A DNA stretch of 38,848 bases from Planctomycetota bacterium (GTDB lineage Bacteria > Planctomycetota > SZUA-567 > H5-PLA8): NCBI GenBank assembly GCA_038227875.1, contig JBBRPR010000076.1, forward strand, positions 1-38,848. The letters run 5' to 3'. Shown piece after piece: positions 1 to 38,848 of this stretch. The notes beneath the pieces are model-generated. The model saw only the letters and a list, made by a program, of their open reading frames with translations. It searched no databases and was not told the origin of the DNA. Both the position numbers and the translations under genes were made by a program. Position 1 is the first letter of the stretch, and each line of letters starts with the position of its first letter.

Positions 1-1
1 A

Positions 2-1627
2 TCTGTCTATTTGGAAGGGCCGCTTGATCTAAAGAGTAAACCGAGCATAGCGGTTCGCGGTATCCACTTGAACGGATGGCCGTTGAACTATCCGTACGCC
101 TTTCGTTCCTGGAAAGAGGCGGATTGGAAGCGCTTCGTCGACATTGCCTGGACTCAACGTGTCAACCTGCTGTACCTGTGGCCTTTTATGGAAATTATTC
201 CGGTCCCACTTTCAGTGGATGACCGCGCCTATTTGGAAGAAGTGCAGCGCGTCGTGGACTACGCCAAGAACAAGCGCGGAATGGAAGTGTGGATCATGCA
301 GTCGGCGAATCGTATCGCGACCTCAGATTGCGGCATTCGCGATCCTCGGTTCCGAACGTACTGGGTAAATAACTGCCAGAAGGACATGAACCCGGCCGAC
401 CCAGCGCAATTCGAGAGGATTTTGAAATCATTTGACGCCTTTTACAGCCTCGTAAACAATGCGGACGGTTTTTGCATGATCGACTCTGATCCCGGCGGTT
501 GGCCCCAAAGCCCTCTAAGCGAGCAGGTGAAAATCTTTAAAGCCGCAAGAAAGCTTCTCGACCAGCATAGCTTGAGCGGTTCGCGAACCAAGCTCGTGAA
601 CTGGATGTGGCTGGGCTGGGGCCGCCACAAATTCTTCACTTCGGACGATGCGGTCGTAGCGGCATACGACTGGACCGAAAAGAATCCAGACGAAGATGAC
701 GTAGCGTTCATGGAAAAGACGATACGGAATTTTAAACAAAACTTGGCAGAACCGTGGGAGCTAATCTCAGGGATGCCGAAATATCTGGAAGCCGCCAAGA
801 GCGAGTCTGCACTAAATAAGACCGTCTACCTTCCGTACGGCGCTATTGAAAGCGAGCCGGCATTTCCTCTAACAAATTTAGGATTAGAATCTGTCAGTAA
901 GGTGTTCGAAAAAGCTGCGGAATATCCGGAACTCCGCGGCGTGATGGGGAATAACCAGCTCATGTTGCTACAGTTTCCGCGGACGTATTATTTTTACGCC
1001 ACCGCATGGAATTCCGCATATCGAACGCGCAAGCAAGAGGACATGCTTCGGGATCTTGGCGATCAACTCTATCCTGATAACAAGGACTTGATCGCAGAAG
1101 CATTTCTGGAGCTTCGCGACACAGAGCCTAAAAAAATCTCTGCCACGCTAGATCGGGTTAATAAGCTAATAAGCGATGGCGACGCGGGGCACGCTGGGCC
1201 GTTGGGCCGCTATCTCTTTCCCGATCATCTTTCAGTGGTTAGGAACCTAAAGCTCCAGCTCGAGATTAGACTGGCGCGCCAGGCACTTCTGAAAGGTGTC
1301 CGAAATAAAAGTGGGGTGCAAGAGGCCTCCAAGCTTGTAGAAGATTATTTCGATAAGTTACTTGGCTGGAACAAAGAAACCGGCTGGGACAAGATGATCG
1401 ATATAACAATTTGGACGGCGCCGATATACGAGTCGGACAAAGAATTCGTCGAAGCAATGTCGGGTCTAAAGAAGATTATTGGGCAGGATGCTCCCTACAC
1501 CAGCTATGCACAAATCGACGCCTTTTTTGATGCCAACAGTCGAACTCTCCTGAGGAAGTACGGGCAGAGTTCCGTGATGATTGGATGCATCGAACCGATG
1601 AAGCTCACTATCATCCAAGGGCAATAG
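2..1627 (+). CDS. Putative glycoside hydrolase-like (GH20/GH67-like TIM barrel) protein, 5' end outside window
   Basis: Frame is open to the left edge (tct gtc tat ttg...). KPSIAVRGIHLNG resembles the P-x-x-x-x-RG-x-HL entry into GH20-type barrels, and there is an acidic IDSDPGG motif. Family not firmly assignable. Confidence 0.5.
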   Translation, partial: SVYLEGPLDLKSKPSIAVRGIHLNGWPLNYPYAFRSWKEADWKRFVDIAWTQRVNLLYLWPFMEIIPVPLSVDDRAYLEEVQRVVDYAKNKRGMEVWIMQSANRIATSDCGIRDPRFRTYWVNNCQKDMNPADPAQFERILKSFDAFYSLVNNADGFCMIDSDPGGWPQSPLSEQVKIFKAARKLLDQHSLSGSRTKLVNWMWLGWGRHKFFTSDDAVVAAYDWTEKNPDEDDVAFMEKTIRNFKQNLAEPWELISGMPKYLEAAKSESALNKTVYLPYGAIESEPAFPLTNLGLESVSKVFEKAAEYPELRGVMGNNQLMLLQFPRTYYFYATAWNSAYRTRKQEDMLRDLGDQLYPDNKDLIAEAFLELRDTEPKKISATLDRVNKLISDGDAGHAGPLGRYLFPDHLSVVRNLKLQLEIRLARQALLKGVRNKSGVQEASKLVEDYFDKLLGWNKETGWDKMIDITIWTAPIYESDKEFVEAMSGLKKIIGQDAPYTSYAQIDAFFDANSRTLLRKYGQSSVMIGCIEPMKLTIIQGQ

Positions 1628-1667
1628 GATCGGGGAAAACGCGATAGTCGCAGTAACCAAATACCGT

Positions 1668-2885
1668 ATGAAATCGCAAACGTCGATGTTCTGTAAGCGC
1701 GCTTCCTGGCGCGGCCGCGCTGCTTATGTTCTAGGAAATGGAATAATTCGCCTTGTAACACTGACGGGCGGTGGGCACATTGCAGATCTCCATATGGAAC
1801 AGACTCCGACAGCATCGAGTGTCAATCCTCTATGGAATCCTCCTTGGCCAACGATAGAACCCTACAAGTATCGTGAGAAAAAACATGCGCGAGCATATGG
1901 AACTATCGCAGAAGGAAAACTCCTCTCGGGATTAACGGGCCACAACATTTGTCTGGACTACTTTGGTTCACCGTCAACTGAAGAGGCGCGAGAAGGACTT
2001 TCCCAACACGGAGAAGCTGCTTCGTCCAAATGGCAAAAGAGCCGCATCTCAACGAACAAACAAAAGTGTGGCCTAACGCTGTCGGTCCGGCTTCCAGTTT
2101 CCGGCCTTAGATTTCGTCGGAAAATTGAGTTGAGAAAGAATGAGTCGGTTGCCTACTTTTCAGAGACGGTTCGCAACGAACGAAAGGCAGACCACTTCTT
2201 CCATTGGGCTCAACATGTGACCTTAGGATTGCCGTTCCTTTCGAGCCGCGACGCCGTGATTTCGATTCCAGGTACCAAAGGTTTTACCTACCCTCATGGT
2301 TACGATGAAGGTAAGGCCTTGCTTTCCTCGGGACAAGAGTTTCGTTGGCCTAACGCGCCATTGCGAAAAGGCGGAAGTATTGACTTGACGCACCCTTTCT
2401 TGGGCAAAGGGCTGGGGTTTGTTGCAACCGTACTGTTGGACAAGAAAAAACAATTGGGTTTTGTCGCGGCTGTCAATGAGCGAATGAACCTTCTGATCGC
2501 GTATTGCTTTAAGAGGAGTGATTTTCCATGGGTCGCAATTTGGGAGGAGAACTTCGGTATTTCAGCCGCCCCCTGGAAACGGCGAACTCAAGCCCGCGGA
2601 TTGGAATTCAGCACGACCCCCTTACCCCTCCACCGACGGGAATCATTCACAACGGACAGACTTTTTGGCGAACCGAACTTAACACTTGTTCCTGCGAGGG
2701 AAGAAAAAACTGTCCGATACGTTGCGCTTCTTGCTGAAGTTCCCGACAACTTCGGCAACGTGAGGGACATACAGTTTGCAAAAGACGAGATTTGGCTTCA
2801 CGGAAGTTCGAAAAAAAAGTTAATTCGCGTTGCGGCTACTGGCTTGAAAGAATTCTTTGGGCAAGTCGTGCCGAATCTTCGTTAG
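1668..2885 (+). CDS. Galactose mutarotase/aldose 1-epimerase-like protein
   Basis: 405-aa ORF with LGNGIIRLVTLTGGGHIA, QHGEA, FFHWAQHVTLG and ARGLEF segments typical of mutarotase-fold proteins; 40 bp downstream of the previous gene. Confidence 0.6.
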   Translation: MKSQTSMFCKRASWRGRAAYVLGNGIIRLVTLTGGGHIADLHMEQTPTASSVNPLWNPPWPTIEPYKYREKKHARAYGTIAEGKLLSGLTGHNICLDYFGSPSTEEAREGLSQHGEAASSKWQKSRISTNKQKCGLTLSVRLPVSGLRFRRKIELRKNESVAYFSETVRNERKADHFFHWAQHVTLGLPFLSSRDAVISIPGTKGFTYPHGYDEGKALLSSGQEFRWPNAPLRKGGSIDLTHPFLGKGLGFVATVLLDKKKQLGFVAAVNERMNLLIAYCFKRSDFPWVAIWEENFGISAAPWKRRTQARGLEFSTTPLPLHRRESFTTDRLFGEPNLTLVPAREEKTVRYVALLAEVPDNFGNVRDIQFAKDEIWLHGSSKKKLIRVAATGLKEFFGQVVPNLR

Positions 2886-2959
2886 AACATTCAGATTGCC
2901 TTTCCCAGCAACACGACCACGTCTTGGGGCTTCAGGCCCACCTCGTCAGTATATATCTG

Positions 2960-2987
2960 CCATTTGCTATTCGCGAATAGCAAATGG
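2960..2987. repeat. Perfect 28-bp palindrome CCATTTGCTATTCGCGAATAGCAAATGG
   Basis: Sequence equals its own reverse complement with no spacer; lies between convergent genes. Confidence 0.95.
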
Positions 2988-3201
2988 TAAGGACAGTTAT
3001 TTCTGTACCTTATTAAGGATAGAGGCGCCCTGAGGATTGTCAAATGGATCAGTTCTAGCGTTATCCCGACCTAGCCAAGTTCGGCGCTGGATTCGGTCTG
3101 CTAAATACATCCCTATCGTCGAGTCAAACAACCAACGTTTCAGTTGCTCTTTCATATCTTCCTCTTAGAACGCGGGCCAAACCATGCCCATTCCCGCTCG
3201 C

Positions 3202-3648
3202 TCAGAAAGGGACGGCCGAGTCTGGCGGAAGATCGAGATACATTTGGGTCAACTTGTCCACCGTACTCGCATTCATGGCGACAAGATCAGCTGTAATTTC
3301 ATCTCGTCGATCAAGAATCGATTGTAAGCGTTCGCGGACTTGCGAATCGGTTGCTTCGCTGGCCGACCGGCGTAGATCGTCAAAGAATTGTGTTGCTTGC
3401 TCGCGCGCCTTTCCGACATTTCCGTGCTTCACCTCGATGAACATATTCGCAAGCTCATCTCGTAGCTTCGCTGATTTCAACGACCGTCGCAAAGACAACA
3501 GTTGGACTTGGTCGGCAGCAACGTTCGCGTCCAATGCACTTGCCCGTTTCTGTAGTTCGACTTTTTTCTTGTATAGATAGAAATTGGCGACGACAGAACA
3601 ACCGCCGAATACGATGAGTAACAGCACCAGTTTTTTGATCGAGGCCAT
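3202..3648 (-). CDS. Hypothetical membrane-anchored helical/coiled-coil protein (148 aa)
   Basis: ATG at 3648 preceded by AAGGAG; N-terminal hydrophobic helix (LVLLLIVFGGCSVVANFYLY) followed by a coiled-coil-like sequence. Confidence 0.7.
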   Translation of the reverse strand: MASIKKLVLLLIVFGGCSVVANFYLYKKKVELQKRASALDANVAADQVQLLSLRRSLKSAKLRDELANMFIEVKHGNVGKAREQATQFFDDLRRSASEATDSQVRERLQSILDRRDEITADLVAMNASTVDKLTQMYLDLPPDSAVPF

Positions 3649-3938
3649 ATTCTCTTTCTCCTTGCTACCGCACTCCGTTGACGCAAATCCTGGCCTGTAC
3701 CGAGTTCCGAAAGACACGCCCGTAGTCTCTGATAATGAACGCAACGGTACTCTGCTTACGAAATAAAGTCCAAAGTGTTTTACTTCACATCAGGACAAAA
3801 GCTCGCGCAAACGGAACTGTTGGCCTATCCGTTCACATGGACATGCGAAAAGTGCTGAAGGTCACGCGACGGATACTTCACACCATGTGTTATGATCAGG
3901 CGTTCGCGAATCGCCGTGCATACGAAAAGGGGGTAGTG

Positions 3939-4640
3939 ATGAGATGGATGGCAACTTTTCTCACCCTAACCATGACTGTAACGCCTTTGATGGCGGATGA
4001 TAATAGTAAGGAAAAGGATCGTCTTCTAAACTGCGGTACAGTGATGCGCGAAATTCTAAATGTTCCCGACGACATTCCTCAGGATTTGTTGGCCAAAGCC
4101 GAATGCGTGATTGTGTATCCGTCCGTCCTGAAAGCGGCATTTATTGTGGGGGGCAGCTATGGTCGCGGAGCGATGGCATGCCGCACAGGAACAAATTTTA
4201 CCGGGCCGTGGAGCGCTCCTTCGATGATGGCTCTTGAAGGTGGTAGTTTTGGCTTCCAGATCGGCGGACAGGCGACCGACTTCGTATTGCTGGTAATGAA
4301 TGACCGAGGGGCGCACTCGATCTTGAATAGCAAAGTTAAACTCGGAGCAGATGCTGCGGTTGCGGCTGGGCCCAAAGGGCGAAATTTACAAGCCAATACC
4401 GACGCCTCTTTACGTGCTGAGGTGCTGACGTACTCGCGCTCTCGGGGCTTGTTCGCAGGCGTGTCGCTGGAAGGATCTACAGTACGCCCGGACGATGATG
4501 CGAACGAACGCATTTACGGTAAAAAACTTTCAGCAGAGGACATCATTTTTAAAGGCGTGGTTCGAGTCCCCCGTGCCGGCAACAGATTGATCTCGACGTT
4601 AAACAAATACGCCAGAAAGAATATGTCCGAGAGCAAGTAA
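3939..4640 (+). CDS. Ysc84/SYLF lipid-binding domain protein, exported
   Basis: IPQDLLAKAECVIVYP, GGSYGRG, GGSFGFQIGGQATD and YSRSRGLFAGVSLEG are SYLF hallmarks; start moved to ATG 3939 (AAGGGGG upstream, signal peptide follows). Confidence 0.92.
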   Translation: MRWMATFLTLTMTVTPLMADDNSKEKDRLLNCGTVMREILNVPDDIPQDLLAKAECVIVYPSVLKAAFIVGGSYGRGAMACRTGTNFTGPWSAPSMMALEGGSFGFQIGGQATDFVLLVMNDRGAHSILNSKVKLGADAAVAAGPKGRNLQANTDASLRAEVLTYSRSRGLFAGVSLEGSTVRPDDDANERIYGKKLSAEDIIFKGVVRVPRAGNRLISTLNKYARKNMSESK

Positions 4641-5177
4641 CGAAGACTGTTCATACCCACGGGAACTCCCGACGCCAGAAGCTTGGCCGCCAATATGGCG
4701 CGGTAACCGCACGATGTGGGGTTCAATGCGTTAGTCGCCATCAAACCTAAGGTGCCACATGTGAGTGGCGGTAGATCGCAGTCCTCCTGACCCATTTGAA
4801 GCGGCCCCCCAGAGTTTGATCGGAACTAAGAGCGAGTGTCGAGGTTCTTGGCCACCTCACCTCAAAGATGCGCGATACACAATAGCGCTGCCGATGATGA
4901 ACTTCCAATTGAATACAGTGCCGTCCCTGCTCTTCGGTGTCGTTGAAATTGCTCTAAACCGCTGGACGTCACGGCAGAGGCTGCGAGTTTGAGTCTCTTC
5001 CTCCGGTCAGCTCTTTCTAAACGAGTTATCGGGCTTGAGACCGAAAACTCCAACCCACAACTCAAATCTACTTCACTGTTGCGGTTAGCCCCAAGACGGT
5101 AAGAAATCACCCTGTGGGCCGGTGTTTCATTGCTGTCCTCCTGTGTATGAGATCGAGCGTCGTGATATAAAACTCTC

Positions 5178-5430
5178 TCACTTCTCTTGGACTAACAAAT
5201 CAGGCTGGTCAATTTCGCTCGGTTCCAGCGCGGTGGCCAATTGCTGGCTGTCATTGATTCCGTTCGCCATAATCCACTTGTCTGCTTTCCGTCGAGCCTC
5301 TTCACGAGTAGCGCAAATTCCCAACGGGATATTTCTTTTCTTTCGTTCGAACTGTCCGGGGATGTCCAAATAGATGCGCAGGTAACCCGGTCTGTCCGGT
5401 ACCCACCCGTCTGTCTGTCGCATCGCCTCT
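5178..5430 (-). pseudogene. N-terminal fragment of a tyrosine integrase-like protein
   Basis: GYLRIYLDIPGQFERKKRNIPLGIC...EARRKADKWI resembles arm-binding N-termini of acidobacterial phage-type integrases; no catalytic domain follows; adjacent to a tRNA-like fragment. Confidence 0.5.
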
Positions 5431-5645
5431 TGATACACAGTTCCATCCTGTCCAGTCCTAGCGTTCATGCTACCAATCTTTGCGGCTAACGCTTGGAGTC
5501 TACGGACACGTTGTAGGTGACGCTCAAAGACGTGCCGTTGAATCTCACGCGGAACGTATCGAAGCAGGCGGGAATTATTTCAATTGGAGCCGACTCCACT
5601 TATTGGAGCCAACTAATCCGTAAGTGGCGTGGGTGCAATAAATTC

Positions 5646-5667
5646 GGTAGGGCGGTGGGGATCGAAC
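5646..5667 (-). other. tRNA 3'-end-like fragment (att core remnant)
   Basis: Minus strand reads GTTCGATCCCCACCGCCCTACC (T-loop plus acceptor-like 3' strand) with no 5' tRNA half. Confidence 0.5.
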
Positions 5668-5854
5668 TAAAAGCGACGCTGGCACTATGTAAGTTATTGA
5701 ATCTACTAAACGCACGAATAACCGAAATCGCTTAATTCGCAGGTACATGTCGGCTTCGCGTTTGTCACGACGAAAAGTAGGTACCCCAACGGACATAGCG
5801 GGAGCACCCTCGCCCGTTGCGCCGTACATTTTTCCTCAAGGTCTTGGATGACGG

Positions 5855-8131
5855 TTATTGCTGCGCGTCGACGACGCAACGGAAACCGATGGTGCCAGAG
5901 CGATCACGACTTGGCGCCATGAGTAGAAGTTTCTGGTGCTCGTCGAGACGGTACGTCTGCGGGAAATACCAGACAGATCCATGTGGTTGGTAGGCGGCAC
6001 CGCCGCGCAGGATCGCGGCGCGAGTGTGCGGGTCCTGAAATTCCTCGGTCCATTGCGAGACGTTCCCGTCCATGTCGAGGACCCCGAACGGGCTGGCTCC
6101 CTTGGGATGTGCGATCACGTCGGAGAGCGGCGCACGAGTCGGGCCGCGATCGGAAGCGGGAACCGCCGCTGCCTCCCAGGAGTTCCCCCAAGGATAGAGA
6201 CGAGCATCGTTGGATTGCGCCGCGTACTGCCATTCCCATTCATGCGGCAAACGCTTGCCGGCCCATGCGGCGTAGGTACGAGCGTCTTCAAGTGATACCC
6301 AGGTGACCGGTTTGTTGTCCCAACCGTGCGGGTAGGCCCCGTTCTGCCAATCACGCAGAAAATTGTGATCGTCGGCCGGTTCGTAGCGAGTCGCGTCGAG
6401 AAATTTCTTAAATTGCGCGTTGGTGACGGGCGTTCGATCTATAAAAAGTTTGTCAATGTGTACGCGATGATGATGCGTGCGGCGCGGAGTGTCTTCCCAA
6501 GGATATTGGACGTCAACGCCGGGATCATTGCCGCCTTCGATTTCGATGCCGCGAACGGAGAAGTCAAAATCGGCGCCGGGAATCGCCAGCATTCCTTCCG
6601 GCGTGAGGGCAGCGAACTTCGTGTGCGCGATCTCAACCATGGTCTGCGGACTCGCAGCGAAAGCTTTTGAGTAGGAACGAAGAGGTTGCCTGGAGCGCTC
6701 GGCCATGAAGGAGAGAAGTTCGGTGAGATTTACAGACTGCGGATCGGTGGTGGCGAGAACGGCGCCGAAACCGAGGCCGTCCAAACGGAACGAGAGTGTG
6801 GCGCGCTCACCGCTGATGACGGGCTGAAGTTCCTCACCATGCCAGAGATCGAAATAGTGAACACCGGCTTTGTGCGGAATGCGGAGTTGTTCGCCGGTGA
6901 CGTCGAATTCGTTGCGATTAACGACGGTCCAGAGTACCCGGGACGGAAGAGGAAACTCGCTGGCGAAGACGCCCGATTGCAAAGCGGAGGGTGAGTGCGG
7001 GCGCCAATTGGCGCTGGAAAGGTTTTCCGCGAAGGCGCGTTCGATGCGCGTGAAGCGCAGCATGGCCTCGGCGTCGCGTGAATTCATGGGATACCAGAAG
7101 CCCCACAGATTTTCTAGAACGGCGTAGCCCTCGCCATTGAAGAAAGCGTGCTGGAGGCTGTCCGTCTTGTCTCGCGTGAAGCGGTCGGTGACGTGGACCA
7201 TGTGGCGCGGTTCGAACCAGCGCGAACGGCTGACCATAGGCGTGACGGGATACTGAACGTCATCCCACGTGACCCAATCATTCCAACCCAGAGTGCTCCA
7301 AGCGATGGATTCGTCGCGAATTTCAAACTGGGGTTCGAATACGAGCGGATGCTTTTCCGCGGCGGCCGTGTCGCGAAAAACGACAGGAACAGATTCGAGC
7401 GTGTCGAAGTTGATGCCATCCGCGCCGATTTGTTTGAGTAGATTGACTAAGGCTACGTCGGGCGTGCTGGATTCGGGCCGGCTACCGGAATCCCAAGCAA
7501 GGATTGGAAAAAGAACTTTCACATTGTGGCGATGAAAGTCGGACACGAGTTTTTGCAGGCCCGGGATTCCGCCGGGAAGATCGCGTAGCAGGTCGAACTG
7601 GTTACGATCGTCCACGCCGATGTTGGGATAGACATGCCAGAGAAGGACGATATCAATTGGCCCGATGCGCTTTTCGGTTTCGTCGAGAAATTTGTCTACC
7701 GTGTATTCGCGTTTTTCCGGATCGTAGATCGAGCGATCCCAGACCAGTAGCTGAACTTGTGAAACGGACTTGCGGGCCCATGCAAGTTCTGGACGCTCGT
7801 ATTCGGACCCATCGTAGCGGAGATTCTGTGAGCGATTGGCGCGCCAACGTTCCAAATCGGCCAGCCACGTGTCGGATGCGGAAGGATCGGCGGGTCCGGG
7901 AAAGAAAACCTCGGAAGGCGACGGTGGGGTGGTGAGCGTGGCGACTCCGCCGGGGACGATGAGGCCGTGGCGAGCCTTCCACTCATCCGACTGCGTGATT
8001 GCGGGAACGGTGAGAGCCGCTAGCAGCACGGCGGCAAACCGTTGAAACGTTATGCGTTGAAAGACCTGGCGTGAAATCAAGAATACACCCGAACAGGAAA
8101 ATGAAAGCGCAAGGGACTGTAGTGCGTTCAT
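5855..8131 (-). CDS. Exported protein with N-terminal GH-like barrel and C-terminal FGE-sulfatase (SUMF1) fold domain
   Basis: C-terminal FGE-fold motifs IDRTPVTNAQF, PVTWVSLEDARTYAAWAGKRLPHEWEWQYAA, YPWG, DMDGNVSQW and IGFRCV; signal-like segment FAAVLLAALTVPA. Exact start uncertain. Confidence 0.85.
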   Translation of the reverse strand: MNALQSLALSFSCSGVFLISRQVFQRITFQRFAAVLLAALTVPAITQSDEWKARHGLIVPGGVATLTTPPSPSEVFFPGPADPSASDTWLADLERWRANRSQNLRYDGSEYERPELAWARKSVSQVQLLVWDRSIYDPEKREYTVDKFLDETEKRIGPIDIVLLWHVYPNIGVDDRNQFDLLRDLPGGIPGLQKLVSDFHRHNVKVLFPILAWDSGSRPESSTPDVALVNLLKQIGADGINFDTLESVPVVFRDTAAAEKHPLVFEPQFEIRDESIAWSTLGWNDWVTWDDVQYPVTPMVSRSRWFEPRHMVHVTDRFTRDKTDSLQHAFFNGEGYAVLENLWGFWYPMNSRDAEAMLRFTRIERAFAENLSSANWRPHSPSALQSGVFASEFPLPSRVLWTVVNRNEFDVTGEQLRIPHKAGVHYFDLWHGEELQPVISGERATLSFRLDGLGFGAVLATTDPQSVNLTELLSFMAERSRQPLRSYSKAFAASPQTMVEIAHTKFAALTPEGMLAIPGADFDFSVRGIEIEGGNDPGVDVQYPWEDTPRRTHHHRVHIDKLFIDRTPVTNAQFKKFLDATRYEPADDHNFLRDWQNGAYPHGWDNKPVTWVSLEDARTYAAWAGKRLPHEWEWQYAAQSNDARLYPWGNSWEAAAVPASDRGPTRAPLSDVIAHPKGASPFGVLDMDGNVSQWTEEFQDPHTRAAILRGGAAYQPHGSVWYFPQTYRLDEHQKLLLMAPSRDRSGTIGFRCVVDAQQ

Positions 8132-8282
8132 GGAAGCGAAGTCAATTTGTAGCGGCCAGCGCGTGTGCGGGAGGTGGAAACGTCAGTTCTGTATTGCACT
8201 CTAACTACGTACCGCTCTTATAGCGACACGAGTGTGTAACGTGACGAAGCGCATTAAAATTTTCGTCATGGGGCGATAGATC

Positions 8283-8312
8283 TTGCTCCTGCATTCGGCG
8301 AAGTGCTAAACT
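8283..8312 (+). promoter_or_regulatory. Probable sigma70 promoter of the Qng1-like gene (near-leaderless transcript)
   Basis: TTGCTC (8283-8288), 18 bp, extended -10 TGcTAAACT (8304-8312); ATG is only 10 bp after the -10 and there is no SD. Confidence 0.45.
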
Positions 8313-8322
8313 CCCGCGCGCT

Positions 8323-9447
8323 ATGACGACAAAAAACTTGGAACGGCGGCGTTTCTTAAATTATTTGAGGGGAGCGGCAACGGCAGCTACCATCTTTCCC
8401 AGGATTCCCACTGCATCCTGCGGCACGCCATCTAGTGCCAACAAGAATTTGCCTTGGCCAAAATTGAAAGGCAGCCCGGTCCTGGACAGCCTGCACTATG
8501 CGGTCGAGTCTTCACGCGACGTGCAATCTCACTACGACAAGATTGTGGAAGCCGCGTCCTGGATGGCCTACGAAGAGTTGCCCATGCCGGAGTTCGCGCT
8601 GCCATTTGGAGTCGGTGCGGGCGACCGGAACGAAGCGATCGATTTCATCATGGTGGCGGACTCGATCGACACCGCGTTCACAAACTTTGCGAATCACGTA
8701 AAGTTTCAGGTGGATTTTGCAGGCGAGCACTGGTCCGATTCAGACGCGATGTTTGCATGCCTCAAACAGGCGCTGGATAACGGGATTGCGGTGCTGGACG
8801 GGAAGTTCCTGTCCGCGCTGACGCGAAAGCAGTTGGATGAGATTTTCAAAGGAAACATCGCGATGCCGATGCTCGATGAAAAGCTCAAAGTGCTGCAAGA
8901 CGTCGGCAAAGTCTTGGTGGCGAAGTATGACGGGCATTTCCACAATTTCATCAATTCGTGCCCGCCGAAGGCCTATGACAACGGCAAGGGAATCGTGGAC
9001 CGAATGGTGGCCGAGTTTCCGCGCTTCAACGATGTTAGCGATCTGGATGGACACGAGATAAAGTTCTACAAGTTGACGCAGTTGGGCGTATGGATGATGT
9101 ACGCGACGATGCACAAGCAGGGAAAGTTCAAGTTGGAAGACGCGGACAAGATGACCGCGTTTGCAGACTATATCGTGCCGGTGGCGCTGCGGGTAACGGG
9201 AATTATCAGCTATTCGAAAGAACTGGAGCACGCCATCGATACCTACCAGATCGTTCCACGCGATTCGCGTTGGGAGATTGAGATCCGCGCACACACCATT
9301 TACGCGACAGCGATGCTGACGGAAGAAGTCAACAAACTGCGTCCGGCGGATATGCAGATCATCATTCCGCAGATTGACGCGCGTTTTTGGACCCATTACC
9401 ACGCTACGCACTGGCCACACCATCTGACAAAAACAATCATGTACTAG
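8323..9447 (+). CDS. qng1: Queuosine salvage family protein (Qng1/DUF2419-like N-glycosylase/hydrolase), divergent
   Basis: FPRFND, FYKLTQL, TAFADYIVP, LRVTGIISYSKEL, EIEIRA, IDARFW and terminal PHHLTKTIMY align with the DUF2419/Q_salvage pattern. Confidence 0.85.
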   Translation: MTTKNLERRRFLNYLRGAATAATIFPRIPTASCGTPSSANKNLPWPKLKGSPVLDSLHYAVESSRDVQSHYDKIVEAASWMAYEELPMPEFALPFGVGAGDRNEAIDFIMVADSIDTAFTNFANHVKFQVDFAGEHWSDSDAMFACLKQALDNGIAVLDGKFLSALTRKQLDEIFKGNIAMPMLDEKLKVLQDVGKVLVAKYDGHFHNFINSCPPKAYDNGKGIVDRMVAEFPRFNDVSDLDGHEIKFYKLTQLGVWMMYATMHKQGKFKLEDADKMTAFADYIVPVALRVTGIISYSKELEHAIDTYQIVPRDSRWEIEIRAHTIYATAMLTEEVNKLRPADMQIIIPQIDARFWTHYHATHWPHHLTKTIMY

Positions 9448-9485
9448 GCAGTTTTGCGGTTACTGCAAGAAACGGGGGAAATCCG

Positions 9486-10583
9486 ATGCGTAAATTCGTG
9501 AAATTTTGGACCGTGCTGCTGCTGGCAATAGCGTGTGTGGGCAGCGCGCGAGGACAGGGGAAGCGGATGGTGATCATTGATCAAGACGCTTCCGGACCGG
9601 GTGGCACGGATTTGCAGTCGGTCCTGGTGCTGATCAATTCTCCCGACACTCAGGTGCTTGGCGTCACCGTGGTGATTGGCGACATGTGGCTAGATGAGGA
9701 AGTGGCGCACACGCTGCGCATGCTGGAGATCATCGGACGAACCGACATTCCGGTCGTGCCCGGAGCGGCGTTCCCGCTGTGGAACACCAAGGAGTACATC
9801 CAAACGTGGGAGAAAACCTACGGGAAGGTGTTGTACCAAGGTGCCTGGAATTATGCCCCGCACGGCAAAGTGCATGGACCGCACGAGATTCCGGAAATGC
9901 CGGAAGGGAAGCCGACCACCAAAGCCTCTACGGAAGATGCCGCCCATTTCCTGGTGCGCTTGGTGCATGAACATCCGCACGAGATTACGATTTATGCCGG
10001 CGGGCCGCTGACGAATTTAGCGCTGGCGATGGGAGTGGATCCAGAATTTCCGTCGTTGACCAAAGAACTGATCATCATGGGCGCAAGTATCGATCCGAAA
10101 ACCGATGATCCAGAGTTTTCGTTGACGCCGACCCGCGAGTTCAATTTCTGGATCGATCCGGAAGCCTCGAGCATGGTACTGCACGGGAAGTGGCCGCGGG
10201 TGGTGATCACCACGGTAGACATTTCGGTGAAGACGAACATGAGTAAGGAGTTGATTGAGCGGGTGAAAAAGAGTTCAGCGCCCGGGGCCCAGTACATCGG
10301 CAAGTATGCGGAGGAAGGGTACTTGTGGGATGAGTTGGCGGCGGTGGCTTGGCTTGACCCGAGCATCATCACAAAATCTCGGAAGCTGTACATGGATGTC
10401 GATACCAGTCACACGGCCGGATACGGAAATACCCTGGTGTGGCCGCAAGGTTCACAGCCGGGCATGGGTGAAGTTCAGGCAGAGATTCAAGACGATCTGG
10501 ATTTGGCAAAGTTCTACAAGGAGTATGTGGATTTGCTAATGCGGCCGACTTCGAGTGCGAAGAACGCGGCCGGCGTGAAGTAA
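9486..10583 (+). CDS. Nucleoside hydrolase NH1 (IU-NH family, DQD...TD variant), Sec signal peptide
   Basis: IIDQDASGPGGTD, GGPLTNLALA, REFNFWIDPEA, LWDEL; start ATG 9486 after GGGGG; signal MRKFVKFWTVLLLAIACVGSARG-Q. Confidence 0.92.
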   Translation: MRKFVKFWTVLLLAIACVGSARGQGKRMVIIDQDASGPGGTDLQSVLVLINSPDTQVLGVTVVIGDMWLDEEVAHTLRMLEIIGRTDIPVVPGAAFPLWNTKEYIQTWEKTYGKVLYQGAWNYAPHGKVHGPHEIPEMPEGKPTTKASTEDAAHFLVRLVHEHPHEITIYAGGPLTNLALAMGVDPEFPSLTKELIIMGASIDPKTDDPEFSLTPTREFNFWIDPEASSMVLHGKWPRVVITTVDISVKTNMSKELIERVKKSSAPGAQYIGKYAEEGYLWDELAAVAWLDPSIITKSRKLYMDVDTSHTAGYGNTLVWPQGSQPGMGEVQAEIQDDLDLAKFYKEYVDLLMRPTSSAKNAAGVK

Positions 10584-10589
10584 AGGTGC

Positions 10590-11594
10590 CTAAGCGCGAA
10601 AGGGCGCGGAAGATTCCCGGACACGGAGTTCGTTTTTCAGGACTTCATGCTTCGGCAGTTTGTGTTTGCCGGAAATCCGGCTGAGAAGAATTTCCGTGCT
10701 GCGGCGCCCGAGCTGATACTTTGGTTGTTCCACGCACGTCAGCTTGGGATGAAAAACATCATTCCAGAAAAAGTCGTCGTAACTGACCACGGAGATATCT
10801 TCCGGGCAGCGTAGCTTCCGTTCTTCGAGGGCGCGCAGGAAGCCGATGGTCATCATGCAGTTGGTCACGAAGACTGCTGAGGGTTTTTGGTCGAGAAGGC
10901 GCATGCCCTCGTCGTAGCCCGATTGAATGCCGTAGTCTCCATTCACAACCAGCGAGTCGGAAAGTTCGACTGCAGCTTCCTTGAGCGCCTCGGTATAGCC
11001 GCGCGTCCGGCCGTTGGTGGTACTGGTGCCAACGATTCCGGCAATCAGCCCTATGCGGCGGTGGCCGAGGCCCAGCAAATGTTCCGTGGCGGCAAACGCA
11101 CCGCCGTAGTCGTCTGCCACGACAGTGTCGGCGCGCAGAATCGAGTATTCGCGGTCCATCAGGACGACCGGGGTCCTGGCTTTTTTCAGGTTTTCCAGTA
11201 GCACCGGATTGAGTTCGCCGGCGCCTTTGACCAGAAGGATCCCGTCTACCCGTTTGGAGAGGAAGAGATTGAGGTAGAGATCTTCCTTGGCGACCTGATT
11301 GTCGGAGTTGCCCAAAATGACCGTGTAGCCGGCTTCGTTAGCCTCATCTTCAGCGCCTCGCACGATCTGCGGGAAGAACGGGTTGGAGACGTCTGGAATG
11401 ACGATGCCGATCGTATGGGTTTTGCGCCGCGCCAGACTACGCGCGAGAAGGTTGGGCGAATAGTTAAGCGCGGAAATCGAGTGTTCCACTTGCTTTCGGA
11501 GTTGGGGGCTGACGTACGAGGTCTTATTGATCACGGCGGAGACCGTAGCGACGGACACTTTGGCGCGCTTGGCAACGTCGTAGATGTTCGGCAA
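10590..11594 (-). CDS. LacI-family transcriptional regulator (RbsR/PurR-like)
   Basis: NIYDVAKRAKVSVATVSAVIN helix-turn-helix, YSPNLLARSL hinge helix, and a sugar-binding domain ending LRVRESS; TTG start with GGAG upstream. Confidence 0.96.
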   Translation of the reverse strand: MPNIYDVAKRAKVSVATVSAVINKTSYVSPQLRKQVEHSISALNYSPNLLARSLARRKTHTIGIVIPDVSNPFFPQIVRGAEDEANEAGYTVILGNSDNQVAKEDLYLNLFLSKRVDGILLVKGAGELNPVLLENLKKARTPVVLMDREYSILRADTVVADDYGGAFAATEHLLGLGHRRIGLIAGIVGTSTTNGRTRGYTEALKEAAVELSDSLVVNGDYGIQSGYDEGMRLLDQKPSAVFVTNCMMTIGFLRALEERKLRCPEDISVVSYDDFFWNDVFHPKLTCVEQPKYQLGRRSTEILLSRISGKHKLPKHEVLKNELRVRESSAPFRA

Positions 11595-11724
11595 GGGAGA
11601 GTTCTCCGGGCTTGGTGCTTATTATCATACAAAGGCGCTCGACGGGAACTGGGATAAATGTGTGAAATCCGTTCAAAAAGTGGATTTCCCCGGGAAGGCT
11701 GAGCGGGGACAAAAGAATTCATTC

Positions 11725-11786
11725 TTGACAACGGAGCATTGACTGATAGACTCGCGGCCAGCTAAGCGCCTAGCTAAGCACTTAGT
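11725..11786 (+). promoter_or_regulatory. Sigma70 promoter with two tandem LacI-type operators (copy 1)
   Basis: TTGACA 11725-30, 16 bp, TAGACT 11747-52; then AGCTAAGCGCCTAGCT (11760-75) and CTAAGCACTTAG (11774-85). The cassette recurs at 20958. Confidence 0.88.
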
Positions 11787-11927
11787 TCGTGTGTTTTGAT
11801 CGATCCGGTGCCAAGAATAGAGATCGGTGGGCGTCCCGAGGGTTTCTGAGATTCGATCGAGCTCGAAATACACGGTGGCGAATCGCGTGCTTTTGTTTAG
11901 CGCTGTTGAATTCGGCTGGGAGGCAGG

Positions 11928-13016
11928 ATGCGATTCGCGACGCTGCGAACGATTGTAACGATTCTCGCATTATGGGCAGGGGCCGGCGGCGCCGCGCAGG
12001 CGCAAAAAGCCAAAATCATCATTGACCAAGACGCGCGCGGGCCGGCATCCACCGACATCAATGCGATTTTGATGTTTGCGCAGTCCCCGCAGGTGGACGT
12101 GCTGGGCGTTACGATTGTGGCTGGCGACCAATGGGTGAAGGAAGAAACGGCGCATACATTGCGGGCGCTAGAGATCGCCGGGCGCTCGGACATCCCCGTA
12201 TTGATGGGCGCGCAGACCCCGTTAGTAAACACACGCGAGGAGTCTGAATTCTGGGAAGCTCAATACGGGCAGTTTGCGTTCAAGGGCGCCTGGACGGACA
12301 AGCTGTACCACTCGCCGGATTTGATCCCGACGATGCCCGAAGGCGAGCCGAAGACCAAGGCGTCGGACGAGAACGCAGTGGCCTTCATCATTCGCATGGT
12401 GCACAAGTACCCAGGCGAAGTGGTGTTGTGGGCCGGCGGACCGCTGACAAATATCGCGCTGGCGATTCGAATGGATCCCGAAGTTGTGAAGCTGTCGAAA
12501 GAATTGGTGGTGATGGGCAGCGGATTCAATGTCGGCGTGGGCGGCATACATCGCGTGAACGGGCGGCGCGAGTTCAACTGGTGGTTCGATCCCGAAGCGG
12601 TGCGGATTGTGATGAGCGCCCCGTGGAAGAAGATCGTAATAACGCCAGTGGACATTTCGGTGAAGACGCAGTTGACCGAGCAATTGACCGCGCGTGTGGC
12701 GGCGGTAGACACGCCTCTGACGGAATATCTAAAAAAGTACTCCCGGCCGAGCTACATGTGGGATGAGATTTCGGTGGCGGCGTTTTTGGATCCGAGCATT
12801 ATCACCAAGCAGGAAGAGCTGTACGTCAATATTGACGTTGATCACGGGCCCAGCTACGGGCAGACCATTTTCGTCGGCAAGGACACGAAAGTACCGTCGT
12901 GGTGGAAACTGGCGGCGGTACAGTTCGACTTGAACACCGAAAAGTTTTATGACTTATACGTGAAGCTGGTGACCGCGCCCCAGGGAAGTGGTAAGGCCGA
13001 TGCCAGGGCGAATTGA
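11928..13016 (+). CDS. Nucleoside hydrolase NH2 (IU-NH family, DQD...TD variant), Sec signal peptide
   Basis: IIDQDARGPASTD, GGPLTNIALA, RREFNWWFDPEA, MWDEI; SD GGAGG; signal ending AQA-Q. Confidence 0.93.
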   Translation: MRFATLRTIVTILALWAGAGGAAQAQKAKIIIDQDARGPASTDINAILMFAQSPQVDVLGVTIVAGDQWVKEETAHTLRALEIAGRSDIPVLMGAQTPLVNTREESEFWEAQYGQFAFKGAWTDKLYHSPDLIPTMPEGEPKTKASDENAVAFIIRMVHKYPGEVVLWAGGPLTNIALAIRMDPEVVKLSKELVVMGSGFNVGVGGIHRVNGRREFNWWFDPEAVRIVMSAPWKKIVITPVDISVKTQLTEQLTARVAAVDTPLTEYLKKYSRPSYMWDEISVAAFLDPSIITKQEELYVNIDVDHGPSYGQTIFVGKDTKVPSWWKLAAVQFDLNTEKFYDLYVKLVTAPQGSGKADARAN

Positions 13017-13040
13017 TTCGCGAGATTGATTGGACAAACA

Positions 13041-14111
13041 ATGAGTTCGAATTTCGGACAAGCCGAGGGCGGTCGGCCGACCTCAGAACGGTACGGTGGC
13101 GTTACCCCCATTTCATCAGGAGCGTTAGCTGCGACCGGTAGGGTCGCTGCACCCAGTGGTGAACTGCGGCCGAATCAGGGGATACCGCTGCACACGGAGT
13201 GGGTGGAGTCGGTTCGCGTTAACACCAGCGCAGTCGAACGCCGTGCGGCGACTCTTGCAACGCGGCGGGCGGTGAAAAAAGATTGGCAGATCGCGTGGTT
13301 ATTGCGCGCGATTTCGTGCATGGATTTGACCACGCTTGCGGGCGACGACACCGACGAGCGCGTGAAGCGTTTGTGCGCGAAGGCCAAGCAGCCGCTGCAA
13401 AGCGAGTTGGTGGAGAAGTTGGGAATCGCAGGGCTAGAGCTGAAGGTCGCGGCGGTCTGCGTGTATCACACTTTTGTGGAGATCGCGCGCAAGGCGCTGG
13501 AAGGTAGCGGCGTGAAGGTGGCAGCAGTGTCCACGGGATTTCCGGCGGGACTTTCTCCGTTCGAGCAGCGTGTCGAAGAGATTCGGCGATCGGTAGACGC
13601 CGGCGCGAACGAAATTGATGTGGTGATTACGCGGGCGCATGTGTTTGGTGCGAAATGGGAACAGTTGTACAACGAAGTGGCGGTGTTCAAGAACGCTTGC
13701 GGCGCGGCGCACTTGAAAGTCATCTTGGGCACCGGCGACCTGACCACGCTGCGGAACACGGCGAAGGCGAGCTTAGTGGCCATGATGGCGGGCGCAGATT
13801 TTATCAAGACGAGCACCGGAAAAGAGACCGTGAACGCCACTCTGCCGGTGGGACTCGTAATGATACGAATGATTCGCGGGTACGAGCAGAGAACGGGATT
13901 TACGGTGGGATTCAAGCCGGCGGGCGGAATTCGAACGGCCAAGCAATCGCTGGAATGGCTGATGCTGCTGAAAGAAGAGTTGGGGCCGCGGTGGCTGAAT
14001 GCGGACATGTTCCGGTTTGGCGCGAGCGGAATGCTGGCGGACATCGAGCGGCAATTGCAGTTTCATGTAACAGGACGGTATTCAGCGGAGTACCGGCACC
14101 CGATTGCGTAG
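13041..14111 (+). CDS. deoC: Deoxyribose-phosphate aldolase
   Basis: MDLTTLAGDDT, VAAVSTGFP, GANEIDVVI, GADFIKTSTGK (Schiff-base Lys), GFKPAGGIR and FRFGASG. Start 13041 or 13026. Confidence 0.96.
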   Translation: MSSNFGQAEGGRPTSERYGGVTPISSGALAATGRVAAPSGELRPNQGIPLHTEWVESVRVNTSAVERRAATLATRRAVKKDWQIAWLLRAISCMDLTTLAGDDTDERVKRLCAKAKQPLQSELVEKLGIAGLELKVAAVCVYHTFVEIARKALEGSGVKVAAVSTGFPAGLSPFEQRVEEIRRSVDAGANEIDVVITRAHVFGAKWEQLYNEVAVFKNACGAAHLKVILGTGDLTTLRNTAKASLVAMMAGADFIKTSTGKETVNATLPVGLVMIRMIRGYEQRTGFTVGFKPAGGIRTAKQSLEWLMLLKEELGPRWLNADMFRFGASGMLADIERQLQFHVTGRYSAEYRHPIA

Positions 14112-14139
14112 CTAGTTTGGGGTTGCACGAGCGAGGCAG

Positions 14140-16518
14140 ATGAGCGTTGTCGAAAAATTCGTGACCATGGAGTACGGCGCGGCGCCGGAAGACCCGCGCG
14201 AGACGCTGGCGTGGCTCGATGCGCATGGCCGTGCGTTTGGGCATTTCATCGGCGGGAAGTGGCGCGCGAGTTCGAATGCCGCGACGTTCGAAACGGTAGA
14301 CCCCGCAACGGGAAAAACGCTGGGGATGGTCGCGCAGGGTTCGGGGGAGGACGTGAATACGGCAGTCAAGGCGGCGCGCGTGGCGCTTCCGAAATGGCAA
14401 GCGTTGACGCCAAATGCCCGCAGCCGTTATTTGTACGCGATCGCGCGACACATTCAGAAGCATTCGCGGCGGCTGGCGGTTCTGGAAACGATGGACAACG
14501 GCAAGCCGATCCGCGAGAGCCGCGATTTGGACATTCCCCTCGTGGCGCGGCATTTCTATTACCACGCGGGCTGGGCGCAGGTGCTGGATGAAGAATTCCC
14601 GGGCTATGCGGCGTGTGGCGTGGTTGGACAGATCATCCCGTGGAACTTTCCCTTGCTGATGCTGGCCTGGAAAATCGCACCGGCGCTGGCGGCGGGAAAT
14701 ACAGTGGTACTGAAGCCGGCGGAATATACGCCCCTTACGGCGCTGGCGTTCGCGGAGATTTGCGGCGAGATTGGGTTGCCAGCGGGCGTCGTAAACATTG
14801 TGACGGGGGACGGCGCGACAGGCGAAGCGCTGGTAAAGAATCCCATGGTGGACAAGATTGCGTTCACCGGATCGACGGAAGTTGGGCGCGTAATTCGCAA
14901 GGCCACGGCAGCGAGTCACAAGAAAATATCACTCGAATTGGGCGGGAAGTCCCCTTTTTTAGTATTTGATGACGCGGACCTCGACAGCGCCGTGGAAGGC
15001 CTCGTGGACGGTATCTGGTTGAATCAGGGCCAGGTGTGTTGCGCAGGTTCGCGGCTGCTGATGCAGGAAGGGATTGCCGATGCGCTTATTACAAAGATTC
15101 GCGAACGGATGAGCAATTTGCGGGTGGGCGCGCCGCTCGACAAGGGAATCGACGTTGGAGCGATTGTGGCAGGAGTGCAACTGGAGCGCATCAAGCGCCT
15201 GGTGGCGCGGGGAGTGGAAGAAGGCGCGGAACTGTGGCAGCCGAAGTGCGAGATTCCGGAGAAGGGATTGTTTTTTCCTCCCACACTACTGACCAACGTA
15301 CATCCGTCTTCCACGGTGGCGCAGCAGGAGATTTTTGGGCCGGTGCTCGCCGCGATGACCTTCCGCACGCATCGCGAAGCGATTGAATTGGCCAACAACA
15401 CAACGTATGGACTTGCCGCGAGCGTGTGGAGCGAGAGTATCAACGTGGCCCTGGAAGTCGCCGCCCAGATCAAAGCCGGTGTGGTGTGGGTGAATAGCAC
15501 GAATCTTTTCGACGCGGCGTGCGGATTCGGTGGCTATCGCGAGAGCGGATTCGGTCGAGAGGGTGGCCGCGAAGGAATGCTGGAGTATCTGGAACCGGTC
15601 TGGTTCCAGAAGGCAAAGGCCTTGGAGGCGAAGAAGGGACGCAGCGATAGCAAAGCGGAGATGAATGTCGCGGGCGATGGAATCGACCGCACCGTGAAGC
15701 TGTACATCGCGGGAAAGCAGGCGCGGCCGGATTCCGGTTATAGCTTTGCGGTGCAGGGGAGCGACGGCAAGCTGCTGGGTGAAGCGCCGCTGGGAAATCG
15801 GAAGGATATTCGCAACGCGGTGGAAGCAGCCCGGAAAGCGTCGAGCTGGGGTAAGGCGACGGCACACAATCGAGCACAGGTGCTTTACTACATGGCCGAA
15901 AACCTGGCACAGCGCGAGAACGAGATCGCCGCGCGACTCGAGCGAGTGGTTGGCAAGCGCGAAGCGAAGCGAGAAGTGACTGCGAGCATCGATCGAATGT
16001 TCTCGTATGCGGGGTGGGCGGATAAGTTCGACGGCGCGGTGCATAACCCCCCGATGCGCAGCATCTCGATTGCGATGAATGAATCGATCGGAACGGTCGG
16101 GGTGATTTGCCCAGAAGAATTTCCGTTGCTGGGGCTCGTTTCCACCGTGTTCCCGGTAATCGCCATGGGAAACACGGCGGTGGCCATACCCTCGGAACGG
16201 TATCCATTGATCATGGGAGATTTGTATCAGCTGTTCGAAACCAGCGACTTGCCAGGCGGAACGGTGAATTTTGTAAGCGGGCGCGCGGAAGAGTTGGCCA
16301 AGACACTGGCCGAACACGATGACATCGATGCGGTGTGGTGCTTTGGGAATGCCAGCGATGCAGAGAACGTGAAGAACTGGTCGGCTGGAAATCTGAAGCA
16401 AGTATTTACCAACGAAGGGCGCCAGATTGACTGGTACAACGCCAAGCAGGGTGAGGGGCGTTGGTTCCTGGAACACGCAACGCAGGTAAAGAATATTTGG
16501 GTGCCATACGGAGAATAG
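14140..16518 (+). CDS. Aldehyde dehydrogenase, ALDH16-type (full ALDH plus second NAD-binding-like domain)
   Basis: IIPWNFP, FTGSTEVG, LELGGKS (Glu), QGQVCCAG (Cys), EIFGPV and FGGYRESG, followed by about 290 aa repeating the N-terminal domain without a catalytic domain. Confidence 0.95.
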   Translation: MSVVEKFVTMEYGAAPEDPRETLAWLDAHGRAFGHFIGGKWRASSNAATFETVDPATGKTLGMVAQGSGEDVNTAVKAARVALPKWQALTPNARSRYLYAIARHIQKHSRRLAVLETMDNGKPIRESRDLDIPLVARHFYYHAGWAQVLDEEFPGYAACGVVGQIIPWNFPLLMLAWKIAPALAAGNTVVLKPAEYTPLTALAFAEICGEIGLPAGVVNIVTGDGATGEALVKNPMVDKIAFTGSTEVGRVIRKATAASHKKISLELGGKSPFLVFDDADLDSAVEGLVDGIWLNQGQVCCAGSRLLMQEGIADALITKIRERMSNLRVGAPLDKGIDVGAIVAGVQLERIKRLVARGVEEGAELWQPKCEIPEKGLFFPPTLLTNVHPSSTVAQQEIFGPVLAAMTFRTHREAIELANNTTYGLAASVWSESINVALEVAAQIKAGVVWVNSTNLFDAACGFGGYRESGFGREGGREGMLEYLEPVWFQKAKALEAKKGRSDSKAEMNVAGDGIDRTVKLYIAGKQARPDSGYSFAVQGSDGKLLGEAPLGNRKDIRNAVEAARKASSWGKATAHNRAQVLYYMAENLAQRENEIAARLERVVGKREAKREVTASIDRMFSYAGWADKFDGAVHNPPMRSISIAMNESIGTVGVICPEEFPLLGLVSTVFPVIAMGNTAVAIPSERYPLIMGDLYQLFETSDLPGGTVNFVSGRAEELAKTLAEHDDIDAVWCFGNASDAENVKNWSAGNLKQVFTNEGRQIDWYNAKQGEGRWFLEHATQVKNIWVPYGE

Positions 16519-16550
16519 CAGGTCGTGTGGGCCGTGATGAATCGACGAAA

Positions 16551-16606
16551 TTTCAGGTTTGGGTCAGGTTTCAGGTCGGGTTTCGAGTCAAGTTTTCAGG
16601 TCAAGG
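16551..16606 (+). repeat. Degenerate ~12-bp tandem repeat (TTTCAGGTCAGG-like, 4-5 units)
   Basis: tttcagg/tttgggtcagg/tttcaggtcggg/tttcgagtcaag/ttttcaggtcaagg immediately before the SD of NH3. Confidence 0.6.
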
Positions 16607-16614
16607 AGATGGGC

Positions 16615-17658
16615 TTGAGCAAAATGGGACGATGGTTGGCGGTTGCGGCATCGATGGTTGCGCTGCTGGGTGCTGCGGCAGCGAACGCGCAGAAAGAACC
16701 CATCAAGGTGATTTTCGATACCGACTTTGCGGTACCGCCGCAGGACGACGGTATGGCGCTGATCCTGGCGCTGCACTCACCGGAGCTGAAGATTCTCGGA
16801 ATTACCACGGTCGCGGGCAACGAGACGGTGCAGCGAGCCACGTCGGATGCGCTGCGCGTGCTGGAGATCGCCAACCGGACAGAAATTCCGGTATATCGTG
16901 GTTTCAATCGGCCGTTTGTTCACGAAAAGTCGGACTATGCCACCCACGTTCACGGAAAGTGGTGGTCGGATGAAGCGCCGGCGCCGCCTCCGGGCGGATT
17001 CGCCAAGAAACAAGCGGAGAAAGAAAGTGCGCTGGATTTCATCATCAAGACGGTGAACGAAAACCCAGGCCAGATCACCATCATCGCCATAGGCCCGCTG
17101 ACCAACATCGCGGCGGCCATTCAACAGGAACCAGGCTTCACAAAAAAAGTGAAGCAGATAGTGATCATGGGTGGGGCGATCGCCTATCTGGAAGGCGGGG
17201 GCGGCAACGTCACCCCCAACGCGGAATTTAATTTCTGGGTGGACCCGGAAGCGGCACAGGTGGTCATCCGCTCGGGCATTCCGCAGGTTCTCACACCGCT
17301 GAATGTGACCCGCAAGACGGCCTTCACCAAAAACTACTATGAGCAGATCGTGGCGGCGAACACGCCGTTGACGAACATGATGAAGGAACGCATGGGACCG
17401 TACTTCGAAAAGCACCCGGACGCGAAACCAGAGATGTACGACCAATTGACCGTCGCGGCGTTGGTGGACCCTACGCTGGTCAAGACGCAGGACTTGTTTG
17501 TGGACATCGATATCACCCACGGTGTGGATTATGGCACGTCGCTGGGCTTTCCCAGGATTTGGGAATTCGGAGAGGGCGCGCGCAAAGTCGGTATTCAATA
17601 CGATGTGGACTTCGATCGCTTCATCAAAATGTTTGTCGAGCGCGTGACCAAGCCTTAG
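16615..17658 (+). CDS. Nucleoside hydrolase NH3 (IU-NH family, DTDFAVPPQDD variant), Sec signal peptide
   Basis: VIFDTDFAVPPQDD, TTVAGN, IGPLTNIA, GNVTPNAEFNFWVDPEAA, MYDQL; TTG 16615 lies 6 nt after AAGGAG (ATG 16609/16624 are alternatives). Confidence 0.92.
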   Translation: MSKMGRWLAVAASMVALLGAAAANAQKEPIKVIFDTDFAVPPQDDGMALILALHSPELKILGITTVAGNETVQRATSDALRVLEIANRTEIPVYRGFNRPFVHEKSDYATHVHGKWWSDEAPAPPPGGFAKKQAEKESALDFIIKTVNENPGQITIIAIGPLTNIAAAIQQEPGFTKKVKQIVIMGGAIAYLEGGGGNVTPNAEFNFWVDPEAAQVVIRSGIPQVLTPLNVTRKTAFTKNYYEQIVAANTPLTNMMKERMGPYFEKHPDAKPEMYDQLTVAALVDPTLVKTQDLFVDIDITHGVDYGTSLGFPRIWEFGEGARKVGIQYDVDFDRFIKMFVERVTKP

Positions 17659-17737
17659 AGATCGCGTGGTCGAACAGAAGTGGCCCAGGTAAGCAAAGCA
17701 GGTCTGAAGTGCATGGTACCGGGGGAGGCAGACCGAG

Positions 17738-18709
17738 ATGTATTCACCAGCAGATTTCATGACGGCCCTGATCATGACAGCGTTCAGCGCCGTGTTTTGG
17801 GGATCATGGGCCAACACGTATAAGGGTGCGAAAAAATATCCCTTCGAGCTTTTCTACCTGGATTACATCGTTGGCGTGGTGTTGTGCACGCTGGTGTTTG
17901 CCTTCACTTTGGGCAGCCATGGTTCGTCGGGAGAGCCCTTCCTGGCCAATGTTAGCGCTGCGAACGGTATGAACATCGTTTGGGCCATGGTCGGCGGTTT
18001 CATTTTCAATATCGCGAACCTGTTGTTGGTTGCGGGTATCGCTATCGCGGGACTGGCGATTGCGTTTCCGATTGCAATCGGCATCGCGGTGGTTGAAGGA
18101 GTGGTGCTGAGTTACGCATTGCAGCCGAAGGGAAATGCGACCTACCTGGCGATTGGCGTCGCCTTAGCGACGCTCGCGATTATTTTCGATGCTTTGGCTT
18201 ACAAGCGTCTTTCGGGCGGCCTGATGGTCACCAAGAAGGGCATTGTGGTCAATGTGGTCTCCGGTTTGTTGATGGGCGCCTTCGCACCGTTTGTGACTAA
18301 GTCGCTGACGACGGCACATGCGTTGACACCTTACAGCGTGGCTGTGTTTTTCGCTTTAGGTGCGTTCGTATGCTGCTTCTTCATCAATCCCTACCTCATG
18401 AAACATCCGTTGCTGGGCGAACCCGTGTCCTTCTCCGGATTTTTCCAGACGTCCGGCATGAATCACGCCCTCGGCGTATTGGGCGGAATCATTTGGGGCC
18501 TCGGTGGCTGCTTTAACTTTGTGGCCGCGGGATTCGTAGGGGTGGCAATTTCGTATGCAATTGGGCAGTCGTCGCCGATGATCGCGGCAGCGTGGGGCGT
18601 GCTCGTGTGGAAAGAGTTTCGCGGCGCGGACAGCAAGGCCTGGATGTATCTGGGTTTGATGTTCCTATCGTACCTTGCCGCGGTGGTTGCAATCGCCAAG
18701 GCGTATTAA
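17738..18709 (+). CDS. DMT-superfamily permease (GRP sugar transporter / ureide permease-like)
   Basis: About 10 hydrophobic helices; FWGSWANT, FELFYLDY, GGFIFNIANLLL and SYAIGQSSPMIAAAWGVLVWKEF. Confidence 0.88.
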   Translation: MYSPADFMTALIMTAFSAVFWGSWANTYKGAKKYPFELFYLDYIVGVVLCTLVFAFTLGSHGSSGEPFLANVSAANGMNIVWAMVGGFIFNIANLLLVAGIAIAGLAIAFPIAIGIAVVEGVVLSYALQPKGNATYLAIGVALATLAIIFDALAYKRLSGGLMVTKKGIVVNVVSGLLMGAFAPFVTKSLTTAHALTPYSVAVFFALGAFVCCFFINPYLMKHPLLGEPVSFSGFFQTSGMNHALGVLGGIIWGLGGCFNFVAAGFVGVAISYAIGQSSPMIAAAWGVLVWKEFRGADSKAWMYLGLMFLSYLAAVVAIAKAY

Positions 18710-18795
18710 GCGGAGTAACGCTTCCGGCAATTTGTTCAAAGTTTCGGTCGATGCTGCAGAAGTGCTGAGAAGTACGGTGTGAAGGGAGAAGTGCC

Positions 18796-19758
18796 CTGGC
18801 TAATATCGTCGTAGTGGGAAGTTTGAATATGGATTTGGTGGCCATCTCGCCCCGGATTCCGGTCGTCGGCGAAACAATTATCGGCGACAAATATTTCACC
18901 GAGCCCGGCGGCAAAGGCGCCAATCAAGCCTACGCGGCTGGGTTGCTTGGCGGCTCGGTCAGTATGCTCGGCCGAGTGGGCGAGGATGAATTCGGTCGCG
19001 AGATGAAAGAAAACCTCAAGAAGGCGAAATGTGACACTACCGGAATTCGCGAAGTGAAGGGCGTAAGCGGTGTGGCCCTGATCTTCGTGGCGGCTGACGG
19101 TGCGAACTCCATCATCGTGGTTCCGGGGGTAAACAATGATTTCACGCCAGAGCATATTGAGGAGGACGCAGCGTTCCTCAAGGGTTCGCAGATCGTTTTG
19201 CTGCAGCTCGAAAACCCCACGCCCACCGTTCTGGCGGCGGCGAAAGCGGCACGGGCCGCAGGAGCACGGGTGATTCTGGATCCCGCGCCGGCACCGGAAA
19301 AACCACTGCCAGCGGAGTTGATCCGCGCGGTGGACATCATGACGCCGAACGAGACGGAAGCCGCCATTCTGGCGGGTTTGCCACCGGGAACACTGGAGCC
19401 GTCCCAAGCAGTGCAGATCGGCCGCAAGCTGCAAGGGATGGGGGCCACGACGGTGATTGTGAAACTGGGCAGCCAGGGCTGCGTACTGGTGAATAAGGAT
19501 AAAGGTCAAGCGACCTTGCTGGCAGCGCCAAAGGTAACGGCGGCGGACACCACCGCCGCGGGCGATGTGTTCGGCGCGGCCCTCGGCGTGGCATTGAGTG
19601 AAGGCCTGGACCTTCCAGCGGCGTGCCGATTTGCAAACTATGCCGCGTCGCTTTCGGTGACCCGCATCGGCGCACAGATCTCCGTACCGACGCGCAAAGA
19701 AGTAGAAGACTTTGCCAAGAGCAGCAGTGTTGGGAATCCGGTCGATCTGGCGGGATAA
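18796..19758 (+). CDS. rbsK: Ribokinase (PfkB family), probable CTG start
   Basis: (L)ANIVVVGSLNMDLV, PGGKGANQA, LLQLE, TPNETEA and DTTAAGDVF; GGGAG SD at 18784-88, 7 nt before CTG 18796. Confidence 0.95.
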   Translation: MANIVVVGSLNMDLVAISPRIPVVGETIIGDKYFTEPGGKGANQAYAAGLLGGSVSMLGRVGEDEFGREMKENLKKAKCDTTGIREVKGVSGVALIFVAADGANSIIVVPGVNNDFTPEHIEEDAAFLKGSQIVLLQLENPTPTVLAAAKAARAAGARVILDPAPAPEKPLPAELIRAVDIMTPNETEAAILAGLPPGTLEPSQAVQIGRKLQGMGATTVIVKLGSQGCVLVNKDKGQATLLAAPKVTAADTTAAGDVFGAALGVALSEGLDLPAACRFANYAASLSVTRIGAQISVPTRKEVEDFAKSSSVGNPVDLAG

Positions 19759-19796
19759 GTCAGCGGTAGGGTTCAGGTTCGCGAAATGGGGAAACG

Positions 19797-20864
19797 ATGA
19801 ACAGATGGAAGATCACTGGTAGGTTTGCGGCGCTTATCACGTTAGCACTGGCTGTCGTTACGTCGAATACCTCAGCGGCCGGGAAGAAAGTAATCATCGA
19901 TACCGATCCTGGCACCGACGACGCCTTGGCAATCATGCTGGCGCTGAACTCGCCGGAGTTGGATGTTCGGGCCTTCACCGTGGTACCCGGCAACGTCACC
20001 GCGAGGCAAGGACTCGACAACGCATTGAAGATGATCTCGTTGGCCAACCGCTGCGACATTCCGGTTGCCGCCGGAGCCCAGCATCCAATTTTCCAGAAAT
20101 CGGTTACCGCCGAGTATTGGCACGGCAAGAATGGGCTGGCAAACATCGAGCTGCCGGCCAGCAAGTGCAAGGTGGATCCGCGGTTCGGGCCGGATCTGAT
20201 CATCGAGATGGTGAAGGCCAATCCGCACGAGATCACTCTGCTGCCGATCGGGCCCCTGACCAACATCGCGCTGGCGGTATTGAAGGATCCGTCAATCGTC
20301 CCGCTGGTAAAAGAAGTGATTATCATGGGTGGTTCGATTTCGGGAGGCAACTCCACGGGCGCCGCGGAAGCGAACATTTTTGGCGATCCAGAAGCGGCGC
20401 AAATCGTGTTTCAGGCTGGTTGGCCGCTGACGATGGCTGGTCTTGAGGTGGGAGACAAGACGCTATTTTCAAAGGCGTATCTCGAACGGCTTGGGCAGAC
20501 GCACGGGCCGGTGAACGACTTTATCTACAAAGTGGCGAAGTTCCTGGTGGATCAGAGCGCGCAGTTCGGGGTGGACGGAAGTCCGATGTACGACCCGACG
20601 GCGATTGGCACAGCGATAGATGCCACCATCATGACGACGGTGTCGATGCACGTGGACGTGGAGACCCGCGGAGAGTTCACCCGGGGAGAGACGGTGGCGA
20701 ACCGGCACAACATGAATGAGCGGAATGTGCTGCACCACGACGCAGACGGAGACCGTTACGTGATCGAGGGGTTGGACAAGCTCAATCCGAACGTAAGGGT
20801 GTGCACGGACATCGATTCTAAGAAGTTTCTGGAGCTATTTCTTACGCGGATTGCCGGGAAGTAG
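19797..20864 (+). CDS. Nucleoside hydrolase NH4 (canonical DxDxxxDD type), Sec signal peptide
   Basis: IIDTDPGTDD, VPGN, WHGKNGL, IGPLTNIALA, GNSTGAAEANIFGDPEAA and MYDP. Confidence 0.95.
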   Translation: MNRWKITGRFAALITLALAVVTSNTSAAGKKVIIDTDPGTDDALAIMLALNSPELDVRAFTVVPGNVTARQGLDNALKMISLANRCDIPVAAGAQHPIFQKSVTAEYWHGKNGLANIELPASKCKVDPRFGPDLIIEMVKANPHEITLLPIGPLTNIALAVLKDPSIVPLVKEVIIMGGSISGGNSTGAAEANIFGDPEAAQIVFQAGWPLTMAGLEVGDKTLFSKAYLERLGQTHGPVNDFIYKVAKFLVDQSAQFGVDGSPMYDPTAIGTAIDATIMTTVSMHVDVETRGEFTRGETVANRHNMNERNVLHHDADGDRYVIEGLDKLNPNVRVCTDIDSKKFLELFLTRIAGK

Positions 20865-20957
20865 CGCGATAGGGAGCGGAGATCAAAAGCAAAAAGGAAA
20901 TGACTGATATTGATTTCGCGGTTCCGGGGGCCCGCAGATGCCGAGAAGCGTTTGTAC

Positions 20958-21016
20958 TTGACAACGGAAATACGGCTGCTAGACTCGGCCAGCAAAGCGG
21001 TTTGCTAAGCACTTAG
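20958..21016 (+). promoter_or_regulatory. Sigma70 promoter with two tandem LacI-type operators (copy 2)
   Basis: TTGACA 20958-63, 16 bp, TAGACT 20980-85; AGCAAAGCGGTTTGCT (20991-21006) and CTAAGCACTTAG (21005-16). Confidence 0.88.
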
Positions 21017-21099
21017 ATTGGGCTTTTTGATGGGTTTTACAGTCTCTCCGAAATCATCCAGAGAGGCCACGACACGCCAGGGGAGCACGGGCCATTTAC

Positions 21100-22203
21100 T
21101 TGTTGGGACGACATCCGATTCGCACGCTGGGACGCATCGTTATCACCTTCGCTACGTTGGCGGTTGCTACGGCGGGGGTAAATGCACAGCGTGAAAAAAT
21201 CATCGTGGACCAGGACGCGCGCGGCCCCGCCTCCACGGACATGAATGCAATTTTAATGCTTGCGCAATCCCCAAAGGTGGATGTCCTAGGTATTACGTTG
21301 GTCGCCGGCGACCAGTGGGTGAAGGAAGAAGCCGCGCACACGTTGCGAGCTCTGGAACTGGCCAAACGAACTGACATCCCGGTGATGCTCGGCGCATCAA
21401 CGCCGCTTATCAATACTCGCGAAGAGTCGGAAGCGTGGGAAAAACAGTACGGCGAGTTTGGGTTCAAAGGCGCATGGACGCCAAAGTGGTATCACGCGCA
21501 GGATGTCGTCCCCGATTTAAAGGAAGGGGCACCGACGAGCAAAATCTCCGCCGAAAACGCAGTCGAATTTATTATCAAGACGGTGCACAAATATCCGGGT
21601 GAGGTGACACTGTGGGCCGGTGGACCGCTTACGAATATCGCCCTCGCAATTCGAATGGACCCGGAAGTAGTTTCGCTCTCTAAACAGCTTGTGCTGATGG
21701 GCAGCGGCTTCAATGTTGGATCCGGTGGGATTCACGAAGTCAACGGCCGGCGGGAGTTCAATTGGTGGTTTGACCCGGAGGCGGTTCGCATCGTGATGAG
21801 CGCGCCGTGGAAGAACATCACTATTACGCCGGTGGACATCTCGGTGAAGACGAAACTTTCGAAGGAATTGCAGGCCAGGATCGGCGCCGTGCACACGCCG
21901 CTGACCGATTATTTGGAGAAATATTCCGATACCGGCTATCCGATGTGGGACGAGATTTCTGCCGCGGCATTCCTCGATCCCAGCTTTATCACCAAGGAAG
22001 AGAAGCTTTACGTGAATATTGATATCGATCACGGGCCCAGTTACGGGCAGACGATTTTTGTGGGTATGGACACCAAGGTACCCGGGTGGTGGAAGCTGGC
22101 GACGGTGCAATTCGATTTGGATTCGCAGAAGTTCTATGACATGTATGTTCAATTGATGACCGCGCCACCGGGCAGTGGAAAAGTAAAAGACGGAACCAAC
22201 TGA
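21100..22203 (+). CDS. Nucleoside hydrolase NH5 (close paralogue of NH2), Sec signal peptide
   Basis: IVDQDARGPASTD, RREFNWWFDPEA and MWDEI; long stretches identical to NH2. Exact start uncertain. Confidence 0.93.
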   Translation: MLGRHPIRTLGRIVITFATLAVATAGVNAQREKIIVDQDARGPASTDMNAILMLAQSPKVDVLGITLVAGDQWVKEEAAHTLRALELAKRTDIPVMLGASTPLINTREESEAWEKQYGEFGFKGAWTPKWYHAQDVVPDLKEGAPTSKISAENAVEFIIKTVHKYPGEVTLWAGGPLTNIALAIRMDPEVVSLSKQLVLMGSGFNVGSGGIHEVNGRREFNWWFDPEAVRIVMSAPWKNITITPVDISVKTKLSKELQARIGAVHTPLTDYLEKYSDTGYPMWDEISAAAFLDPSFITKEEKLYVNIDIDHGPSYGQTIFVGMDTKVPGWWKLATVQFDLDSQKFYDMYVQLMTAPPGSGKVKDGTN

Positions 22204-22318
22204 CCCATTCTGTATGATAAAAAAACAAGCAAGCCAGTTCCTTCCGAATTCAGTCATCAAGTTGAGGTCAGATCAAGTGTGCACGGCCGTCTTATCCGAC
22301 GGCGGGGTGAGGGGTAAA

Positions 22319-25300
22319 ATGAAAAAGCAGGCGATCGCAGTAGGAGTGGTGTTGTTGCTGATGTTGTGCATGTCGCCCAGGACCTACGGGCAGGCGACGG
22401 GTAGCCTCTCGGGTACTGTGACCGATAAGAGTGGCGGAGCCCTAGTGGGCGCCCTCGTGCGTGCAACGTCTCAGGCCACCGGCGCGGTGCGCGAAGCCAC
22501 CGCGGACGATTCGGGACACTTTACGATTCCTTTGTTGCCGGTCAGTGTGTACACGTTACACGTCGAATTGACGGGTTTCCAGACGGCGGAAACCCACGAT
22601 CTCAAGTTGCAAGTGGACGAGTCGCGAGAGATCAATTTCTCACTGGCGCCCGCCACCGTGTCCACCTCGGTCGAAGTATCATCGTCGGCAGTGACGATCG
22701 AGACGTCCAGTCCTTCCCTCGGCCAAGTCATCACTTCTCAGCAAGTGGCACAGCTGCCGTTGAATGGGCGCGACTTCGTGCAGTTGGCGACGCTCACGCC
22801 CGGCACCACTCAAGAGACCAGCACCGGCAGTTTCTTTAACGGCGGTCCCAGCTCGGAAGTTTCCGCTCGTGGTTCGTTTTCGCTATCGGTTGGCGGGTCG
22901 CGCGTCAACAGCACCGACTGGCTGCTGGACGGTACGGATAACAATGAGTTGACCGCGGGTGGCATTGGTATTTTGTCCTCGATCGATTCGATTCAGGAAT
23001 TCAAGGTGTTGACCTACAACTACTCGGCCGAGTACGGCACGCGCGCCGGACCGACCGTCTTGGTGACCACCAAGTCTGGTACGAATTCACTGCACGGCAC
23101 TTTGTTTGAATTCCTTCGCAATACGTCGCTGGACGCGAAGAGTTTTTTTGCGACAGAAACGGAAAAGTTCAACCTGAATCAGTTCGGCGGTTCGATTGGC
23201 GGACCGATTCGTAAGAACAAATTATTTTTCTTCGTCGATGGCGAGCAGAAGTCCCAGCGGCGCGGCACTCCATTCACCGGAGTGGTTCCCACCGACGCAA
23301 TGCGCGCGGGCGATTTTACACTGGATGCCTTCGGCCGGCCGGCTAGCCCCCTTACCAATCCGAACGTAACCGGTGCTGCGGATACCCGATTTCAATGCGA
23401 TGGTACAGGGAACGCTCTACCCGTAGCGTCTAACGGAAGCCAAGCGGCTGGAACACCCTGTAACAAAATCCCGGCTGGTCTATTCAATCCGATCGCACAA
23501 CAGCTTTTGGCGTTTTATCCCGAACCAAACGCGAACAACCCCGACTCGTTTTATAATTACGTGAGTGCCCCGGTTCGTAAGCTGGACGAGACCAAGTTCG
23601 ACGTCCGGTTGGATTACAACCTGAGCGACAAAGACCGCATGTTCGCGCGCGTCAGCTACGACCAGGCTGTTTCCTACGTTCCTGGTGGCGCAGATGGCTT
23701 TGCCGAGCAGAACGCCTTCGCCAGCAACCAAGGTCTTGAAAATCACGCCCGCAACGCCACGATCGGCGAAACTCATATCTTCACGCCGACCACGGTCAAT
23801 GACTTCAACTTTGGCTACAACCGAATTTTTAACTACATTACCTCGCAAGGTACCGGGAGCTGCGAATCGGCTGCGCTCGGTATACCCGGCGCGAACCTCA
23901 ACTGCACGGGTGGGGCGGGCAGTTGCATTCCCGGCGGCGTGAGCTGCGGCCTCGTATCGACTCAGCTAAACGGTGGCTACTTCTCCATCGGTGACCGCGG
24001 CTTCTCGCCGTTCACCGGTGGCACGGACATCTTCTCGTTTAACAACGCGCTAACGCTAATTCGCGGCAAACACGATTTGAAAATTGGTTTCGGGCTGCGC
24101 GCGAATCAGATGAACGTGCTGACAGAAGGATTTCAGGATGGCTATTGGATCATGAGCGGTGCCTGGACCGGAGATCCGGCTGCGGATCTCCTGCTAGGCT
24201 TGACTAGCCTGGCCATTCACGACCAGTCCTTCGGCGGCACGACGACCGGGCGGCGTTGGAAGAACTTCCGGCCATACGCACAAGACGACTGGCGTATCAC
24301 CAAGAACCTGACCCTGAACCTCGGTTTGGCGTGGGCTCTGGTAACGCCGATTTCTGAAGTCAACAACCGTCAGGCCAACCTGGATCCCGTCACACAACAA
24401 GTGGCCGTTTCGGGAGTGAATGCCGGCAAGTGGACCGGTATCGACTTTGACAAGACGGCGTTCGAGCCACGAATTGGTTTGGCTTGGAAAGCATTCGGCA
24501 GCGAAAAAACTGCGGTGCGCGCCGGATATGCGATCTTCCACGACTCCGCGTGGAACCAAGGCGCCCAAGGCTTGTGGCAGAACCCCCCGTATTACGCCGA
24601 GTCGGATCAATTTGCTTTCGGCGGTGGTTGCACCTTTGCGACCGCAGCGTGCGCGACCGTCTATGGTCAAACGCCGGGGGCGATCAGCATCTCTGACGGG
24701 TTTCCGCTGTTCCCGACGCCGCCGGATCCATCTACCTTTACCGGGACGTTCCTGTCTCAGAATACCGACTTCCATCTCGGCGAAACCCAGCAATTCAACG
24801 TCAACGTCGAGCACCAGTTGCCGGGTGGCGTCTTGCTGACCGTTGGCTATATCGGCGCACGTACTAAGCACATCCTCGTCTACGGAAATAACCGCAACGT
24901 CGGCAGTCCTTCCGCTTGCGGTGTCGTTTCCGGCTACGAGCTGGGTTGCGGACCGGGTGGCAGTGCATTCGCTCCACCCTTCACGGCCTACCCCTTCAGC
25001 ACCGTGGCGGCGATTGCCGATACGGGCAAGGCGCACTACAACGGCCTGGAAGTGAAAGCAGAGACCAAAAGCTCCCGCTACGGTATCTATGCGTTGATTG
25101 GATATACGTATTCGCGAGCGTACGACAACGGCTTTTCCGACGGTGTGGGTACATCGACAGGGGCGGCTTATTTCCCGTTGCCCGGATGGGACAAAGCCGA
25201 CTGGGCCCTCTCGCAAATCAACTTGAACAACAACTTTACCGCCAGCTTGATCTATGATCTGCCGCTTGGCCGCGGGAAGCACTTCGGCAACAATTGGAAT

Positions 25301-25798
25301 GGAGCGAAGAACGCGATCCTGGGCAACTGGCAGGTGACCGTGATCCAGAAGATCACCTCGGGTTTTCCGATCTTTGTCTACGATTCCAACAACACCTCCG
25401 GAGCTGCCCTAAACATCGGCGGCAGCAGCTTTATCCGTCCGGATCTCGTCGGCAATCCCGCCAAGGGCGGTGGTGGAGCGGACTGCGGTGCCGGGACGCT
25501 GCAGCATTGGTTCAACCCGTGCGCCTTCGCGCAGCCAGCGGACGGCCAACTCGGCAATGCCTCCCGTACACCGGTCAACGGCCCGGATTTCGTCAACACT
25601 GATTTTTCGGTGATCAAAAACTTCGCGCTTCCTTGGGAAGGAAAGGGGCTGGAATTCCGCGGGGAAATCTTCAACTTGTTTAACCACGCGCAATTCGCAC
25701 TTCCCGCCTCCGACTTTAACGCTGGTAACTTCGGCGCGATTTCCTCGACGGTGAACAACCCCCGATTGGTCCAGTTTGGGCTGAAGTTCAACTTCTAA
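22319..25798 (+). CDS. TonB-dependent receptor (Oar-like, carboxypeptidase-regulatory N-domain)
   Basis: Signal peptide then GSLSGTVTDKSGG, LPLNGRDFVQLATLTPG, DSIQEFKV, YAQDDWRITKNLTLNLGL, and C-terminal PRLVQFGLKFNF; ATG 22319 after GAGGGG. Confidence 0.95.
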   Translation: MKKQAIAVGVVLLLMLCMSPRTYGQATGSLSGTVTDKSGGALVGALVRATSQATGAVREATADDSGHFTIPLLPVSVYTLHVELTGFQTAETHDLKLQVDESREINFSLAPATVSTSVEVSSSAVTIETSSPSLGQVITSQQVAQLPLNGRDFVQLATLTPGTTQETSTGSFFNGGPSSEVSARGSFSLSVGGSRVNSTDWLLDGTDNNELTAGGIGILSSIDSIQEFKVLTYNYSAEYGTRAGPTVLVTTKSGTNSLHGTLFEFLRNTSLDAKSFFATETEKFNLNQFGGSIGGPIRKNKLFFFVDGEQKSQRRGTPFTGVVPTDAMRAGDFTLDAFGRPASPLTNPNVTGAADTRFQCDGTGNALPVASNGSQAAGTPCNKIPAGLFNPIAQQLLAFYPEPNANNPDSFYNYVSAPVRKLDETKFDVRLDYNLSDKDRMFARVSYDQAVSYVPGGADGFAEQNAFASNQGLENHARNATIGETHIFTPTTVNDFNFGYNRIFNYITSQGTGSCESAALGIPGANLNCTGGAGSCIPGGVSCGLVSTQLNGGYFSIGDRGFSPFTGGTDIFSFNNALTLIRGKHDLKIGFGLRANQMNVLTEGFQDGYWIMSGAWTGDPAADLLLGLTSLAIHDQSFGGTTTGRRWKNFRPYAQDDWRITKNLTLNLGLAWALVTPISEVNNRQANLDPVTQQVAVSGVNAGKWTGIDFDKTAFEPRIGLAWKAFGSEKTAVRAGYAIFHDSAWNQGAQGLWQNPPYYAESDQFAFGGGCTFATAACATVYGQTPGAISISDGFPLFPTPPDPSTFTGTFLSQNTDFHLGETQQFNVNVEHQLPGGVLLTVGYIGARTKHILVYGNNRNVGSPSACGVVSGYELGCGPGGSAFAPPFTAYPFSTVAAIADTGKAHYNGLEVKAETKSSRYGIYALIGYTYSRAYDNGFSDGVGTSTGAAYFPLPGWDKADWALSQINLNNNFTASLIYDLPLGRGKHFGNNWNGAKNAILGNWQVTVIQKITSGFPIFVYDSNNTSGAALNIGGSSFIRPDLVGNPAKGGGGADCGAGTLQHWFNPCAFAQPADGQLGNASRTPVNGPDFVNTDFSVIKNFALPWEGKGLEFRGEIFNLFNHAQFALPASDFNAGNFGAISSTVNNPRLVQFGLKFNF

Positions 25799-25817
25799 GC
25801 AGCAAAGGTTCTGGTGG

Positions 25818-25858
25818 GCGGGGCCGACTCGTCGAGTACCGACGGGCCCGCTTTTTTT
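25818..25858 (+). terminator. Rho-independent terminator after the TonB receptor
   Basis: GC-rich imperfect hairpin (gcgggg...cgtcg-agtac-cgacg...cccgc) followed by T7. Confidence 0.8.
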
Positions 25859-25904
25859 CATCTTCGGAGCAGCTGGGTGAGCGAGTTCTGTCGTTGGCTA
25901 ATGC

Positions 25905-27275
25905 CTACTGCTGGTCATGCAGCGTGTAGACGAATTGAGGAATCTTGTTCCGTTCGTCCTGGGTTTGCTGCGATTTCTGCTTAGAAATCTGCGAATACAG
26001 TTGAATCTCTTCTTTTGCTTTTTGCGGCTCTCCGGTGCGCCGGTATGCTTCCGCAAGCCGGAAATGCGCTTCGTCAGGTAGCGACGTGTTGGTAATTGCG
26101 TTTTTGTATTCTGGAATGGCTTTGGCGAAGTCGCGGTGTACGGTGTAGAAGATGCCCAGCTGCAAATACGCGCCTCCGAACTTCGGATCGAGATCAATAG
26201 CCTTCTGAAGAAAAGATTCGATAGACGACGATGCAAGCGCCGCAAGATCATCGTCCTTGCTCAGAGCTACAGCATAGTTGTATTGCGCAACTGCATTCGC
26301 AGGATTTGCGTTCGCAAAGCGCGCCAGCCGCTGGGTCCAACCCGGGGGCTCCGATTTGATGCTGGTCTGCAACCGTCCGAGAAATAAATACGGTTCCTCG
26401 TTTGCGGGCTGGATGTCACAGGCTGCTGCGAAAAGTTTGGCAGCCTCAGCATCACTGCCGAGTGTGTAAAGTGCAGCGGCATGTCCCAGCGCGAGGCGCG
26501 TGGACGCCGGGTATTTCTCCGCTGCGGTTGCGAAGGTTTGGGCCGCCGGTTGGGTGGCTCCATGCAGAAGAAGCTCGGCCCCCAAAGCGAACAGGTTCGC
26601 CTCCGTCGGTGCCATAGCGGCGGCTTTTTGGTACTCCTCCACTGCGTCGAGAGGTCGGCCTCCATGTTCGGCGATATCGCCGAGCATCGCATGGATGTCG
26701 GCGGTATCTGGCCGCCTGTGAAGTTCAGCAACGCGCTGTCTTTCGGCTGCTATGTCCGAGCTGTTGAGCGACGCCGTCGCTCTGGCCAGCGATTCCTTCG
26801 TTCGAACCCCCGTGTCCGAACCATGTCCCCCGAGGTTGGTCGGATTGGTGATGCCGGAAACGGTGTAGTTCGGAGCATCGGCGAACTCGCCGACGCTAGA
26901 AGCGGTCTTCTTATCGGAAGAAGACACTTTTTCCAAAAGGAACTGCATGGACAGTGTCTGACCAGCCACGAGCGAAATCTCACGGCTGCTGTCCCGCCAA
27001 CCGTGCAGCGAAGCAGTGACAGAGTACGCTCCGGCCGGAAGTTGCATTCGAAACTTGCCGTCTGTACCCGACTTGGTCGCTAGCTTTGTGTGCTCGGCTA
27101 CCGAGGTTGCGGTGATGTCCGCCGCTGCTAGCGCTCGGTGCTGCACGTCGCAAGCACTACCTTCTATTACCGCGCCGCTCGTCGATTGCGCGGACGCAAT
27201 TGGTGCTCCTGAAAACGGCAAAAGAAGAGATACGGTGATAAATCCGATGACGCGCGCGAGTGAAAGGGAATTCAT
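25905..27275 (-). CDS. Exported carboxypeptidase-regulatory-like domain plus TPR protein
   Basis: Signal peptide ending ASA-Q; SGTDGKFRMQLPAGAYSVTASLHGW; several TPRs (e.g. AHFRLAEAYRRTGEPQKA); start moved to ATG 27275. Confidence 0.85.
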   Translation of the reverse strand: MNSLSLARVIGFITVSLLLPFSGAPIASAQSTSGAVIEGSACDVQHRALAAADITATSVAEHTKLATKSGTDGKFRMQLPAGAYSVTASLHGWRDSSREISLVAGQTLSMQFLLEKVSSSDKKTASSVGEFADAPNYTVSGITNPTNLGGHGSDTGVRTKESLARATASLNSSDIAAERQRVAELHRRPDTADIHAMLGDIAEHGGRPLDAVEEYQKAAAMAPTEANLFALGAELLLHGATQPAAQTFATAAEKYPASTRLALGHAAALYTLGSDAEAAKLFAAACDIQPANEEPYLFLGRLQTSIKSEPPGWTQRLARFANANPANAVAQYNYAVALSKDDDLAALASSSIESFLQKAIDLDPKFGGAYLQLGIFYTVHRDFAKAIPEYKNAITNTSLPDEAHFRLAEAYRRTGEPQKAKEEIQLYSQISKQKSQQTQDERNKIPQFVYTLHDQQ

Positions 27276-27333
27276 GTCGATGGTTTTAGTGTAAAGCGGC
27301 TCGCGTATCCAGAACTCGCCCCGGAATCGTAGA

Positions 27334-30300
27334 TCATTGAGGCAGAAGTGAAAGTTCCTGAATTGCCGTGGCATCGCCAGGTCTTCTCTTCAGCAAATCG
27401 TTGAGAACGGCCCGCGCAGCCGAGACCTTGCCTTGCAAACTGTAAACGCGCGCCAGGTTCAGATACGACTGCGAGAATTCCGGAGCGACGCGCATTGCTT
27501 GTTGGAAAGTACTTTCCGCCTCGGATGCATTTTCCAAACGCAGATACACGACGCCCAGATTGTTCAAAGCCTCAGGGTAGTCCGGGCGGGCGCCGATGGC
27601 GCGCTTCAAATACGATAACGCGCGTCGGGGATCGTTTGTCTGCGCGTACACCATTCCGAGGCCGTAATTGGCTTCCGCATCCTGAGGATCGAGTTTCAGC
27701 GACTGTTCGAACGCCTTCTGCGCTTCGTTCAAATCTTTTGCCTGACGATATACGTTTCCCAAGTTGTTGATCGCCACAGAATAGGTCGGATCAAACTCGA
27801 GGGATTTCCTGAAATTGCGCACAGAAGCTTCAAGGTGTGCTTCGCGCGCGTCGAGAATTCCCAGATTGTTCCATGCGCGAGCCGCAGTTCCAGGATAATT
27901 GGCCGGAAGCTGGACCGCTCTCTCGAACGCAGCGCGCGCATCGGCCGATTTGTTTTGCGCTAGATAAACGCTACCCAGGGCGTAGGCAGGCTCCGAATTT
28001 TCTGGATTGTCCTTCGCTGCCAACTGAAAAAATATCTCGGAAGCATCGAAATACCCACGATCGAAAAAGACCGAGCCGAGTGACAAGTAGTTGCGCCCCA
28101 ACTCGTAACCCCCGTTGTAACCGGTGAAAGGAAGTCCCTTGGCGATTCGCGCGGCCCGCGTTTGAGGAATTGCGAGAGCATCCTTGGCAACGCGGTCCGG
28201 GGCCACAGCTCCCTGATAGATCTTCACGATCTGCCCTTCAGGATCAATCAGGAACGCACAGGGGATGGGCATGTCGCGATGCCGATCGTAGAGCTGGCGG
28301 AACAAAAGGTTGTAAATTGCGCAGGTGTCTGAAGACACCGCAACGGTCGTGAAATTCGACTTCGCACTAGTATTCGCCGTGACCGCTTTGCTATTCAAGT
28401 CGTCAGTCGCGACGTGCAAGACAAGAACGCTTAAGCCAGAGCGCTGAATTGCAGCTCCCGCCCGTTCTAGAGCCTGCAAATTCGTAGCGCTCTCGAGCGA
28501 TAATTCAGACGTGAACACCAGCAACAGTGGTCTTCCCCGATAGGAAGCCAGGTCGTACTTTTTGCCGGAGGCACCCAATACCGCAGCCGCGGGCGGGCTA
28601 ATGGGTTGAAGCAACCACGTTTCCACCGTGTCTGCACCCGAAATTTCCGTGCCGATTGGTGCGGAATGACTCAAATCTGGTGGCTCACGAAATGTTTCGA
28701 GTTGAGCCGCGTCTGCCTCCCGCACACTCACGCGATTCCCTGGCGGAAGATCCTTCAATTCTTGTACCAGCCCGCTAGGCCACCGCACGGTCGCACTAAC
28801 CGGGCCTTTGTGGTCGCCAAGTCCAAACGTTAGTTCTTTGCTGTGCTGTGCCAAAAATCCGGAGCCCGCTTGAACGTACTGTGTTTGCTTCCCGCTTTGC
28901 GTACGCAACTCAACAATCGCGCCAATTGCATCGCGGTTACTTTTCACTCCCTGGAGACGAAATGAAATTGTCGAACCCAATTCCGGAAGCCTGTTTTTGA
29001 TCAGCCGAACTTGCGGCCCCCCCCGGTTCTTTAAGAGCATTTCGACGCGGCCATCATGATCGAGGTCGCCCAACGCAAACGTGCGCGCGTCTTCGATGAA
29101 GTCCATGCCAAGAACGGCGGAAACGTCGGAAAAAGTACCGTCATGATTGTTGACGTACAGCATATTGCGTTCGAATCCGCTCCACGTACCATCCGCGCGA
29201 ATCAACTCGTTGATTGCATTCCACCCTTGCTCGTATGCGGTTGATGGTTTGGCGTCGTTTGGAGAATTTGCGATAACCTGCCGCCAGAAAAAACTATTGA
29301 GATCTTCGCCGGATGGTCCTGTGACCATTCCGTTTGTGATGTACACGTCCGGAAAGCCATCTTGATCAAAGTCCCACGCATCGCTCGACCACGACCAGCG
29401 CCCCATCGCCAATCCGGATTTTTGCGTATCGTCTTCAAATTTGTTGCCGCCGAGATTCCGAAGTGTGGTGTTGCCTGTCGCGTGTTTATGGTAAAGCGCA
29501 CGCGCGGCTTCATCATCGCGCTGACGAAAACCCGGTTGACTCGCGATCCGATTGCCGGCCGCCGTCCACATATTCGCGACGTAGAGATCACACTTGCCGT
29601 CGTTATTGTAGTCCAGACAGGAAACACTCATCCCAGCCCCGACGTCTTCGACGCCAGCTTGGGGCGCGATGTCTTCGAAGTGCCCAGTCCCGTTGTTGGC
29701 GTAAAGATTCTTTCGCCCGAAATCGTTGACGACGTAGAGATCGGGCGCATTGCCAGCGAGCGATGGCCGCCAGGCACAGCAAAAACTAAATCGCTTGTTG
29801 TTGGCCCTCAATCCAGCCTCGCGGGTAACGTCGCGGAACGTCCCGTCTCGCTGATTCCTCAGCAAAAAATTCGCCGGGCCATTGTCGGCATTGTAGTAGG
29901 GCGTCGGATAACGGTACTGGTCGGCGCCTTGATAATAGGAATACAGGCAAAAATAAATGTCGAGCCATCCATCGTTGTCGTAATCGGCTGCCGCCGCTCC
30001 TGTGAACGTGCCTTGCGGCGGTATCGTGAATTGAAACGCATTGGGGCGCTCACGAAATTTACCATGCCCTTCATTAACAAAAAGCGATGGCCCGCCGGCG
30101 CGCACCACGACCAAATCCTGACGACCGGAGTTCGTCACATCCAGGAACAGCGCGCAGGCTGTGTTTTCCAGCAAACCCGTTCCGGATGACTCTGTGACGT
30201 CCTCAAACGTTCCGTCGCCGCGGTTGCGATAGAGGCGATTCGGCAGACCGGACGGCTGGCAAACATAAATGTCGTCGAAGCTGTCGTCGTCTATGTCACC

Positions 30301-31224
30301 CAGAGCAATGCCGTTGTGGCCGTAGACATCGATGCCGCATGCGCCGTCCAGCACCGTCCGCCAGTGGTCGAGGCCTGGTGAGAGTTGAGCACGAAACGAC
30401 GCCGCGGAAGCGAACGCCAGTGGCGCGATGTCCGCGAAACTCGATGATCCTGAAAATCGTGCTCGTTCTTCCTGAGTGACGCGCCAGCCGGCGATGCGCG
30501 CCTCGGTTTCGTTTGGCAAAATCCAATCGATTGACCAGTAGCCAACGCGCTGCTCGCGCGAAGCGTCCGGGCACGTACCGAAAATTTCGAAGCGAACATC
30601 CGTCTGTACCTTAACAGCGGCTGGTTGCTCGGTGATTAAAATTACGCTGATGCTCGTGACTTGGAATTCCGCGACACTGAGCCTGTTGAACGCTGCAAAT
30701 TCATTCTTCAACGCGGCAAGAAATTCGTTAGCACCCCGCGGGGCCTCGGAGTTGAATTGCAACCGTGATATTGTCAACGCGGAAATCGGACGCAGAACGT
30801 CTCGCTTCGTGGGGCTGAAAGTCGCTCCACGAAAGTCGTGTGTCAGCGCAGCCTCGAGGGTTCGCGTTGTTTTCGGCGACCTTAGCAATTCGGACGCCCA
30901 TTGAGAAAGGACGCCTGCAATCGGCTCGTGGTACATCTCGGTGACGAAGGCGTCGTTGCCCGGCTTGACCTTGGAGAACATCGCCGCCAAGGGCGGTCGA
31001 TTTCGGTAGTGCGGCTGAAGGTGAAGCTGGCCTGGCGTTTCCGTCTCACCGAACAATGGTGAGGTAGGGAAAAATGGAGAACTCGCCGGCAGCAACCCCG
31101 AAGCAGCGAAGGATGGAATGAATAAGAACGCGCCGCCACTTCCGAACTGCTTGAGAAATTCGCGTCGATTACTGCCGTTGCACAGCAGACCCCGCTTGCT
31201 ACGCCCGTTACCTCGCTGGTTCAC
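27334..31224 (-). CDS. Tat-exported FG-GAP/ASPIC-UnbV (CRTAC1-like) protein with redoxin-like and TPR domains
   Basis: SNRREFL Tat motif; DIDDDSFDD, DYDNDGWLD, DYNNDGKCD and DFDQDGFPD repeats; SNRDAIGA...GSGFLAQ...FGLG...VRWPSG (ASPIC/UnbV); FLIDPEGQIV; C-terminal TPRs; GTG 31224 after GGAG. Confidence 0.9.
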   Translation of the reverse strand: MNQRGNGRSKRGLLCNGSNRREFLKQFGSGGAFLFIPSFAASGLLPASSPFFPTSPLFGETETPGQLHLQPHYRNRPPLAAMFSKVKPGNDAFVTEMYHEPIAGVLSQWASELLRSPKTTRTLEAALTHDFRGATFSPTKRDVLRPISALTISRLQFNSEAPRGANEFLAALKNEFAAFNRLSVAEFQVTSISVILITEQPAAVKVQTDVRFEIFGTCPDASREQRVGYWSIDWILPNETEARIAGWRVTQEERARFSGSSSFADIAPLAFASAASFRAQLSPGLDHWRTVLDGACGIDVYGHNGIALGDIDDDSFDDIYVCQPSGLPNRLYRNRGDGTFEDVTESSGTGLLENTACALFLDVTNSGRQDLVVVRAGGPSLFVNEGHGKFRERPNAFQFTIPPQGTFTGAAAADYDNDGWLDIYFCLYSYYQGADQYRYPTPYYNADNGPANFLLRNQRDGTFRDVTREAGLRANNKRFSFCCAWRPSLAGNAPDLYVVNDFGRKNLYANNGTGHFEDIAPQAGVEDVGAGMSVSCLDYNNDGKCDLYVANMWTAAGNRIASQPGFRQRDDEAARALYHKHATGNTTLRNLGGNKFEDDTQKSGLAMGRWSWSSDAWDFDQDGFPDVYITNGMVTGPSGEDLNSFFWRQVIANSPNDAKPSTAYEQGWNAINELIRADGTWSGFERNMLYVNNHDGTFSDVSAVLGMDFIEDARTFALGDLDHDGRVEMLLKNRGGPQVRLIKNRLPELGSTISFRLQGVKSNRDAIGAIVELRTQSGKQTQYVQAGSGFLAQHSKELTFGLGDHKGPVSATVRWPSGLVQELKDLPPGNRVSVREADAAQLETFREPPDLSHSAPIGTEISGADTVETWLLQPISPPAAAVLGASGKKYDLASYRGRPLLLVFTSELSLESATNLQALERAGAAIQRSGLSVLVLHVATDDLNSKAVTANTSAKSNFTTVAVSSDTCAIYNLLFRQLYDRHRDMPIPCAFLIDPEGQIVKIYQGAVAPDRVAKDALAIPQTRAARIAKGLPFTGYNGGYELGRNYLSLGSVFFDRGYFDASEIFFQLAAKDNPENSEPAYALGSVYLAQNKSADARAAFERAVQLPANYPGTAARAWNNLGILDAREAHLEASVRNFRKSLEFDPTYSVAINNLGNVYRQAKDLNEAQKAFEQSLKLDPQDAEANYGLGMVYAQTNDPRRALSYLKRAIGARPDYPEALNNLGVVYLRLENASEAESTFQQAMRVAPEFSQSYLNLARVYSLQGKVSAARAVLNDLLKRRPGDATAIQELSLLPQ

Positions 31225-31489
31225 AGCTGTTCTCCGGAAGAATACTTCATACTGGCAGTCCGCTACGTTGCGTCGTCCCAGACAAATTGTAATTCTTGGT
31301 ACTCTAATCCGCCAGGTGCCAGTAATGCCGCATCGCCATGTACCATGCATCCAGCGCTGCGACCGACCAACAACCTAGCAGGCACGGCGTTGGTTCCAGC
31401 TCTTCCCGCCGCGGTCGGAGGCCGCACGCGCGCTATATTTGCCACCACACCCAACGCGTGTGCGTAAGCACGACCCACGAGAACTGGCC

Positions 31490-31600
31490 GGGCGAGAACG
31501 TGGATTCGATACATAGTGGCGACGTACGGCCGACGAAGAAGAAAAATGTCACCAACGCTAAATAGAGCAGCGCGATTCGTTTGTGGTCAGTGTGAGCAGC
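31490..31600 (-). pseudogene. Degenerate N-terminal fragment of cytochrome c oxidase subunit I
   Basis: With frameshifts reads LLT/TDHKRIALLYLALVTFFFFVG/YVATMYRIHVL, matching the TDHKRI...helix I...R motif of CtaD/CoxA. Confidence 0.7.
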
Positions 31601-31942
31601 CCCGAGTCAAATTCCTCTATGTGGTATTTTGATGGTCGCGCGGCAGGTCGTGGCCAGTCGCGCTCAGTAATGATTGATTCGATTTGAGGTTATGAAAGCG
31701 CCATCGTATCGCCAACTGGCTTTGGCGACAGCAGCCTCTTGCCCGGATCGGATCTGGCGCATACAATTCTAGCGAAGACGTGATGAATGGGTCGGAAAGT
31801 AGTATTGCTGCTGGGCAAGAAGGTGGCTGGCTCGCCTAGAAGAAAATTGGCGGCGCGGCGACGATAGCAAATCGGGCGTTGATTCTACGAGCGACTAAGC
31901 TAAAATGTTTAATTAATGTAGTCTCTGTAGAACTAAACTCCT

Positions 31943-31971
31943 CGAGCCGCCCTCTGAACCAGGGCGGCTCG
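31943..31971. terminator. GC-rich hairpin, possible terminator
   Basis: CGAGCCGCCCT-ctgaacc-AGGGCGGCTCG is a perfect 11-bp stem; the U-tract is weak. Confidence 0.45.
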
Positions 31972-32004
31972 CTATTCCGATCGTTCCCACGCCCACAAAG
32001 TGCT

Positions 32005-32290
32005 CAGCGCAGATAAGGTTTGTGGCTTGCAGCTGCCATTCGGATAATCCGAATTCGTCTCTTCATCGCAACGATCACGACTGTTACCTGGAAAGTTCTC
32101 AGGCCCTCCCTCCTGGCACGCTCGTCGCTCTAAAAGTGGACAAGAGCCAGTGTTTGAAGCAACTGGCACGGTGCTTTATTCGTGGCCGACACTTGCCATC
32201 GGCTTCGCTTTTCGAGAAGTAAAATCGGCGTTTCAGATCATATTGGAAGGCTGACTGCGAGAGTCACTAGAACGCCAAAGTAAGCGACCA
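32005..32290 (+). pseudogene. PilZ-domain pseudogene
   Basis: RFVA...DCYLESSQALPPGTLVALKV, frameshift near 32143, then EPVFEATGTVLYSWPTLAIGFAFREVKSAFQIILEG*L: the PilZ barrel pattern with a frameshift and a stop. Confidence 0.7.
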
Positions 32291-32334
32291 TCGATTGAGC
32301 ATGTCGAACGTGACTAGCCCAGGGGGAGTGTGCC

Positions 32335-32823
32335 GTGTTCCACTTTCATGCTCCTCCGCCGATGAGTTCCATGGTGCATTCGATTCTGTCGCGAATAGAG
32401 AGCGGACAAATGACACCAAGTATTGGCACGCTAGAGAAAGTGTCTGATGCTTTAGGTGTGGGTTTAAATCAGTTTTTCATGCCGGAATCCGAGAGCGAAG
32501 GACTTCTGCAAAATTCATTTATTCAAGGGTTGCAACCGTTTCTTTGCCAGTTGGAATGGGCGCAGTGGCAAGCCATCTTGAAAAGACTGCACGCCATCGG
32601 AGCCGATGTGAATAAACCGCTGCCCGCTCTCCATCCAATCGGAAAGCGCTCTGGCCAGCCACAGCGTCGTAACGTGGCCGGTCATATCGGAGCTGGCCAT
32701 CCGGAAGCGACTACCGATCAGGTCGACGGGCAGACTCGCTACAACGCGCCCCATCGGTCAGTGGCTACGACATGTCAAAACGCTAATTTCGCGCCGAGGC
32801 GAGCACATCTTTCACGCACGTAG
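32335..32823 (+). pseudogene. N-terminally truncated XRE helix-turn-helix regulator
   Basis: SILSRIESGQMTPSIGTLEKVSDALGVGLNQFF matches XRE helices 3-5; helices 1-2 are absent. Confidence 0.7.
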
Positions 32824-33094
32824 ACTACCGTTCTTTTCACTGTACATCGTGAAAAGAACGATCAGGATGTCCAGGGTCGCTTCTTTAGTATCGCCGCCAC
32901 CTCTGCTCCGTTCATCCGTGGCATTGAAAGATCGAGCAAAACCAAGTCCGGCTTTAGTGACTTCGGCTGCTCGACGGCGTCCAAACCGTCGACCGCCTCT
33001 CCGCAGATCTCTATATCGGCAACGCCTTTCAAAAATTCGCGCATACCATACGCACGTTCGGACTGTCATCGGCTATCAAGATTCGTGACGGCAT
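32812..33094 (-). pseudogene. Response-regulator receiver (NarL-like) pseudogene
   Basis: MPSRILIADDSPNVRM / MREFL...EICGEAVDGLDAV...PDLVLLDLSMPRMNG / ILIVLFTMY, split by two frameshifts. Confidence 0.85.
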
Positions 33095-33269
33095 AATCTA
33101 CGAGATATGTAAGGCTTTTGCGGTATTCTCAATACACCCATCGCTGTATAAAACCCAACCCTCGCCAGCCCTTCTGATGTCACCCCTTTGGCTGTCGGGA
33201 GAGGTTGTACCTACACTTAATCCCGTTATTTTGTCTGAGCGCTACGCCCTAACGAACCAGAAGGTCCGG

Positions 33270-33897
33270 GGCGCACTGGTCACCGGACAGCCGGAAACTG
33301 GCCTTCGATTCTCGGCAATCCGGTCACACGGAGGTGTACGTCGTGGACGTCTCGGAGCGGCTGCCACGAAAACTGGTGACTAATCTGCCTGAAATGTCTA
33401 TGCCAAGTTGGTCCCGGGACGGAAAGTGGATTTATTTTCAATCTACTACTGACCAGAGAATTTTTCGGTGCCCCTCGAGCGGTGGCAATGCCGAGGCGCT
33501 CACAGCGGAGCCGGGCTCTTTTGCTTTCGAATCCTCCGAAGGTGGAACGGTGTACTTTTACACGGCGTCCGGTCGAAAATTGCGTATGTTGCAGCTAAAC
33601 CAAATCGGCGCTACGTTTGAAGTCCTAAGCATGCCTGCTGTCAGCGACCAAAGTCAGTATACCGTCGTTCCGGGAGGAATCTATTTTGTTCCCGCAGACA
33701 CGCGCAAATCCGTCAACTATTTCGATTTTTCGACACGACAAATTCGAAAAGTGTTTAACACCGACTTGGAACACAACAACGCACTCTCCGTGTCGCCCGA
33801 CGGGCAGGGGATTCTCTACACCCAGATTGGCCAGCTAAACGCTGACATTATGGTTGTCGACCACCTGCAGTACTGCCCACTCGGTGCTCATCGGTGA
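33270..33897 (+). pseudogene. C-terminal fragment of TolB/PD40 beta-propeller protein
   Basis: HWSPDSRKLAFDS, PSWSRDGKWIYF and LSVSPDGQGILYTQ repeats; in-frame stop just upstream and no N-terminal domain. Confidence 0.8.
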
Positions 33898-33970
33898 CAG
33901 TTGCCGATCCTCTCATCACCAGCAAGTCGACGCCGGGGGCGCCCGCGCCCGTCTAACTCCTGATTAGTCG

Positions 33971-34174
33971 GGTGGTCTCAATAGGTCGACGCAACACTCA
34001 GCGCGGACCCGCATTACATTGAAAACAAAACCTAAAAGCGCCGGTTAAGTTAGATCAGCCGGAACGTTACCCTGGCTGGGTTTTGGCTGCGCCAGCCAAA
34101 CAGATCGGTTCTTCAGGGGAAGTATTGTCGGACCAACTGATTAGGAGGTGTTGCATCGACCGTCTGAACCGGTA
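33971..34174 (-). mobile_element. Internally deleted IS30-family element (~200 bp, MITE-like)
   Basis: Inward-facing IRs TCAATAGGTCGACGCAACAC and GTGTTGCATCGACCGTCTGA (16/20); minus strand retains RQYFP*RTDL and terminal SVASTY* of an IS30 transposase. Confidence 0.8.
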
Positions 34175-34329
34175 CGGGTTACCGGACATCTCTAACAATG
34201 TCGGCCCTGTCAAACTGTTTTTTCGCGCACGTCTCCGTTCACTCCTGGGAGCGGGTTCGTTCGACGATCTTTTCGGACTGCAGCGTTGAGACCACGGCTC
34301 GCCTGTAATCTTTCGGTCGGTGTTTCAGT

Positions 34330-34463
34330 CCGACCCAAACATCTCTTCGATCAAAACTTCGACCATGATTACTACTGCAAACTCTTTCTTATGAGAGAGC
34401 GAGATGCCCAATCATGTGGACGGCGCTTTAGTTCACGCCATGTCCGGTTACGAGCTGTCCCGC
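34330..34463 (-). ncRNA. Candidate bridge RNA/seekRNA of the IS110/IS1111 element
   Basis: Two stem/internal-loop/hairpin units; loop segments match the element's own flank (9 nt) and right end (8 nt) around a shared ATG core. Boundaries approximate. Confidence 0.65.
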
Positions 34464-35016
34464 GTGCGAACTGAACTTGACCCACTGCGAATATTCCCAA
34501 TCGTTCCGCCACATCCAGTACAAGCGCACGGCCAGTCTGCGGGCCATAGCCACCTTGGCGATGTTTCTTTGCCGACGCATCGCCAGGTGCACGTAGCGAC
34601 GTCTCCACTCCACATCACAACGCGCTGCCGATTGCGCTGCTTCTCCCAGTAAATAACGCAATAGAGCATTGCCTTGCTTGCTGATGTGTCCCAGCCGTTG
34701 ATGGCCCGCGCTGGAATCTTCTGAAGGGATCAGTCCCACATAGCTGCCGATCTGCTTGCCACACGGAAACCGCTCCGGAGTTCCGATGATCAACACGTAC
34801 GCAAGCGCCGTAAGCGGGCCCACGCCAGGATGCGTCATTAGCCGCAGCACTTCGGGCCGTTTCTTGGCTTCCTGCTCGACCGCTGCGGTTAACAACTCGA
34901 TGGTGGGATTCATGCCGTCCAGCAGCTTCAGTAAATCTTGCCGGCGCCGGCTGGCCCAAGTCGCTAACGGAAGTTTTTCCAGCTGGGCTCGTCCTGACTC
35001 GCTCCACAGCTTTTTT
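34428..35016 (-). pseudogene. IS110-family transposase, C-terminal half only
   Basis: LMTHPGVGPLTA, YVGLIPSEDSSAG, GHISKQGNALLRYLLGEAA and AKVAMARRLA; the N-terminal DEDD/RuvC-like domain is missing. Confidence 0.92.
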
Positions 35017-35497
35017 AGTGGCGTAATCGGACAGGTGGTTTTTCGGAAAACGCGAGTCGAGCCCTGCCGTAGATCCACAATCCTTGCTGTTTTCCGCACT
35101 CGTAGCCCAACGATCAGCAGCGAGGAGCCTCTTCCTACATGCGTGAAGGCGATCTTTGCCTAAATCATGCCGAAAGTTGTGCTACGCAGTTTTTAGGGAG
35201 ATTAGCGGGTTCTACCGTCCCACCGCACCGAGAATGAGGGGGCCCCGATGAGAGCTGAAGCAGGTCTTCGTATTTAGAATAATTTTTTGGTACCGATGAT
35301 TCGGCAGTAGGATTGCGGCCAGTTCCGCAGTTCTTTGGAATTTCCCAAGTCAGTAACTGGAATCCCGCCATAATTCAACCATTGCAAGAATTAACCCCAA
35401 AAGGAGAAAAACAAAAAACGCATTGGAGTGGCGAGTCAAGCGAGCGAAGATGACCGGTGATGAGAATTCTGTGTCGCACATATATAATGGCGCTCAC

Positions 35498-35722
35498 ATG
35501 TTAGACGGTCTCAAAGTCGCTAAAATGGATGCTCAAATTCGCCTTATTTGTCCGGACCATCCAACGGCACCTCTTGAAAACGGAACAACCGTTATTGGTG
35601 ACGTTACCCGATTTTCCCGACATTGCTCCGTTGATGGATGCCATAATCTCGCTTACGCCAGCACCGAAGAAGAGCTTGACCAAAACGTTCAGGAGATGAG
35701 CCGAACGTTTCGCGATTCCTAA
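35498..35722 (+). CDS. Small hypothetical protein with CPDH...CxxxxCH (possible Zn ribbon)
   Basis: 74-aa ORF; TATAAT at 35483-88, 9 nt before ATG; protein-like composition. Confidence 0.45.
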   Translation: MLDGLKVAKMDAQIRLICPDHPTAPLENGTTVIGDVTRFSRHCSVDGCHNLAYASTEEELDQNVQEMSRTFRDS

Positions 35723-36166
35723 TTTCGTAATTGAGACCTAGCCTTTCGGTTCGCTACCGGGCTACGGCTCGGTCCGCTCACAGCCCCAGGGTTTTCGCTT
35801 TCGCTTCATGGTGTAGGCATCGAACATTTATTTTTATAAGCTCTCCAACGCTTTTGTAAGCACTTGCCCTAAATTAACGAAAACAAGCTGGAGGCAACGC
35901 TACGCAGGTTTGAACGAAAATAGCGCCCCGGCCGATGGCAACCTACGACGCTCCTGATTGGTCGCGTAATCGGAAAAGTGCCAGTGTTGCGTCGACCATG
36001 TGAGCCGGCAGCGGTAACCGGACAACTAGGTTTCCTAGTTTCCCGTAACGTCTGTGCTTGTCTCGTCCTGCGGACGGCTGTTGCTCCACGGAGAAGCCTG
36101 CCCGCCTCCTGCAATAAGTCGCGCGCTGGTTGGGGGTCTTCGCGTCGAGTACATCTGCTGGCAATT

Positions 36167-36667
36167 TCACGGAAGTTTTAGTCCTCGTGCCGGCCGCCGG
36201 GGCCGGCGGTTTATTACATTCTCTTTCCTTTCACAAACATCTTTATTCGAAACAACGTACCCACGAGGTCCCAAAAGCTTTCTCAGCAATGCTCGGAAGC
36301 GCTTTCGCCGGGCGGTAGTGGTCTGTGGGTTTGTTGGCGGAATCAATCGCTCCATAACGACTTGAACTTTTTCGTCACCCCAAAGCAAGTATTCGTCCTG
36401 CTTCCGCGTCAGGATCAGCTTCGACACGTGCTCAGCAAGAGGTCGGACGTCCAAATACTTACTTTCACCGACGAGTTTCCGGCGATTATATTGAATCACA
36501 AGCGTCCTTATCAGAGATGCGGATGTACTTCCAATGGAAACCATGAGGACTGAAACGCGAATACCGATACGATCAGCGCCACGATGCAGCGCCAGTCTGT
36601 CCGCTATGCCCTCGGCTTGACGACCTGCTTCGCACACCGTTTGGGGGGATTTGATGTATGCGCCCAT
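36167..36667 (-). CDS. Hypothetical protein (possibly degenerate)
   Basis: 166-aa ORF whose central/C-terminal part (LDVRPLAEHVSKLIL...QTTTARRKRFRALLRKLL) looks protein-like; start uncertain. Confidence 0.35.
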   Translation of the reverse strand: MGAYIKSPQTVCEAGRQAEGIADRLALHRGADRIGIRVSVLMVSIGSTSASLIRTLVIQYNRRKLVGESKYLDVRPLAEHVSKLILTRKQDEYLLWGDEKVQVVMERLIPPTNPQTTTARRKRFRALLRKLLGPRGYVVSNKDVCERKENVINRRPRRPARGLKLP

Positions 36668-37156
36668 CTCATATGACGGGAACCCAACTAGTCATTTTTC
36701 ATTGCTATTCCATCGGTTGTTCGCGAGCCGTTTATTTGCGATATACCGTTGCGTCGCCAGGAATATCTGACTTTCCAGTTTCGAAGTGTACCGCTCCCAA
36801 GGTTGCGCGTCCGCGTTGCCTTAAAGATTCGGATACGCTTTCGTCATGCTGCGGTGGACCTGAATATCGATTCAAGGCAGCAATAAGTGGTCTCGCTGCT
36901 CTGGGATTGCTGACTTCGCCTTCCAGTATTTCCTGGTTGGACAAATCGCGGCCGTACAGATCGCGGTTTGCATCGCCGTCGGGGCGCAAGGTTGCTCCCT
37001 CCAACGACAAGCCCGCGAATAACCCTCGCGATCGGGACCAGGACAAAATCTCCGCACGCAACAAGACATCTGTATTAGCACCGGCATTTCTACCAACGGG
37101 GCCTGCAGCTGCTGCAGCCTCTCCGCCGATGGTGAATTTATCCGACAGGAGTCTTT

Positions 37157-38167
37157 TGTAGCTGCTAATAGACATCCCGGACAGGTGGGATATTCTCACA
37201 ACCCACCGCAGGAGGGTCGGGATGAAGAATCCAGTTTACGAGCAAATCCAGGCGAGGAAGGTGAAGGCCAGGCTTCGCATGCTGCAGCATGCGAAGCGCT
37301 TGAGCGGCAATGTCAGTCAGACCTGCCGTTTTTTCGGGGTTTCCAGAGCGCTCTACTACATCTGGAAGAAACGCTATGAAAAGAATGGCTTAGCTGGTCT
37401 CCGGGACTTGCCCCGACGACCTCACCATATCAAGTTTCACATTCCTCCGGAGATTGTTTCGCTGATTCTCCGTATTCGGGAAGAGCGGCGTTACGGCGCT
37501 GTTCGAGTCAGCCTCTATCTACAACGGCATTACCATGCCTACGTATCACCGACGACGATCCTAAAGATCTTTCATCGTCATCACGTTGGCCCTGTTTCAC
37601 AGAAGAAGTATCGTCCCGGCCCAAAACCACCGGATGCCCCTCTGCAGGTTCCAGGCCGCTCCGTTCAACTGGATGTGAAGTTCGTTCCCCGTGTGGGAAG
37701 AGCGCGGCAGCGCTTTTATCAATTCACGGCCATTGACGAAGCGACTCGATTTCGCGTCCTACGCATTTACGACCACGACAACACCAAGACCGCCATAGAC
37801 TTTCTCCAGGAAGTCCGGGAGCATTTTCCCTTTGCCATTCAGAAGATCCAGACCGATAACGGCTCTTCCTTCGGGCCACAGTTCACTTGGCACCTTTCCG
37901 ATCTCCACATCTCTCACAAACACATACCCCCAGGCTGCCCGGAGGTGAACGGGAAGGTCGAGCGGAGCCACAAAACTGATTCGCAGGAGTTCTACCAAGG
38001 GAGGCATTTCAAACATAAAGGGATCTGGCTCGAAAGCTGAAGCGATGGGAGACCGAATACAACGAAGATCGCCCCCACCTCGCACTCAAGGGCAAGACGC
38101 CAGCTGAACGAGTGCGCGAACTCGTTCAGCCATCCAAACCTGTAAGGGATCTCTCTTGACTAATACA
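37157..38167 (+). mobile_element. IS481-family insertion sequence (1011 bp)
   Basis: TGT...ACA ends, imperfect IRs (21/30 by eye), and a 4-bp duplication CTTT at 37153-56 and 38168-71. Confidence 0.92.
37222..38159 (+). pseudogene. IS481 transposase with C-terminal frameshift
   Basis: HTH (NVSQTCRFFGVSRALYYIW) and DDE (VQLDVK, QTDNGSSF, GKVERSH); the expected tail EYNEDRPHLALKGKTPAE is in the -1 frame after about 38020 and ends at TGA 38157-59. Confidence 0.88.
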
Positions 38168-38661
38168 CTTTTCATTCCTTTTTCATTCATGATCAGCATA
38201 AAGACGTCCGTGGACGAGCCGCCAATCTGGAAACCGTAACTGCCGCCCTCGATACGTACCCCCGCGGGCGGTCCCCACCGGTCCGAACGGCGCCGGCATG
38301 AAACAAAGCCGCGTCCGTACTTACCGCCGACGAGGAAAGCACCTTTCTTTAATCGCGGGATGATGACCACGCATTCAGCTTTGTCCAGAAGATCGCGGGG
38401 AATGCCCTTTTCGGGAACTCTCATGATCTCCTGGAAAGAATCTGCCGCGCTGCGTATCCGATTGTCGGGCGTTTCAGCGAATACACTTAGACCAAGTAGA
38501 GAAGCAAAAGCGAGGGCGCCGACAGTGCGCGCCACAGCGCATCGGGACAATTTCGAGTTCATGATGGTCTCCTAAACTGTATAGGAATACGCTACTGCAA
38601 TGAAAGCTGTCGGGTAAACGTTGTAAAGGCAATAATTAATCCCGTTACCCTCGTTGAAAGA

Positions 38662-38703
38662 GCGCGCCCGGGGAGGCTCGAACGCCCGACCCTCCGTAGA
38701 AGA
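38662..38703 (-). other. Degenerate tRNA-Arg-like 3' fragment
   Basis: Minus strand CTACGGA-GGGTCGGGCGTTCGAGCCTCCCCGGGCGCGC: ACG-loop-like heptamer, T-arm and CGGGCGC-G acceptor strand; CCA decayed. Confidence 0.55.
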
Positions 38704-38796
38704 CAAAGTGGTGAAAAGACATGTCCCCACTTGTCCATAAGAGAGCGGCCCAAAAACCACTAAGTGACGCCAGGACAGCGACTTATGTGATTTTAA

Positions 38797-38848
38797 CACT
38801 TGGTTCGGGACCAGGAGGTCGAAGGTTCAAATCCTTTCGCCCCGACCA
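38797..38848 (+). tRNA. 3' two-thirds of tRNA-Pro(CGG), no 5' half (att-type duplication, not a functional tRNA)
   Basis: CTTGG-TTCGGGA-CCAGG anticodon arm, GAAGG-TTCAAAT-CCTTT T-arm and CGCCCCG-A-CCA; upstream sequence has no D-arm or CGGGGCG acceptor strand. Confidence 0.88.

Follow-up and report, generated by a model that had tools for sequence, protein, structure and literature searches.

Gene content and extent of the block

The window, i.e. the whole 38,848-nucleotide stretch of contig JBBRPR010000076.1 that was analysed, contains a gene block of ~25 kb, which appears to be widespread among soil Acidobacteria. Its features are the following.

5855..8131, minus strand: exported two-domain protein (758 aa) with a C-terminal FGE-sulfatase-like domain; first gene of the block shared with G417
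8323..9447, plus strand: Qng1-family N-glycosidase homologue of a divergent subfamily (Qng1/Q_salvage PF10343, E 1.8e-57)
9486..10583 (alternative start 9387), plus strand: NH1, exported IU-family nucleoside hydrolase (DQDASGPGGTD, LWD)
10590..11594, minus strand: LacI-family repressor (LacI HTH and Peripla_BP domains, Pfam)
11725-11752, plus strand: promoter P1 (TTGACA-16-TAGACT), with tandem palindromic operator O1 at 11760-11785
11928..13016, plus strand: NH2, exported IU-family hydrolase (DQDARGPASTD, RREFN, MWD)
13041..14111, plus strand: DeoC, long-form deoxyribose-phosphate aldolase (probable ATG at 13041; ORF opens at 13026)
14140..16518, plus strand: ALDH16-type aldehyde dehydrogenase (792 aa), catalytic Cys and Glu present
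16624..17658 (alternative start 16525), plus strand: NH3, exported IU-family hydrolase (DTDFAVPPQDD, MYD)
17738..18709, plus strand: DMT-superfamily inner-membrane permease of the ureide-permease/GRP type (PF07168, PF06800)
18796..19758, plus strand: ribokinase RbsK (TIGR02152, 312.7 bits; cut-off 299.65)
19797..20864, plus strand: NH4, exported IU-family hydrolase (canonical DTDPGTDD, MYD)
20958-20985, plus strand: promoter P2, with operator O2 at 20991-21016
21100..22203, plus strand: NH5, exported NH2 paralogue (75% identity)
22214..25798, plus strand: outer-membrane protein (1194 aa; CarboxypepD_reg and OMP_b-brl_4), presumed TonB-dependent transporter
25828..25846, plus strand: terminator-like hairpin and T-run, 3' of the outer-membrane gene
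25905..27374, minus strand: TPR1, exported CarboxypepD_reg and TPR protein, within the G417-shared block
27334..31350, minus strand: TPR2, Tat-signal FG-GAP/UnbV_ASPIC/TPR protein (~1300 aa), last gene of the G417-shared block

Pfam and NCBIfam searches bear out the gene content proposed in an earlier, sequence-only reading of this DNA. The five hydrolases match PF01156 with E-values of 2e-55 to 2e-90 (Pfam), and, as that reading had stated for the locus, Pfam searches and inspection of gene content found no nucleoside phosphorylase, phosphopentomutase or base-catabolic gene, here over the whole window. Its boundaries for the locus (8323..25858) proved too narrow: DNA comparison shows that 5853-31169 is collinear with DNA of G417, a different acidobacterial genome, at 77-83% identity, whereas the flanking sequences of the two are unrelated. 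Extending the conserved unit to these limits, the second of which falls within the coordinates of TPR2, brings in three further exported proteins. In the related locus L008, all 13 genes occur in the same order as in the window, with 86-97% amino-acid identity. The contig is a compositional outlier within its bin and carries IS-type genes at its ends; it has probably been misbinned, and in the favoured model the host is a Terriglobia-like acidobacterium.

The barrel family and domain order of the outer-membrane protein agree with its earlier designation as a TonB receptor, but domain searches detected no Plug family match. SusC and the PqqU plug are matched only weakly, and the N-terminus is of low confidence in the predicted structure model; the start is likely at 22319, which would yield a Sec signal. 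The 758-aa protein matches PF03781 at residues 548-753 (E 8.1e-33). Its N-terminal domain of ~500 aa has no family match, with weak hints of alpha-amylase and GH18, and 2398 matches in a representative search; 58 of 63 full-length relatives also have this domain fused to FGE, and the signal-like N-terminus is retained in orthologues.

Exported hydrolases and the Qng1 homologue

Signal peptides were judged by sequence reading and a simple n/h/c-region heuristic rather than a trained predictor. By this heuristic, each of the five hydrolases has 1-3 positive charges, an uncharged run of 14-17 residues and then an AxA-like site, in agreement with the claim that all five are exported. These Sec-type extensions sit immediately N-terminal to the first catalytic motif, and reading of the five N-termini found no lipobox; ALDH16, RbsK and DeoC lack signal-peptide features under the same heuristic. 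The extensions are kept in homologues of every clade: among the matches listed, the DQDxxGPxx[TS]D motif is present in 112 of 120 NH2 homologues, 111 of which have a hydrophobic N-terminal extension, and Sec signals are present in homologues of the NH1, NH3 and NH4 clades. A sixth clade, from Terriglobales, carries RRxFV Tat signals and is canonical in its active site (DTDPGVDD and MHD in 50 of 51 ORFs). In a quick tree the five hydrolases fall into four clades (SH-aLRT support of 96 for NH1), which, by this tree, we take to be old and separately maintained.

The window hydrolases share the PF01156 fold with E. coli RihA, RihB and RihC and trypanosomatid IU-NH (1Q8F, 3B9X, 1MAS, 5TSQ) and retain the metal-binding Asp residues and the GPLTN and ExN motifs; in the NH2 clade, metal and catalytic positions are invariant. 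Family membership and these retained residues suggest that all five would cleave N-glycosidic bonds. Unlike the solved chains, which start at the catalytic motif and are leaderless in alignments, all five have a leader. NH4 matches DXDXXXDD exactly, whereas NH1, NH2 and NH5 read DQDA[SR]GPxxTD: the third Asp, a ribose ligand (10.1101/574913), is replaced by Thr behind a three-residue insertion. Moreover, the His at position -1 of the last metal Asp is missing from all five, with Tyr in its place in NH3 and NH4 and Trp in the other three. Given these substitutions, ordinary ribonucleosides may not be the substrates.

The Qng1 homologue matches PDB 7U07/7UK3 (E 2e-35). It begins with ERRRFL, a twin-arginine signal, and 46 of 120 homologues have a Tat motif. 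With the queuosine-5'-monophosphate hydrolase Qng1/QNG1, as described in PMC9881137, it has in common PF10343 and residues D231, K199, Y232, F75, D298, W302 and the C-terminal Tyr. By contrast, the queuine pocket is altered (W48F/Y, H53G, Y93S, W94D/E, W299A), phosphate contacts are gone (K233I, Q306 absent) and relay residues differ (D207M, N72D), and these differences show little or no variation across 121 aligned sequences (the window protein and 120 homologues). Thus, the catalytic core is retained but residues of the queuine and phosphate pockets are lost, and the suggestion that Qng1 extends the system to modified nucleosides is unsupported. In the favoured model, the enzyme would have been adapted to a guanine-like base that is not queuine.

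Cytoplasmic enzymes, regulation and conservation

DeoC scores 165.7 bits with TIGR00126 (cut-off 117.3) and matches E. coli-type DERA structures (E 7e-46). ALDH16 is similar end to end, including the extra C-terminal domain, to PDB 6MVR (E 3.7e-284), the Loktanella sp. ALDH16 (PMC12041015). In the available parts of PMC8160307 and PMC12041015, the sole activity reported for the latter is in vitro, towards medium-chain aldehydes, and the enzyme is assigned to no physiological pathway, whereas the window enzyme is paired with DeoC. This pair is kept in nine of ten loci from another phylum, and purely from it we infer that deoxynucleosides might be processed. The permease exceeds the cut-offs of both PF07168 (69.5 bits) and PF06800 (31 bits), and its homologues are labelled 'glucose uptake protein' or 'GRP family sugar transporter' in source annotations. 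An Acidobacteriota member of its family carries preQ0/preQ1, and ribose is not among the substrates given for that one tested protein in the available part of PMC11130926. The permease may therefore import bases rather than pentose, its likeness to the tested protein being at the Pfam family level. The ribokinase ORF is listed from GTG 18814; an alternative CTG at 18796, preceded by GGGAGA, would restore its first beta-strand.

The nearest NCBIfam models of the repressor are PurR, RbsR and CytR, each below cut-off. The proposal of shared operators held up: AGCWAAGCGNNTWGCTAAGCACTTAG is found exactly twice, at O1 and O2, with 0 occurrences expected (100 shuffles), each time just downstream of one of the region's two best sigma-70-like sites (TTGACA-16-TAGACT). 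These identical promoter-operator modules lie ahead of NH2 and NH5, and are kept at all four sites of the window and L008 despite divergence of the surrounding DNA. In L011, whose LacI is 68% identical, two barrel genes are preceded by a similar palindrome. Qng1-NH1 has no operator.

The gene association predicted by the earlier reading is conserved among 50 full-length related loci, counted with 10-kb flanks in genomes that are kin, so that counts are not independent. An orthologous barrel protein lies beside the hydrolase cluster in 42/50; ribokinase is the commonest cytoplasmic partner (32/50), and the permease is present in 17/50. At least three hydrolases are present in 38/50 and at least five in 19/50, and TPR1 and TPR2 in 25/50 each. 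DeoC, ALDH16, LacI and Qng1 each accompany the cluster in only 3-5/50, some copies of these four genes being cut off by the 10-kb flanks. The combination of multiple hydrolases, orthologous barrel protein and ribokinase is recurrent in Terriglobia. Furthermore, in a set of 78 related loci, an NCS2 base permease lies within the cluster in 10, and pyrimidine-nucleoside phosphorylase (10) or cytidine deaminase (7) adjoins it, which reinforces the nucleoside theme.

A proposed nucleoside-utilisation system and its alternatives

We propose that the block encodes a LacI-repressed nucleoside-utilisation system spanning three compartments, with all functions predicted from sequence and a probability of roughly 0.58 for the model as a whole. 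The CarboxypepD_reg/OMP_b-brl_4 barrel would admit nucleosides, or small products of nucleic-acid breakdown, to the periplasm, where the five Sec-exported hydrolases would break the N-glycosidic bond alongside the Tat-exported Qng1-family glycosidase. The DMT permease would bring one product, pentose or base, across the inner membrane. In the cytoplasm, ribokinase would phosphorylate ribose and possibly deoxyribose, DeoC would cleave deoxyribose-5-phosphate and ALDH16 would oxidise the resulting acetaldehyde. The first operator promoter is predicted to drive NH2-DeoC-ALDH16-NH3-DMT-RbsK-NH4 and the second NH5-barrel; Qng1-NH1, the FGE-domain protein, TPR1 and TPR2 would lie outside both units, within the conserved 25-kb block.

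The locus is a variant of the Rus concept of Bacteroidetes. According to 10.1101/574913, Rus (B. thetaiotaomicron BT2802-2809) likewise has an outer-membrane barrel, ribokinase, inner-membrane permease, a signal-bearing and apparently periplasmic nucleoside hydrolase and a regulator of its own (LacI in some variants), and its enzyme set differs from species to species; RusNH, a weak enzyme, is there the only characterised periplasmic relative. The acidobacterial locus differs in phylum, in lacking a SusD partner and in its non-SusC barrel. Acidobacterial loci have 3-6 hydrolase paralogues against one in B. thetaiotaomicron (10.1101/574913); three of those in the window have a changed ribose motif, and the window also carries a predicted DeoC/ALDH16 branch for deoxyribose and a Qng1-family enzyme. 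In the Acidobacteriota qng1-UPS cluster (PMC11130926), a Qng1-family gene and a PF07168 permease also share one neighbourhood, and the paper also records NH-family ('queK-like') genes in the vicinity of UPS genes; in the window, however, the permease lies 8 kb from qng1, within a LacI-controlled operon. In the available text of PMC11130926 the words 'periplasm' and 'ribokinase' are absent, and mention of export signals, an outer-membrane protein, multiple hydrolases or a pentose branch was not found. The earlier view that the architecture is undescribed thus holds in part: Rus and the clustering of UPS with qng1 and NH genes are in print, but cover only part of it.

Among the alternatives, the leading one, itself unlikely, is a Rus-like system in which only the sugar matters, the NH-fold proteins and the glycosidase-like FGE-domain protein freeing ribose from complex ribosides (cofactors, ADP-ribose-type compounds, ribofuranosyl glycans). 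The altered ribose motif of NH1, NH2 and NH5, the prevalence of ribokinase and the faint glycosidase-like hints in a conserved exported protein would fit, as would the weakness of RusNH on nucleosides and the still unknown Rus substrates (10.1101/574913). The relatives' NCS2 permease, cytidine deaminase and phosphorylase, the base-releasing Qng1-family enzyme and the canonical motifs of NH4 and the Tat-type clade argue instead for nucleosides. We consider it rather improbable that the locus serves chiefly to salvage 7-deazaguanine bases (preQ0, preQ1, queuine) as micronutrients, with Qng1-like and QueK-like hydrolases releasing them and a UPS-type permease importing them. With an Acidobacteriota UPS gene adjoining qng1, E. 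coli was able to take up preQ0/preQ1, queK-like genes are found clustered with UPS genes (both PMC11130926), and the window permease belongs to the same Pfam family; but that family, rather than established orthology, is the tie, the queuine pocket is lost, Qng1-NH1 lacks the operator, and five hydrolases, ribokinase, DeoC and ALDH16 under a single repressor indicate carbon flux.

The nucleoside-utilisation model also places the hydrolases in the periplasm. Signal peptides indicate inner-membrane crossing and nothing beyond, and several of the block's accessory proteins are large and exported, so that the hydrolases might act extracellularly or at the surface after further secretion, with the barrel importing their products. 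We regard this as improbable to a similar degree, since no secretion-system gene was found in the block, RusNH was undetected on the cell surface and is apparently periplasmic (10.1101/574913), and a large energised barrel would hardly be needed for free ribose and free bases. Finally, the outlying composition and IS-type ends of the contig could point to chance or assembly-driven juxtaposition of unrelated genes. This explanation, which we hold to be very improbable, is contradicted by the G417 collinearity, the L008 gene order (all 13 genes arranged alike on a 765-kb contig from a different genome), the common promoter-operator modules and the counts over related loci, in which the associations recur across dozens of species.

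Gene content, boundaries and regulation of the block

The gene list of the sequence-only reading was borne out by family searches of 15 long ORFs that span 5.8 to 31.4 kb of the window. The products are, in block order:

FGE protein, minus strand: exported accessory protein of 758 aa with a C-terminal FGE-sulfatase-like domain
Qng1 homologue: Q_salvage/Qng1-family protein
NH1: PF01156 nucleoside hydrolase (NH)
Regulator, minus strand: LacI family
NH2: nucleoside hydrolase
DeoC: TIGR00126 above cut-off
Aldehyde dehydrogenase: 792 aa
NH3: nucleoside hydrolase
DMT permease: ureide-permease/GRP (UPS) type, PF07168 and PF06800 both above cut-off
Ribokinase (RbsK): TIGR02152 above cut-off
NH4: nucleoside hydrolase
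NH5: nucleoside hydrolase, paralogue of NH2
Barrel protein: 1194 aa, CarboxypepD_reg and OMP_b-brl_4, presumed TonB-dependent transporter
TPR1 and TPR2: two large exported TPR proteins, encoded convergently with the barrel protein

The same reading had claimed that nucleoside phosphorylase, phosphopentomutase and nucleobase-catabolic genes are absent from the locus, and this holds across the window, as the family search found none of them in its remainder either.

The window is collinear from 5853 to 31169, at 77–83% DNA identity, with a 765-kb contig of genome G417 that holds the orthologous locus, L008. The 13 genes from FGE to barrel that fall within the ±10-kb stretch of L008 are all 86–97% identical as protein. 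The shared block extends from the stop codon of the FGE-protein gene and stops a short way into the 5' end of the TPR2 gene; beyond it the flanks on either side are unrelated between the two genomes. Since a collinear block is thus set between unrelated flanks, the functional unit would include the three exported accessory proteins. The G+C content of the block is 54–60%, versus 50–53% in the window flanks, and neither a tRNA gene nor a border repeat was found at the block as a mark of an island. Two stretches flanking it, 4640–5855 and 31350–32335, each comprise about 1 kb or more devoid of ORFs of at least 100 aa. IS110-family transposase and rve-integrase genes lie near the right end of the window (34428–35099, 35028–35774 and 37222–38040).

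The barrel protein matches PF25183 (outer-membrane beta-barrel) at 700.7 bits and PF13620 (N-terminal CarboxypepD_reg) at 68.6 bits and, as judged from these matches, shares its barrel family and the order of its domains with the TonB-dependent receptors of acidobacteria. To that extent its earlier designation as a TonB receptor stands, although the Plug family has no Pfam match in the protein. Weak matches were obtained to the SusC N-terminal family (E 1e-5) and to PqqU residues 92–134 (E 0.0027), and a profile of 23 barrel orthologues searched against the PDB recovered the regulatory domain only. In an AlphaFold model of the N-terminal 395 residues the mean pLDDT is 57.6 and falls below 50 for residues 114–256, the presumed plug, making the model unreliable; motifs visible by eye in the consensus of the barrel protein may be plug-like. 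The FGE protein represents a large two-domain family (2398 matches), in which 58 of 63 relatives are fused to the FGE-like domain. Motifs such as RYGG.D, PYNPWD and NGDTM are conserved in the family, and its N-domain of ~500 aa is covered by no Pfam family. A profile of the FGE protein compared with PDB sequences yielded for the N-domain faint alpha-amylase and GH18 segments only, with no assignable fold, and the Atlas gave weak leads only (DUF6259, 0.80; GH123_N, 0.79).

The two best sigma-70-like sites between 7.9 and 26.1 kb, both TTGACA-16-TAGACT, are located at 11725–11752 and 20958–20985, and a composite palindrome, AGCWAAGCGNNTWGCTAAGCACTTAG, starts 6–8 nt past each of them, ahead of NH2 and NH5, respectively. 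The palindrome is restricted to these two places, with 0 expected in 100 shuffles, and the promoter-palindrome modules are conserved in L008 (4/4 sites agree); the remainder of the NH2 leader is unalignable between the window genome and G417. The proposal of shared LacI-type operators is supported by an identical palindrome at two promoters. The regulator comprises a LacI HTH and a sugar-binding domain, its predicted operators at target promoters being palindromic with a central CG; the nearest NCBIfam models, PurR, RbsR and CytR, all score below cut-off. In a related locus, L011, with a 68% identical LacI, AGCTAA-N4-TTAGCT lies upstream of two barrel genes. Because intergenic gaps are short (24–105 nt), the arrangement suggests two transcription units, NH2-DeoC-ALDH16-NH3-DMT-RbsK-NH4 and NH5-barrel; a terminator-like hairpin is found at 25828–25846. 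No operator was found ahead of Qng1-NH1. Rfam returned no match in the window at gathering scores and none at E≤1 in 8000–22300, which leaves the long leaders without a known riboswitch.

Predicted exported hydrolases with divergent active sites

All five hydrolases match PF01156 at 189–304 bits (cut-off 34.2). Export signals were judged by direct reading and a simple heuristic rather than a trained predictor. Each NH has a short, positively charged start followed by 14–17 uncharged residues and an AxA-like site located 3–6 residues ahead of the first catalytic motif, whereas by the same criteria ALDH16, RbsK and DeoC display no signal-like N-terminus. Among the 120 best NH2 homologues, 112 carry the DQDxxGPxx[TS]D motif and 111 of these have a hydrophobic N-terminal extension; the remaining 8 are gene calls truncated at the N-terminus. 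In related loci, the NH1, NH3 and NH4 homologues likewise begin with Sec-type leaders. Such conservation appears to be stronger evidence for the leaders than the heuristic, and together the two agree with the claim that all five enzymes are exported. Leaders were found furthermore on the FGE protein, TPR1, TPR2 (Tat motif) and the barrel protein.

In the DXDXXXDD motif of nucleoside hydrolases, the second and fourth aspartates are described as Ca2+ ligands and the third as a ribose ligand (10.1101/574913). The five enzymes differ markedly in this region.

Active-site signatures of the five hydrolases
NH4: first motif DTDPGTDD (exact DXDXXXDD); ExN motif AAEAN; last metal Asp in MYD
NH3: first motif DTDFAVPPQDD; ExN motif NAEFN; last metal Asp in MYD
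NH1, NH2 and NH5: first motif DQDA[SR]GPxxTD; ExN motif RREFN (NH2, NH5) or TREFN (NH1); last metal Asp in [LM]WD

NH3 retains all four aspartates, with a 3-residue insertion. In NH1, NH2 and NH5, threonine replaces the third, ribose-ligand Asp and three residues are inserted ahead of it, a pattern invariant in the clade; the aspartates assigned to Ca2+ are retained despite the altered ribose position. The GPLTN and ExN motifs and the last Asp are aligned and conserved in all five hydrolases, and invariant in the alignment of the NH2 clade. Moreover, the histidine preceding the last metal Asp is missing in all five, its place being taken by Tyr in NH3 and NH4 and by Trp in NH1, NH2 and NH5. 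This histidine is the general acid of IU/CU-type enzymes and characteristic of them, whereas Trp at this position is the mark of purine-specific IAG-type enzymes. A further clade, found in Terriglobales and bearing RRxFV twin-arginine leaders, is fully canonical (DTDPGVDD and MHD in 50 of 51 ORFs); it has no member in the window.

In a quick maximum-likelihood tree of 84 sequences, separate clades were formed by NH1 (26 rows, SH-aLRT 96), NH2/NH5 (33 rows, 92), NH3 (7 rows, 99) and NH4 (4 rows, 99), as well as by the Tat-type enzymes, and every clade is drawn from several genomes. The NH2/NH5 split is common to the window and L008, and paralogues of different clades share 30–46% identity. The proposed 'specificity-diversified panel' seems a fair reading of the sequences, and for studies of specificity the locus provides four to five diverged hydrolases, predicted to be exported, as a natural panel. 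It also holds an uncharacterised NH clade with a changed sugar-binding motif. Tentatively, the exported clade with the signature DQDARGPxxTD/RREFN/Trp, having lost the ribose-binding Asp, may use nucleosides that are deoxy, modified or 5'-substituted. Another NH of the bin, its sixth, is encoded on contig C21 (305 aa) and has no leader; it is a weak negative control only, because the window contig is probably foreign to the bin.

Qng1 homologue, permease and pentose enzymes

The Qng1 homologue has the PF10343 family match, the HhH Asp/Lys pair and the C-terminal Tyr. We mapped the residues reported for Qng1 of S. thermophilus (PMC9881137) by HMMER pairwise alignment to PDB 7U07 and checked the mapping in a MAFFT alignment of 121 sequences, namely, the homologue from the window and its 120 best homologues. 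Invariant in all 121 are the nucleophile D231, K199, Y232, F75, the guanine-reading D298, the stacking W302 and the C-terminal Tyr. By contrast, neither the pocket for the queuine 7-substituent nor the 5'-phosphate pocket is preserved in the window's homologue. Substitutions affect the queuine side-chain pocket (W48 to F/Y, H53 to G, Y93 to S, W94 to D/E and W299 to A), the phosphate contacts (K233 to I; Q306 has no counterpart; R80 is kept as Lys) and the relay residues (D207 to M, N72 to D). The pattern of invariance and substitution indicates a distinct, constrained subfamily, likely still a guanine-type N-glycosidase, for which specificity towards queuosine-5'-monophosphate is unlikely. 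The N-terminus of the homologue reads ERRRFL, a twin-arginine motif of a kind seen in 46 of the 120 best homologues; another 66 are short forms with a Met start just past the leader position, some of which (in loci L046 and L053) are truly leaderless at the DNA level.

An Acidobacteriota PF07168 permease encoded beside qng1 was reported to confer uptake of preQ0 and preQ1 on E. coli, with no uptake of queuosine and uptake of queuine only at very high concentration, a result that its authors considered unexpected (PMC11130926). Tentatively, the Qng1 subfamily, exported through Tat in part of its members, may free a 7-deazaguanine base such as preQ0 or preQ1 and not queuine, which would explain preQ0/preQ1 uptake by the neighbouring UPS-type permease in that study. 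The published uptake fits a retooled Qng1, the likeness to the permease of the window being at the level of the PF07168 family. The pocket predicts a non-queuosine substrate and bears on the unexpected result of PMC11130926. The cargo of the DMT permease in the window could be either the pentose or the base.

Ribokinase and DeoC both exceed equivalog cut-offs. Read from GTG 18814, the ribokinase ORF lacks the first beta-strand with its conserved IVVVG. Translation from CTG 18796, which follows the Shine-Dalgarno-like GGGAGA, would restore an M-A-N-I-V-V-V-G start resembling that of the orthologues, and this codon seems to be the actual start. The 792-aa aldehyde dehydrogenase aligns over residues 1–791, the extra C-terminal domain included, with PDB 6MVR (E 3.7e-284), which is ALDH16 of Loktanella (PMC12041015), and possesses the catalytic Cys and Glu (NQGQVCCAG, LELGGKSP). 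Its gene and that of DeoC are adjacent in the window (13041–16518). We searched for ALDH16-like genes in the phylum of the bin, as distinct from the lineage of the locus, and took 10 of the 11 best loci (L122–L131), leaving out one in genome G298 because its frame, at the beginning of a contig, covers just 450 aa. In six of the ten loci a long-form DeoC is encoded directly upstream on the same strand, and in three more it is found within ~3 kb upstream; the tenth begins inside ALDH16 at a contig edge. No NH or ribokinase was found near these ten loci, which suggests that DeoC and ALDH16 are a module of two genes in their own right, added to the NH system in Acidobacteria. On the most obvious interpretation, ALDH16 would oxidise the acetaldehyde made by DeoC. 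The available text of two reviews of ALDH16 (PMC8160307 and PMC12041015) gives no physiological role, and the gene pair suggests one for the bacterial enzyme as an assignment by gene context.

Host, distribution and relation to known systems

The window comprises contig C76 of a bin filed under Planctomycetota, yet this contig has probably been misbinned. In tetranucleotide use no other of the 97 contigs of at least 20 kb deviates as strongly, and its G+C content is 55.2% versus a mean of 59.7%. The NH2 clade was found in none of 16 genomes of the same family as the bin (E≤1e-20) and in none of 400 of the same phylum (E≤1e-80), whereas it is present in 23 of 41 genomes comprising G417 and its relatives (E≤1e-60), or 21 of 39 without G417 and G450, the latter a positive genome flagged as unpublished. 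For the flank gene at 2–1627, copies with 70% identity were found in a Terriglobia MAG (G418) but none in three genomes of the family to which the bin belongs. Simple contamination is counted against by another low-GC outlier contig, C54, which matched the family of the bin and not G417. With C54 as a caveat, we treat the host as probably a Terriglobia-like acidobacterium; the relatives of the bin were accordingly rejected as a conservation test of the locus, because the contig is probably foreign to it. Contig C118 of this bin also carries, at 91% identity, a 710-bp stretch of the transposase-bearing right end of C76.

At least 621 stretches were recovered by a pattern scan across species-representative genomes, and the NH2 clade was confirmed in at least 599 of them. 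We kept the best 78 of these loci (77 filed under Acidobacteriota lineages) and annotated their six-frame ORFs with the proteins of the window.

Partners in the 50 of the best 78 loci that have full 10-kb flanks (L008 left out); counts are lower bounds, since frames are broken in many MAGs and flanks cut off partners, and are not independent events, the genomes being kin
Orthologous barrel protein: 42/50
Ribokinase: 32/50
TPR1: 25/50
TPR2: 25/50
DMT permease: 17/50
ALDH16: 5/50
FGE protein: 5/50
DeoC: 4/50
LacI: 4/50
Qng1: 3/50
At least two NH: 48/50
At least three NH: 38/50
At least five NH: 19/50

The gene association is accordingly conserved in relatives, as had been anticipated, with respect to the barrel protein, ribokinase and sets of three or more hydrolases. 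At least three gene orders occur among the related loci, including that of the window; a common order in Terriglobales is RbsK-barrel-NH2-NH1-<TPR1-NH2-NH4'-NH1-<TPR2, and in L012 and L014 the order is barrel-DMT-NH2-NH5-NH3-RbsK. Clustering and scanning of those ORFs in the best 78 loci that have no counterpart in the window revealed an NCS2 xanthine/uracil-type permease in 10 loci, mostly between NH1 and TPR1, a pyrimidine-nucleoside/thymidine phosphorylase in 10 (above cut-offs), a cytidine deaminase in 7 (above cut-off), an amidohydrolase in 8 and an isochorismatase-family protein in 12. These neighbours from base and nucleoside metabolism appear to provide the strongest independent argument that the system deals in nucleosides and bases.

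Among described systems, the closest is the Rus (ribose utilisation system) family of Bacteroidetes (10.1101/574913). It features an outer-membrane transporter and a signal-bearing, apparently periplasmic NH, together with ribokinases, a permease and further enzymes that vary. Like Rus, the block in the window combines a ribokinase, a permease and an exported hydrolase beside a transporter. Unlike Rus, it lacks the SusC/SusD pair, with no match to SusD in the 15 proteins and a weak one to SusC; it belongs to a different phylum and uses another barrel family, draws its three to six NH from different clades, of which one has an altered sugar motif, and adds a Qng1-family enzyme and a deoxyribose branch. 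Besides the Rus preprint, a search of full-text literature with few subscription journals returned only papers on plant apoplastic NH and on a queuosine transporter, and unrelated ones.

Terriglobia rank with the most abundant bacteria of soil, where nucleic acids constitute a large pool of organic C, N and P. Tentatively, and at roughly three chances in ten, soil Acidobacteria might possess a widespread extracytoplasmic system for dismantling nucleosides, in which three enzyme families, the NH clade, Qng1 and ALDH16, have been retooled. Given the wide occurrence of the NH2 clade, the abundance of Terriglobia and the size of the nucleic acid pool, dedicated and regulated uptake of nucleosides with extracytoplasmic splitting would then be a general trait of Terriglobia nutrition.

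Several smaller observations concern the related loci. A leaderless Qng1 directly precedes cytidine deaminase and/or phosphorylase in L053 (18962–21019), L056 (16337–19227) and L046 (18697–21019), the row following TPR2 and a further TPR gene. In 14–15 of the 78 loci, NH clusters are adjoined by a trio consisting of a second PfkB kinase, ~37% identical to RbsK, a RhaT-like sugar/proton symporter and a DUF455 protein (e.g. L024, 17590–21067; L062, 12225–15783). Finally, locus L009 lies on a 117-kb contig filed, doubtfully, as Candidatus Saccharimonadales, and its NH2 and NH3 are 80% and 75% identical, respectively, to those of the window.
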